A stretch of DNA of 64,000 bases from Thalia democratica (taxonomy: Eukaryota), in the NCBI GenBank assembly GCA_965202585.1, contig OZ241829.1, forward strand, positions 73,594,001 to 73,658,000, in the 5' to 3' direction. Below, piece after piece: positions 1 to 64,000 of this stretch. The translations under genes were made by a program, and so were the position numbers. The notes under the pieces were generated by a model. That model worked only from the letters and a program-made list of their open reading frames with translations. It was not told the origin of the DNA and did no database searches. How positions within the stretch are numbered: the stretch's first letter is position 1; the number at the start of each line of letters is the position of its first letter.

Positions 1-690
1 TACTAACCTTTAACTTATAATATTAATTAACTGTTCTTAATAAAACTTTACAGCAATAAATAATAAAGCTTTTCTAAACTTTCATTTAAAAGAGGTAAGC
101 TAGCAGCTATCTTTATTTTATAAATATATTAAATTGAACTTATAATAGTTTATTTTGAAAGTTTTTTATTTTTCATTTGATTATCAAAACATAAAACCTT
201 TTTATTTAGTAATAAACCAGCCTATTGAAAAGGTCATTTTTAAGTAATAAATGTCCTGTTAAAATTTAGTACATTTGTAGTAATAAGCTAAATATGGTAA
301 TAAAATTAAGACTAATCTTTATTCTATTCAGATTTATTTTTGTAGTTTTCTTGAATAAAAACTTTTTTAATTATTGATTATACATTTAAACTATCAATTG
401 TAAACTAAAGTTAAATTTTGTTATTACTAAAAAAAGTTTTGAACTTCATTAAACTTAAAAAACAAACAAAAGCAAGTAGTATCATATTTCGTTTATTTAT
501 TTTTATTTGTTTAAAAAATATCATGAAGTTGCTAAAAAAATATACAACAATATATTGAGTATCTCATCCACCTCTCTACTGTATTCATTATTAATATACT
601 AGTTTACAACTTTTAGTAAGATACTTTAGTTTGATTAAAAGATTAAGCTTATGCCATTAACTACTGTTTATATATAAAACGAGTGTGTAC

Positions 691-1768
691 CAGTGGCGTA
701 GCGTGGTATTTTGGTCAGGGGGTGCGCAATTTTTTTTCACAAAAAATCCTCTAAATTTAAACTTTTGTAATTAGCTATAAAAAAACTTTTTATAAATAAT
801 TTAATTGAAATAAATTTATTAAGTAAAATAAGTTCGTTGATTGTTTTAAAAAACATTTATATATTACAAAATTAAACAATTAAATAAAAGTATAAATTTC
901 ATTAGAATTACTTATACTTGCAAAAATGTAAACTTACTAAATAAAAATTGTTTTTATTACTTATAGTAAACTTAATATCTTTAAAAATTAATATATTCAA
1001 TAAAACGAAAGTATCCGTTTTTTTTTTCGGAAAAAACATCATTCTCTTTAATATACAATACAACAGTGATAACAACACCTCATTGGACATAATTTTAACA
1101 AAATTACACAGAAGTTACAATAGACCAACTTTATAACTGTTATTACAGTTTATTACAACTTTGTAAAATATTTAAAAGTATACTTTTTAGATTTAATTCA
1201 TTTGATTGTATTTGTTTAAAATAAAAATCACAAACAAAGTTTCTTTCTCATAGGCCGACACGCTTATCTTGTATGTTTACAAAAATAAAGTTCAGAAAAC
1301 TAGCAGTAGTCTTAACAATGCAGCATAAAAAAAAATTGTAAAATTGTTTAATTTTTCTTTAAGCGTGACGTATTTTTGTAAACTTTTTGTAGAAAAATAA
1401 TCTGCCATAAGGTTATACTGCAGCGGTGCGCTATATTAATTGCGTACTTTTTGAGTCTAAATTCTTATGAAGTTAATAAACTTAAAAAGTTTTTTCCTTA
1501 TGGAGTTTTTCATCAAAATCGGTGCGCATTTGCAATTACGCACCGAATCAGTATATTGAGTAACAACATTTACTTTCCTAACTTGTCACTAATTGGTATT
1601 CAAAATTTCGTTTAACTTTTTGAATACTAGATAAACATAGTTGAAAAAAGGCAAATTAAGCAGAAAAAAAAAACTATAAAGGATAAAGATATTACATTCT
1701 TTTTTTTACATTTTTATTTTTTTGGGTGGCACGCATGCGCCAGTGTCCCTCCCCACGCTACGCCCCTG
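691..1768. mobile_element. Non-autonomous hAT DNA transposon, 1078 bp
   Basis: TIRs CAGTGGCGTAGCGTGG / CCACGCTACGCCCCTG. Perfect 8-bp TSD GTGTGTAC at 683-690 and 1769-1776. No transposase ORF. Confidence 0.93.
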
Positions 1769-4044
1769 GTGTGTACTACAAAAATAATTTTTGTAAGTTT
1801 TTATATGCTTTATATAATTTGAAAAATGTTTTTGTCAATAAATTTAAATAATAATTTAAAAAAATGTTGTTAAACTTTTATTTTAAGTTAAAATAAGTAA
1901 CAAACCTCGGTGTGTAACAAAACTTTGAAAAAAATAAATTTTAAAGAATTATAAATGCATAAAATTGTAAAGAATGCTTGACAGTTAGTAAAAAATAAAG
2001 AAGATAGTTTATCCAAATAAAATATTTTTTTACAAAAAAGTATATCAGTAAAATTTATCTTTAATCTCAATTTTATACAGTTATTTTCTTAACTAAAAAA
2101 ACTTGCTGGACCTTCTGAATTGTATTTAAATAAAAATAAAAATGTGCAAATTGAATATTTTTATCGATATCAATTAAAGAATTTTATTTAAATCAAGTTT
2201 TTACTTGAGTATAAATAATTTTTCAATAATTTATTAGTTTATGACTAAAAACTTATAACTTAAAATAAGAATTTTTTTTGTACTTAACATACCTAAACAT
2301 ATACATTTATTAACAAATCTTTTTATGAATAGTTTTATTTTTGAACAATTGAGACTAAGCAAGTAAAAACGTTACAAAGTTGTTATATAAACTGAAAACA
2401 CATCTTTTACGTTTGAAATACACCATGTTTTACTGTTCTTAAAACTAAAAAAAAAACAGTTTTAAAATTTTTATGAGTGATTGCAATTTATTTTAATTTT
2501 CTTTTAACTGTTTTCAACGCCGAAAATTTTCATATAAACAAATAAATGATAGGAAACCACCTAACTTGCTCTTTAAAATTTAACTTAAAAAAAATCCTTA
2601 TTATAAAGAATATTATTTCTCTTAATAAACTTTGAAACAATAAAATTTTAAAATTTAAATTTAGTTTAACATGCATAAAATCAAATCAGTTACAAAAAAT
2701 ATTACAAATGCTTAATAACCTTAACAATAATAAAAATATATAAATTTATGTACAATCATTAAAAAAGTTTGTAAGTGATAAAAAACAAGATTCAAACTTT
2801 TAAATAGTTGTATTTTTAACTACATATAAAGTGTTTTAAAATTCTTTTGTTAACTTTTGATAAATTTCCTAAAGTTATATTTTAATTCTATATACGTTTT
2901 ACAACAACTTGTTCCTTTAATAAACTTATAGCTTCTTATTGTAAAGTACTACTTTATTAAAGACCGTTCAATGTGTCACTAGTTTGCATCGACGTCATCT
3001 ATAATGACTCATTTGTAAAAACAAAAAAAAAAACTTAAATACTTATTTTTTAAACAGTTAGAATAAAAAGTTTTTTTAAGTTTTAAACCTTTAATAACAA
3101 CACACCATAAGCATTATTTACTACATAAATAAGTACAAAAACTTCGAAAAGATTAGAAGAAAAAAAATCAAAAAATATATATGTATAATAATTTTATACA
3201 GTATTTTCATCAGCTTCTGAAAAACTTTTAAATTAAGATAAATTCTTGTTTTACGATAACAGAAGTTTTTAAACTTAGTAAGGAAGTCTTAAAATAAAAA
3301 AAATATATACAATCACGTCCATTTAAAGTTAAAATGAGTAATGCTTAAAAAAGAGTTACAATGTCAGATAAAATAAAAATAAACCATCAAATTGCTACTT
3401 GTTTAGTTTTTTTTAAAGTTTCACGGTCAAAAAATACTTTTTGCTGTAAATTTTTTTATTACAGTCTGTAAAAGTAAAATAGTTATTCAAAATACAAAAT
3501 ACAATGTGTTTTAAAGTAAAATGAGTATAAATAATTTTTTAACATTTCATTTGTTCTGTTTTTTCAGAACTGATCTTGAGTTTTAATTAGTTAGTACAGA
3601 ATTTCTTTCTTTCTTTTTTCTAGTTAAATATTAAGAAGTATGAAGAACATTGAAAAATTACATTTTTTTTACTTTAAATATAATTATTTAAGTTATATTT
3701 GCAGATTAGTAAGAATCCTGATGATAATTTGGCGTTAGTTTCTAACTGAGACATCTACAACCTTCACAGGTCAAAGAACCTGCAAGATAAATTTTAATAT
3801 AATTTCATACGATATAATCAACACAAGTATAAACACCTTATATTTCAAAAGCTTCTAACTTATTGATAAATTTAAAATGTGGTAAAATTTTTTAAAAATT
3901 TAGTAACGGTTAACTTTTATACCACTTTTATGTTTATGTCTGTGGCAAAAAAATATAACTTAGTATTTACAAACAATTACCCGAAATAACCGTACGTAAA
4001 ACATTTGATCAACCAAAAACTAGCAAAGTTATGAATCTTCGATG

Positions 4045-4150
4045 TGACGTAATAGTTGGTGTTCAAACGAATTGTGCTTAGTTATGACGTCACATTTTAT
4101 TTGATAAGGTCACTATCGGTGTGACGTCATTCATTACTCTTTTCACTGAC
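4045..4150. promoter_or_regulatory. Triple CRE-like cluster
   Basis: TGACGTAA at 4045; TGACGTCA at 4085 and 4122. Paralogous to 5445-5550. Confidence 0.55.
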
Positions 4151-5444
4151 CTGCAACACAAAACGACTAAAAGTTTGTTTGCTAAGTCACAAAAATTTGA
4201 AAGAGTTTTAAAGCTGTAAGTCCAATTAAGTGGGGTAAAGTTTTAGTCGCTGGTAATAGTGATATATGTATATAATAAGAAACTAACTTCAATTTAACTA
4301 AATTGGAATAGACATAATATCGCAACATCTCTTTCAGATAAAGATAATAATAAAATATTAACTTAGCAATAATACAATATTGTTTCACCACTAAAACTCC
4401 AAAGGCTGCAAAGGATCGTGAGTCAATATTTTAAAATCAATAATAAAAAAACAACAATTTGCAAAAACTTTTTATATAAAATATAAAGTAACAAATATAG
4501 CTTTTAAAAAGGTGTAGCATGTTCGTTATAAATAAACTTTTTTTGTACATCTTTTTACATACTTACAATTATATTACCTGTTTAAATAATTAAACAAGTT
4601 AAAACATTACTTGCAGCACTTTTAATTGTTACCAGCGTCTAAACGTGTTTAACCATTTAATTCTGTTTTAGTATAATAGTAATATAGAGGTAAGTCTTTT
4701 AAAAACTTGTAATACATTATTTAGTAGACCTTTGATTATTATTTATATTACACTTGGTGTTCTCTAAAAAAAAATATTTTTAAACTGCTAATATTTTAAT
4801 TCTAAAACATTGAAAGTTTATACTTACTTTACAAGTAAATTTAAAAGAACAAATAGGGTAACGACCAGCAAAGTGACTGGCCTTAAGAACAGAAAAAAAA
4901 AGCAAAGTAGTAGAAGTGAGTTGGCGTAGCGAAGCAACGAAGACAAAACTAAAATATTTATTTTCTAATAAACCAATACATTTAAATTAATAATGTGTAG
5001 TTTAAAATTAACGAGTAGTGTAAATTGTTATGTCTAACTGTGATTAAAGTAGTGCCATAACTAACTTTTAAAACTAATTTTAACTAACAATAAAATAGTT
5101 TTAATAAATAAAGTTACAACGTAAGTTGAAGTGTTTATTATAGAATAATACCAGACTGTCTACTACAAAACTATATCATTTGTAGTAAGACACCCAGGAT
5201 AAATACTATAAAACATAAAACTTTACTGTAACTCAGTTATTTTTAATATCAAACTTACATCTAGATAATTACAAGTATGTTATATTACATGTTAACAGTA
5301 AAATAACACACTAAAAAATCATGCATAATTACTCGTACATCAAACAAATAACTAATATGATGGCAATCAGCATAATGACGTGGCCTTAATAGTACGTAAA
5401 ACATTTATTCAACCGAAAACTAAAAAAGTTATTAACTTTCGATT

Positions 5445-5550
5445 TGACGTAGAAGTTGATGTAAAAGAAAAAGACTTAGTTATGACGTCACTGTTTTCTT
5501 AATTAGCTCATCATCGTAGTGACGTCATTGAGTACTCTTCACTGACCGTT
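5445..5550. promoter_or_regulatory. Triple CRE-like cluster (paralog of 4045-4150)
   Basis: TGACGTAG at 5445; TGACGTCA at 5483 and 5520. Shares the downstream ACTCTT(T)CACTGACC. Confidence 0.55.
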
Positions 5551-8500
5551 GACATAAAAGTACTCAAAGTTTGTTTGGTTTCAGTTTTTTATATAAAGAA
5601 GTAAAAAAAGGACAAAATTAGCCTTCCATGCAAAAGTAACTTTGTGCAGAATCCACGTTTAAAATAAAACAATTTAAAACTTATATACAACCTAAAAATT
5701 TGACATTGCATTTTATATTTTGAGCCTGAATAAACAAGTAAAGGTAAATTAATATAAAACAAAATGTATTTTAGTGTTTCAGTTCTACAAAAACATAATT
5801 TATCTAAATAAATAAATATTGTAACCGTAAAATATCAAAATCAGTATTAAGAGCTGTTAACAGATCAGATACTTTTTTTGAAAACGTTTTAAGAATTATA
5901 TCCTTATTTTAACAATTAATATAAAAATAGTAATTTACTGGATCCGGTTTTTTTTTTAAGTTAAGATCTGGCTGAGTCTGGATATTTTTACAAATAAAAT
6001 ATAGCCGTATCCGGATCGATAAATTTAAAATTTTCAGAATTTTACAGCTATCTAGACTTCTTAGTTTTAACTTTTCATTTAAAACCTATATAAGATTGTA
6101 GGAATATTTTTTTTCGACGGGTCATATTTACTTAAAAAGCTTTTAACGGACCAAACATGTAAACAAAACTTTTTTCGCAAAATTGTATTGAAATAATCAT
6201 TTGTAAGAGCTAAAACATAGAAAGATAAAACTTACAGCACATTTCAAAAACGTATTTTTTTTAGAAAAACATAGTGTGAGTTGCTATGCACAATTTTTTT
6301 CTAAAGATAAAAACTTATCCCTCCAAATGTTTCTGCTTCACGAGCTAGGTCCAGCCAACGGGCCGATTTAGCCTATAATCATGTTTTAGTTAGAAATTTA
6401 AGTGAAGATAGATAGAAAATTTCTTCAGTTTAATCTCCTTTTTGCATATTAAGGGTGGTCAACATACGGCATTCAAGTAAAATCCCGCTTGCGACTATAT
6501 TTCTAAACATAATAACTTGTACTAAAAAATGGTAAACTAACTTGTAAACAATAGTACTGGCCCAGCTTTAATTTTGAACTAGAAACCATTAATCGCGAAA
6601 AATGTTTAAAACTAGTTGAAAAAGTTTCTTCATACCTTGTCAATTCAATAAAAACCTTAATCAAAACACCGTTATAGTTAATAACGCATGTCTGTCTTAT
6701 TTACAGTATTTAGCGATTTACCTTAAATTAATTTTTTTTATTAAACTTATAAGGATAACTTTATCTTATAATCAGCTTTAATTACTATAAATACCTGAAA
6801 GTTATCTTCGTTGTTTAAAAGGTAACCTGTCAAATTTTCAAATTTAAAGAGGTTAAACCATAGCAATTATGAGTCCTGTCACAAAAATCATTAAACAGAT
6901 TAAAATTAAATTAATTTGTTTCTAAATTAAAACCCTAAATATGGTATTTAATTTGGATACTTATCATTATTTAAGAAAATCATACTTACTTGAAACAAGA
7001 TAAAGTAATAACTAGTAGCAGTAAAACATAAAACAATATGAATTCGTTTTAACTTGTTATTACGAATCTGCAGCAGTCTTTTATTGTAACCAAACACCAC
7101 AGACTGGTATGTAAAAATAAAGCAAAAAGTTAAAACATATTCAAGTTACGCAGCATTGAATGGAAAAATAACCAAAATAATCAGACGAGCAAATAACACT
7201 AATCAAAAACACTGCCTGTAAGCTTAACTGAAACGACAATTAGTAACATAGTACTAATGGTAAGAACTTTAAAAACATTTTAATAAATAAGAGTGACGAC
7301 AAAGATCGTAAACACTTCAACAGAAATGACAACAAAGATGACGAAAATAACCAAAGTTTCAGACCATCTGTAGTTGCGGTTGCAGACGGTTTTTAGTTTT
7401 ATTTTTGTTTTATTTAACAATTGCGTGAGTCAATTACAAAAACTCAAAGCTAGAACTTATCCAACTAAAACCAAAAGTACTGTTTGAGAAGTACTCTAGT
7501 TTTGGTAAGTGAATAAAGGTAAGTACTTTTGCTATTTGTATTAAAATACTTCTTTAAAAACTCGTGGGCACGTCCCTAACAAATAAAGAATAATAAAGTA
7601 ACAGAAAAAATCAAATAACCAATAGCTAACCAGATTATATATAACGGCGTTGTGTTTGGCTTCACACCGTTGTGTTTGGCTTCTTCTGATTCTTATAAAT
7701 CACCTAAAAAACAGTAAGATGATAGTAAAACGCTAAGTAAAGTTTTACAAAAATTTCTTAAAATTTTATGACAAAAATATACAATTAAACTTTTAATAGA
7801 AACTACAAAAAAACAAGTAGCTTAACAAATATTTAAAAATGTTTTTCTTATTTTCTATCGAGCACATAACAATTTTAAGCATAAACTACAACTAAAAAAG
7901 TAGTTTTTAGATTTTACTGTTGCCATTTATACAAATGTGCAATAGATTAAGTATAAACAATATAGATATAAACTGTTCATTTAATTGGTAATGCTCATTA
8001 AAATACAAACAAAACTATCAGAAACAGTAAAAATTGAATTTTGAACACAACAAAAAGCAGTTACAATTACAAATGTAAAGAAATAAAAAATCAATCAAAG
8101 AACTTTATAATGGTTAAGAATGATACACTACATCTTTAAAAATCTGAAAAAAATGTAAAATAAACGAAAAAAAAGTCAAACTAAAAACATCGCTCATATT
8201 CACAGTTGACAGTTAAGAATAAGAATAAAAAATTGAGGATAAAACTGACCGCAAAATCGAAAAATTATTGTTACGTCATAAACCATTTTTTCAGTTTTGA
8301 GGTAAGTTTATTATATATAATAAACTTGTTTTATAATATAAAAGATCCAACTTGTTGTTTTTAGTTACTGAACAAGTTGGGAAAACAATTAAAATAGACC
8401 TTTTTAACAACAAACAGTATAGAATCTGCCTTTAATTTTTGTTTAAAAACAAATATTTTACTACAGTTTTGGTTTTGAAAAGTGTTTCAACGTTTATAGT

Positions 8501-11500
8501 ATAGGTATCAAATAACTCAGCCCGAAGTCGAGCCCGCGGAAGATTTTTTTTTAGTTAATCCGCATACTAAAAAAGTTTCCGCTTTCTTTTACTGTAGATA
8601 AACTCAAAAAGTAAATAAATTTCAAAATAGTTCTATTCATTGTTAATTCGAGACTTTTCGTCTTACTTTCATAAAACTATATCAAGAGTGGAAGTAAAAT
8701 TAGTAGTTAATTTTGAAATAAGTTAGTAACTTCTAATAATATGATATAAACCATAGATATTTTAGATTTAAAATAATAATAATGTAGATAGTTTTAAGGA
8801 AGTAAGACAAAAAGCTTCGAATAAACAATAAATAATACTATTTTACTTTTTAGCTGCAAAAAATATTTACTTACGACAAAAACCTTCAAACAATGATACA
8901 TAATAAATAATAAATTTTAAAATACAAAAACTTTCAAAAAACAAAATGTTAGGACAATTTTGTAACTTCCCCAGAAAGTTGTTATCTTTAATTGACTTAA
9001 ATTAACTTCATAAAACTGAAGATAAATATACACTGCAAACTTAATGACAATAGCATTACTTATACAGACAAAATACAGTAAATTGTTATCTAACAAATGG
9101 ACTGTTAGATCATAAGATTAGAAATTTAACATTGAGGTTGTAATTTTTTCCTAAGTACTATAACAACATTACAACAAACTAAAACGTGATGTTAAAGTTG
9201 TTACTGAAAAACTTCAAAAATGTCTTGTTACGTCACAAGCGAACTTTGCGTTCGAAGCTTCAAATAAATATAAAAACAGTCAGTAACCAGAAAAACGCTC
9301 ATGTATATACAGTTGCCAGCTCAAAGCAAGAATAAAACAGTCAAGCAAAACATACCGCAAAATAAAAAAGTCTTGTTACTTAACAAGCCGCTTTTGCGGT
9401 TGGTAAGCAAGTTTATTTGTAATATTTTTCAGTAAGATAACATATAGCCGTACTTGCCGGCTTACAAATACTGTTTATAATAAACATCTAAAAAGTCATG
9501 CAATTAAACCAGTACTTTAAGATGCTGTAAATTTGAATGTAATTTGTATTTTGAACACGAGCGTTTGTGAGATTGTGGTCTTTTGTCATCAGGTTAGAGA
9601 ACTTTAAAATAAATAAGAAAAGATTTATAGAAAGTTGTTACAAGATTAAAAAAAATGTCTCAAAGTTTTTTAGAAGACATTAGTCAAAAGATTAAAAGAA
9701 TTTTTAAAAGAAACAAGTTTAACTTTATCACTTTGCACTAAAACCAGGTAATATAAAATAAATACATTTTTAATTAGCTCTTAAACTAATTTCGAACATT
9801 AATTTATTAGTTTAAAAAATAAATCTAAATAAGATGTTTAAAAACGTAGTTTAATAAATTCAAAGTTTTAAATAGTTGTTTTAAATTAAAAAAAAAATTG
9901 TAGGTGAAATTTTATATTATATATGTATAAAATATCATAAATGATATACTATATATATTTATACAAACAATAATATTTAAAACAGTGTTTCACAAGTATA
10001 GATTCTGAGAAAGTTATTAGAAATTTTTAAGTTTTAAGCGTCTTTGGTTTGTTTAAATAGTATCTAAAAATTTCATTTAAAGCAGTAAGTTTATAAAGAC
10101 TTATTTTATAGAACGCTTTTAAACTATAAAAATACAAAATTTTATTAGTTAAAAAATTGACGTAATTTCAAACTTTTTTAGGTCCTTTTCATTCTAGGTG
10201 TTTTTTTTCTTAGAACAAGGTTAACTTTGAAAATTTAAGAATTTTTTTCCAATGTTTAAATATAAAGGTGTGTACAATCGTTTATGAATGTAATAAATTA
10301 ATTGAAAAAAAAACTGATTATTTTAAGGTTCGATCATAACAACAATTTTGAAGTTTTTTAAAAACAAATATTTTTAAATTTCCATTTAATTTTATATCAC
10401 ACACAAATTAGTGTTGGTTAATTCATAATATCAAACAGTTTTAATTAATTTTTTCCTTTTAATTTTTAATTTATAATTTTCCAAGAACTACTCGGCTTTT
10501 TTTTACTTTTTTAACAAGCTAAGCCTGCATAACACTTTTTATAATTAGTTTTGCCCCTTAACTATAGTACTTGTCCACCCTTAACTACAATCAATAAAAG
10601 CGAGATTTTAAGACTAATTTAAATATTTTTTAGAATTTAGAAAGCACGGAAAATGAAACTCGAATTAAAATTATTTTTTTTTATATAGTATAATGCTATG
10701 AAATATATGAAATATTATTAGTAACTCACTGTCGCGTTTATTCTCATGTTGTTGTAGTTCGCTCTGTTCCGTTTATTCACATTTAGGTTGTTCGGTTGTA
10801 GCTTCTTAATGATGATGGCTCTTTTAAGGATCACGTTGTTTTACAAATAAGCTGTAGAAAGTTTAATTTTAAGATATATATAATATTATTATCAAAATTA
10901 AAACATTGATTGTGTCCACTTTATTTTATTCGAGAGAGTAAGATTTAAACTCCTAACTGACGTTATTACTTCCTTCGCGAATGTCTAGGCTGTAAAAAAT
11001 ATTCATTTTTAATTTTATTTCACATGATCTAGTTAAAGCTGTTTTTAGATTTAAACAAATGTACTGTAAAAAAATATTCTGATAGTAGTTAAAGTTTTAG
11101 TAAGTAATTTTCTACATTTGTTAAACCAAATGTGTATGAATAAAATTGCTTTTAAACACTTGTACTATTTTATTTTAATTGATAGTTTAAATCAGTTAAA
11201 ACAATGCTTTTATTAAAAAAAAACTAAGGTAACGGTGTTTAAATAAAATAAACTTTTTTTTTATTGAAACATTGTATATTTTAGCTTAAAGAAAACAAAT
11301 TAAGAGATCTCAACTACTGAAGGAGAAATAATGAAATTATTTTTTCAAGAATTTATGATACAAACTAAATTTCGGTCAAAAACCTCGTCAGTGCTTCAAT
11401 AAATCTATAAAGGTATGTAACATTCATGGAAAATAGAATTTAAACAATCAAATTAAAATAAAAACAAATTTTAACAACATTTAAATTTTAATAATACGAT

Positions 11501-11919
11501 TGGATTTAACGTAAAGTTTAAAGTTTAGTTAAGTTTTAAAATCAATATAACAACAATAATAATAATAAAAGCTCTATGTAGCTTTCTTTTTTCTTCTAGC
11601 TAATTTTCAAAGCAATCATTGTTTAAGCAAAATTGTAGTTAATAAAGTGAGCTTAAAATTGAAATGCAATTGAAATATCGTTAATAACTATTTATGAGAC
11701 AAAATTTAAAAATAGAATACTTTTTTTGGTATAAGAGTTTAATTGTTTTAAGAGTTATAAAACATAATAAATATTCAATTTCGAGTTGTCAAAAGTTTAT
11801 TTGATATTTGCCAGTTTTTATTAACAACTTGAGCTTCTTTTTATAGTATCAATTATCATTCAGTTATACCAACAATAATGAAAAAGAGATCAATACTTAA
11901 AAGTAGTTCAAGCATTACA

Positions 11920-12101
11920 AAGATGGCGACCGTGTTTTAGCGTAAACTAGTTTGAGTTATTCAGCTTCAAACTGCTGCTTCAGCTTTGAAAGAAAACGCT
12001 GTTTGTGACGTCACAAGCGACTTTTTCTTCCAAGCAGGCGAAGCGCTGAAGCTTCAGAGTTGATAAAGACATTTAAACCGCGCAGTGCGGTTGTAAAAAA
12101 T
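11920..12101 (+). promoter_or_regulatory. YY1-like/CRE/hairpin cassette (first half)
   Basis: AAGATGGCG 11920, TGACGTCA 12006, hairpin AACCGC-gcagt-GCGGTT 12076-12092, then GTAAAAAAT. Confidence 0.55.
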
Positions 12102-14764
12102 CTTGAAGGGAGTTAGAACGCATGGGTTAGAATACTGTAGTTGTTGCTAGAAAACTACAGTATGCTAGTTGCTTAGAATATTTGTTCCATAGAAAACAAC
12201 AAAAAAAAGTGTACAAAACGTTTAAGATTTCAAGTTTAAGCTTTAAATAACGCTGCTTTAGGTAAAGCTATGGTTAAGTTTATACCAAACCAAAATTAAA
12301 GTAAAAAAATTTAAGTTAATTTTGAAATTTACTCTGTTAGCTTAAAAAAAAGTTTTGTAGTTATGTAATTAAAAAAAAGATACATTCAAAATACAACTGA
12401 CAGTCGTTAAACACTTTGCAAATTTGATTTTTCTTAGTTTTTTTAGTTTGATATTTAAAACTATCCTGATGTTGGAACTGCAAGCTTAATCTCTGTCAAA
12501 TGCATCTTAAACATACACAAAGTTTTAATACATTTTTTCTTAGTTTAGGTTAATGCTGCTGCCGCATGAATTCTAGTACCATCTTAATTAAAACAATAGA
12601 TTTTCAACATTGTAAATAGAAAAATGTATTGAATGTAATTAACAAATCGAAAAGAAACGATAAAACAAAAAACAAAAACAAAAAGGGAGCAGACGCGCAA
12701 GCCACGCGAGCAGGTGAAGCTACAAGCGAGGAAACAAACACAGTTTACTGAAAACAAGAAAACACATATAGACAAAACGACCGCTGCTCGAGACAAAAGT
12801 TTTAAATTAGAGGATTATTTTTAATGTGTGTTTTTTTTTTGCACCCCATGGCAAAAAAAAACCGCGCGTCGCTACTGGATTGTAATATTTTGTGTTTTCG
12901 GTAGTAACGTCATATTTTCTCAACAGATCCACTTGAATTTTCACACCATAGACCTCATAGTTGTTTTGAAGATATATACCATTTTTCACGACCGTTAAGA
13001 AAGTAGTTTCGCCATAAACTTGTTTAAAATTATGCCGAGTGCGGCTCTAACTGTTTTCTTAAAAATGAATTTTAGTTTTAACATTTTTATGAGCTTAATC
13101 ACCGATTCAGCTATATTAGCTGTATCCGACATTAAAAAAATATCGAATATAAGATCAAAATTTTAAATGAACAAACTTAGTTGGAAAACTATTGACATTT
13201 ACAAATCCGAGAATACATAATTTGGCTCTATTTTTCGTCAGACCTACATATACCTACTATAAGAGCTACATAACTATTTTATGGCTTGGAGTTTTATAGT
13301 AAAATCCGTATATTAAAAGCATAAAAAAGTAAAAAAAAAACTAAGCAGGAAAGTAAACGACAATTATAAACTTGAGAAGGAATATTTTAGTTTTATTTAT
13401 TTCTTATTTCATCACTTTACAAATATTTTATAGATTAGGCTATTATAATAAATTTTATATCAGTTTAAAGCTCAATACCTCAGTTTATGTATAATTTTTT
13501 AGTTTTAGTTTTAGATAGTAAAGCTTTAACAGCGTTTCTCTAAAGCAAAATATATAACTATATCTTTTTGTAAATTTTTGTCTTTTATTTTGATAGCTTT
13601 GACCTCTACTTGAACAATATAAACGTAAGTTAAAAAAATTAGTAAATTTTTTTTTTATTTGAAAAGTTCTTCCACTTATACACTTACGTTTAGCGATAAA
13701 TATTTTTAAACGATTTTGATGTAACATTTATACCAATCACTTTAAATAATCCAAATTTTTAATTGTAAATGTTACGGCTTTTCAACATATGTATGATATG
13801 TGGTTTTGTTGATTATACAAGAAAATATATTAACAATGTTACAGTTATTGTAAAATTGCTAAACTTAATTAAGTTACTTTTTAAAAGGCAATTATACACT
13901 AAATTTGTTTTTTTTTCTAAAAACTGCATTATTTAGTAGTAAAATAATAAATTTTAACTCACCAGAACGTTCATAGCTTCGTTGTTGAATTCAAACTGAC
14001 GTGATTACTTCTTTTGCGGCTGACTAGGTTGTAAGAAAATATTTATTTGTAATTTTATTTTACATAAGCTAGTTTAATGCTGTTTTTTTATTTAAACTAT
14101 TCTGATAGTAATTAAACTTTTAGTAGGTAATTTTCTACAGTTGTTAAACCATATGTATATGACACAATTGCTTTAAACACTTATTCTACTTTAATTAATA
14201 ATTTAAACCTGATAAATAATACTTTCATTTAAATAAAAACTTAGGTTATTGTGTTTAAACAATACAAACCTTATTTTATTGAAATAATGTAATAAATTTA
14301 TTTAGAAATTTTATTTATTCATTTTTTAAAGCATATACTTTCTGTAAAAAATTTTTCTAGTCCATGGTTTTAAACAGCCTTAACACTATAAAGTTTAAAG
14401 CTTCAATTAATAACTTAAGCTTCTTCTAACATTTTGGTTTTAATTATTGCCAATAAGAATGCAAAATAAAAAATACAACATGAGTTCAGCAAAAAAAGTT
14501 TTAATCCTAAAATAAGATGGCAGCTGTGATTAAGTGCGTAAATAAGTTTAAATTTTTTCAATCTGAAACCACCTTTAGTTTTTTTTAAGTTTTCAAATAT
14601 CTAATCTTAAGTTAATAAAAGTCTTGTTAATGTTTTACAGTTTCAATCAGCCACTTAAGCTTCTCCTAGTAGTAAATTGCAATTTAAAAAAATTATTTTC
14701 TGCATTAAAAAAATGCCATTAAAATTCCAAAGTAAATCAATAAAATTTTGTGTCAATAACGTAA

Positions 14765-15114
14765 AAGATGGCGACTATGTTTAAGCGTAAAATTAACTTT
14801 AAAATTTCAAGCTGCTGTTTCAGCTTTCAATGGAAAGTGTTTAGTGACTTCACAGTGCTTTAGCTTGAAGCGGTTATCATACGTCACAAGCAACTTGTAC
14901 CGCCAAGCTTGAAACTGAACGAGTTCTGTAAAGCCGTACGAGACGACTCTAAAAATTAAAAATTGATGATTTAGAGGAAAAGTTTATTAGTGTAAATACA
15001 TCGCCAAGCAGCTTCAAACTGTTTCATAATGTGTATGGGTGCTGTCGTGTTTCTACTGTCGTGACGTCACATTTTACGGCTTTTTTTTATGACGCGCGTT
15101 TGTAAATTTGAGAG
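14765..15114 (+). promoter_or_regulatory. Full CRE/hairpin cassette
   Basis: AAGATGGCG 14765, TGACTTCA 14845, TACGTCA 14880, hairpin 14932-14948, TGACGTCA 15062, TGACGC 15090, TTGAGAG 15108. Confidence 0.55.
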
Positions 15115-15974
15115 AACTTTTCATGGACTTCCGGTTTCGTAGTTAACTTTTTAAATGAAGTAGAAGATGGCAGAAGAACAAAAAAAATCGCCCTCAGCTA
15201 AATACACGTTTCTGAAACAGGTTGAACAAGTGATTCAATACAAGACGGAGGTTAATAAAACTTGATTTTTTTTTTTAAATTAAGACATTTACTGAGTTTC
15301 ATCGCTAAACGAACACATAAAATGTAATTAATATCCAACTAAATTTAAGAGAATTAACAAAAAACTGTTCACAAAGTATTCTTGCGCATCTGCCACAACA
15401 TTTAAGTGGTTTTTCCTGTTGTTTTGTTAAAGCAAATAAGTATAGTTTTACTTTATTTTTTAAAAAATATCCATTTTAAAAGCAAAAATATGTAACTTAA
15501 ACAAACATGACATGTTCACCTTAAAAAACCAAGTTGATAAAATAAAAAAAACAACGACAACATTTTATTTTGTTACTAAACTTCTTATAGGACTAATAAT
15601 TTATAAATTTTATGACTAAGAAGCGAGTAGTGTGTAAAAAAATAAAGTACTTTAAGTTTTTTTTTGGTTATGACGTCATGATTACAGTATGGATAGAATA
15701 TATTTTGATAACTATAGTATATGTAGTTGGTAAAAGCAAGTATCTGAAACATCATATAATTTAAGTGAGTCGTTGCAAATGAAAGCTAGGTTGAACTACT
15801 TCTGTTTTTAGGTGTAATGTCATAGTTAAGGAGTAGATTTATTTGTATTTGTTTCACCTATATTACTCTGAAGTAATTTTAAAGACATATACGAGTTTTA
15901 ATAACAATAAAGCAAGTAGTTTTAACACAAAATTATTTGAATTTATGTCGAGTGCAGCTCCAAATGTTCAGCAT

Positions 15975-16193
15975 TAACCGCCGAAGCTTGAAGCTGAACG
16001 AGTTTGGTAAAGCCGTACGAGACGAATCTAAAAATTAAAAATTAATTATTTAGAGGAAAAGTTTATTAGTGTAAATACATCGTCCAGCAGCTTCAAACTG
16101 TTTCATAATGTTAACGGGAGCTGTCGTGTTTCTACTGTCGTGACGTCACGTTTTACGGCTTGTTTTTATGACGCGCGTTTGTAAATTTGAGAG
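15975..16193 (+). promoter_or_regulatory. Duplicated 3' part of the 14.8-kb cassette
   Basis: Close copy of about 14900-15150. Degenerate hairpin 16011-16027, TGACGTCA 16141, TGACGC 16169, TTGAGAG 16187. Confidence 0.5.
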
Positions 16194-16831
16194 AATTTTC
16201 TCTGGACCACAGGTTTCGTAGTTAACTTTTCAATTTTAATTTAATTTCAGCTTCAGTTGTAAATGGTTTGCATGTAAATATAAACTGATTTATGACTTTT
16301 AAGGAGAAATGTACCAAAAAAAAGCTTATTAAAATTATTTTTGGGGTGCACCGATTTTGTTTTTTGCAGCTTGGTGTAAACAGAACTTGATTAGCTTGAC
16401 GACCACTGGTATATACTATAAGTAGTTAATAAAAGCAAGTATACGAAACATCATAAAAATCAAGCGAGTCGCTGCAAATGAAAGCTATGTCGAACTGTTT
16501 CGGTTTTTAGATGTGACATAATAATAATCGAATTAATTAATTTTAAACTGATTCACTTTTATTACTCTTAAGTAATTTCAAAGTCATATACAAGATTTCA
16601 TAACAATGAAGCAAGTAGTTTTAAAACAAACTTATTTAAACTTATGTCTAGTGCAGCTCCAAATGTTTTCTTTAATACGGTATCAACAAAAACATCGGCG
16701 AAAGTGTGCAGAGCACATGCCTGGTTTTTCATTTGTTGTGAGACAAGCTAAAGTTAAACAAAGGGTTGATCATGGCAATTCGATCATCAGATCACAAGTA
16801 TTTCGTTTGTGACTGACTGGTGAGTCTAATC

Positions 16832-19800
16832 CAGGGGTCGGCAGGCAGTTGGTGGTCGCGGGCCAAATTTCAATTTTACAAAGTCTTCGCGGGCCGCAGT
16901 TTTAGTTTTAGTGACATTTGAATAATCTTTTGGTTTTAGTTTTATTCACACTAGAGAAAAGTTTTACTTTAATTCACCTTATCATTTTAAATAACTTTTA
17001 GCTATACATAGATTGACTATTTAAATTAAATTAAATAAAATTAGAATAAAATTTACATTGACTAATATACTTAAGTGTTTATAAACTATGTACTTTCATA
17101 AGCACTTACTAAGTTAAATTTAATACTTTTGTATTTTTACATACAATTTAACTCTCTATAAAAACCAAACTTGAAAGACAATTTATTGGTTACTTTTATA
17201 TATTTGTTATATTATCAACCCCTTTTTTCATATTTCTAAGAATATTAACTTCAAAAAAAAAGTTTTTGCGTGTTAAATAGTTTACATTCATTAGAAAATT
17301 TAGTAATTAGTTATTTCAATAAAATTAATACCTGTTTGTATTCCAGAAAGCTAGAACAAATTCTTTAAAATAATTAATTCTCGAATACTTAAATAAAATA
17401 TCTTATTAGTAACTAGTCTTTTACATGGTTGTCACTTAAAAAGCTAAAATGTCTGAGTTGTATCAAACCAGCCTAAGTTCATTAAAAGTTTAAAAAGCTA
17501 GTAAATCGTTGTAAATCAAGCTTAAGTACCTAGTAAAAAATATCATCATCATTAAAAAGTACACAAAGTGTAAAAAAAAAAGAAAAAACTACAATTAGTA
17601 AACTACACTACAGTCATAAAAACTATTCTGGGAATTCTAAGATTTATTTAAAGTGCTTGAAATAAAAGTTTCACACACATCTGAGTTTTCAAGCTTTTAA
17701 AGTAGCCTGTTTGTGTAGCAACCCAGTTAAAATAAAGTTCACAACATAAAGAAATAACAAAACTTATTAACAGTAAACAAGTTACTTGCCAAAAAAATAT
17801 AAGTCAGCTGGAATAGACAATTGACTTTCTTAAATATTTTTAACAAAAGTATAAAACTTAATTGAGTCATTAGCGAAGAGAAAAACCTCTTTTTTATTAA
17901 GCATTACAGCAGTTCTTTATCTGCAATAAGAATTTAAAAATATTAGTTGTAAAATAAAAGACGAAAACAAAAAAAAAAAACGTTAGTTAGGAGTTATTGC
18001 GAGAATCGATAAAAAAACAAATCACCAAAGTCAGTTCCAACAAAGCACATGATTATCTTCAGCAACTACAGAATTATCAGAAAAAAGTTGTTAAGGCAAG
18101 TTATAAAGTAGCAAAATTTATTATTAATAATGAGATACCGTTTATAATTGAAAACTTTTTCAAAGAACTTTTGTGGGCAGTAATGAGAAACTTTTGTTTA
18201 TTTCTTCAATGACAACAAAAAGTCCTATTTAGAAAATGCATTAAGGTTATAAAGTCGCATAAATCAAATTATGACTTTAATCAATATGTTAAGATGAGAG
18301 CACTGATAGAAAAACTATTGCTCATCTGAGAATTTTCATTAGAGTTGTTTTTTTAACTTTGACACTTTAGCATAATTTCTTGGTTTAGTTCAAACACGAA
18401 GCACAACAATCGGTGAAATTTTACAAGTAAAGGTGCAATGCACCAAAAGTTTTTAGAAGTAAAATTCCTTCTTTTATTTTTAGTATAAAGTTAAATTAAA
18501 GTTTAAAAAGTGTCTTATAAAGTATATCAATATTAAAAACACTGTTAAGCTACTTTAGTATATTTTTTAATAAAGAAATGTTTATTTGCTAAATTTTTTG
18601 TGTCAATTCGAAATTTCACTACTTTACATGTAAAAATTGTTTGAAACTCCAGGCTTTTTCAAAAATTCTCAAATTTCAAGTTTTTTTCCAAAATTTTTAA
18701 GCATAAATTTTCAAGTTCAAAGCTTGAACTTGATATATTATAACATATATTATAACTGAAACTAACACTTTGGGTTGAGCAAAACTTACATCATAAGTTT
18801 AATTTGCCACTCTTTTAAGCAAAAAAGCCAGCCTGAATTAACAAAAACACTCCTGATATTTTTGTATACAAAAAACAATTCTAGCCAAAAACTTTTAAAA
18901 TGCCTTAGTTGGCCTGATATTTGAAGTCTTCAAATAGTGATAGTCTGAGTGTGTGTCAATGTTTATAAACTATCCCTAAGTCTAGTTTATATTAAATAGA
19001 TAGCTCCAAATAACAGCAAATGTGTGTATTGATATGCAAAGCATAAAAGTTAACTTAGTTTGACAAAATCAATATTTGAAAAATGAAAATGTATACCTAA
19101 CAAAAACTATATTAGTTTATGTCATATATATTGTATTAATTGTGTCTGTACAAATTTAGATATTACATGTAGAAAAAATAAACGTAGAAAATTGTGCATA
19201 AACTAAACTTAAACTAACTAAAGTATTTTATAAAAAGTGGTTTAAAATATGAGCAATTTTTTAAGTTGGTGTGCATATAAATTAGTTGAAGTGCAAAGAA
19301 AACTTCTAAAAAATTAAAATGTGTCAAAACAAAACTTAAATAAACCTTTTTTTCTTATTACTATACACTAAAACATAACATTTACAAATAAAAAATATAT
19401 AAAAGAAACTTAGGTATAAAAAATATTGGAAAGAATATCTAAGCTATAAATAAATGACACTTTAGTGAATTACTGTGCATTACTTTTGTACAAAATGGGA
19501 GACATTTGCATTTAGTTTATTTGATAAATAGGTATAATATAACTAACTTATTAAAATCAAGCACTCTTTTTTTAGATTATTACTTGCTGTTGTAAAATAG
19601 AAGTTATTATGAAACTCAGAAAAATATTCTGTTAGAATGCTAATCTGTCTTTTTCACATTTTTAAATTAAAGTAGTAACTTCTTCTAATTATTTTTAAAT
19701 GTTATACAGAGACTTAAAACCAAACTAAACGAATTAAATCGAATTACTGAAAAAAATTTTACTTGAAATATATTTTTGCTCAGCGGGCCACTTTTACATG

Positions 19801-19925
19801 CTCGCGGGCCACAAAATTTTCTTTCGCGGGCCGCATTCCGTTCAAAAAAATAACGTGCTCGCGGGCCGCAGATTTACCCTTCGCGGGCCGCAATTGGCCC
19901 GCGGGCCGCAATTTGCCGACCCCTG
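16832..19925 (+). mobile_element. Decayed hAT transposon, Buster/Spin (Charlie-like) group
   Basis: TIRs CAGGGGTCGGCA / TGCCGACCCCTG, subterminal CGCGGGCC repeats at both ends, internal transposase remnants. The flanking 8-mers differ (GTCTAATC vs TTCTAGAA). Confidence 0.9.
17997..18310 (+). pseudogene. Fragmented hAT transposase
   Basis: ORF remnant KASYKVAKF...PF..E.FFKE resembles the ASY.VA...KPF..GE..KE block of Spin/GTF2IRD2-type transposases. GAT GAG AGC ACT GAT (DESTD, first catalytic Asp motif) at 18293-18307. Many stops and frameshifts. Confidence 0.75.
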
Positions 19926-20104
19926 TTCTAGAATACTAAAATATACTGAATTTATCACGGTAGAGGTTGTTTTACACAATGAAAAACAAAACATTAACAC
20001 AAAGATTTTGGGCCGGAGAACTAATTAAAAAGATAACTGTAAAACGAGGTACTGAGACGGAGCATAAATGCACTGGGCGACAACTTTACGTGGATTTCTT
20101 TTTA

Positions 20105-20310
20105 TTAGGTTTCAATTTTGCACGGGTGTCAATTTTGACGTGAAGTCACTTTTGTACGACGTCACATCTTTACGGTTTTCATTTTGCATTAAGCATCTTG
20201 TCTAGAAATTCTCTTGAAAAACTTTTTACGAAATTTAAGAAGCAAAATTTACATGGTGCAAAAGTAACCACTTGACAAAACTGAATACACGTGAAAATGT
20301 GACCTTTCGC
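20105..20310. mobile_element. Small foldback-like remnant (TTTTGCAC / GTGCAAAA modules), also carried in U2-U4
   Basis: Left-hand TTTTGCACGGGTGTC modules face right-hand GTGCAAAAGTAAC modules. Copies at about 29865-30070, 39190-39510 and 55385-55590. Confidence 0.5.
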
Positions 20311-20527
20311 TGTTTAAGTATCTTCAAAAAGGGCATAAATAAAAGTAGCTTGGGATTCCTTATATAGATCACGGTTATACAAATGTTCTTAAGTTCAGTT
20401 GGTTAGACTGAATTTAGATTAAAACATCATAAGTATTAATGAGCTTAATTAATCAAAGACAAAGTTGAGCAACAAAAAGTTATTTCTGGTAACTTACACT
20501 ATATGTATTGTAGATATGAAAACTTAC

Positions 20528-20607
20528 TTGGAGTACTTGCTGAGTTCGCGATTTCAAAGAGAGGCCGTGGCTCGTTTTTCTTTCTCAAAAATAGCATCTC
20601 CGTTAAG
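20528..20607 (-). other. Exon-like segment, family E (80 nt)
   Basis: Minus strand: TTTTTTTTTTACAG| ... ACTCCAA|GTAAGT. Short ORF MLFLRKKNEPRPLFEIANSASTP runs into the donor. Confidence 0.5.
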
Positions 20608-21589
20608 CTGTAAAAAAAAAATTGAATATTTATCTAAATTAAGTTTTAATCATATTATAAATGAGATTTGCGTATTTTGCTTTATAAATAGTTTAGCATT
20701 GCCGTTTAAACCTACACTTAAAGTTATGATTTTTTATTTTTATGAGTTGACTATCGAAGCTACTTTTCAGGTTTTTTATAAAAAAAATTAAAAATAACAT
20801 AATATTATTGTATTATCTTACTAAATATTTAGTTTTGTTTATCTAAAAAGTCTGCACAAGAATGGAGTGAAAATTAAAGAGCTACTAAACGATCAACCTT
20901 AAGTACAATTTGTTGATTTAAGAGGTTCACTCAGAGAAGTAAATTTTGTAAGAGTGTAAGCTGTTGTTGGTTTTATTTTAAAACGATCAACTCTTATCGT
21001 TAACAATTGAAACTTTCAGACTTGAGTTTCATAATAGTTATCAACTTTGGAATATTAAGAACAAATTGTAATTCAAGCTGAAGTATTGTGACGTCAGAAA
21101 AAATTCTAAGGTTACAAAGTTGATAATTAATTAAACGATGTTAGTCTAAAGTTTATGGATATCAACTAATATATAAAAACTTAAGTATTGTTGTTTGACG
21201 TTAAATCAAATACACTGAAGTATTCAAAATGCCATTTTTTTCGAAAATAAAAATGAGAACGGATATTACAACTGTAGATAAATGTCTAAAACGATAACAT
21301 TTGACTTTAAAAAAGGGTTTTGTTTAGAATTAAAAAACATGTGAAACTGAAAAAAAAAAACAATTTTATTGTTGCCAAGGCTCAACTAGTTATATAATAT
21401 GTTTTTTATTTATATGCGTACTCGATGAAAATTTATTGCAACTTTGTCAACATAAAGATGATATAAAATAAGATAGTAAAGCGTGTAAAAGTCGAAGTTA
21501 ACTATGTTTCTGTCAACACTGCGTATTGAAGCTTAAATAACAATGCGTCTTGACAGCATTGATGCAACAAAAGAAAACCGCGCAACGGA

Positions 21590-21845
21590 AACCTGCCTGC
21601 GACCTCACAAGCTGATTTTAGGAGGTGAAGATTCAGACATTGAAAGTTTTGAGAACATTTTAGTCGTGTTCGAGACGACTTTGAAATTGTGCATAGACTT
21701 CAGTAATTGCACTTACTAGGCCTGATAATTTGAACCAAATTTAATTTTATTTGAGTGAAATTGTGAGTTTATTTTAAGTTGAGAGTATTTTACATCATTA
21801 AACATAATTGACAAAGTTAGTAAAGCGTAAAAACTTTAGAGAGTG
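21590..21845 (+). promoter_or_regulatory. Cassette variant with AGTCGT-gttcgag-ACGACT hairpin
   Basis: Hairpin 21662-21680, minus-strand GTAAGT at 21711-21716, degenerate second module GCGTAAAAACTTTAGAGAG near 21826. Confidence 0.5.
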
Positions 21846-23737
21846 CCTTTTAATGATTTTATGATTTGAAAAAGTTATTTATTACAAAAGTGAACTGTTA
21901 GTTAGCGCTAGATGATAGTCAAAACAAAATAACAATTAAAATGCCGTTCAAAATAGTCACTAACCATTAAAAACTGGTAATATGATAGACAAAAAACACT
22001 CAAGGATGGTTTAAAATTTGTTTTAAAGTATATATATTTTTAATTACTATCTTTTCATCTAGTAGCACGTGTCCAAAAGAAAATTATCGGCAACGTTGAA
22101 GCAAAAAATGAAAATTATATTGCAAACGTATAAACAGTGTTAATCTTGGCTCAAAAGTAGCAACAAATGAATCATTTGGATTAGAAATCAATAGTCGAAT
22201 TGTAAGTCGTCAGGCATGTTTGCTCGTAAACTTCAACAGTTAATTAAGTGTTCCCATGTTGTTTATGGTTTGTTGCGTCTATGTATGCAGTAACTTGCTA
22301 TAAAAAATGTTGAACTTTTCAAAGTAAAAAAATAATCTTCTACCTACGATGCCTCCGTCATACCCTTAGATTTGTATGAAAAGAAAAATCACCTACAAGA
22401 AAAATGTGTGAATGATGATTTGTCAGTGATGAGGAATGTTTAAACGTACTATTCTTACTACCTTGCACTTCACCGTCACTCAGCACTCGCTTTGCTGTTT
22501 CAGTTATGCTCTGGAAATAGGTGGTGAGCGATTCCAGAAGTATCAAGATTGTTTGTAAACGTAGCCGAAATCGGTCGGTTTAAGGACGTTAAAAGCTTAA
22601 ATAATAGCAGTACCGAGTTAGATAAGCCAATGATCGCGACAAACGGGGATTTTGATAAAGAATAAAGTTGAAAATAAAAGAATACAACAAAATAAGAACT
22701 TGATGCAGTGGAAGAAATTAGAAACAAGGTGAAATTAATTTTCATGTGTATTTTTTATTTCATGTGTATTTTTTATTCGTTAATGTTATTTAAGCCATCA
22801 CTGTGCTTAAAATTATTTGTAAAAAAATATATAAAAAAGTTTATTATTTGCTTTGTATACACATACTCGATTTCAGCGGAAAAAGTGCTTATAATTTTAA
22901 GCAATATTCGTTGAGAGCTCTCAGAAAATAACCTTTACCAAAAACTCTGAAGAAACTTGATTTTTTTAGTATACCAACTTATTACCTTAAGTTTGTACCA
23001 ATAATAACTGAGAAAAAACATTATTAAAAATTTGTAAAGTTTAGTAAAAATACTAACAGTGTAGAGTTAATTTTATACCGGTTAAGTTATTTGAGAAAAA
23101 TAAATTTTTCACTTATAATAAATACATGTTTAACAACCGTACATTCTAGATAGCTTTGCAGTTGTTATTGTTGCACACAGAAAACTAAATTTAGATGACT
23201 TGAAATCCATAAAAACTTTGCAAAACATTGCTTAAGTCCAACTTCAAAAAAAAAAAGGTTGTACTCTAAATTGTCAAGAAGTCAAAATGTTATTTCTGAA
23301 CAAATTCAAGACTTATTTTTGTTTTGAAAGAGAACCAAAATACTTAAGTTGGTTCATATTAACACTTTTTGCTTAAAGAAATTGATCCCCGTTAATAACA
23401 AATACGTGTTTACAATGAAGTTAAGAAGAACAAAATATTAATGTTAAAACATCAGTAATAAACAAAGAGGAAGAAGTAAAACAAAAGGCCTATTCAAAAC
23501 TAGTGTGAAAAGTTTAGTAAACAGCAAGCTATTGTCAGTAACAAGTGCTCAAGATATAGTTTCAATAAAAGTTCTTTCGAAAAAGCTTTGAGACAGTAAC
23601 AAATAGAAAAATTTATAGGTACACCCAAAACATACAGTACACAGATCATAGTTTCTCACAACATTTCACAGCATTAAAATTAATTAACTTTAGTTTTTAT
23701 TAAGGTAAATTATATAAAGGTAAAAATATACTTATTA

Positions 23738-24016
23738 CTTTTTAGAAAAAAAAATTACTGAGTTTCACCGCAGAGCGGATTTTCAAATTGCAGATCTGTA
23801 GTAAAATAATAATGGTAAAAATTTATAAGTGGTAAACCTTTAAAGGTTGTTCAGCGTCAATATAATTATTATTTTACAATTTCTTTTATTTTTTTTTTAA
23901 TTATTTCTTAACAGTTTTTAATAATTTGTCATTTTTACCATTATTATTTTAATACAGATCTACAATTTGAAAATCCACTCTGCGGTAAAACTTCGTCGTT
24001 GTTATTTCTCAAAAAA
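23738..24016. mobile_element. MITE with ~63-bp near-perfect inverted arms
   Basis: 23760-23822 is the reverse complement of 23931-23993 with few mismatches. Paralog at 42990-43306. Confidence 0.75.
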
Positions 24017-24097
24017 GAAATTAATTAGCGATCTTCCTTGTTGATAAAAATAAAACAATAAATATTAAAGAAAGTTGCATTAGTATAGAGCTTAAGA

Positions 24098-24291
24098 AAG
24101 ATGGCGACTTTGTCTAAGCGTAAATGTGTGATATTAAACTTTGGAAGCGAAGCCTCGTTTAGTGACGTCACACAACTTCAGCTTAAAGAAGTTTTGTTGC
24201 GTCACAAACAGCTTTTACTTCGACTGCCTAAGCGAAGCTTGAGACTGAATCAGCAAGTTTCTTAAAGCCGTACAAGACGACTGTAAAAATT
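24098..24291 (+). promoter_or_regulatory. YY1-like/CRE/hairpin cassette (first half)
   Basis: AAGATGGCG 24098, TGACGTCA 24163, TGCGTCA 24198, hairpin 24266-24282, then GTAAAAATT. Confidence 0.55.
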
Positions 24292-25365
24292 AGGATTCAA
24301 GTGTGAAGAATGACCAGTAGCAGCTAATTTTGTACAGTTTTTTATTTATTATTTTAATAACTTTGAATTCTACTTGTGTTATATAAACGTGAGTTTAAAT
24401 AAACGTAGTATAAACTTTTTTTTATTTAGAAAAAGTTACTCAACTTTAACAATAAGTACAGTGATAAATATTTTTTACCGACCTTGATGTAGTATTTGTA
24501 CAAATTTCTTTAAATTCTACACGGTAAAACTTTTCAACACATGTATAATATGTGATATTGTTAATTATTATTATTAGAGTTTATTATGCCTTGATAGACT
24601 CGGCCATTAAAACCTGAGCCGCTTAAAAATTAAAGAAGAAAAAAATATTAACAACGCTTTAGTTATTTTAAAACTATTAAATTTAGTTAAGTAGCCTTTT
24701 TAATGGCAATTATAGACTAAATTTGTTTTTTTTTTGAAAAAAATTGCAATATTTATAACTAACCAAAACGTTCATAGCTTTGTTGTTAAATCCGAACTGA
24801 CGTGACCACTTCGTTTGCGACTGACTAAGCTGTAAAAAATATATTTTAATAATTTAATTTTAAAATCTGTTTTAATAATTCTGTTTAATGTATTTTAGAT
24901 TTAAACAGATGTACCGAAGAAAAATTATTCTGATAGTAATTAAACAAATGGTAGGTAATTTTTCACAGTTGTTGAACCATATGTATATGAATAAAATTGC
25001 ATAAAACACTTCTTCTATTGTAATTTATAATTTAAATCGGTTTAAACAATACTTATATCGAAATAAAAACTCAAGTAACGGTGTTTAAACATTAAGAACC
25101 ATATTTTATTGAAATATCGTAGAAAATTTTATTGAAAAACTTGATTTGAAAAATAATTAAAATTTTTTTTTTTTGTTATAAAAGTTCAATGCTTTAAAGA
25201 TTATAAACTTGATAAATATTCAATTTCGAGTTTTCAAAAGTTTACTTGATATTTGCCAGTTTTTATTAACAACTTAAGCTTTTTTTATAGTATCATTTAA
25301 CATTCAATTAATACCAACAATAATAAAAAAACAGATCAATACTTAAACGTAGTTCAAGCGTAACA

Positions 25366-25696
25366 AAGATGGCGACTGTGTTTTAGCGTAAACTAATTTG
25401 TGTTTTTCAGCTTCATACTGCTGCTTCAGCTTTGAAAGCAAAAGCCGTTTGTGACGTCACAAACCGCTTTTGCCTCCAAGCATTCGAAGCGCTGAACCTT
25501 CAGAGTTGATTAAGACATTTAAACCGCACAATGCGGTTGTAAAAATTAAATAGTGCTTACAAACGCAGATTGTTCAAGACAAAGAGCATGCGGTGCAGTT
25601 TGGATCTGATTAGTATTGTAAAAGCGGGCGCTCGTGTGTTATGAACTGTGACGTCACGATTAACTAGTTTTAGTAAATGATGTAAGAATATGAGAA
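25366..25696 (+). promoter_or_regulatory. Full CRE/hairpin cassette
   Basis: AAGATGGCG 25366, TGACGTCA 25452, hairpin AACCGC-acaat-GCGGTT 25522-25538, TGACGTCA 25649, TGAGAA 25691. Confidence 0.55.
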
Positions 25697-25730
25697 AGGT
25701 TTTACTGTGTTCGATTATCGGTTTGCTTTC

Positions 25731-26851
25731 TTGTGCACGAGCGTCACTATGCACGGCACTCTTTTGCACGAAGGGTCATTTTTGCACCGAGGGTCACTTT
25801 TGCACACAGAGTCACTTGTGGACGGCGTCAACTCTGAACAGCGACATTTTTTACAATGACATTTTTTCACGTAAGCATTGTTCACAACGATACTTGTGCA
25901 GAACGTCACATTTATACGGTGATTTTTTTGCAAAGCGAAATTTTGGCACGATGACTTTACTGCTCTTTTTATTTTCACGCAATTTTAGAAAATAAACTTT
26001 CCACACAACTAAAAAATAACCATTAAGTAAAAATCTGAAACTTCTTACACTTCATAAATTAACTAAACTCTTTTTCTTTAGTTTAACATTTGTTAAACGT
26101 AAAGTTAATTAAAGCATTTGTTAAACAACTATTAAAATTAATTTTAAGATCAAGAAAATATAAGTAAAAAATCGGTCTCAAAATTCGTGTTTTAAAGTCC
26201 AACTAACTTATATTTATATTTCTGTTTAAAACTAACGAAATTCAGTTTATTTTTTTTAAGGCATTCAAAATGGTTTTAATTTAATAGTAAAAAAACTGTA
26301 CTTATCTATTATATTTTAATTAAGATTATAAATATGAATTAAATGAATCGTAGTACGTTATTACATTGGTCTATGTATAATTTTAAATAAAAACTTTCCA
26401 TTAAAAACCATCACATTTTATTCATTTAAAAAAACTTGCGTTTAAAAGCGAATTTTATTTAAGTTGCCAAAATAGAAGTATATTTAATCTATTTTAGTTT
26501 TTATTAAAGAAAATAAAGATTAGAAGCGTGCAAAAGTGAAGCTCCGTTCAAAGTTGACCTATTGAATAAAATTTTTGCAGTTCGTAAGTATATCCGTGAA
26601 AATATAACGCTGTGCAAAAGATACGCTTTGCAAAAATATCGCAAACGTAACGTCGTGCCAAGTTTAGACGTGTAAAAATTTTGTCGTGCAAAAATGACCC
26701 TGTGTGCAAAAGAGTCGCCGTGCAAAAATGTCCTTACGTGCCAAAGTGATTCCGTGCGAAAGTGACGCCGTGCAAAAGTGTTCCCTCGTGCTAAATAAAC
26801 GTTCGTGCAAAAGAGTCGCCTTGCAAAAGTGTCCCCTCGTGCAAAAGTGAC
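25731..26851. mobile_element. Foldback-type element with modular inverted arms
   Basis: The left arm is built of ~16-18-bp GTCACTTTTGCACG modules and the right arm (about 26640-26851) of the reverse-complement CGTGCAAAAGTGAC modules. AT-rich spacer; TSD not identified. Confidence 0.6.
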
Positions 26852-27230
26852 AACAACCCATATATAGTATGCCATAAGGTGCTAATATCACTGTTTTAAT
26901 GAAATTCGAGGATACTGGCATTTTTGTCTGTCGAAACAATTATAGTTAAGATAACATATTTTCGCTTGATACATTAAGTTTAAAAACAACTATCGAAATT
27001 GTTTTACAACGATGTACAAGACAACAAAAGTATTCATTTGCCTACAAATGATCATCTGTTATTGGAAAATTTTGAAATAACGTAGCATAATTTGTATATG
27101 TTGCAATTCTAGTTGTCAGTTGTGTAATATGTGTACACTACTGACATAGAACTGTTTCATTGTACTTCAACATCACTAAAACAGCCTGAAGATGTAATGA
27201 AGCTAACTTTTTACCGCAGTGATTCTAGAC

Positions 27231-27490
27231 CAGGGTTTTCCAAGTCATTTTTCAAAAGGCCCCTTTAAAGAAATAAAAAAAGCTATGGCCCTATCTAATA
27301 TATAATAGAATAACAGATTTACTCAAAAAACTACCATTAAAAATACCTAAAACCGTTTTTTTTTTGTTTTTCATCATCTGTTCCAGAATATCTAGTTAAA
27401 GTTTCAAATTATGACCTTATGTCCCCTGTGGTTCATTTACTGCTTATATAGTCCCTAAAGGGCCCAACTTGGATAATTTTTGAAACCCTT
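27231..27490. mobile_element. hAT (Buster/Charlie-like) MITE, 260 bp
   Basis: Ends CAGGGTTTTC / TGAAACCCTT. Perfect 8-bp TSD TTCTAGAC (27223-27230, 27491-27498), matching the NTCTAGAN target preference of this group. Confidence 0.85.
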
Positions 27491-27586
27491 TTCTAGACCT
27501 ACTAAGTGTTTGTGCACAGTAAGTTTAGATATGTTAGTAAAATTCTCATGTCTTTAGAAAAAGAGGATTACGAAAAAGAGCTATTA

Positions 27587-27729
27587 TGACGTCAGAAGCA
27601 ACACAAAAATTTCTTATGACGTCATAATTCACTTTAGCTTCACAAGCCGAATCTCAAAGCGAAATCACAAACAGGATTTGAAGTCAGAGACACAACCATT
27701 TCAAATTATTTTAAATGATTGTAAAAATT
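27587..27729 (+). promoter_or_regulatory. Paired CRE + hairpin cassette at unit start
   Basis: TGACGTCA 27587 and 27617, hairpin AATTATT-tta-AATGATT 27704-27720, then GTAAAAATT. Confidence 0.55.
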
Positions 27730-28734
27730 AACAAAGTTTGCTCTTTGTAAAACAAAAATAAATTAGTCGAGCCTCTTAAAAGAAATACCTCTCGAAAACA
27801 GACAGCCTATCCAGTGGAGTTGTAGACTGGTCAAAAAATAGAGTATAAGCTCATAAGGAGTATACAAAACAGTCAACTGAAAAAAAACGGAAAGAATTGC
27901 CGGCTGAAAGACACCTGGTTTGATATCGAAGACAATTAAATCACAAGAGTGCATGGGCAAGGGTATCAATGGCGACGACAAATACATTGGTAAATAAGAT
28001 TTTATTATTTGGCGAACATATATATGAACGATTATATTATGTGCTTAGAACCAAAATTTTTGTGCACTGTTTACATATTAAGATAGTGCTTACCAATGGT
28101 TCTTGTTTGTTTTACTATTGCCGCTGCGATTTAAAATACGAAGTAAGCAAGTAGGTGCACGAATTTTATAGATAAACACATGCAACATAAGTTTGCCTGT
28201 TTACACTAAATGTAGGACCACCCAAAAGCGAGATATCTACTGATTGTCCAACAAATTTTATCCAGCTACTTATAACTGATAATCTAGAGTCATGGTCATA
28301 GAAACAATGCGACAAACTGGTTGTTAAATTGCCAAGTATCGAAAGTCTTAAAGGCTGCCTGAAGCTAGAAATACCGAAAGACCAAAAATAAATAGGCCAA
28401 CGTGTTTATTAAACTTATTCGCTGCTTCTGGCAGAGAAGACACGAGTCATACTTAAAAAGAATAATAAAAGCTGGTAAAAAACTTTCAAATCCAAAGGAG
28501 CAAACAACAAAACCACAAGCTCAGAGACACATAACCCAACGAGCCAACGCCAGTCACGGACAGCCTAAAACTCCGACTGACAACGGTGTTTGTTATCTGA
28601 GACAATAAAGATACTGCAACACAGCAATTGTTGCTCATCAGCCACAAAAAAACAAGTCACGATGATAGAAAGCAGTAAATGTCCTTTTAAAAATACTATC
28701 AAGAAACATAAAGTAGTCAATCAACAGTCTGCTA

Positions 28735-28790
28735 GACTCTCTAACGAAATCTCTAACAAGTGACGTCATAAACCATTTGTGACGTCACAC
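28735..28790 (-). promoter_or_regulatory. Short-spaced CRE pair (11-nt spacer)
   Basis: TGACGTCA 28761 and 28780. On the minus strand followed by TTAGAG..TTAGAGAG. Confidence 0.5.
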
Positions 28791-30277
28791 ACAAACCTTC
28801 AAACAGACTTATGAGAAACTCATGAAAGTGTTACAACCTGAACCAAGAATAATTAAAAACACACAACAATTAATATTTAAATAAAATTATACAATATGAA
28901 TGATATAAAAAATATTATTATGTAGTGCATGAATACATAAATATGATATATAGTACATAAATATTATTAAGCCTGCTCACAAAAAAATATCTTGCCAGAG
29001 CCGCAACCTATCAACGGTAAACAAAGTCAGCATACATTTGTTGACTATACGGGTTACGTAAGATCCTACAACAAACTTCAAAACAGTTTAGAATAATCTG
29101 ATCAAAAAAATATTAAAAAAAAACTATTTGGTCGTTGACATGAAAATAACGATAGGCAACTAAAGACAATACTTTACTTAAGTGAAAGCAACGTCAAGAT
29201 ACAAAAAACTTAACGTTTGAAATGAACAGAGCTCCAGCAGTCAACTTAAAAGACCTTTTTAGACCTATCACATTTTGTGAATAGTGAAGATAACGTGGTC
29301 GTTTTGGTGTAAACTTTTGGTGTTTTATAAATTGAATCAATAGTTAACAGCAAATTAGAACAGTTTAAGAAACGATGTATCATACTTATGTAATACTTTT
29401 TTACCTATATCACTCACCGAAAATGTGAAACTCATAAATAATACATAATTTCTTTGATATCCAAGTATCGAAAACTGTGATAAGTATTATACATTGTTTG
29501 TTAAAATATACTAAATTAGACATGCTTATGTACCATACTTTTTGACTAGCTAAATCAGAATTACACGAGTAAAGTTGAAAATATTTTTCAGCATTGTTTC
29601 GTAGGTTGTTTAAACTAACAGAAAAACAAACATTTCACTGTTAGAAAAAATGAAGAATCATGGTAGAAAAGTTTCTAGAAACTACAAGGATACTAAAATG
29701 TACTGAAATTATCACGGTAGAGGTTGTTTTACACAATGAAAAACCAAACATAAGCACAAAGATGTTGGGTCGGAGAACTAAATAAAAAGATAACTGTAAA
29801 ACGAGGTACTGAGACTGAGCACAAATGCACTGAGCGACAACTTTACATGGATTTCATTTTATTAGGTTTCAATTTTGCACTGGTGACAATTTTAACATGA
29901 ATTCACTTTTGTACGACGTCACATTTTTCACAGTTGTCATTTTGCATTAAGCATCTTGTCGAGAAATTCTAGTTAAAAACTTTATAATAAGTTTAAGAAA
30001 GCAAAATTTACATGGTGCATTAGTAACCCCTTTACAAAACTGACTACACGTGCAAAATTGACCCTTCGCTGTTTTAGTATCTTCAAAGAGGGCTTAATAA
30101 AAGTAGCTTTAGACTCCTTATACTGATCACAATTATACAAAATTTTTAAAAACATATGTTAAGACTGATTTAGGTTTAAACATTTTAAGTAGTAGCTTAA
30201 TTAATCAAAGACAAAGTGGTGCAAAAAAAATATTTCTGGTTACTTACACTATATGTAATATAAATATGAAAACTTAC

Positions 30278-30371
30278 TTGGAGTGTTTGCTGAGCTTGCA
30301 ATTTTCAACATTGATGTCATTCTTAAAGTCATTGCTCGTTTTTCTTTCTCAAAAATAGCATATCCCTCCAG
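30278..30371 (-). other. Exon-like segment, family E (94 nt, ORF broken)
   Basis: Minus strand: TTTTTGTTCAACAG| ... ACTCCAA|GTAAGT. Confidence 0.5.
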
Positions 30372-31289
30372 CTGTTGAACAAAAATTGAACATTTTTTCG
30401 AATAAAGATTTTAATCATACTATTAATGAGTTTTGCGTATTTTGCTTTATAAATAGTTTAACATTGCCGTTTAAACCTACAGTAAAAGTTATGTTTTTTT
30501 TTTTATGACTTGACTACTGAAGCTACTTTTCAGAATTATTTAATAAAAACTAAAAAACACGTAACAGTATTGGATTATCTTATTAAATAGTTAGTTTTTA
30601 TTATTTAGAAATATTGATTAAATAATGAAGTGATAATAAAAGATCTACTACACGATCAGCTTATTAATTAACAACTCTTATTATAAACTATTGAATTTTT
30701 TCGACTAAAGCTCTTCTATAGTTAACAACTTTCGAATCTAAACAATTTATTAAATTTTACTTCAAGCTAAAGTATTTTCGACGTTACAAAAAGCGTTCAG
30801 TATCCAAAGTTCTTAATTAGTAAACCATGCTAGTCGAAGAGTTAAAGGTCATCAATTTGCTATATAAAAACTAAGTATGTTTGTTCGATATTAACTGGAT
30901 ACACTGAAGTATTTAATTTGCTTTAAATTTGTTTTTTAAAAATAAAAACTAAAACGGTTAATACAACTGTAGATAAACGTTTTAAATAACATGATTTTAT
31001 AAAAAAAAAGTTTTGATCAAGAGTTCAAAAGACATATTGACCCAAAAAAGAACAAGTTTTTTTTGGTAAGTTTATTTTACTTAAAATAGATTGACTTTTT
31101 TCGGTTAATATGCGTATCTAATAAAAATTTTACGGTAACTTCGTGTTAAAAATAAGATAGGAATACGTTTAAGAGTCGGAAATAAAAACTTCTGCAGTCA
31201 ACTTTGCGGTAGCTAAAATAACAAAAAAAATGGCGTCTGAAAACAGTATAGGAGAAAATCACACAACTGAAAACTGCAAGTCACAGACA

Positions 31290-31530
31290 AAACCTATTAA
31301 CCTAACAAGACGACTTTAGCAGTTGAAGATTACAATAATGAAAATATTTTAGTCGTGTTCGAGACGACTTTGAAATTGTGCGTAGATTTGTTAGAATCGG
31401 TCAATGCACTTACTTGCGCTGGTAATTTGTATATATTTTCATTTTAGTCAAGAGTGCTTGTTATTTTTTTAATACTACGTCATTAAAAATGAGAGATAAA
31501 ATTTGGGAAGCGTAAAAATTTGAGATAGCT
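31290..31530 (+). promoter_or_regulatory. Cassette variant with AGTCGT-gttcgag-ACGACT hairpin
   Basis: Hairpin 31351-31369, minus-strand GTAAGT 31408-31413, then TACGTCA..GCGTAAAAATTTGAGA. Confidence 0.5.
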
Positions 31531-32826
31531 GTTTTGTACTTTATTTTGTTTAAAAAAAAGAGCTGCTTAAAGGAACACGATCATAGTTAAAACAAAACAA
31601 TCTTTAAAAAACGTTTAAAACAGTCGCTTATTATTAAAAACTGGTAACATAATAGACATAATACAAAGTTGTTTTAAAACTTGTTGTAAACGTTTTATTT
31701 TTTTAATTGCTATCTTTTTATCTAGCTGCACTTATCTTAAAAAAGTCATCGGCAACAACAAAACAAAAAATAGTGATTTGGAAAATTTATATACATTATT
31801 TATCTTGGCTCCAATGTTATATCAAACGGATCATTAGACTTAAAATTCAATAGTCGAATCAATGAATTTAAATAATTAGTCGAATTAATGAGTTCTGCGT
31901 ATTTTAGTTTATTAATAGTTTAGCATTTCTGTTTAAACCTACAGTTAAAGTTATGTTTATTTATTTTTATAAGTTGACTATCAAAGCTACTTTTCAGTTT
32001 TTTTTATACAAAAAACTTAAAAAAAACATAATATTATTGCATTGTCTTATTAAATAGTTAGTTTTTATAATTAAAAAAATTGACACAAGAATGGAGTGAT
32101 AATTAGAGAGTAAGTAAACGATCAACTTTTAGTAAAATTTGTTGATTTAAGAGGCTCATTCAGAGAAATAAGCTTTGTAAGAGTGTAAACTGTAGTTGGT
32201 TTTAATTTTGAACGATCAACTCTTATCATTAACAATTGAAACTTTTAGACTTGATTGTTTTTATAATTGACAACTGGAATCTAAAAAACTTAATGAATTT
32301 TACTTCAAGCTGAAGTATTTTTACGTCACAAAAACGTTCAGATTCTAAAGTTGTTTATTAATTAAACCAGGTTAGTCGAAAAATTCAATGGACATCGAGT
32401 TGCTATATAAAAAAATAAGTATTGTTGTTTGATGTTAAACTAAATGTACTGAAGTATTCAGTTTGATTTATTTTTTTTTATAAAATAAAAATGCTACTGT
32501 AGATAAACGTGTTAAATGATACTATTTGACTTTTTAAAACGGTTTTTATTTATATTTAAAAACATGTGGACCTAATAAAGAAACAAACTTTTATTGTTAA
32601 GGCTATTTTGGTTTTATAATTTAAAGGTGTTTTTTTAGTTATATGCGTACTCAATGAAAATTTATTGCATTTTCTTCAAAATAACAGATAAAAATTTGAA
32701 ATAAGAAAGGAACGCGTGAAAGAGTCGAAGTTAAAACTGCTGATGACAACACTGCAGTGGCTAAAATAACAAAAAATGGCGTGTTATTAGCAAATAAGAG
32801 AAAATCGCGCAACTGAAAACTGCCTG

Positions 32827-33090
32827 CGACGTCATAATACATATAAAATGACGTCACAAGCTGATTTTAGGAAGTAAAGATTTCAAGGTTGAAAGTTTTG
32901 AGAATATTTTAGTCGTGTTCGAGACGACTTTGAAATTGAGCGTAGATTTTTTAGAATCAGTCAATGCACTTACTGGGGCTGATACTTTAAATCTAATTTC
33001 ATCTAGTTGGGAGAGATTGTGATTCTTTTTTTTATTTTACGTCATCAAACATAAAACACTAAGTAAGTAAAAGTAAATTTTGAAAGAGAG
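32827..33090 (+). promoter_or_regulatory. Cassette variant with paired CRE and AGTCGT-gttcgag-ACGACT hairpin
   Basis: CGACGTCA 32827, TGACGTCA 32849, hairpin 32911-32929. Confidence 0.55.
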
Positions 33091-34019
33091 CTGTTTGGTG
33101 GTTTTATGATTTCAGAAATTAATTTGTTACAAAAGTGAAGTGTTTGGTGGCGCTCGATCATAACTAAAACAAAATAATAGTTAAATTAACGTTCAAAATA
33201 GTCACTTACTATTTAAAAATGGTAATGTGATAGACATAAAACGTTAAAAAGATGATTTAAAATTTGTTATAAATAATTCTTTTTAAACTAATATCTTTTA
33301 ATTTAGCTGCATTTATCTTGAATAAAGTTATCGGCAACGTTAAAGCAAAAATATTACAATGATGTTGAAAATGTATATACATTACTATACTTGGCTTAAT
33401 TGTAGCATCAGTCAAATCAATAGGCTTAGAAATGAATAGTCGAATTAGTAAGACGTCAGACATGTTTAACCGTATATTTTTTAAGATTTTAAGACAAAAA
33501 GAACTAAGTATTCGCACGTTGTTTAAGGTTTATTGCGTCTATGTTAATTCGCTTTACAAAAACGTAGATCTTGTCACAAGTACAAACAAATGAAAATTTC
33601 CGACCTAAGATGCCTCCGTCATATCCATAGAGTGTCTTAGAGCAACGAAAAGATCGACGAAAAGAAAATTTTTAGACGTACTAGTCTTACCACCATACTA
33701 GCACTTCGCCCTCAATAGGCGCTGGCTTTGCTGGCTCCGTCATGTTCGGAGGAAAGGTGGTGAGCGAGTCCCAAAAATTTACATGGTGCAAAAGTAACCA
33801 CTGTACAAAACTTGACGTGCAAATATGATTCTTCGCTGTTTATGTGTCTTCAAAGAGGGCGTAAAAAAGTAGGACTCCTTATGTATATCACAGTTATACA
33901 AATGTTATTAGATTCAGTTTTTTAGATTGAATTTAGGTTAAAATAACATAATTAGTAATTTTAATGAGCTTAATTAATCAAAGACAAAGGTGTGCAACAA
34001 AAAGTTAGTTCTGGTTACA

Positions 34020-34810
34020 ACTATTAAAGCTAATTTTAAGACAAAGAAAATAAAAGTTAAAAATCGGTCTCAAAAACCGTTTTTTAAAGTCGTACTAAGT
34101 TAAATTTATATTTCTGTTTAAAATTAATGAAATTCAGTTTATTTTTATTTAATGTATTCAAAATTGTTTTAATTTAAAAGTACAAAAAAACTGTACTTAT
34201 ATAGTATATTTTAATTACGATTATGAATATGAATTAAAAGAACTGTAGTACATTAATATATTGTTCTACGTATAACTTTAAATAAAAACTTTCCTTTAAA
34301 ATACTATCACATTATATCTATTCAAAACAGCTTGCGTTTAAAAGCGAATATTATTCAAGTTCACAAAATAAAATTATATTTAATCTATTTAAATTTTTAT
34401 TAAAGAAAATAAAGATTAGAGCGTGCAAAAGTGAAACTCCGTTCAAAATTGACTGATTGATTCAAATTTTTGCAGTTCATAAGTATATCCGTGAAAATAT
34501 AACGCTGTGCGAAAGATACGCTTTGGAAAAATATCGCCATGCAAACGTAACGTCTTGCCAAAGTTTAGACGTGTAAAAATGTTGTCGTGCAAAAATGACA
34601 ACCGTGCAAAAGTGACGCCGTGCAAAAGTGTTCCCTCGTGCTAAATAAACGTTCCTGCAAAAGTGTCTCCTCGTGCAAAAGTGACACCCACCCATATACA
34701 GTATGCCATAAGGTGCTAATATCACTACTTTAATGAAACTCGAGGATACTGACATTTTTGTCTGTCTAAACAATTATAGTTAAGATAACATATATTCGCT
34801 TGAATGATCA
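34020..34810. repeat. Duplicate of 26130-26960 (spacer and right arm of the foldback element)
   Basis: Colinear by eye, e.g. AAAAATCGGTCTCAAAA, GATACGCTTTG and CCCATATA.AGTATGCCATAAGGTGCTAATATCACT. Confidence 0.8.
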
Positions 34811-35199
34811 TCTACTAATGGAAAATTTTGCCTGTTTACACTAAATGATAAGATAATAAATGAAAGACAAGATATGTACTGATTATCCAACAAATTTTAT
34901 CCAGCTACCTTGAACTGAGACTAGCAGATTTTCATAATTGATTGAATGGATTTATGATTCGGGTGAAGTATAATGAACGTGAAACAAATATTTGAATAAA
35001 GCACGTACAAATTTTCTTAAGTTTACGTATTTTAACTAAATGTTTAGGATAAAACATGATTAGTAAAGTAGATCTCAATGTATTGTTCGATAAAAAACAA
35101 AACTATGCAACAAGAGGATTAATCTGACAACTTATACAGTAATACATTTAACATCAGTACATAAATATGATATGGGTATGAGTCAAATATTCACGAAGA

Positions 35200-35705
35200 G
35201 ACATTTTTTATCTATAATATTTTTTTTATTTTATCACTATTACCCCTAACCTTACCCTCGGTCGGTAAATTCCTTTTACTTTATAAATTAGTATTTTAAA
35301 TTAAATTTTTAGCTCATTAGTTTTTATTTATTATTTATTTTTTATTTTATTATCACCATTACACCTAGCCCTTACCTTCAGCCTGTTTTATTTTTCTTTT
35401 ATTTGAAATATTGTTATTTTTTTTATAATGATAGTTTTTATTAGTTATTCTTTTTATCTTATTTTTACTACCACTGTTACCCCTAACCCTTGTCCTAGGT
35501 CGGTAACCTCTTTTTATGCTTTTTGTTATTTTATTAATTATATTTCATGTTTTTGTATTATTTTTTTTTTGTTTTATTTGACTCTCGTGCAAACATAACC
35601 CTTTATTCAGAAGTGACCCGCCTTGCAAAAGTGTCTTGGTTCAAAAGTGTCCCTTCGTGCATATTTGATCCTTTGTACAAAAGTGTATTCGTGCATATTT
35701 AACCT
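35200..35705. repeat. Three ~130-bp repeats with TTACCCCTAACC cores in T-rich sequence, followed by GTGCAAAAGTG modules
   Basis: Cores near 35220, 35360 and 35478; foldback-family modules at 35583-35705. Probably a transposon remnant. Confidence 0.5.
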
Positions 35706-36291
35706 GTTCCCATATAGTATAGTAATACAATAATTTTAAATTTATAATATATATAACTCACAGGTGTTTTGGCTGTGTTTTCCTCGAGAAATTTCAACTC
35801 CTGGTGAGTTCATACACTCGTGATGTCAAAAATTTGTTAAATGTCTTTCATTCTTAAAACCTTGATCTTTAAACTCCGTGCAACTGTTAAAACATTAAAG
35901 TTTAGTTATTACTTTTATACGAAGTATAATTTGAAAAAGTAATAAATAGCTCGCTAACAAAATTCACAAATAAGGTACGATATTAACTACTTACCAAAAA
36001 TGTACACTTTCACTACTGTTTAATTCTCACTGCATGACGTCAATATAATTCTTCAAACTCCTTCATTTGGCTGTTAAAAGTTTTAAATTTTATCTTAATA
36101 GGAAGCACAACTAACTTTAAAGTTAACAACAATCTATAATATTTTAAAGTTTTGAAGTATAAAAAATTTTTTCTTTATAATAATTTAATTCTAAAAGTAT
36201 TGTTCATAGTTTTATTTGATACACAATAGCAACCAAAATAAAGCATATTTTAAATTTAAATTTTATTTATAACTTGAAACAAAGTTTAGAC

Positions 36292-36790
36292 CAGTGTTTT
36301 CAAAAGCGGGCCATTACAGCAAAGAGGTCAAAAGGTTGAGGGGGCATGAGTAGTAAAGGGACCAAAGACCATAGTTTAAAACTTACACAAGATATTCTAT
36401 GTTTGTTGGGGAAAAGTAAAAAAAAAAGGTTTTAATTTTATTTTAAGTAGTTTTTTAAGAATTCTTGTCGGAGGTGCCATAGTTATACTGATATAGCCAT
36501 AGTTATACTGAACAACAAACATGTTTTTATTAGTTTGTTTTACTTAATTTTTATTTTATTTTCAGTATATTCTTTTAAATCTTAGCTAATCGTTATTATT
36601 TATTAAAAATTGTGTTTGACACGCTTATGTATAAGTTTTAATTCTTTATTCTATACTAATAATCAAGAAAAAAAATTAAAAGTTCTAAACAGTAAAAAAG
36701 TTATTTTGTGGTGATCAGACTTAATTTTATTTTGGTGTATAGAATTAAATTCTTAAAAATTTGAAAAATGTAACATTAAAGACTGCATTT
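36292..36790 (+). mobile_element. Possible hAT left end
   Basis: GTTTAGAC|CAGTGTTTTCAAAAGCGGG resembles a Buster-type end in its preferred target. No convincing right TIR or TSD found. Confidence 0.3.
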
Positions 36791-36874
36791 AAGTTTTTTA
36801 CAATAAGCGAAATATGAAAAAACTTCACAGCACCGTTTGCACAAGGTAAAAAAAATAAAAGCGAAGAACTATTA

Positions 36875-37160
36875 TGACGTCACTAGTAATAAAGTTTATT
36901 TGACGTCACGATTCTCTTTTGGCTTCACCAGCCAAAGCTTGAAGCGAAATCACCGATTGGCTTCAAAGTCAAGATGAGTTAGTTTAAAGTCATGTTGAAA
37001 ATGATTGCAAAATCGACAACAAAAGATTGCCACGGAGCTACGACTATACTAATATAAGACTTACTTTGAAGCCAATTTGTGATGTTAAAACGAGCGAATG
37101 ATGTTTTCAATTCATGACGTCATCAAAAAATCCATTTTTATGACGAATTAATGTGAGAAC
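36875..37160 (+). promoter_or_regulatory. Full CRE/hairpin cassette at unit start
   Basis: TGACGTCA 36875 and 36901, hairpin AGTCAT-gttgaaa-ATGATT 36988-37006, TGACGTCA 37115, TGACG 37141, TGAGAA. Confidence 0.55.
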
Positions 37161-38079
37161 TTCTTTTTTCCTTGTCTTGTTTAGATTAAGCTATAAATTT
37201 TAAGCTTATTTCTGAACCTTTTTCACTTGTTATCTGCAGATGGTTGGTTTGAAAACTCTTTACAATATGCACAAATCTTACAAAGGTAGTATTAAAAATC
37301 TTATGCACTCTTAAGAGTTACATAGCTTATTGTATCATATTTGATAGTTCAGTATCATATCTATTTTTAAAAATCGCTCATTTTTAGATATATATGGATG
37401 TTTTTTAAAATAAGTAACTCCGAATAGTTGAATAACATAAAGCGTGTGCCTCAACGTTTTAAGTACTAATACGACATAACTAACATTTTTTATAGATCAC
37501 AACATCTTTTATATAGGGGCAAATAAACAACTTTAAACTGTGACAACTCTGTTTGTCAGTAACAAACACAGTATAAATGAAGGTATATTGTACTCAGTTT
37601 TCCTGAATGTTTCAATAGAATTTCGTCATTACAAATAAGCGGCAAGCTGATTATTAAATTGCCAAAGTATCGAAAGTCTTACAAGGCAATCTGAAGCTAG
37701 AAATACCAAAAGACCGCCAGGAAATGGGTTAACGTGTTTGGACTAAACTTATTCGCTGCCTCTAGCAGAGAAGACACAAGTCAGACTTAAAAAGAATAAT
37801 AGAAGCAGCTAAAAACGTTCAAATCCAAAGGAGCAAACAACCTTAACACAAACTTAGAGTCACACAACTAAACAAACCAACGTCAGTCACGGAAAGCCTA
37901 AAACTCCGACTGACAAAGATGTTTGTTATTGGAGACAATGGAGATTCTGCAACACATCAATGAGTTGCATCGTTGCTCATCAGCCAACAAAAAACTAGTT
38001 ACAATGATAGAATGCAGTAAAATTTTAAAACAAAAATACTATCAAGAAACATAAAGTAGTAAAACATTAGTCTGTTATA

Positions 38080-38135
38080 CTCTCTAACACAACTTCTAAC
38101 ATATGACGTCATAAACCATTTGTGACGTCACACAC
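38080..38135 (-). promoter_or_regulatory. Short-spaced CRE pair (11-nt spacer)
   Basis: TGACGTCA 38104 and 38123. Confidence 0.5.
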
Positions 38136-39738
38136 AAACCTTCAAATAGGCTTGTGAGAAACTCACAAAACTGATACAACCTGAACCAAGTACAATTTAA
38201 GACACACACCAAAGAATATTAACATGCAAAATTTTAACATAAAATGATACAATATGAATGATACTATTATGAAGTGCATAAATGATATAAAATTAAATAA
38301 GCCTGCTCTCCGAAAATTATCTTGCCACAGCCGCAACCAATCAACGAAAAAAAAATTTTGCAATGCGGAATACGTAAGATCCTAAAACAAACTTCAAAAC
38401 AGTTTACAATAATTTAATCACAAAAAATTTTCAGAACCAAACTACTTGGTCGTTTACATCAAAATAACAATAGGCAACTAAAGACAGTATTTTACTGAAG
38501 TGAAAGCATCGTCAAGACACAAAAAATGAACGTTTGAAATAAACAAAACTTCAGCATTCAACTTAAAAGACTTACTATAAAATCTGAAGTTTGTTGTGAA
38601 TAGTCGAGAGAACTTTTGGTAGGAACGGAATACCAGTCAGGAAAATTTGATAAACGGAATCAACAGGTGTTTAACAGCAAATCAGAGCAGTTTAAGGAAC
38701 GATGTAATCATATTCATTAATAATGATTTTTGAATTTCACCACTCACCAGAAATGTAAAACTCATCACTATGAAAGTAATATTACATAATTTTCTCACAT
38801 CCAAGTATCGAAAACTGTGATAGGTTTTATACGTTATTTATAAAAATATACTACATTTGACATGCTGATGAACCACCGCTTTATGACTAGCTAAATTAGA
38901 ATTACACGAGTAAAGTTGAAAATATTTTTCCGTGATTAAGTAGAAACCCTAAAGGTTGTTTTAACTAACAGAATAACAAACATTTTACTGTTAAGAAAAA
39001 TGTTAGAAAAGTTACTAGAAACTATTTAAATTATCAAGGTAGAGGTTGCTTTAAAAAATGAAAAACAAAAGTTAAGCAGAAAGATGTTGAATCGGAGAAC
39101 TAAACAAAAAAATAACAATAAAAAGAACTTGTAGAACGTAGTAGCTTAGACGGGCACTAATGCACTGAGCGACAATTTTTGATGGAATTTTTTATAGGTG
39201 TCAATTTTGCACCGGTGTCAACATTTTACAATTTTCAACTTTGTATTGAGTCACTTTTTACCAATTTTAATTTTACAAGACGTCACTTTTTTAGGGCTAC
39301 CGATTTCGCATGGAGTCACTTTTGCACGGGTGACACTTTTTTCATGTAGTCACTTTTGTAAGGCGTCATATTTTTACGGTTGTCATTTTGCATTAAGCAT
39401 CTTGTCTAGAAATTCTAATTAAAAATTTTTTATGAAATTTAAGAAAGCAAAATTTTCATGGTGCAAAAGTAACTACTTTACAAAACTGACTACACGTGCA
39501 AAATTAACCCTTCGCTGTTTATGTAACTTCGAAGAGGGCTTAAATAAAAGTAGCTTGGGACTCCTAATGTAGATCACACTTATTCAAATGTTTCCAAATT
39601 CAATTGTTTAAATTGAACTTAGTATAAAAATCATAAGTAGTAGTTTTTAATGAGCTGAATTAATCAAAGACAAAGTTGTGCAACAAAATGTTAGTTCTGG
39701 TTACTTACACTATATGTATTGTAAATATGAAAACTTAC

Positions 39739-39833
39739 TGGGAGTGTTTGCTGAGTTAGCGATTTCCAGCATTGATGTCAGCCTAAGAAGTCGTTGCTCG
39801 TTTTTCTTTCTTAAAAGTAGCATCTCCGTTAAA
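39739..39833 (-). other. Exon-like segment, family E (95 nt)
   Basis: Minus strand: TTTATTTTTTCAACAG| ... ACTCCCA|GTAAGT. Short ORF MLLLRKKNEQRLLRLTSMLEIANSANTP runs into the donor. Confidence 0.5.
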
Positions 39834-40789
39834 CTGTTGAAAAAATAAATTGAACATTTATTCAAATTAAATTCTAATCATACTATTAATGAGTTTTGCG
39901 TATTTTGCTTTATAAAAAGTTTAGCATTGTCGTTTAAACCTACAGTTAAAGTAACAATAGTTTATTTTTATGAGTTGACTACTGAAACTAGTTTTCAGGA
40001 TTTTTATATAAAAAACTAAAAACACATAATAGTATTGGATAATCTTACTAAATAGTTAGTCTGTTTTAAATATTGATAAAAAGATAAAGTGATAATAAAA
40101 GATCTATCACACGATCAGCTTATTAACAAACAACTCCTATTATAAAATATTGAAATTTTTTCGACCAAAGCTGTTTTATAATTAACAACTTTGGAATCTA
40201 AACAACTTGTCACATTTTACTTCAAACTAAAGTAATTTGACGTTACAAAAAACGTTCAGTATCCAATGTTCTTAGTTATTAAACCATGCTCTTAATTATT
40301 AAACCATGCTAGTCGATGAGTTATAGGTCATCAATTTACTATATAATAAAACTAAGTATGGTTGTTTGATCTTAACTGTATACACCGAAGTATTCAATTT
40401 GCTTTGATTTATTTTTAATGAAAATGAGAACGGTTAGTACAACTGTAGATAAACTTGTTAAACAACAAGACTTAAAAAAAAAAAAGGTTTTCATGAAGAG
40501 TTCAAAAGACATATGGACCCAAACAAGAACAAGTTTTTTTTGTTAAGTTAATTTTATTTATTTAAAGTAAATTGCCCATTTTTTGGTTAATATCCGAATC
40601 TAATGAAAGTTTTACTGTAACTTCGTCACAATAACATATAAAATGCTAAAAATTAGATAGGATTGCGTTTAGGAGTCTGGACTAACTTTTATGCAGTCAA
40701 CACTGCGGTAGCTAAAATAAGAAAAAAATTGCGTCTGAAAACGGTAGAGGAGAAAATCACACAACCGAAAACTGTCTGTCACAGGCGAA

Positions 40790-41030
40790 ACCTATTAACC
40801 TCACAAGATGACGTCATCTGAAGAAGATTCCAAGAATGAAAATATTTTAGTCGTGTTCGAGACGACTTTGAAAATGAGCGTAGATTTGTTAGAATTGGTC
40901 AATGCACTTACTGGTGCTGATAGTTTGTACATATTTTCATTTTAGACAAGAGTGCTTGTTAGTTTTTTAATATTACGTCATTAATAATGAGAGATAAAGT
41001 TAGGGAAGCGTTAAAACTTGATAAAGCTGT
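40790..41030 (+). promoter_or_regulatory. Cassette variant with AGTCGT-gttcgag-ACGACT hairpin
   Basis: TGACGTCA 40809, hairpin 40849-40867, minus-strand GTAAGT near 40905. Confidence 0.5.
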
Positions 41031-42989
41031 TTATATTTCTACTATTTAATTTGTTAAAAAACTGATCCGCTTTTAGGAAGACGATCATAATTAAAACAAA
41101 ATAATCTTTAAAAAACGTTTAAATAGTAGGGAAGTTTTCGTAGGGAAGCGTAAAAATTTTAGAGAATGCCTTGTAATGATTTTATGATTTAAAAAAGTAA
41201 TTTATTACAAAAGTGAACTGTTAGTTAGCGCTGGATAATAGTCAAAACAAAATAATAATTAAAATACTGTTCAAAATAGCCACTAACCATTAAAAACTGG
41301 AAATATGATTGACAAAAAAACATTCAAGGATGGTTTAAAATTTGTTTTAAAGTAGATATTTTTTAATTACTATCTTTTCATCTAGTAGCACGTATCCAAA
41401 AGAAATTTATCGGCAACGTTGAAGCAAAAAAAATAAAATAATATATATAAAATGTATAAACAGTACTAATCTTGGCTCGAAAGTAGCATCAAATGCATCA
41501 TTTGGATTAGAAATCAATAGTAGAATTGTAAGTCGTCAGACATGTTTGCTCGTAAACTTCAATAGTTAATTAAGTATTCCCATGTTGTTTATGGTGTGTT
41601 GTGTCTATGTATGCAGTAACTTGCCATACAAAAATGTAGAAATTTTCATGGTACAAAAAATAATCTACTGCCTACGATGCCTCAGTCAAACCCTTAGATT
41701 TTGATTAAAAGAAAAGGTGATGAGGAAATGTTTAGACGTAAAAGTCTTACCACCTTTCACTTCACCCTCACTCAGCGCTCGCTTTGCTGTTTCAGTTATC
41801 TTCTGGAAACAGGTGATGAGCGATTCCCAAAATCTCATTGTATCAAGATTGTTTGCAAACGTAGCCGAAATCGGTCGGTTTAAGGACGTTTTGAGCTTAA
41901 ATAACAGCAGTAACGAGTTAGATGAGCCAATGACCGCGACAAATGATTTTGAAAAAGAATAATGTTGTAAAAAAAAATTAAAAAAAAAAAAACTGATGCA
42001 GAGGAAGAAATTAGAATCAAGAAGAAATTAATTTTCATGTTTTTTTTTATTACTATTTGTTAATGTTGTTTAAACGATCACTGTGCTCAAAATTATATGT
42101 AATTTGTATAAAAGTTATTTTATTTGCTTTGTATACGCATAGCCGGTTTCAGCGGAAAGAGTGCTTATAATTTTAAGCAATAACCTGTTGATAGCGCTAA
42201 GTAAATAACCTTTGTAAAAAACTCTGAAGAAACTTGATTATTTTAGTATATCAAGCTGTTACCTTAAGTTTGTACCAATAACAGCTGAGAAAATGCACCA
42301 TGAAAAATTTGTGAAGTTTAGTAAAAATACTAACAGTGCAAAGTTAATTTTATACCGAGTAAGTTATTTGAGAAAACGAAATCTTTCACTTATAATAAAT
42401 ACATAAGGTTTAACAACTGTACATTCCAAATAGCTTGGCAGCTGTTAATGTCGCTCACAGACAACTAAATTTAAAAGAACGAAATCAATAAAAACTTTGC
42501 AAAACATTGCTGAAGCTCAACTTCAAAAAAAAAAATTGTACTCTAAATTTTCAAGAAGTCAAAATGTTACTTCTGAACAAATTTAAGACTGTTTTTGTTT
42601 TAAAAGTGAACCAAAATATTTTAGTTGTTTTATATTGACACTTTTTGCTTAAGTTAATTAATCCCCAATAATAACAAATATGTTGTTACAATGAAGTATA
42701 GAAGAACAAAATTTTACTGGTAGCATCAGTATTAAACAAAGAGAAAGAAGTAAAACGAAAGGTCTATTCATAATTAGTGTGAAAATTTTAGTAAACAGCA
42801 AGCTATTGTCAGTAACAAGTGCTCAAGTTACAATTTAAATAATAGCTCTTTCGAGAAAGCTTGTAGACAGTAACAAATAGAAAATTGTTAAGATACACCC
42901 AAAACATACAGTACACAGATTATAGTTTCTCACAAAAAAAAGCATTAAACTTAATTAACTTTAATTTCACCCAAGGTAAGTTATCATAA

Positions 42990-43306
42990 TTAATAATTTA
43001 CTACTTTTGAGAAAAAACAATTACTAAGTTTCACTGCATAGCGGATTTTCAAATTGCAGATCTGTGTTAAAATATTAATGGTAAAATCTTATAAATGGTA
43101 AACATTTAATGGTTGTTTAACGTTAATATAATTCTTATTCTATTATTTCTTTTCATTTTAATATTTCCGAAAAAACTTAATTCAAACCAATTTTTAATTA
43201 TTTATGATTTTTACCATTATTATTTTACTACAGGTCTACAAATTGTTAATCCACTCTGCGATGAAACTTAGTAATTGTTTTTACTCGAAAATATTAAATT
43301 ATTAAT
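42990..43306. mobile_element. MITE, paralog of 23738-24016
   Basis: Inverted arms GCGGATTTTCAAATTGCAGATCTG / CAGGTCTACAAATTGTTAATCCACTCTGCG. Confidence 0.7.
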
Positions 43307-43468
43307 TATATCTCCCTTGTTGATAAATTACTGTGTCTTATTTATTTGTGTAATTAAATTATCATAACTATTAGTTCTAAATTAAACTAATTAACTAATG
43401 ATAAAATTATGCAACAAGAAAATAATTTTTATAATTATCACAACATGAATATAAATTTAACAACTTAC

Positions 43469-43565
43469 TTGAGTGTTCCATGGAGTTTATTCCGAATTAC
43501 GATGTATCTTGTTGATAGATTGATGAAGTACTCGCTTCAGCGTGATGGATAGATTGTTCTATACT
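43469..43565 (-). other. Exon-like segment, distant family E member (97 nt, no ORF)
   Basis: Minus strand: TTTGGACAG| ... GAACACTCAA|GTAAGT. Confidence 0.4.
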
Positions 43566-44178
43566 CTGTCCAAATGTTAAAATATAAGTGTTACTTATTC
43601 TGTTAATGTAGATTTGAGGTTTATATCTGTAGAGCTCTGTTTGTTACAAAGATTAGTCTAGAATTTGAAGCTATAATTGTTTGTCATTTTAGATCGTCAC
43701 ATTAAAAAGTCACTTTTTATATTATATTATAAAATAGCTGGTTTAAATATTCTAAAAAGTAATATATTATTGTAAGCTCAGCTGAAGTCTGGAGGAATAA
43801 AGTCAACCTTAAAAATATATATAACAACGACAGTTTCAATAAAGCAGTAATTTGCAAATTAATGCTATTATATTCTTACAAGCTTGTTTCGTTCGGACGT
43901 TTTCTGACAAACATATTAACAAACTAAAAATAACAGCTTATCGAACAAAAAACGAAAATGCTCAAAAAATTTTTATTTAACTACCTAAGTGTACGAAAAC
44001 CTCTCGGTCATTGAGTCGTACACGAATTAAGTGTTTTGAACTGTTAACAAGTATTTATAGTCATGTAAGATGACTTTAAAAATTCATCAGTTAGAAGTTA
44101 TTAAAAGAAAGGTTGAAGTGTTATTACAATTTAAATTTATTTATTTTTTGAAAACGCTATATTGTTTAAGTTAGTTAG

Positions 44179-44225
44179 TGACGTCATGATATACTATACT
44201 TGATTATGACGTTAAATTTTGAGAG
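44179..44225 (+). promoter_or_regulatory. Second cassette module alone (CRE - TGACG - TTGAGAG)
   Basis: TGACGTCA 44179, TGACGTTA 44207, TTGAGAG 44219. Confidence 0.5.
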
Positions 44226-44974
44226 TTGCTTTTTTCTTTTTTTTTACGGTTTGTAAATTTCAATACAATTTATAGTATTTTGAAACATTCTCTACAGATC
44301 GGTTGTTATAAAAGTGTTCATAATGTGCAAATAAGTTAAGAATCATTTTGCTTTTTAATGTTCGAACGAATATTGTACTTTTTGTATGTTAGGCAGATTA
44401 CTTTTTTAATTCTTCACAGTTAGCTCATTTGTTATAAAAAGGCAGTGAACGATCTCAAATAGCTTAGTATCAAATAATAATAGTTTCAGATCGGACTCAG
44501 CGTTTTGAGCATAATTGACATACTTCGTGTGATTTTTACAGAACATTATTTAACAAGGTCATACAAGTGGCCAAATATTGTGGCTGCTCTGCTTGTTAGT
44601 AAATGAAGCAACAAATATGCCTGTATTATCAAATATCGAATTTAAAAACAAATATTGTAAGTAGCTCTCTCATTGTTTACAACTACAAGCAACAGCAACA
44701 ATTTACTTATTAACAGCAAGTAATCTCGTCAGTCAAAAGATACGTACCAACTTTCAAACCTCCAATTAACACTCGCGTAAATTAACACAAAAAGTTTATT
44801 AGCCTCCTACTACCCCTTTTTGATAGAAATAAATCAATCAGATCCTTTTTCTTTAGTGTATAACTATTAGTAGGCGAATGATCCAAGCACTGTATATGTC
44901 ATTGAAAGTAGCTATTTTCTTATCTAAAACAATGAATACAATAAAAAATCCACATGTAGATTTGTTACAACGAT

Positions 44975-45700
44975 TTTAATCGCTGATTACACCGAGAGTT
45001 GATCGGGGAGTCGGAAATGAGATGTGAACATAGAATCACAAAGTTACTTACTTAGATGCAATTCGCATTTTTAACTGATCCTCCTTTGTCAAAAAAAGAT
45101 TTGCATGTTATAAGTGGATAATTTTAATTAAAGAACATACTTGATGAAGATAAAAGTAAACTGGTGTTTTTTTATATACACTTCAAGCGAAACCAACTAA
45201 AATATAGGATATCTGTCCAATTTTTACAGAATTAAGAAGATTTTTGGAGTGATAGATAGATTCGAGTGACACAAAAGATTAAACACTAGAGAAGAAGCGA
45301 GATGAGTAAAAAAGACATAAAACAGCACTCGAAGTTACAACGCTTTCAATCGCTGATTACACCGAGAGTTGGTCGGGGAATCGGAAACGAGATTTAGATA
45401 TAGAATCACAAAGTGCCAAGTTACTAGTTATTAGATGCAGTTCGCCTTTTTAACTGATCCATCTTAGTCAAAAGCAGATTTGGATTTTATTAGTGGGTTG
45501 TTTCAATTAAAAGAACAACGTAGATGAAGATAAAAGTTAATTGGAGTTTGTTTAAACACTCTTAACTCGAAATAAACTAAAATGGAAATATCAGTCAACC
45601 TTTTACGGGATTCAGCAGAGATTTGGAGGTATAAAAAGATTCGTGTGACGCAAATGACTAAACACGAGATAAGAAGCGAGATGAGTGAAAAAGACATAAA
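44975..45700. repeat. Local direct duplication of ~360 bp
   Basis: AATCGCTGATTACACCGAGAGTTG occurs near 44978 and 45347. U4 (59290-59630) has a single copy. Confidence 0.8.
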
Positions 45701-46119
45701 GAAGCATTCGAAGCAGGACTCTCGAAGGAGCAGCCTAAAAATCCGGTTGATCATATTGAAACACCAAAAATATTGCTAAACAATCTTCATTTATACCCCG
45801 ATTGTCAACCGTGACACATGTTTAATGAATATATAATTAAGTGGTAACAATCAAAAACTCCCGTTTCTTCACAGTGTGTTAAGGTTAGGCGTAAAGTATT
45901 GAGAACTGCCCGACCAACAAACTACAACGGCATCGGAGTGAATTAGTTAAAAAAGAAAAACATAAAGTTCATGCATACGAAGAATTTCAACATGAAAATA
46001 TAAACAAGCTTGCTCATGCAAACAACTAGCTCGAAAAAGCACCACGTAACATACCAACGGGAGCACAAAGTCAACATAAGGTTGTTACATTAAAACTTTC
46101 AACACAGATATTATAGTTT

Positions 46120-46160
46120 TACTAACAGAGGACGTCATTAGCCTTTATGACGTCACTGCT
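46120..46160 (-). promoter_or_regulatory. Short-spaced CRE pair (10-nt spacer)
   Basis: GGACGTCA 46130, TGACGTCA 46148. Paralog at 60081/60099. Confidence 0.45.
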
Positions 46161-46304
46161 TCAAACAGAACTGTAAACACAGTGTAATAATAAGCTTTTT
46201 GTTTGCGCTTAAGTGAACTACATGGTAACTCTTAAAATTGTTACGACCTGAGCTATTGACACTCAAACACAAGCATTAATGAATATGAGTATGAAAAATA
46301 TCAA

Positions 46305-47075
46305 GGCAAAGAATTTAAACGATATCAGTAAAAACTACATAAATAAAAATATTACTAATAAAATTAAAACGTGAATGCAAAAAAAATTGAACAAAAATTT
46401 GAGACAACAACTATTCAAAAAAGTAAAATGTAATATTTTAAATAAATTTTGATTATGTAAACAGTTAAAGGTTTCATCAGAAAATACTCAATTTAATTAA
46501 TTAGTAGTTCAACTGAAATTAACATACGTATAGAACTAAAAGTAAAGTACACAAGTAGTAAAATAAAACAAGCGACAAACTAAGCAAAAAAACTTAATTT
46601 TATTTTGTTAAACACTTAATAATTATCATCTAAGCGTTTCAGAATATTTTTTTGTACAAACATTTAGACCTAGTTTATACAAGCAACAGTGTGTTTATAA
46701 GTATAATCTTTATAAGTTGTTAAAATTCTTGTTTGTCGCTTTTTCTATTTTACTTGTAGTTTGTTTTACTATTAATTTTCAACGGAGGCTTATCTTAGTT
46801 GATTAACCAATTAAATTATAGTTATGTAATTATATACAATTAGTCTATCTCTAGTTAATTTTTCCTGATGTTTAATTTTGATAGTTGAGTATTTTCTGAT
46901 GAAACATATAACTGTTTATTTACTTAAAGTTTATTTTTAAAATTAGTTGCTAAAAAAGTATTTTTAATGGTTTGCTGAAATGTATTTTACTTGTTTGCTA
47001 AATAAAAATGTTTTTAATAAGTATTGTCTTAAGTTTTTGTTTGATACCTGTAGTTCTTTAGAAATATTTGGCAAA
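46305..47075. mobile_element. Long imperfect foldback (~0.75 kb), probably an old MITE
   Basis: Nested inverted arms: 46459-46491 vs 46885-46917 (31/33), 46557-46580 vs 46731-46754 (22/24), plus outer arms about 46388-46430 vs 46983-47042. Confidence 0.55.
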
Positions 47076-47496
47076 AAACTATTAAAAGTACAATTTAAAG
47101 GAAATTTGTAACTAAATTTAGATAATAATTTGATTATAATCAGTGAGAGCGGTCTTTTTTTATTTCTAAAAAAGAGTGTTTATAAACTTAATTTTAGAAA
47201 ACCGTGCCCTATTGAACATTTTTTTTGCATCGACTGACTATTAGATGCAAGTAGTAGTGCGCATAGTAGCTTTTTGAAAAACTATCAGGGGGACGGTTAC
47301 TGTTTAAATTTCTTAAAGGTGATTGTTACGAAATTTGGCTTTAAAAAGCTGATAAAGATCAATGCTAGACAAATGTACTTAACTTCATTTGTTTAAGATC
47401 ATTTAGGATAAAACATCTTAAGTAGTAATTCTCAGTTAGCTTAATTAAGGAGATATGTTAGCTTACGCAGCATGTTTTGTAAATTTGAAAACTTAC

Positions 47497-47592
47497 TTGG
47501 AGTGTTTGCTTTGTTCCATCAAATGCATCCTATACCATTGATGTCAGCTTGAAAGATTGTTGATTCTTTCCACGAAAACAAGCTGCCATCCT
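47497..47592 (-). other. Exon-like segment, family E paralog (96 nt)
   Basis: Minus strand: CTTTAACAG|AGGATGGCAG ... AAACACTCCAA|GTAAGT. In-frame TAG. Confidence 0.45.
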
Positions 47593-48619
47593 CTGTTAAA
47601 GTGTTGAAAAATTAACATTTTAAATGTCTGTTTTATACAGATAAAAGATTTTTTATCAATTTGAAAGTTACTTCTACCTATAATTATTACTAATGTATAA
47701 CTATTTCAGCTAAATAAATAAATTTAAAAATAGATATTTTCTTTAAATTAATATGCAAATACCTACTGTATTAAATAATTCTACTACTAATGTGTAAATA
47801 TTTTATCTTTATACATTAATTTAAAACTAGAGATTTTCTTTTAATTAATATGCAGTACAATTCAATAACACCACACGTCACCACTGCTTATAACATATAA
47901 ATATAAATTAAAACTATGTTACTTTATTTGTTGTTTTTCAAAAGCATTTTAATTTAACAATACGTGAGACAAAAGAAATCTTATTTGAAAATTCTTCAAA
48001 TATAATTTTGAAACATCTTGCTTAAAACCTTCAGTTGTTTTTTAAAAGTATTTTAGTTTAACAACACGCAACAAAAAAGATGTTTTTAAATTCTGAAATA
48101 ATAATTGTAGAATTTATTTAAACAGTATGTGTAAGTTTAACAAGGAGAAATAATTTAAAAAATTCACTATTGCTAAAAATAAAACTTGATACTTTCATTG
48201 TATTCTATATTTAACGATTAAATGGTAATTAAGTACTACTTTAGTTATAGTTTGACTAAATAGCTTCAGTAAATCATGTAATAATTTGAAAAAAAAACGT
48301 ATTTCTCAGTATTAATTTAGCTACTTTAAAATATTTGTAAAAACATAATGTTTAAAAGTATAAATAAAATATTAGCTATTAATGTAAAAATTCTAATTAC
48401 AATGACTATATTTCAAAATATTTCCGTGTTGCATTAATAAATTGTTAAAAAAAAAATAATATTTTTAATTGTTGTAGTTAAACATACAAAGCAGATAAAA
48501 CATTGAGAAACTTGTCAGACTATACTAAAACATTTATCCTGTTATTTTTCTACAGTTTTAGAGTTATAAGTAAACTAAAAATCTCAAGTAATACTTATGT
48601 TATAAAGCCGAAAGTAAAA

Positions 48620-48967
48620 AAGATGGCGGCAATACTTGAGCACAGGAAGTTTGCGATTTTTTAACTTAAAACTGCTGCTTCACAAAACTTAAGTGACGTC
48701 ACAAAACTTCAGCTGAAAAAAAAACTGTTTTTTACGTCACAAGCGGCTTTTACCTCAAGAACCGAAGCGTTAACGTTTCACAGAAAGCATGTTGGGCCGC
48801 GCTCGGCAGGCCTTAAAATTAATCCCTTAGAAGAAGACAACTTGAGCTTAATATGCGTGCTGCCACTTTGAACGTTACTCATACTATGAAGGCGTTCAAT
48901 CGTTGGTGACGTCACTTTAAATTCAATCTGATATATGACGCAAATTCAATCTGAAAATGTGAGAGAG
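48620..48967 (+). promoter_or_regulatory. Full CRE/hairpin cassette
   Basis: AAGATGGCG 48620, TGACGTCA 48694, TACGTCA 48733, hairpin 48794-48813, TGACGTCA 48907, TGACGC 48936, GTGAGAGAG 48959. Confidence 0.6.
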
Positions 48968-49492
48968 TTTTTTACGCTGCCTCAGTCTACCTGCTGTTTG
49001 GCAATTTTAATGTTTTATATGATTAAAATATAATAATAAACATAGCAATTAAGATGAAGTTGTATATGTAGTCAAGATAAATAAGTAAAACTATTAATGA
49101 TACTAAACTTGAATCTGTACGCAGGCTAATATGTACAAATACAAAAAATTAAGTTTAAGTATAATTTTAGGCCTAATAAAAATAATTATCAAGAGTAATT
49201 TTAAGCATGTATTTTGGCTAATAAAAACAAATTTAATTATAATCATTAAATTTGAATAACAGAAGTGTGAGATAGATTTATGAGACGCAGATAACAAAAC
49301 GAGTGAAAGTATGTAAACGTAATCCTCAATGGATCAACCATACTACAATATTAGACTTACACTGGACGAGCCGACGACGGTAACTATTAAGTTGTCGGTG
49401 TGTAGGAATCAAAAAAATATATATTATCGGATTACAATCCTCCTCACAGAGAGGAATACCTTTCCTTCCTCGATGGCTGTCATAAATGGGTC

Positions 49493-49706
49493 GTCACAGA
49501 GTGACACTTTAGCACGGAGTGACACTTAAGCGCGGAGTGACACTTTGGCACGGAGTAACACTTTAGCGCAGATAGACCTTTTAACAAGGGTCGTAATTTA
49601 AGAACGAAACAACACTAAACCACGGAGTGACACTTTAACACGGAGTGGCACTCTGGCACGGTGTGAAACTTTGGCTCAAATTGACATTTTAGCTCGGTGT
49701 CACTCC
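49493..49706. repeat. 18-bp module array (GGAGTGACACTTTRGCAC), foldback-family remnant
   Basis: Four tandem modules at about 49499-49570, further modules at 49620-49690, and an inverted terminal GTGTCACTCC. Confidence 0.75.
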
Positions 49707-52099
49707 ATTCTTACACTTATATCGTTTAAAAAACGATTATGTTTGATTTGACAAAAACATACCGAATGCTTATTTAATAAAAAAAATTGTTTAGTGTTTC
49801 AAAACAAAAGATAATCAATATTAAAATAATATTTTGTGTAAAAGTGTCACAAATTTAAACTAAGGAATCGAAATATATATATAAACAATATTTCAAACAA
49901 TTTGACTTATAAACTTTTAAAGCACTTTAGGGACAACGATAAGGTATGCTTTTACACCGAAACTTAAATTACAAAATTATTAGTTGTGTTACACCTAAAT
50001 TGAGTCATATAAGCATTATTTTTATGTTCAAGTAATTTAAAATACTATCTTAATAATACTTAGTTACTACAATAATAATACTACAATAAATGTGTTTTTT
50101 CTGTAGCGTAATTTATTGATGTACCACCTATTGTATATAAACAAAGTAAATGAAAAAAGCGGTGTAAGTAGAAACTATTACTATAAATTTAAATCAATAA
50201 TAAGCAAAAATATTTAATGGATGTAAAATAAATTTTAATGAAATAACTTATGTACAATGACAATAAATTAACTAACCAGAGGGTTCATGCTAATGTTCCA
50301 TTTTCATAGTTTCTGATTACAAAAGACGTAGTTGATTTTTTTTGTCGACTTAACTGTTAAAATAAAATTTGTTAAATAATTGTAAACTAATATAAGCTTT
50401 TTTATTGACATTTTAGAACTTATAGAACTACATTATGAATGTGGATCGTAAGCTGGTTGTTTGCTTCAACGGTTAAAAGTAGAAGTTAACAAACGAAGTT
50501 ATTTTTTAAGAGTTTTTGTTAACAGTAGTAGTACTGTACAGATAACTTAAAATATTCCATTTTTAATAACGAAAACTTTGTTTTAAATTTCAAGAAAAAA
50601 AGTTTGGAATGTTTATTTATTGGTATCAGTTAGCACAACGCAGAGTAAAGTAATTTTCTACAGTTGTTTAACCATATGTATATGAATAAAATTGCATTTA
50701 AACACTTTTTTTTTACTTTGATTAATAATTTTAATCGTTTAAACAATATTTTTAGTTAAAACAAAAACTTAGGTAACGTGTTATGAATAAAACACACTTT
50801 GAACAAACGCAATTTACTTTATTTTCAATAAAAATTCTTAGTTCTGAAGAAAGAAACTATTAAATCACGACACAAATAAAATCTATAAAAGTATCAACAA
50901 TCGTAAAGTTATATAAATACTAACATCAACTCCGCGATGTAGACGTTTTCTTTATTCTCGAAATTTGTGAATAAAACGCTGAACTTAATCGTAACTTTAT
51001 CGTACCGCGGAATAACAAAGTAATTAATTATTAAAACTAAGGAACAACTAACGCGTATTTAAAAGACAAACGCAAATATATACGCATTGAAATGAAGTTT
51101 ACTCCTTGAAATAACAAAAATATTTGTTTTTAATACTGTAAGCACGTCACGAAATATGCGTAAAACAGTTTACAACATCCGCTTTAAAATACGAAAATGA
51201 GATGTTAAAATCATTACAAGGTAAATTAGAGAAAACTATTCTAACTCTCTACGGTGTCATGAGAATTTTGAGGCTTTTTGATTGAGATTTAATCTTTTAG
51301 GTTGTTTAAACTTAACTGTATTAGAAGTCTGTTTGTATTTTAAAAATTTATTTTCTAGTAAAAATAAGATATCCTTTATAGCATTTTCCATTAATATATA
51401 AGCTCGAGGGATGTAGAGTTTTGTAGCTTTTTTATTCTTTATTGTCTTTTTTAGATAGTTTAGCATTTGTAAATAAATTAGCAAATAATTTTTGTGCACG
51501 AATAGAGTATAGTATAAAAATAACAAAAGCGCACTAACCCTGCATCTGCAGCAGCAATTGTAGCGTACACCTGCGAGGGATCCATTTCATCGACAACCTC
51601 AGCAGCGCCTTCAAGTGGCTCGTCTAGTTGCTGGATGTCTCCGTTTTATCGGTTGCTATATCAATAACACCGTTCAGATAGACTGTTAGAAATAATTTAT
51701 TTTGAAAAACTTACTATTAATTTTTAAAAAAGTATTAATTTAATTTTATATAGCCTTTGATTTAGGTGACGTTTTTGCTGTTCAGACAACTACAATAAAT
51801 TCTAAATGCAATCAGTCCTCGTTAAAAGTATCTCTACTCAAAATTGAAATTTCATTAACTTAAGTTGAAATTTAAATACTTTTTGATCAAATAACAGTTT
51901 TAGATTTGTTCATTGCTTTATTAAAAAAAAATTATACAAAAATAGTAGGTAAAGTAGTATTGTGTTTAAAAGTAATTTAGTTTTTATCAGTATTATAATT
52001 CAATAATTTTATTATTAAAAACTTAGTTTACAAAACCGCAAACTTGTTAACTTCACAGGACTTTTAACGTTCAACGGAATATTGGCTTACAAAACAAAG

Positions 52100-52390
52100 A
52101 GTCAATGTGATTTCAATAAAAAATAAAAAAAAAAGTCTCGTAACAGTTCACTTTCGCTTCACCAGCAAAGTTCGAGGCGAATTCAACGAAAGACTTAGAA
52201 TTCAAAGATTCATTCATTTCAAGCCATTTTAAATGGCTGTAAAACTAAGCAAATTACGAGGATAAATAAGAATACTCTTCGACTAGACACTCTGAACCCA
52301 ATTTGTGCAGTGAAATCGAGTATTTTCTGCACTCGGCCTGTGACGTAATATTTAAATACATACTTGTTTGTGACGTAAAAATTTGAGAGC
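52100..52390 (+). promoter_or_regulatory. CRE/hairpin cassette at unit start (first CREs degenerate)
   Basis: TTCACTTTCGCTTCACCAGC as at 27.6 and 36.9 kb, hairpin AGCCATT-tta-AATGGCT 52222-52238, TGACGTAA 52341 and 52371, TTGAGAG 52383. Confidence 0.5.
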
Positions 52391-54254
52391 TGCTCTTTTC
52401 TATGTGTTGTAAGCATGAGTTTTAGTGTTGATAAACTTTAAGCTTTTTTCTAGATACGCTTTAGTTGATTTCTATATATAGGTGGTTTTAATAGCCTTCA
52501 AAATGTGCATAGAAATTACGGAAGAAATGTGTTGCTATATTTTAAGCGTTAAAAACTTACTCACACTTTACGAAACTTATTGTCGATTCCTTTACTGTTT
52601 ATTGTCGTAAAAGATATTTGTAACTTTTATTTCATGAAAGATCACCAATAACAAAATAAAGTTTTTATCTTCGATTATCTAACGATTCAGAGTTATAAGA
52701 AAACCGACATATTTATCGTTAATAGCCTTCTTTATTTTCACATATCTTTCAGAATAAATTACCCCTGTTATCCAGTCATGCACAAATTTACAAAACACTA
52801 TTTAACTTATTCAACCAAGGATGACCACAGCTCAGTCAAAAAAGTAATTAGTTTTTACGAGAAGATTAATTATTTTTTTAATATCAGCCTAAGATAAGAA
52901 AAATATTTTGTTTTTGCAACGTGCACAAAACAAGCAAATTGATAATTTGGTTGTTAATGATCTTCGTCTTATGAAAAAAAAATAAAAACAATGAAATTAA
53001 AATATGATAAGTTGATTGAAGTAACCACTGGTGTAAAAAACCATTGGCATAACAATAATTTCAGTGCGAGTATAATGCCAAGCAAAAGCTTGTAATTTCA
53101 TAAGCACTTAACTTGTAGTAAATGGATGCGAACGTAGTAAGCTAAAAATGGTGATTAAACAAAAGAAGCAACACGTAAATATTGCAGGTAATAACATTAA
53201 AATTACTTCAGCATTTGTTAGAATAATAGGTCTTTAGCAATGTCAATATGCTATCAAAATAATTTCTTTTTGTGAAGACAGATATTTTGGTCGCTAACTG
53301 AAAATTTGCAGTTTGTACCAGCACTTTCCTATTTTAAATTTAAGAAAACAGTCAAATCAATATAATGTTTAATACAAAGTCTGTTATAGGCTTAAATCTG
53401 TTATTGCATACTTTCAATTAGAGTGGTGTTAGAGATGAAATGTCACTTTTTTTTTGTTGACGATCCAAAAAAAGTACTGATTTGGAGTACGAGATTATTA
53501 TTTAAGACTCAAGATCAAACATACGCACATTAGGTTAAATATTTAATAATTTATTATTTTGACAGATCGCTCGTTTTTTATATATAAGGAGTATTTTCAT
53601 TGAGTGACCACAAATAGTTGTGAAACATGATTATGATAAAAGGTTTGTATCAACATTCTAAGAACTAAAACGAATTGAATAACATTTTTGCATAGATCAC
53701 AATATATTTTATGTAAGGGCAATTAAACAACGTTAAACCGTGGCAAACTCTGGTTGTCAGTAACAAACATAGGATGATAAAAAGGTATATTTTACTCAGC
53801 TTTCCTGAATAGTTCGATAGAATTTCGTCATTGAGAATAAGGGTCAAGCTAATTATTAAATTGCCAAAGTATCGAAAATATTACAAGATAGTCTGAAGCT
53901 AGAAACACCAAAAGACGGCAAAGAATGCGTTAACGATTTTATTAAACTTATGCGCTGCTTCTGGCAGAGAAGACACAAGTCAGACTTAAAAAGAACATTA
54001 AAAGCAGGTAAAAAACTTTCAAACCCAAAAGAGCAAACAACAAAACCACAAGCTCAGAGACACATAACCCGACGAGCCAACGCCAGTCACGGATAGTCTA
54101 AACCTTCGACTGACAACGATGTTTGTTATTGGAGACAATGAAGATGCTGCAACACAGCAATTGTTGCTCATCAGCCACAAAAAAACAAGTCACGATGTCC
54201 TTTAAAAATACTGTCAAGAAACATAATGTAGTTAGTTTATAGTCTGCTGTACTC

Positions 54255-54305
54255 TCTAACGCAATATCTAACATATGACGTCATAAACCGTTTGTGATGT
54301 CACAC
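54255..54305 (-). promoter_or_regulatory. Short-spaced CRE pair (11-nt spacer)
   Basis: TGACGTCA 54276, TGATGTCA 54295. Confidence 0.45.
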
Positions 54306-55814
54306 ACGAACCTTCAAACAGGCTTGTGAGAAACTCATAAAACTGTAACAACCTGAACCAAGAACAATTAAAGACACACATCAAAGAATATTAACATGCA
54401 AAGTTTAAAAATAAAATGATACAATATGAAAGATACTATTATTGAGTGCATGAATATAAAAATATGAATGAGCCTGCTCACAGAAAAAATATCTTGCCTG
54501 AGCCGCAACCTATTAACGGTAATCAAAGTCAGCATACATTTGTTGACTTTACGGAATACGTAAGATCCTAAAACAATCTTCAAAACAGTTTACAATAATT
54601 TGACCACAAAAAAATTTTAGAATCAAACTATTTGGTCCACTACATAGAAATAACGACATGCAACTAAAGACAGTATGTTAGTGAAGTGAAAGAAACAAAA
54701 AATGAACGTTCAAAATAAACATAAATCCAAAGGTTAACATTCCAAAGGTTAATAAAACCTAAAAATTGTTGTGAATAGTCGAGAGAACGTGGTCGTTTTG
54801 ATGCGAACAGGAAATACCGAAAACACGAAAATTTGATAAATGGTGTTTAACAGCAAATCTGAGCAGTTTAAGGAACGTTGTATCATATTTATGTAATGCT
54901 TTTTGAATTACATCACTTAACGGAAATGTAAAACTCATCACTATAAAACTAATGATACATAATTATTTGTCATCCAAGTATCAAAAACTGTGATAAGTTT
55001 TATACATTGTTTATTAAAATATACTACAATTGACATGCTGATGAACCACTGCTTTATGACTAGCTAAATCAGAATTACACAAGTAAAATTGAAAATATTT
55101 TTCCGTGATGAACTAGAAACCCTAAAGGTTGTCTTAACTAACAGAACAACCAATATTTTACCGTTAGGAAAAATGTAGAATCACGGTAGAAAAAGTTCTA
55201 GAAACTCCTAGGATACTAAAATATACTGAATTTATCACGGTAGAGGTTGTTTTACACAATGAAAACAAAACATAAACACAAAGATATTGGGCCGGAGAAC
55301 TAAATAAAATGATAACTGTAAAACGAGGTACTAAGATGATATACAAATGCACTGAGCGACAATTTTTGCATGGATTTCTCTTTTTTAGGTTTCAATTTTG
55401 CACGGGTGTCAATTTTTACATGAAGTCACTTTTGTACGACGTCACATTTTTACGGTTGTCATTTTGCAATAAGCATCTTGTCTAGAAGTTCTTATTAAAA
55501 ACTTTTTATAAAATTTTAGTAAGCAAAATTTACATGGTGCAAAAGTAAGAACTTTACAAAACTGACTACACGTGCAAAATTGACCCTTCGTTGTTTAAGT
55601 ATCTTCAAAGAGGGCGTAAATAGAAGTAGCTTAGGACTCCTTATATGGATCACAGTTATACAAAAGTCCTTAAATCATTTTTTCGAATTTAATTCAGGTT
55701 ACAACATCATAAGTAGTAGTTTTTAATGAGCTTACTTAATCAAAGACAAAGTTGTGCAACAAAAAGTTAGATCTAGTTACTTACACTATATGTATTGTAG
55801 ATATGAAAACTTAC

Positions 55815-55909
55815 TTGGAGTGTTTGCTGAGTTCGCGATTTCCAACTCTGATGTCAGCCTAAGAGGTCGTTGCTCATTTTACTTTCTCAAAAATAGCATC
55901 TCCGTCCAA
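55815..55909 (-). other. Exon-like segment, family E (95 nt, nonsense codon)
   Basis: Minus strand: TTTATTTTTTGAACAG| ... ACTCCAA|GTAAGT. Confidence 0.5.
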
Positions 55910-57844
55910 CTGTTCAAAAAATAAATTGAACATCAAATAATTTTTAATCATACTATTAATGAGTTTTGCGTATTTTGCTTTATAAACAGTTTATCATTGC
56001 CGTTTAAACCTACAGTTAAAGTTATGTTTTTTATTTTATGAGTTGACTATCCAAGCTATTTTTCAGGTTTTTTTATACAAAAAACTAAAAAAACATAAAA
56101 TTATTGTATTTCTTAACTAAATAATTAGTTTTCAATATTTAAAAAATTTACACAAGAATAATTAAAGAGCTAACACACGATCAACTTTTAGATTCATAGT
56201 TTGTTATTATATTTGTTGATTTAATAGGGTCACTCAGAGAAGTAAGCTTTGTAAGAGTGTAAGCTGTTGGTTTTACTTCTAAACGATCAACACTTATCAT
56301 TAACAATTGAAACTTTTCGACCTGAGTGTTTGTATAATTGACAAAAAATTTGATAACTTTTACTTCAAGCTGAAGTATTTTGACGTCACAAAAAACGTTC
56401 AGATTCTAAATTTGTGAATTAATTAAACCAGGTTAGTCGAAAATAAAATGGACATCGAGTTGCTATATAAAAAAATAAGAATTTTTGTATGATTTTAAAC
56501 TAAATGCACTGAAGTAATCAATTTGTTTTTTTTTTTTCGAAATTTATAATGAGAATGATAATTACAAATGTAAATAAACGTCTTATATAATAAAGTTTGA
56601 CTTTATAAAAACCAAGAGTTGATTGATGGCAAACATAATTCGGTTTGAGGACGTTTGCAGAGAACTCAAAGAGCTTGAATACCAGCACTGATGGGTAAGA
56701 TGAGCCAATAAACGCTACAAATGGGAATTTAATTAAAGAAAAAAGTTGAAAGAAGGAGAAAACAACAAAGTAAGTAAGTGATGCGGAGTAAGAAATTAAT
56801 TTTCATATATATTTGTTTTTTATTACTATTCATTAATCTATTTAATCCATCACTGTGCTTTAAATTATGTGTTTTTTTTTTGCAAGTAGTTTTATTTGCT
56901 TCAATATACTATGTGAGCTTATAGTTTAAAACAATGACCTGTCGATATCGCAAGCTGACAGCAAACAACCATTGTCAAAAACGCAGAAGAAACTTAAAAT
57001 TAAAAATTTAACAACAAATTATCTTAAGTTACTACAAATAATAGCTAAGAAAAACTACAATTAAAGTTTGTGAAGGTTAATAAAAATACTAACAGTGCAA
57101 ATTAATTTTATACAGTGTAAGTTGTTTGAGAAAGCAAAATTTTTCACTTAAAATAAATACATAAGATTTAAGAACCGTAAATTCTAAATAGCTTGGCAGT
57201 TGTTAATGTCGCTCACAGACAACTAAATTTAGAAGAACGAATTTCCATAAGAACTTTGCAAAACATTGCTGAAGTCCAATTTCAAAAAAAAGATATTGTA
57301 CTCTAAATCGACCAGAAGTCAAAGTGTTACTTCAGAACAAATCTAAGATCGATTTTGTTTTCAAAGTTAGTCAAAATACTTGAGCTGGTTCATTTCGACA
57401 CTTTTCGCTTAAAGAAGTTGATCCTCGATAATAACATACTTGCTTACAATGAAGCATAGAAGCACAAAATATTACTGGTAGCATCAGTAATAAACAAAGA
57501 GAAAGAAGTAAAACAAAAAACCTATTCAAAATTAGTTTGAAAATTTTAGTAAACAGCAAGCTATTGTCAGTAACAAGTGCTCAAGTTACAATTTCAATTT
57601 TAGCTCTCTTAAAAAAGCTTGTAGAAAGTAATAAATAGAAAATTATATAGATAAACCATAAACGTACAGTACACAAATCATAATTTATAACAAAAAAGTT
57701 TTAAACTTAATTAACTTAAATTTCACGTAAAGTAAATTGTCATAAATATTAGTTCTAAACTAAACTAATTAACCAATGACGAAAACACTAACAAAAATTA
57801 ATTCTTATAATTATAACAACATGATTATAAATATAACAACTTAC

Positions 57845-57944
57845 TTGAGTATTCCAGGGACTTAATTTCGAGTTACTATGTGTTCTTGTTGATAGATTGA
57901 TAGAGTAGTCGCTTCACCGATAGATTGTTCTAAACTCTGTCCAA
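57845..57944 (-). other. Exon-like segment, distant family E member (100 nt)
   Basis: Minus strand: ATTTTTTAACAG|TTGGACAGAG ... ATACTCAA|GTAAGT. Same acceptor context as the 55.9-kb copy. Confidence 0.4.
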
Positions 57945-60069
57945 CTGTTAAAAAATAATTTTTACTTATTCTGTTAAATTTGTAGAATATTGTTTGGTAC
58001 AAAGAGTAGTCTAGCATTTGAAGCTGTAATAGTTTTTCATTTTAGATCGTGATTATCACATTAAAAAATCACTTTTTATATTATCTTATAAAATAGCTGG
58101 CATAAAATTTCTAAAAAGTAATATACTTTTTGTGAGCTCAGCCGAAGTCTAGAGGAATAAAGTTAACTTTAAATATATATATATATAACAACGTCAGTTT
58201 CAATAAAGAGGGTAATTTGCAAATTACTGCTATTATATTCGTACAAGTTTGTTTCATTCGGACGTTTTCGGACAAACATATTAATAAACTAAAATTACCA
58301 GTTTATTGAACAAAAAAGAAAATGCTCCAAACGTTTTGATTTCACAACCTGTGTGTACAAAAACCTCTTAGTCATCGAGTTGTACACGACATCTTAATTT
58401 TTGAACTCTTAAGAAGTATTTATAATTATGCTATATGATTTGAACTGTGCAGAAGCAAGGTTCAAGTGAGATAATAACTTGAAAATAATTATTTTTAAAG
58501 CGCTAGATTGTTGGAGTTAGTTAGTTAAGTCATGATATATTACAATTGAATTTTTAAAGAATAAGTTTGAAAGTTGATTATTAATTTCTTTTTTTTTTAA
58601 GTTTTTAAACTTCAATATAATTTCTAGCTTTTGAATCTGTCTTTACAGATCGGTTGTTCTAAAAGTCTTCATGTTGTGCAGATGACTTACAAAATCAATT
58701 AACTTTTAAACATTCAAACATTGTACTTTTTATAGTATTAAGCAGATTATTCTTATAAATCTTTACAGTTAGCTCATTTTCATAAAAAGACAGTCAACGG
58801 TTTCAAATAGCTTAGTATCTAATATGGGTACGACTCAGCGTTTAAGGCAAAATTGATATACTTATTATAATGTGTACAGAACATAGTTTTATAAAGTCAA
58901 ACAAGTAGCTAAAACTTGTGGCAACTCTGCCTGTAATACCAAGTGTCGTATAAATCAACAGACATTGTAAGTAGCTCTTTTATTGTTTACAACAAAATCA
59001 ATCATTTAGCTTATCCAATACTTCGGGTGGACAATCTCTTCAGTCAAGACAAACATCTAACCAAACACGTACCAACTTTCAAACGTAAAATTAACACTCG
59101 CGTAAATTAACATAAAAAGTATATTAGCCTCCTACGACCACTTTTTTAATTAAAACTTTTCAATCGGTTTTTTTTTCTGTAGTTTATAAATATTAGTAGG
59201 CGAATGATCGGAGCTTCGGATAAATTATTGAAAGTAAATTTTTTAATTATTTTACACAATGAGTACAATTAACCATCCTTTCATTAAGATCGGAATATCG
59301 CAAAAGAGATGTGGACATAGAATCACTAAGTGCCAAGTTACGTGCAATTAGCATTTTTAACTGATCCATCTTCGTCAAAAGCAGATCTTTGTATTTTAAA
59401 AGTTGATGATTTTAATTTTTAAAACAAAGTAGATGAACACAAGCGTAAACAGGAGTTTGTTTTTACCCACTTAATGCGAAACACACTAAAATATAGGATA
59501 TCAGTCCAACTTTTCATGGGATTAAACAGAGTTTTGGAACTGTAGATAAATTCATGTGACGCAAAAGATTAAACACTAGAGAAGAAGCGAGATGAGTGAA
59601 AAACACATAAAGAAGCACTCGAAGTAGCAATCTCGAAGGAACAGCCTAGAAACCCGGTTTATAATATTGAAAAACCAAAAATATTGCTAAACAACTTTCA
59701 TTTATACACCGTTTGTCAACCGTGACGCATGTTTAACGAGTATATCATTGTGCAGTAACAATCAAAAAAATCCCGTTTGTTCGCAGTGAGTGACGGTTAG
59801 TTGTAAAGTATCGAAAACTGTGATGATTAGGAAGTTAAACAAACAATCAGACCAACTGACAACAAGTATTAATGCGTCAGAATAAATTTAACAGTCAAAA
59901 AATTTAAAAAAATAAACAGAAATTTCGTGATTACGAAGAATTTAAACATGAAAACAACAAGTCTGCTCATGCAAACAACTAGCTAGAAAAAGCACCACTT
60001 ACAAACCAACGGGGCACAAAGTCAACATAGGGTTGTTGCACAAAGATTGTCAACACAAACACCTTACTT

Positions 60070-60110
60070 AAACTGACAGATGACGTCATTAGCAGTTACG
60101 ACGTCACAGC
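60070..60110 (-). promoter_or_regulatory. Short-spaced CRE pair (10-nt spacer)
   Basis: TGACGTCA 60081, CGACGTCA 60099. Confidence 0.45.
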
Positions 60111-60254
60111 TTCAAACAGAATTAAGAACTTAGTGTAGTAACAAGCTTTTTATTTGCGCTTAAGTGATCTACATGGTAACTCACAAAATTGTTACGACCT
60201 GAGCTATTGAAATTCAAACACAAACATTAATGAATATGATTATGAAAAATATCA

Positions 60255-61020
60255 ATGTAAAGATTATAAACGATATCAAAGAAAACTACATGAATTAAAA
60301 TATTACTAATAAATTAAAACGTAGATGCAAAAAAATTGAATAAAAATTTGAGACAAAAACTATTCAAAAAATAAAGTATAATTTTTAAATTAAATTTTGA
60401 TTATGTAAACAGTAATAGGTTTCATCAGAAAATACTCAATTTAATTAATTTGTAGTTCAACTGAAAATAACATACGTATAGAAATAAAAGTAAAGTAAAC
60501 AAGGATTAAAATAAAACAAGCGACAAACTAAGCAAAAAAAAGTTTTAATTTTATTTTGTTAAGCACTTAATAACCATCATCTAAGCGTTTCAGAATATTT
60601 TTTGTACAAACATTTAGACCTAGTTTATACAAGCAACAGTGTGTTTATAAGTATAATCTTTATAAGTTGTTATAAGTCTTGTTTGTCGCTTATGATATTT
60701 TACTTATTGTTTTTTTACTATTAATTTTCTACGGAGGCTTATCTTAGTTGAATAACTAATTAAATTATAGTTATGTAATTATATACAATTAGTCTATTTC
60801 TAGTTAATTTTTTTTGATGTCTAATTTTATTATTTGAGTAATTTCTGATGAAACTTATAACTGTTTACTTACTCAAAGTTTATTTTAAAAATTAGTTGCT
60901 AAAAAGTATTTTTAATGGTTTGCTGAAATGAATTTTACTTATTTGCTAAATAAAAATGTTTTTAATAAGTATTGTCTTAAGTTTTTGTTTGATACCTGTA
61001 GTTCTTTAAATATTTGGCAA
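60255..61020. mobile_element. Long imperfect foldback, paralog of 46305-47075
   Basis: Arms 60407-60439 vs 60834-60866 (30/33). Confidence 0.55.
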
Positions 61021-61428
61021 AAAAACTAATCAAAGTACAATCTAAAGGAAATTTGTTACTCAATTTAGATAATAATTTGATTATAATCAGTGAGAGCGGA
61101 TTTCTAAAAAAGAGTGTTTATCAACTTAAGTATAGACAACCCTGCCCTATTGAACAATGTTTTGCATCGACTGACAATTAGATACAAAACGTAGTGCGCA
61201 CAGTAGCTTTTTGAAAAACTATAGGGGGGACGATTGCTGTTTAAATTTCTTAAAAGCGATTATTACGAAATTTAGCTTTAAAAAGCTGAAAAAGATCAAA
61301 GCTACACAAATGTACTCAACTTCATTTGTTTAAGACCATTTAGTATAAAACAATTTAAGTAGTAATTCTCAGTGAGCTTAATTAATGAGATATGTCAGCT
61401 TACATGTTTTATAAACATGAAAGCTTAC

Positions 61429-61524
61429 TTGGAGTGTTTGCATCATTCCATCAACTGCATCTTTCAACATTAGTGTCAGCTTGAAAGAATGTTGATTCCT
61501 ACCACAAAAACAAGCTGCCATCCT
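61429..61524 (-). other. Exon-like segment, family E paralog (acceptor mutated to CAA)
   Basis: Minus strand ORF MAACFCGRNQHSFKLTLMLKDAVDGMMQTLQ ends at ACTCCAA|GTAAGC. Confidence 0.35.
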
Positions 61525-62382
61525 TTGTTAAATTATTGAAAAATTAACATTTAATATATTTATTTTAATATAGATAACAGCTTTTCTTTAATTTTTAAAT
61601 CAATTAAATTAGTTTAATTCAAATTACTGGCTTCTACCACTAACGTATACCTATTTTATCTTAATACATTAATTTGAAACTAGAGATTTTCTGTTAATTA
61701 ATATGCAGTACATTTCAATAACACCACACGTCACCACTGCTTACAACATATTAATACAAATTAAAAATATGTTACTTAAAAACTTTGTGTGTTTTTGAAA
61801 AGTAACTTAATTATCAATACGTAACACAAAAGAAATCGTATTTAAAAGTTCTGATTTAAAAATCGTAGAATTCATTTTAACAGTATGTGTAAGTCTAACA
61901 AAGTATAGATAATTTAAAAAAACTCAATATTGCTTAAAATAAAACTTAATACTTTCGTTGTATTCTATATTTAACGATAAAATTGTAATTAAGTACTACT
62001 TTAGTTATAGTTTGACTAAGCAGTTTCAGTAAAATATGTAATATTTTAAATAAAAAACGTATTTCTCCGTATTAGTTTAGCTACTTTACAATAGTTGTAA
62101 AAACCAATGACATCATGTTTAAAAATGTATTTAAAATATTAGCTAATAATGTCAAAATTCTAACTTAAATAATTATATTGAAAATTTCAATGTTGCATTT
62201 ATAGATAGTTATAAAAATATTATTTTCAATTGTTGTTGCTAAACATACAAAGCAGATAAAACATTGAGAAAATTGTCTGACGATACAAAAACATTTATCC
62301 CGTTATTTCTCTATAGTTTTTGAGTTATAAGTAAACTAAAAAAATCTCAAGAAATACTTATTTCAAAAAGCCGCGCATAAAA

Positions 62383-62725
62383 TAGATGGCGGCAACACTT
62401 GAACGCAGGAAGTTTGCGATTTATTAACTTAAAACTGCTGCTTCACAAAGCTTAAGTGACGTCACAAAACTTGAGCATTAAAAAACTATTTGTTACGTCA
62501 CGATCGGCTTTTACCTCAAGAACAGACGCGTTTAAGTTTCACAGAAAGCATGTTGGGCCGCGCTCGGCAGGCCTTAAAATATTATGAATTCAACAAAGAC
62601 AGCAATATGATAATTAAGCGTGCTGCCACTTTGAACGTTACTCATACTGTGAAGGCGTTCAATCGCTGATGACGTCACTAAAAAGTCAATTTGATATATG
62701 ACGCAAGGAAAAAATGTGAGAGAAT
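62383..62725 (+). promoter_or_regulatory. Full CRE/hairpin cassette (paralog of 48620-48967)
   Basis: TAGATGGCG 62383, TGACGTCA 62457, TACGTCA 62494, hairpin 62555-62574, TGACGTCA 62670, TGACGC near 62700, GTGAGAG. Confidence 0.6.
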
Positions 62726-63261
62726 TTTTTTTACGCTGCCTTGGTATACCTGCTGTTTGGAAGACTAATTTTTTATGTGATTAAAAGATAATAATAAACA
62801 TACCAATTGCGATGATATTGTATATGTAGTCAAGATAAAATAAACAAAACTATTAATGGTACTAAATTTGAATCCGTAAGCAGGCTAATATTAACAAATA
62901 CAAAAATTAAGTTTAAGTACAATTTTAGGGCTAATAAAAATAACTATTAAAAGTAATTTAAAGCATGTATTTTTGCTAATAAAAACACAAGTATAAATAT
63001 AATCGTTAAATTTGAATAACAGTAGTGTGAGATAGATTTACGTGACGCAGATAACAAAACGAGTGAAATTATATAAGTGTAATCCTCAACGGATCAACCA
63101 TACTACAATATATGACCTACACCGAACGAGCCGACGACGGTAACTATTAAGTTGTCGGGATCAAAACATATATATAAAATCGGATTACCATCCTCCTCAC
63201 AGCGAGGAATACCTTCCCTTCCCCGATGGCTGTCATAAATGGGTGTCAGAAAAGCATGAGT

Positions 63262-63475
63262 CGTCACAGAGTGACACTTTAGCACGTAGTGACACTTTGG
63301 CACGGAGTGACACTTTAGCGCGGAGTGACACTTTGGCACGGATAGACCTTTTACCAAGGGTCGTCATTTAAGAACGAAGCAACACTAAATCACGGAGTGA
63401 CACTTTAACACGGAGTGGCATTCTGGCATGGTGTGAAACTTTGGCTCAAATTAACATTTTAGCTCGGTGTCACTC
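63262..63475. repeat. 18-bp module array, paralog of 49493-49706
   Basis: Tandem GGAGTGACACTTTRGCAC modules and an inverted terminal GTGTCACTCC. Confidence 0.75.
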
Positions 63476-64000
63476 CATTCTAACACTTTTATCGTTTAAA
63501 AAACGATTATGTTTGAATTGACAAAAACATACCGAATGCTTATATAATAAAAAAAAATATTTAGTATCTCAAAACAAAAGAAAGTGAATATTAAAATAAT
63601 ATTTTGTGTAATTGTGTCACAAATTTAAACTAAGGAATCAAAGTATATATATAAACAATATTTCAAACAATTTTACTTATAAACTTTTAAAGCACATTAG
63701 GGACAACGATAAGGTATGCTTTTGAACCGAAACTTAGTTTACAAAATTATTAGTTGTGTTACACCTAAATTGAGCCATATAAACATCATATTTATGTTAA
63801 AGTAAATTCAAATACTATCTTAATAATACTTAGTTACTACAATAATAATACTACAATAAATGTGTTTTTTCTGTAGCGTAATTTATTGATGTACCACCTA
63901 TTGTATGTAAACTAAGTATATGAAAAAAGTGGTGTAAGTAGAAACTACTACTATAAATCTAAATCAATGTTAAACAAAAATTAACTTATGAGTGTAAAAT

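Follow-up and report, generated by a model that had tools for sequence, protein, structure and literature searches.

The window, that is the whole stretch of 64,000 nucleotides analysed, carries 33 perfect copies of the CRE octamer TGACGTCA (positions 4085–62677), which fall into 15 paralog clusters by the similarity of their flanks. It holds no tRNA, no Rfam match, and no credible open reading frame, the longest being no more than 123 aa. An earlier note had arranged the sites in two modules, and both are present as laid out there: module A CREs lie at 12006, 24163, 25452, 27587/27617, 36875/36901, 48694 and 62457, and module B CREs, about 197–214 nt further on, at 15062, 16141, 25649, 37115, 44179, 48907 and 62670. 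The best-defined cassette type comprises 7 of the 33 CREs, and at least nine diverged families (F) were recognized in 264 kb of readable sequence, namely the window and 200 kb of C5:73.19–73.39 Mb. The seven window units and three related tract-hairpin copies are as follows:

14926–15115, minus strand: unit F3a; CRE 15062–15069, predicted start near 14995, hairpin 14932–14948, predicted RNA of about 70 nt; distal TCTCTCA and CGTCA extend to 15115, and the Sm-like AAUUUUUAAUUUUUAG is doubled
16005–16194, minus strand: unit F3c, paralog of F3a; CRE 16141–16148, hairpin 16011–16027 with one stem mismatch
25516–25697, minus strand: unit F1; CRE 25649–25656, predicted start near 25582, hairpin 25522–25538, predicted RNA of about 67 nt; box CGCTTTTAC 22–30 nt past the CRE, and AAUUUUUAC
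36982–37160, minus strand: unit F8; CRE 37115–37122, hairpin 36988–37006, predicted RNA of about 67 nt; CGTTTTAAC at +23, box TTGGCTTCAAAGTAAGT at about +40, then GAUUUUGCA
44053–44226, minus strand: unit F5; CRE 44179–44186, hairpin 44059–44075, predicted RNA of about 60 nt; CGTTTTCAA at +23, then AAUUUUUAA
48789–48966, minus strand: unit F2a, which has 17 or more paralogs within the locus; CRE 48907–48914, conserved promoter core 48857–48914, variable 5′ arm 48821–48856, AAUUUUAAG, hairpin 48795–48812, predicted RNA of about 52 nt
62550–62723, minus strand: unit F2b, F2a paralog with another variable arm; CRE 62670–62677, hairpin 62556–62573
12068–12106, minus strand: probably a dead copy of F1 type; Sm-like tract and hairpin remain, the CRE promoter upstream of them is replaced
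24258–24296, minus strand: F4 Sm-like tract and hairpin (AGUCGUCUUGUACGGCU, with a U·G pair on the minus strand), no CRE 100 nt upstream
27696–27734, minus strand: promoterless F9 tract and hairpin, with a wobble pair that favours the plus strand

Abundance and Confinement

The earlier count of 32 perfect sites differs by one from ours, and the excess is real: in 100 dinucleotide-preserving shuffles of the window the octamer turned up 0.38 times on average and never more than twice, which makes an 87-fold enrichment over composition. The whole genome (801.8 Mb) holds 56,755 copies, as compared with 9,487 of the reversed word, which amounts to 4.5 per 64 kb, so that the excess of the window over the genome's own density is only about 7-fold. 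The roughly 100-fold excess claimed before thus holds against composition and not against a genome in which the motif is abundant, and the 15 flank-similarity clusters replace the roughly 19 sites thought to remain after duplicates had been collapsed. CRE pairs 10–40 nt apart number 2,039 genome-wide versus 14 for the control, and the neighbouring 200 kb (C5:73.19–73.39 Mb) contain 51 sites as well as a stretch of about 60 kb without any CRE.

The strict module B pattern, scanned over the whole genome, occurs 27 times (control 0), and 20 of these matches cluster within C5:73.20–73.71 Mb, all on one strand, from which it follows that the exact grammar is largely a matter of paralogy within the locus. 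Between families the alignment is limited to the boxes, so the earlier statement that distant cassettes share motifs alone was correct. All four cassette types searched are restricted to C5:72.5–73.7 Mb and one unplaced contig, and within the locus the cassettes are tandem and co-oriented. An origin as a dispersed transposon or LTR, spread evenly over the genome, is ruled out by this confinement of every tested type to a single locus on one chromosome. The window thus appears to be part of a contig 5 locus some 1.2 Mb long, made up of tandemly duplicated, co-oriented cassettes that look non-coding.

Minus-Strand Units and the U1 Promoter

In the seven window units (five families) the hairpin starts 94 to 113 nt past the module B CRE on the minus strand, a shared offset that is in part inherited rather than independently maintained, because the families are paralogs. 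At eight CREs a U-rich tract plus hairpin follows 94–104 nt away on the minus side, and at none on the plus side, whereas the distance from the module A CRE to the hairpin, read off the sequences, varies from 27 to 95 nt. Module B and the hairpin are therefore best taken as one gene, and modules A and B not as one promoter; within this gene module B would be the promoter, and the hairpin formerly counted to module A would form the 3′ end.

The genome's own U1 genes provide the template for such a promoter. A perfect CRE is located 65–67 nt ahead of the start in 37 of them (control 0), and the order of elements is a distal CTCTCT, a half CRE, the CRE, a CG(A/T)TTC box at +21–30, and TTGGGTAGCAGCTG at +38–56. 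On the minus strand of module B, the perfect CRE is followed exactly 23 nt on by a PSE-like CGYTTTYA box; the pattern CG[CT]?TTT[TC]?[AC]A is found at +23 on the minus side of five CREs in three families (F1, F5, F8) and at none on the plus side, with a background rate of 3.3e-4 per nt. In F7, where the CRE is degenerate, a PSE-like box read off the sequences stands at +24. Across the whole genome there are 223 matches to GACGTCA-N22-CGYTTY, versus 26 for the control. Furthermore, the second box of F8b, TTGGGTTCAGGGTTA, agrees with a U1 box in 14 of 17 positions with an offset within 2 nt, above all 150 control flanks; this TTGGGT..CAGG box also occurs in F7 and F8 and is recognizable in three families only. 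On the other hand, the cassettes were not ranked by an HMM trained on four U1 promoters, whose matches on both strands were dominated by the CRE alone; the genome-wide frequency of CRE-N88–106-AATTTTTA exceeds that at the control distance by a factor of only 1.27; and no 3′ box was identified in the predicted units.

Along these lines, the CREs of the window may mark the promoters of a tandem array of snRNA-type mini-genes, whose best-defined units are on the minus strand, a reading to which we assign an even chance. The CRE octamers would act as upstream promoter elements, and the best-defined cassette would be a small-RNA gene with a U1-like Pol II snRNA-type promoter. In the proposed order, a distal CTCTCA / A+T-rich / CGTCA element is followed by a spacer of about 20 nt, the CRE, the PSE-like CGYTTTYA at +23, in some families TTGGGT..CAGG at about +40, and a start expected by analogy with U1 near +66. 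The predicted RNA of 52–70 nt would begin with some 30 nt of freely varying 5′ arm, continue with a U-rich tract (AAUUUUUR) that is Sm-like and might be bound by Sm proteins, and end in a hairpin of 5–7 bp. The earlier proposal of individually promoted RNA genes agrees with the non-coding, mini-gene appearance of the cassettes and their single locus, and the polarity of the best-defined units appears to be the opposite of the one assumed.

We consider it unlikely that the CREs belong to plus-strand Pol II promoters, built of CRE, half CRE, TAAAAAT, TGAGAGA and a T-rich start region, whose products would be transcripts missing from the annotation, long non-coding or spliced, or else alternative first exons of a gene lying downstream. 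Module B read on this strand, CRE-N20-TGACG-TAAAAAT-TGAGAGA, is a classical CRE ahead of a TATA-like box; a TATA-like TGTAAAAAT also follows the hairpin, the region to the right of module B is about 85% identical over 700 nt among paralogs, GTAAGT stands behind the 4085-type cluster, and the YY1-like AAGATGGCGRC is plus-oriented at six of six sites. However, it is on its minus side that the module B CRE has the PSE-like +23 box and the U1-like second box, neither a conserved ORF nor a consistent splice donor is found past TGAGAGA, and plus-strand promoters leave the fixed 94–113-nt distance from CRE to hairpin, and the hypervariable stretch between conserved blocks, without explanation. The earlier plus-strand reading of the two modules as one promoter therefore fits poorly: minus-strand module B fits the U1 layout, and the hairpin is keyed to its CRE.

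Conservation of Arm, Tract, and Hairpin

Conservation was assessed in 16 paralogs of one family with a pairwise identity of 87.5%. With an identity of 0.645, the 34 nt between the promoter core and the Sm-like tract rank with the four lowest of the 1,366 windows compared, and are flanked by values of 0.925 and 0.944, so that conservation is lowest in the predicted 5′ arm and highest in the two stretches on either side of it. Of the 16 paralogs, 15 retain an intact module B CRE, where any 8-mer averages 9.6, and five an intact module A CRE1, close to neutral decay; the view that these CpG-containing motifs are maintained is thus borne out for module B and not for module A CRE1. In the hairpin, compensatory changes affect four of six pairs, and 93.6% of the cells are paired, compared with 81% in shuffles and about 30–40% with slid partners. 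Wobble pairs mildly favour the minus strand (five cells versus two, from few independent events), and the folding z-scores of the whole predicted RNAs are unremarkable. The Sm-like tract lacks the usual G behind the U run and its word AATTTTTAC recurs in the distal promoter, for which reasons it could instead be a DNA-level, TATA-like box for plus-strand transcription.

It is quite unlikely, in our view, that the array is mostly dead DNA, which would go back to segmental duplications of a stretch with one or a few snRNA-type genes; most copies would then be pseudogenes in decay, their motifs persisting through recent duplication or homogenization by gene conversion. The three hairpin copies without a CRE promoter (12068–12106, 24258–24296, 27696–27734), the nearly neutral decay of module A CRE1, mosaic paralog relationships suggestive of conversion, and a flat conservation of about 0.85–0.9 across 1.4 kb would be expected from such a history. 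Yet in families where nothing but the boxes still aligns, the CRE, +23 box and U-rich tract persist, as does hairpin pairing by way of compensatory changes; and among the members of a single family, conservation clearly exceeds the local average in the CRE, core and hairpin and clearly falls short of it in the arm.

Module A and Further Cassettes

Module A and several further cassettes are as follows (no strand is given where none is assigned):

11920–12013: module A; YY1/initiator-like AAGATGGCGAC at 11920–11930, CRE 12006
24098–24206: module A; AAGATGGCGAC, CRE 24163, half site near 24200
25366–25459: module A; AAGATGGCGAC, CRE 25452
27587–27624: module A CRE pair, 22 nt apart
36875–36908: module A CRE pair, 18 nt apart
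48620–48738: module A; AAGATGGCGGC, CRE1 48694 (intact in 5/16 paralogs), half site TACGTCAC (intact in 13/16)
62383–62500: module A, paralog of 48620–48738
21656–21717, minus strand: P2 unit, copy 1; conserved block that runs from CCAGUAAGUGCA to hairpin AGUCGUCUCGAACACGACU
31345–31414, minus strand: P2 unit, copy 2
32905–32974, minus strand: P2 unit, copy 3, with CRE 32849 past its 3′ end
40843–40983, minus strand: P2 unit, copy 4; CRE variant TGACGTAA at 40973–40983, about 97 nt ahead of the U-rich tract
28761–28823: P1 cassette; CRE pair 11 nt apart, hairpin AUGAG-AAA-CUCAU; copies at 38104–38166 and 54276–54338
46148–46231, minus strand: P4 cassette; AAUUUUG tract, 9-bp hairpin requiring two G·U pairs on this strand, then a CRE pair; copy at 60081–60182
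4046–4129: triple CRE cluster (TGACGTAA, 4085, 4122), with plus-strand GTAAGT at about 4217; copy at about 5446–5527

Read on the minus strand, AAGATGGCGRC becomes the initiator-like GCCATCTT, 54–76 nt after the module A CRE, and the two together may constitute a second promoter-like element. If module A fired on the plus strand and module B on the minus strand, convergent transcription of the roughly 100 nt of hairpin and variable sequence might yield double-stranded small-RNA precursors. This we hold to be very unlikely: the two CREs do face each other at a distance of 190–215 nt, a PSE-like CAARCNGCTTTTAC follows directly past the module A CRE on the plus strand in five families, and the top match of the U1-promoter HMM is a module A CRE read on that strand, but the module A box has an offset of +1–14, versus +21–30 in U1, and module A CRE1 is weakly conserved.

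Relation to Known Systems

The likeness to snRNA gene arrays and to nematode Ruby-motif loci drawn in the earlier note is apt in view of the U1-like layout. With the U1 genes of this genome the cassettes share a perfect CRE whose distance from the start, predicted in the cassettes, is fixed, a PSE-like CG(Y)TTTYA box 21–23 nt past this CRE, the distal CTCTC/half-CRE element, a tandem multicopy arrangement and, in three families, the TTGGGT..CAG box at about +40. They differ in that most families lack this second box and the predicted RNA of 52–70 nt has no similarity to U1.

U7 snRNA is comparable in size (about 60 nt), in its snRNA-type promoter, and in the layout predicted for the cassettes, where the 5′ arm is pyrimidine-rich and single-stranded and the 3′ hairpin is preceded by a U-rich tract for protein binding; on inspection, UCUUU occurs within the arm of four of nine families. 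Like the cassettes, the U7 genes of sea urchins, frogs and zebrafish form clusters (PMC5054213). In contrast to U7 with its single 5′ arm, the cassettes have many diverged arms, which might serve as guides, and the U7-specific site RUUUNUCYNG is unmatched in them; the Rfam U7 model finds no match in the window and none above the cut-off in the whole genome.

Spliced-leader RNA genes likewise combine a short RNA, an Sm-like tract, a 3′ hairpin (in the cassettes as predicted) and tandem arrays, and GUAAG stands just ahead of the tract in the P2 units and F1. However, the families have no consistent donor, the F3 and F5 arms are without GU, the GUAAGU of P2 is at the predicted 5′ end and so leaves no room for an exon, and a 16-nt Ciona-type leader is absent from the window.

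In nematode type-I piRNA (21U) genes the Ruby-motif promoter is derived from the snRNA PSE, with GTTTC as its 3′ half (PMC6436959; PMC6317315), and the cassette box CGTTTCA contains GTTTC. Both systems form big chromosomal clusters of tiny, individually promoted units whose transcribed part, predicted in the cassettes, differs from unit to unit. The cassettes, of another lineage, number hundreds as opposed to about 15,000, and keep a constant 3′ handle of U-tract and hairpin in addition to the CRE. Finally, cAMP-responsive (CREB/ATF) promoters also carry the full palindromic TGACGTCA, often with a half site, near a TATA-like box, whereas the cassette CRE has a fixed place in snRNA-type promoters and belongs to a genome with 56,755 copies; its role seems to be constitutive and architectural, and not that of an element responding to signals.

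CRE octamers and their genomic background

Perfect TGACGTCA octamers, referred to here as CREs, occur 33 times in the window (C5:73,594,001-73,658,000; G+C 22-31%), between positions 4085 and 62677, whereas dinucleotide-preserving shuffles yield a mean of 0.38 and a maximum of 2. The excess over composition claimed in an earlier note on this DNA is thus real. Its quoted size of 100-fold depends on the background: the 801.8-Mb assembly contains 56,755 copies of the octamer (4.5 per 64 kb) as against 9,487 of the reversed word used as control, so that the enrichment of the window shrinks to about 7-fold once the genome's own density is taken as reference. Throughout the assembly, CRE pairs 10-40 nt apart number 2,039, with 14 for the control, and a 200-kb stretch of the same contig (C5:73.19-73.39 Mb) carries 51 CREs and one CRE-free stretch of about 60 kb. 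In this context the locus is a caution that a composition-based motif excess needs comparison with the genome's own background.

Architecture of the locus

Comparison of the window with itself revealed tandem segmental duplication with co-oriented units of 8-16 kb that are 65-90% identical. When 83 CREs of the window and the 200-kb stretch were clustered by their flanks, 27 clusters resulted, 15 of them with members in the window, and no opposite-strand links were found among them. Four cassette types were then searched against the whole genome, namely the 48.6-kb cassette (a two-module unit, A plus B, at ~48.6 kb), the P2 unit, the P1 cassette and the triple CRE cluster at 4.0 kb; they gave 29, 9, 10 and 12 matches, respectively, all of which lie on contig 5 at 72.49-73.71 Mb or on the unplaced contig C421. 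The copies are co-oriented within each arm of the locus, those at 72.49-72.99 Mb being inverted relative to those at 73.16-73.71 Mb, and the two opposite arms suggest a large inverted duplication around ~73.0-73.15 Mb. A dispersed transposon or LTR element, which the earlier note had named as the explanation that would undo its own, calls for copies on many chromosomes and in both orientations; with four cassette types confined to one locus and C421 it is ruled out, and the cassettes are locus-specific.

Several repeats lie among the cassettes. Between two cassette types, at 44964-45713, a 379-bp unit is tandemly duplicated, with 2.0 copies at 79% identity. Arrays of 16-18-bp repeats of the CGTGCAAAAGTGACAC type occur in both orientations, some as inverted pairs ~900 bp apart, and may derive from a DNA transposon as its subterminal repeats; a CGTGCAAAAGTGACAC-like repeat is also found upstream of U1 genes on contig 6. 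Elsewhere in the genome, very large tandem histone gene arrays (units of 6.6-9.9 kb, dozens of copies each) are present on contigs 2, 7, 8, 9 and 10.

Arrays of 16-18-bp repeats in the window
25761-25817, plus strand, repeat array
26685-26849, minus strand, repeat array
34585-34685, minus strand, repeat array
39309-39375, repeat array
49495-49697, repeat array
63265-63442, repeat array

Cassette grammar and polarity

The two modules described in the earlier note, module A (two CREs, GAAGC and a hairpin) and module B (CRE, TGACGY and TGAG(A/G)), are both present as stated, at a distance of 197-214 nt from each other. Aligned with one another, seven diverged cassette families keep a common order of landmarks, the intervening sequence being randomised. 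Read on the minus strand, the upstream part consists of CTCTCA, an A+T-rich word, CGTCA, ~20 nt, the CRE, a CG-containing box and a variable stretch, and the downstream part of AATTTTTA(C/A/G), the hairpin, TTWAA, a GCTTC block and AAAGCNGTTTG-TGACG, the last being the module A CRE. In the whole genome, the strict form of module B was matched 27 times and its control never; since 20 of the 27 matches sit in this locus on one strand, the exact grammar is largely a matter of paralogy, and it is the degenerate grammar that is common to families otherwise unalignable. A module B-like grammar is also seen in another small tandem locus, at C9:45.42-45.48 Mb, where four copies of TCTCTCAATCGTGACGTCAC...TGATGACGTCA are spaced ~21 kb apart.

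Because the CRE is palindromic, direction must be read from its surroundings, and the U1 genes of this genome served as the reference of known polarity. A perfect CRE lies 65-67 nt before the start in 37 U1 copies, with none in the control. Next come a box whose CG lies at +21 to +23 (for instance CTAACGATTC, TAGCGTTTTT or CATCGTTTCAAG) and, at +38 to +56, TTGGTTGGGTAGCAGCTG; a CTCTCT word and sometimes a half CRE 20 nt away precede the CRE. The U1 genes form several tandem clusters on contigs 4-10 and number at least 42; they begin with AAACUUACCUG and thus have A at position 2, where the U1 consensus has U. Unusual splice-site usage is reportedly a feature of tunicates, and the A at position 2 may bear on it.

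The cassettes share the CRE octamer with U1, and the distal CTCTC word and half CRE of U1 are related to theirs. The box CG[CT]?TTT[TC]?[AC]A, a candidate proximal sequence element (PSE), is located exactly at +23 from the module B CRE at five minus-side sites in three families (F1, F5 and F8); the plus side has none, for a background of 3.3e-4 per nt; F7, whose CRE is degenerate, has a CGYTTTYA-type box at +24. In F8b, TTGGGTTCAGGGTTA agrees with the U1 box at 14 of 17 positions with an offset within 2 nt, a score above that of all 150 control flanks, and the same second box recurs in F7 and F8. In a scan with an HMM built from the U1 promoters, the hits were driven by the CRE alone, and the cassettes did not stand out. 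The search for a CRE upstream of U2, U4 and U6 5' ends gave no matches in the genome, blanks that carry little weight.

Across the genome, GACGTCA-N22-CGYTTY occurs 223 times as against 26 for the control, with many instances in contig 1 families that have a TATA box after the CG box, which makes CRE plus box a promoter type that recurs in this genome. Many units with a CRE, a ACCCGCAACAAAGCGCTTCAC-type box and TTTATA ~15 nt later are scattered over megabases at C1:7-15 Mb and C4:63.7-63.8 Mb, and by their order of elements their predicted layout is U6-like (Pol III type 3). Judged by the minus-side position of its U1-like boxes, module B would be read opposite to the plus-strand polarity proposed earlier. 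The notion of individually promoted RNA genes remains plausible, with the direction and the pairing of the modules changed: module B would act as a minus-strand snRNA-type promoter, and the module A hairpin as the 3' end of the same gene.

Predicted RNA body

On the minus strand, the distance from the CRE to the start of the hairpin is 94-113 nt in the seven units of the window. An [AG]AUUUU.. tract followed directly by a perfect hairpin, 94-104 nt from the CRE, was found on the minus side of eight CREs and on the plus side of none. A U1-like start near +66 would give RNAs of 52-70 nt, each comprising a single-stranded pyrimidine-rich arm of ~30 nt, a U-tract and a terminal hairpin. Among 13 distinct hairpins, both-sided changes affect four of the six pairs, and 93.6% of the cells are paired, as against 81% in shuffles and 30-40% with slid partners. 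The mirror reading on the plus strand still gives 89.7%. Wobble pairs favour the minus strand mildly; the hairpin of P4, another class of CRE cassette, needs two G.U pairs there, and family F9 and cassette P1 favour the plus strand.

The Sm-like tract reads AAUUUUU(A/G/C), mostly without G, compared with RAU4-6GR and a 3' stem-loop, by which Pol II snRNAs of the Sm class are recognised. Words of the AAAC(N0-2)TT type, candidates for a 3' box as judged by eye, follow many of the hairpins and occur in three of four U1 3' flanks. The U-tract word also recurs in the distal promoter. Given this recurrence and the missing canonical G, the tract may be a DNA element similar to a TATA box, and this would speak for the plus-strand model. 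In the genome as a whole, CRE-N88-106-AATTTTTA exceeds the control distance only 1.27-fold. We regard the reading of the cassettes as minus-strand snRNA-type mini-genes as evenly poised between right and wrong.

Conservation among paralogs

Sixteen paralogs of the 48.6-kb cassette were aligned at 87.5% pairwise identity, the average 8-mer being intact in 9.6 of the 16. Copies with an intact element number 15 for the module B CRE, 15-16 for the half CRE, all 16 for the GAACGCCTTCA box and 14-16 for the CpG-rich hairpin, but only five for the first CRE of module A. Over the 34 nt between the promoter core and the U-tract, identity drops to 0.645, one of the four lowest values in 1,366 windows (minimum 0.634 at 48821), and the flanking sequences have identities of 0.925 and 0.944. 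A conserved promoter, a free 5' arm and a conserved 3' handle form the pattern that would be expected of a small RNA with an unconstrained or diversifying arm. An exon footprint was also sought among the 16 paralogs, for which conservation proved too flat.

Further CRE classes

The module A CREs lie 50-95 nt past the hairpin on the minus strand, with GCCATCTT a further 54-76 nt on. This element is the reverse of an AAGATGGCGRC motif, six sites of which were found independently of the earlier note. Module A could form another promoter on the minus strand, one with an initiator of the YY1 type. Signs of the plus strand are present here as well: a PSE-like CAARCNGCTTTTAC abuts the CRE, and the best match of the U1-promoter HMM is a module A CRE on that strand.

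The P2 units share a block of ~65 nt that is almost invariant although the four copies are only 64-70% identical overall. It extends from CCAGUAAGUGCA, a perfect 5'-splice-site-like word, to ACAAUUUCAAAG and a hairpin, and ends in ACAAUUUC, the same 8 nt as in the U1 Sm region of this genome, followed by the hairpin; a CRE variant is located ~97 nt before the tract. Of all putative RNA bodies in the window, P2 leaves the strongest footprint. P1, P4 and the triple cluster at 4.0 kb have a promoter-like appearance.

Copies of the P2 unit
21656-21717, minus strand, P2 copy
31345-31414, minus strand, P2 copy
32905-32974, minus strand, P2 copy
40843-40912, minus strand, P2 copy

Other identities considered

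A tRNA scan of the window found none, and Rfam yielded no match at gathering scores, nor any of relevance at E values up to 5. A protein-coding cluster was rejected: a signal-peptide-like ORF at 25690, starting from the TGAGA of module B, and the ATGGCG ORFs are not conserved among paralogs, and no conserved ORF was found in the window. Its single ORF of at least 120 aa lies inside a tandem repeat, the "ORFs" of 90-123 aa at 25.7-26.9 kb read through the 16-18-bp repeats, and shorter ones look like noise. Spliced-leader RNAs were likewise discarded, as no consistent mini-exon donor was found, the GU being irregular and missing from the F3 and F5 arms. The Ciona-type leader is absent from the window, and a CRE 50-80 nt before that leader occurs at one site in the genome.

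Comparison with known systems

It is conceivable, if improbable on present evidence, that the locus encodes hundreds of individually promoted snRNP-type guide RNAs of ~60 nt on the U1/U7 gene plan, with a constant 3' handle and a rapidly diversifying 5' arm of ~30 nt. The arms of such RNAs could target histone pre-mRNAs, transposons or other transcripts. To our knowledge, nematode piRNA clusters are the only known arrays of mini-genes that each have a promoter built on snRNA promoter logic. If the units are expressed, they would make up a large family of small nuclear-type RNAs, undescribed so far, whose 5' arms vary and whose genes form a megabase-scale array, part of the unusual genome-wide excess of TGACGTCA would be explained, and the grammar of CRE, N22, CGYTTTYA and a start at ~+66 would be usable for small-RNA gene annotation in the lineage. 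If they are not, the locus remains a clear case of an amplified snRNA-type gene segment.

Among known genes, the cassettes, as predicted genes, resemble Pol II snRNA genes, the closest layout being that of U7 (PMC5054213). They differ from U7 in the specific Sm site and in the match to the Rfam model. The deviant Sm site of U7 is RUUUNUCYNG (PMC5054213), and the tracts found here, AAUUUUUACA, AAUUUUUAGA or AAUUUUAAGG, lack the C at position 7; the Rfam U7 model has no match in the window at E values up to 5, and its best match in the genome, 25.6 bits for a cut-off of 34, lies elsewhere. An identity as U7 was rejected on these grounds. UCUUU is present in the arm of four of nine families, on a strand that is T-rich.

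The second comparison is with the nematode piRNA loci (PMC6436959, PMC6317315), in which a Ruby-type motif precedes each 21U/28-nt unit by ~40 nt in thousands of units. The cassettes are not members of this class, their geometry being CRE, box, then ~66 nt, with a constant 3' handle in addition, and the likeness is only conceptual: both would be clusters of individually promoted mini-genes with snRNA-type promoter boxes. The +23 box of the cassettes contains GTTTC; the same letters form the 3' half of the SNAPc motif, to which the nematode Ruby motif has been traced back (PMC6436959). Should the guide-RNA reading hold, the locus would offer a parallel, in the chordate lineage, to nematodes, where snRNA promoters were co-opted for piRNA mini-genes.

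Follow-up and report, generated by a model that had tools for sequence, protein, structure and literature searches.

A covarying stem-loop family at a fixed position in a repeated CRE-rich architecture of Thalia democratica

Sm-class snRNA genes (U1, U2, U4, U5 and U7) possess a 3' terminal stem-loop and a 3' box, and the ends of their transcripts are Integrator-dependent. The Sm site RAU(3-6)GR lies single-stranded beside the terminal stem-loop, while the 3' box is found 9-19 nt past the mature end. Histone mRNAs finish in a 3' stem-loop of consensus GGCYCTTYTNAGRGCC with a 4-nt loop, an ACCCA flank and a downstream element. The Ur element of nematode operons is a short stem-loop followed by a motif resembling a 5' splice site, localized in the spacer before the trans-spliced gene. 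Helitrons carry a hairpin 10-12 nt before their CTRR terminus and insert between A and T. The iron-responsive element features a CAGUGN loop, a 5-bp upper stem and a C bulge.

The window studied here, a 64,000-nt stretch of the Thalia democratica genome, is AT-rich animal DNA that has undergone tandem duplications and appears non-coding; no coding signal was found. It has 16 copies of a stem-loop with a stem of 6-7 bp and a loop of 3-7 nt, both variable between copies, and the arm consensus ARYCRY/RYGRYT. All 16 lie on the plus strand, in a single orientation within larger duplicated blocks. The coordinates and arms of the 13 hairpins listed in the first-pass annotation all match the sequence. 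A covariance model (R1) run on both strands recovered 14 of 14 known copies, all on the plus strand, and gave no minus-strand match. It added a new copy (F1, outside the training set) at 44045-44089 (38.1 bits, E = 8e-6), as well as a decayed paralog of this copy at 58410-58452. The hairpins belong to six paralog groups (A-F) found inside segmental duplications of 72-92% identity, and are not 13 independent events.

The two group A hairpins are AACCGC/GCGGTT with box GTAAAAAAT in A1 (12076-12101; 37.9 bits, -8.6 kcal/mol) and AACCGC(A)/(T)GCGGTT with box GTAAAAATT in A2 (25522-25547; 45.1 bits). Group B has AGCCGT/ACGACT arms, with a C.A mismatch on the plus strand that reads U.G on the minus strand, in B1 (14932-14957; box CTAAAAATT, 45.3 bits) and B3 (24266-24291; box GTAAAAATT, 42 bits). 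The third member, B2 (16011-16036; 40.3 bits), is decayed, as the first-pass annotation had described it, with arms AGCCGT/ACGAAT, and its upstream module is replaced. The four group C hairpins are identical (AGTCGT/ACGACT, loop GTTCGAG, box TTTGAAATT) and occupy positions 21662-21689 (C1), 31351-31378 (C2), 32911-32938 (C3) and 40849-40876 (C4); C1 is the top conserved island of the four-way alignment and C2 shares a 39-nt identical run with C4. Group D is more diverse: AATTATT/AATGATT with one U.G pair and box GTAAAAATT in D1 (27704-27729; 35.8 bits), AGTCAT/ATGATT with one G.U pair and box GCAAAATCG in D2 (36988-37015; 26.2 bits), and AGCCATT/AATGGCT with box GTAAAACTA in D3 (52222-52247; 40.2 bits, z = -2.8). 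E1 (48794-48822; GGGCCGC/GC[A]GGCCT, box TAAAATTA) and E2 (62555-62583) have the same hairpin within a 45-nt identical run. The F1 hairpin proper (44059-44084; z = -3.1) is AGTCAT/ATGACT with loop GTAAG and box TTAAAAATT, while F2 (58424-58449; AATTAT/ATGATT, 15.8 bits) has lost the box and the CREs. F2 differs from F1 by a G-C to A-U change on both sides of the stem, plus one U.G.

In a structure-blind MAFFT alignment, 14 stems fall in the same columns, flanked on the left by a T-rich segment and on the right by [G/C/T]T[A/G]AAAWT. Paired cells amount to 90.5%, with two-sided changes at five of the six pairs, a level of pairing reached by 0 of 500 shuffles; partner columns slid by 1-3 positions pair at only 21-55%. 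The hairpin is the sole helix predicted by RNAalifold in the 130-column alignment and in its minus strand. A phylogeny-aware null was built by random re-placement of the 25 parsimony changes on a tree made from the flanks (5000 runs). Watson-Crick pairing was 92.7% as compared to 66-68% under this null (maximum 84%), and 95.8% versus 84-87% when G-U pairs are included (P = 0.0004-0.005). The compensatory stem changes proposed earlier thus remain significant once phylogeny is accounted for. The proposal that structure rather than sequence is selected is likewise supported, as this null is exceeded and few identical islands shared by diverged paralogs are as long as the one with the hairpin. The individual stability of the hairpins is unremarkable (z from -3.1 to +0.4), the signal being position plus covariation and not folding energy. 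Compensatory changes beyond phylogeny and base composition, the generic mark of a selected structured RNA, are present here, and template switching is an alternative source of such changes; judging from the sequence, the hairpin appears to be a structured nucleic-acid signal that most likely acts in RNA. Outside known RNA families, short hairpins seldom retain their pairing across several independent two-sided changes.

Conservation around the hairpin is uneven. In comparisons within groups, z is 7.4 for the flank at -60 to -1 and 4.3 for that at +10 to +55; between groups, the two flanks score 1.76 and 0.2. Homology of A1 and A2 stops 7 nt past the stem, at an A-run. The identical runs of C2/C4 and E1/E2 both terminate at the box, and in E1/E2 about 38 nt directly after TTAAAAT are scrambled in a surrounding unit of ~87% identity. 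B1 and B3 have kept both hairpin and box despite the C.A mismatch on the plus strand. The hairpins form a covarying family with one orientation and a fixed position, and the box is where conservation stops. Canonical poly(A) hexamers are found near 4 of 16 hairpins versus 41% of random windows and are therefore not enriched, so that an RNA end at this position would be of the non-polyadenylated kind. A TTAGA-like motif is present at +14 to +25 in some copies, and several have purine-rich stretches 15-30 nt downstream.

Exact TGACGTCA (CRE) sites occur 33 times: 12 are upstream of a hairpin, 7 are downstream of one by 93-113 nt, and 14 have no hairpin, which makes the claim that a hairpin sits wherever a CRE is recognisable too strong. 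Upstream modules are exemplified by that of A2 (25366-25473), with AAGATGGCG, CTGCTGCTTCA, TGACGTCAC and GCTTTTGC, and that of E1 (48620-48753), with AAGATGGCG, CTGCTGCTTCA, two CREs and GCTTTTAC. The downstream module of B1 (15062-15125) is composed of TGACGTCA, ATGACGC, GTAAATTTGAGAG and CTTTTC and starts 113 nt past the hairpin. In F1 (44179-44240) it comprises TGACGTCA, TGACGTTA, AATTTTGAGAG and a pyrimidine run, and in E1 (48907-48975) it has TGACGTCA, ATGACGC, GTGAGAGAG and TTTTTTAC, starting 93 nt past the hairpin. All these modules are on the plus strand, and the oriented motifs of both kinds, including the hairpin flanks, point along it. The gap between hairpin and downstream CRE is 105 nt on average (sd 7), while the spacing from the upstream CRE is looser (32-109 nt). 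F1 has no upstream CRE and its CRE pair lies 103 nt downstream. This tighter downstream spacing, together with the arrangement of F1, ties the hairpin more to the downstream module. A1, B3 and D1 keep hairpin and box in the absence of any downstream CRE, and D2 has both CRE modules intact.

Rfam 15, searched at the gathering threshold and at E <= 10 with the whole window and with 400-nt slices on both strands, gave no match at any cassette. The resemblance to Sm-class snRNA genes lies in a short promoter-proximal unit that ends in a small stem-loop with an adjoining U-rich single-stranded run, in an A-rich box after the stem-loop and in the lack of a poly(A) signal. The minus-strand order of AAUUUUUA followed by the hairpin is also similar to that of the U4/U7 3' domain. 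In contrast to those genes, no Rfam snRNA model matches here and a canonical RAU(3-6)GR site is lacking; the conserved box starts right at the stem (0-1 nt on the plus strand) rather than 9-19 nt beyond. The promoter motifs are CRE and YY1-like, not a recognised PSE, and the stem sequence varies between copies whereas snRNA paralogs keep theirs. The search for Sm sites found only AUUU(U/C/A)A on the plus strand; on the minus strand it found AAUUUUUA(C/G) in groups A and B, D1 and F1, with no G after the U-run and a broken run in group C. An snRNA-like 3' stem-loop with its 3' box, as put forward in the first-pass annotation, is a possible reading of the element.

The histone 3' stem-loop resembles the hairpin in its 6-bp stem, conserved single-stranded flanks and role as a non-polyadenylated 3'-end signal, a function only proposed here; the purine-rich stretches downstream of several copies are a further likeness. 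It was rejected as a candidate, since GGCYCTTYTNAGRGCC and the 4-nt loop are absent, loops are 3-7 nt long, no histone gene is present and Rfam gave no match. The iron-responsive element was also rejected: CAGTGC is found only in A1, out of register with the pairing, and A2 has ACAAT at that place. The one likeness to the Helitron 3' hairpin is in the A1/A2 pair, where a small GC-containing palindrome lies close to where the repeated unit ends. The CTRR end, the fixed 10-12-nt offset and the A-T insertion context are missing, and the homology of most groups continues past the hairpin; CTAA is found only in B1 and B2, at +1.

It had been proposed that the active strand is ambiguous, and this is borne out by the folding of individual copies. 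The three B copies, mismatched on the plus strand, fold only on the minus strand (-7.7 and -5.1 kcal/mol), while the plus strand is the only one on which D1, D2 and F2 fold. No single strand folds in every copy. Wobble pairs favour the plus strand in three lineages (D1, D2 and F2) versus the minus strand in one (B).

The preferred reading, to which we give a probability of roughly 0.35, is that the hairpin is a plus-strand RNA stem-loop that closes a conserved non-coding unit and serves in termination or in forming a non-polyadenylated 3' end, ahead of the next CRE-pair module. This unit spans ~150-190 nt and comprises, in this order, AAGATGGCG, CTGCTGCTTCA, one or two TGACGTCA sites, GCTTTTAC, a stretch of ~45-60 nt, a U-rich run, the hairpin and [G/U/C]UAAAAAUU. 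Hairpin and A-rich box would together provide the signal for 3'-end formation or unit termination, or alternatively a protein-binding signal on the unit. The next CRE-pair module follows ~100 nt downstream in a head-to-tail array. Covariation beyond phylogeny, a sole consensus helix, plus orientation throughout, left-sided conservation ending at the box, the wobble pairs of three lineages and the lack of poly(A) hexamer enrichment support this reading. Transcription of the unit, activity of the plus strand and an RNA end at the hairpin are inferences. The unfolded B copies on the plus strand, the tighter downstream CRE spacing, the missing upstream CRE of F1, the short and individually weak stems, the lack of a canonical Sm site or 3' box spacing and the lack of an Rfam match count against it.

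The near-constant gap between hairpin and downstream CRE, although it is the least conserved stretch in sequence, is what would be expected if the downstream CRE pair were the promoter of a minus-strand small RNA gene of the Sm class. Its RNA would be ~70-110 nt long, with a poorly conserved body ending in AAUUUUUA(C/G) and the hairpin. On that strand the box reads AAUUUUUAC or AAUUUUUAG directly before the terminal stem-loop, the B copies pair, and the CRE pair retained by F1 is the one required. Such a gene is a possibility on the doubtful side, given that D1, D2 and F2 are unfolded on the minus strand, D2 in spite of its two intact CRE modules. After the U-run comes A instead of G, group C has an interrupted run (AAUUUCAAAG), and A1, B3 and D1 have kept hairpin and box without the putative promoter. 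The plus orientation of the motifs in both modules and the lack of Rfam matches on either strand also argue against it.

With comparable doubt, the hairpin could be the constant tail of a genome-wide family, numbering dozens to hundreds, of tiny Pol II genes that each have their own promoter. Each gene would have a CRE pair, a poorly conserved body of ~100 nt, a U-rich site and the stem-loop, and would yield a non-polyadenylated RNA with its own variable region, possibly of an undescribed guide-like or snRNA-like class in this tunicate. The 16 copies in the window are candidate members of such a family.

A palindrome acting in DNA, with no RNA role, is unlikely. It could serve structure or spacing between two CRE modules, or its inverted repeat could owe its perfection to template switching at replication and not to selection. 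Hairpins this small (6-7-bp stems, 3-7-nt loops) make poor cruciforms, and a protein that reads a palindrome would keep the half-site sequence and not complementarity alone. This view accommodates the failure of either strand to fold in all copies, the rough symmetry of a T-run before and an A-run after the stem, and the set distance from the CRE pair. It is reported in PMC8794818 that template switching creates and maintains hairpin stems with seemingly compensatory changes. However, paralogs of 72-87% identity share identical islands made up of the hairpin and ~10-19 nt of its single-stranded flank, which suggests purifying selection beyond the repeat itself, and by lineage G.U-type intermediates outnumber those of A.C type.

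It is improbable, more so than a DNA palindrome, that a non-coding exon has the hairpin as its final 17-19 nt and the box as its 5' splice site (GUAAAA), presented or masked by the structure, with TGACGTCA as exon marks and not promoter sites. GT directly follows the stem in A1, A2, B3, D1 and D3 (5 of 16) and GC in D2 (1 of 16), and this motif also closes the downstream module (GTAAA..TTTGAGAG or GTGAGAG). In D2, D3, F1 and F2 there is next a pyrimidine tract, then an AG and an exon-like block. The +1 position is nevertheless T or C in C1-C4, E1, E2, F1, F2, B1 and B2, so that GT or GC at +1/+2 is not shared by all functional copies, and yet the C and E hairpins with their box rank with the longest islands of identity that paralogs share. 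In E1/E2 and D2/D3 the putative intron lacks a conserved acceptor at its end, and open frames at TGACGTCA sites are ordinary (median 50 codons versus 46 at random positions of this window). The term Ur element is used in PMC7668243. The likeness to that element is that the stem-loop is followed immediately by the donor-like GUAAAA, ~100 nt upstream of the next unit, in a host said to trans-splice a spliced leader, although the window does not contain the 16-mer of that leader. Phylum and motif differ, GU lacks a conserved G in this family, and operon and trans-splice acceptor are only hypothetical.

A transposable element terminus (Helitron 3' hairpin, LTR or retroposed small RNA) is highly improbable: A1/A2 homology does stop at an A-run just past the hairpin and the depth of contigs from the sequencing runs that contain the locus, all of which behave as DNA, suggests roughly 4-20 similar cassette copies elsewhere in the genome, but the cassette does not resemble the transposon end that was raised as a possible refutation of the family, there being no CTRR 10-12 nt past the stem, no TG..CA ends at A1/A2 (the sole unit boundary examined), homology on either side of the hairpin as well as across it in groups B, C and E, and one orientation for all copies inside larger duplicated blocks.

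The hairpin, unmatched in Rfam, recurs at a constant location in the repeated CRE-rich architecture. Action in DNA, or an origin by template switching, would make it a clean natural case of covariation without selection on RNA and a warning for RNA discovery that relies on covariation. Should it mark RNA ends, it would represent a 3'-end signal of a new, non-polyadenylated kind, or else a new family of small RNAs, in a chordate relative that has been little studied.

The short stem-loops of the window, each with a stem of 6-7 bp and most of them directly followed by an A-rich box, number 16 copies lettered here by paralog group (A to F). All hairpins listed in the first-pass annotation are present at their sites with the arms given for them. 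On the plus strand they form group A (12076 and 25522), group B (14932, 24266 and a decayed copy at 16011), group C (21662, 31351, 32911 and 40849), group D (27704, 36988 and 52222) and group E (48794 and 62555). Their description as a family of 13 members stands for the presence of the hairpins and had to be corrected for their independence, since they group as paralogs. A covariance model trained on 14 copies, and searched on both strands with filters off, recovered 14/14 of its training set, all on the plus strand, and added two plus-strand copies to the annotated set. F1 (44045-44089; 38.1 bits, E = 8e-6) reads AGTCAT-gtaag-ATGACT-TTAAAAATT. Its decayed paralog F2 (58410-58452), AATTAT-gctat-ATGATT, differs from it by a G-C to A-U replacement, changed on both sides, and by one U.G. 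There were no minus-strand matches below E = 1.7, the best being the reverse strand of the F1 site. F1 was not used for training, yet was found in the expected context, which validates the family independently.

The evidence for the hairpin is its position together with covariation. A MAFFT alignment computed from sequence only brings the stems of the 14 copies of groups A to E into identical columns, flanked on the left by T-rich sequence and on the right by the box [G/C/T]T[A/G]AAAWT. In this alignment 90.5% of cells are paired and two-sided changes affect 5 of the 6 pairs. The observed pairing values were reached by none of 500 shuffles, and a shift of the partner columns by 1-3 positions lowers pairing to 21-55%. 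RNAalifold predicted the hairpin helix alone in the 130-column alignment from the upstream CRE, the self-complementary octamer TGACGTCA, to the box; the same single helix was predicted on the minus strand from the hairpin to the downstream CRE. Individual hairpins are not unusually stable (-0.5 to -10.8 kcal/mol, z -3.1 to +0.4).

The covariation proposed earlier also stands against a null model based on a tree that was built from the flanks alone and recovered the paralog groups. The 25 parsimony changes of the 12 stem columns were assigned to random branches, keeping the count per column, in 5000 runs. Watson-Crick pairing is 92.7% (89/96 cells) versus 66-68% expected and a maximum of 84%; with G-U included it is 95.8% versus 84-87% (P = 0.0004-0.005). 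T-A, for example, became C-G in D3 and A, and G-C became A-T in D1, F2 and A. As stem changes go in both compositional directions, AT-biased decay alone is not a sufficient explanation. The element is real and structure-constrained.

The window is AT-rich (GC ~28%) and its self-comparison revealed that blocks related as paralogs, with 72-92% identity, make up the bulk of the 10-64 kb interval. No island of the four-way group C alignment is better conserved than the one around the hairpin, where 41 of 51 columns are invariant versus 40% overall. The longest identical runs among all paralog pairs include 39 nt at the C hairpin and 45 nt at the E hairpin, both terminating at the box. The alignment z of the 60 nt 5' of the stem is 7.4 within groups and 1.76 between them; for positions +10 to +55 past the box the values are 4.3 and 0.2. 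Homology between A1 and A2 ceases 7 nt past the stem, and ~38 nt right after TTAAAAT are scrambled between E1 and E2, the surrounding unit being ~87% identical. By this profile the conserved block ends on its right side with the hairpin and box.

The upstream module has a defined order, AAGATGGCG (YY1-like), CTGCTGCTTCA, one or two TGACGTCA and CACAAGC-GCTTTTAC, in groups A, B and E and partly in C and D; the last motif is followed after 45-60 nt by a T-run and the hairpin. A downstream CRE, exact or with one mismatch, begins 93-113 nt past the stem in A2, B1, B2, C3, C4, D2, D3, E1, E2 and F1, on average at 105 nt (sd 7). Most of these copies have a second CRE-like site next, and then either GTAAA..TTTGAGAG or GTGAGAG together with a run of pyrimidines. 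In C2, a CRE-like site that differs at two positions, CTACGTCA, is found at a comparable distance. Exact TGACGTCA occurs 33 times versus ~0.4 expected from base composition: 12 sites are upstream of a hairpin (gaps 32-109 nt), seven are downstream of one at the spacing given above, and 14 are without any. The claim that a hairpin lies downstream wherever the CRE is recognisable was too strong in view of these 14 sites, and the more tightly spaced CRE is the downstream one.

The TGACGTCA sites are nearly all paired, 18-38 nt apart (e.g. 4085/4122, 5483/5520, 27587/27617, 28761/28780, 36875/36901, 38104/38123, 46130/46148 and 60081/60099), and are often extended palindromes such as TTATGACGTCA...TGACGTCATAA. 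Being self-complementary, two copies on the same strand could form a stem of 8-11 bp. At 28641-28790, 38002-38130 and 54101-54300 a CRE pair followed by TTAGAGAG on the minus strand, with no hairpin, resembles the downstream module in minus orientation; the blocks at 28761 and 38104 share an identical run of 43 nt. D2, F1, F2 and D3 have a pyrimidine tract and CAG followed by a common exon-like block, AT[G/C]GTTG.T...AATGTGCA, ~120-140 nt past the downstream CRE pair (37237-37282, 44295-44332, 58646-58690 and about 52400), in which the ATG is not conserved.

The window also has several other repeats and islands. A common non-coding repeat with the conserved core AGTAATTTTCTACAGTTGTTAAACCATATGTATATGAATAAAATTGC, whose depth suggests 15-100 genomic copies, lies 5' of several cassettes, the hairpins with their flanking motifs (10945-11276, 13812-14316, 24629-25147 and 50644-50800). 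An island conserved around TTTTGCGTATTTTGCTTTATAAATAG (TATA-like) is found in four units ~1 kb 5' of the group C hairpins (20669-20716, 30409-30453, 39875-39916 and 55942-55986). A TTTAGTAAACAGCAAGCTATTGTCAGTAACAAGTGCTCAAG block of 41-57 nt is identical across three paralogs of 80-83% identity (23513-23553, 42780-42836 and 57538-57594). An 18-nt tandem repeat like CGGAGTGACACTTTAGCA within the E units (49500-49700 and 63250-63360) creates spurious open frames on both strands. An isolated GC-rich island (19745-20166, maximum 61% GC) begins a repeated 4-kb unit and is present again at ~29.7, 39.0 and 55.2 kb; it may be a repeat. CpG observed/expected is ~1.0 window-wide versus 1.26 in the cassettes, a difference uninformative on a CpG island. 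Just one ORF in the window is 110 aa or longer, and it is located inside a very high-copy repeat (25700-27500, also 34017-34803) with a DNA contig word depth of 5,000-550,000 versus ~45 for single-copy sequence. Part of this repeat is made of short units in tandem, readable as Cys/His-rich pseudo-ORFs (GHFCT...). Sequencing runs containing the locus have a flat depth of ~45x and short contigs, a DNA-like behaviour; neither joints resembling splices nor RNA ends were found in them, and a fourth run yielded nothing.

We infer from sequence patterns that the cassettes may be transcribed, and likewise their probable strand and RNA ends. Read on the plus strand, all three members of group B contain a C.A mismatch and lack a fold; on the minus strand they do fold, B1 with -7.7 and B3 with -5.1 kcal/mol. 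D1, D2 and F2 have no minus-strand fold and form a weak plus-strand hairpin via G.U pairs. Counted by lineage, the ratio is 3:1 in favour of the plus strand and is not significant. The main rival to a plus-strand RNA is a minus-strand small RNA, an unlikely reading, with the downstream CRE pair as promoter and an end formed by a U-rich site and the hairpin. It would account for the B copies and F1 and for the tight 93-113-nt spacing across poorly conserved sequence. The box on that strand reads AAUUUUUA(C/G) immediately 5' of the stem, a layout similar to that of an Sm site, from which it differs in missing the usual G and in the broken U-run of group C.

A DNA-level palindrome, or template switching with no RNA function, is rather doubtful; one report (PMC8794818) describes template switching as creating and maintaining hairpin stems. 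A hairpin adjoining a splice donor, suggested by GUAAAA in six copies and by the identical motif that ends the downstream module, is improbable, as the G is lost in groups C and E where the element is still among the best-conserved sequence.

Rfam returned no family for the window at the gathering threshold and nothing at the cassettes on either strand, including 400-nt slices at E <= 10; a C/D box snoRNA is a chance match (20.7 bits versus a gathering score of 50). The Helitron terminus raised in the first-pass annotation was checked, and a Helitron-like or LTR-like terminus was rejected: CTRR is missing at the right offset, in groups B, C and E homology continues across the hairpin, and the copies all have one orientation within larger blocks. 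An iron-responsive element, a histone stem-loop and a tRNA T-arm or B box (loop GTTCGAG in group C only) were rejected on sequence, and a U1-like ACTTAC on its variable position. AATAAA/ATTAAA is within 40 nt of 4/16 hairpins versus 41% of random windows, so that canonical polyadenylation sites are not enriched. Coding sequence was rejected, paralog comparisons having no third-position bias and CRE frames being no longer than at random positions; a word search of a protein library with the open frame across E1 gave no candidates. The spliced-leader 16-mer is not present in the window, nor did a search of it find tRNAs.

The group C core had no exact match in a scan of metagenome contigs. When public contig collections were searched with a degenerate pattern made up of CRE, gap, box and arm, 56 loci matched, and of these metagenome contig Ga0056123_1063354 alone had a complementary second arm. 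Positions 1-1636 of this contig contain eight TGACGTCA sites in 1.6 kb, organised in repeated units, and, adjoining a CRE, an AGTCGT/ACGACT hairpin with perfect pairing; the contig is not homologous to the cassettes. It was rejected as a homolog and classed as an unrelated CRE-rich repeat, which may come from another animal. Nothing relevant was found in the literature on salp genomes or on the occurrence of TGACGTCA in exons or in tunicates.

A plus-strand RNA stem-loop is favoured by the shared orientation of all oriented motifs, by the edge of conservation and by the majority of wobble pairs. It would close the conserved upstream unit and would serve non-polyadenylated 3'-end formation or termination, or protein binding, with the following CRE-pair module ~100 nt further on, a tentative reading to which a probability of about 0.35 is given.
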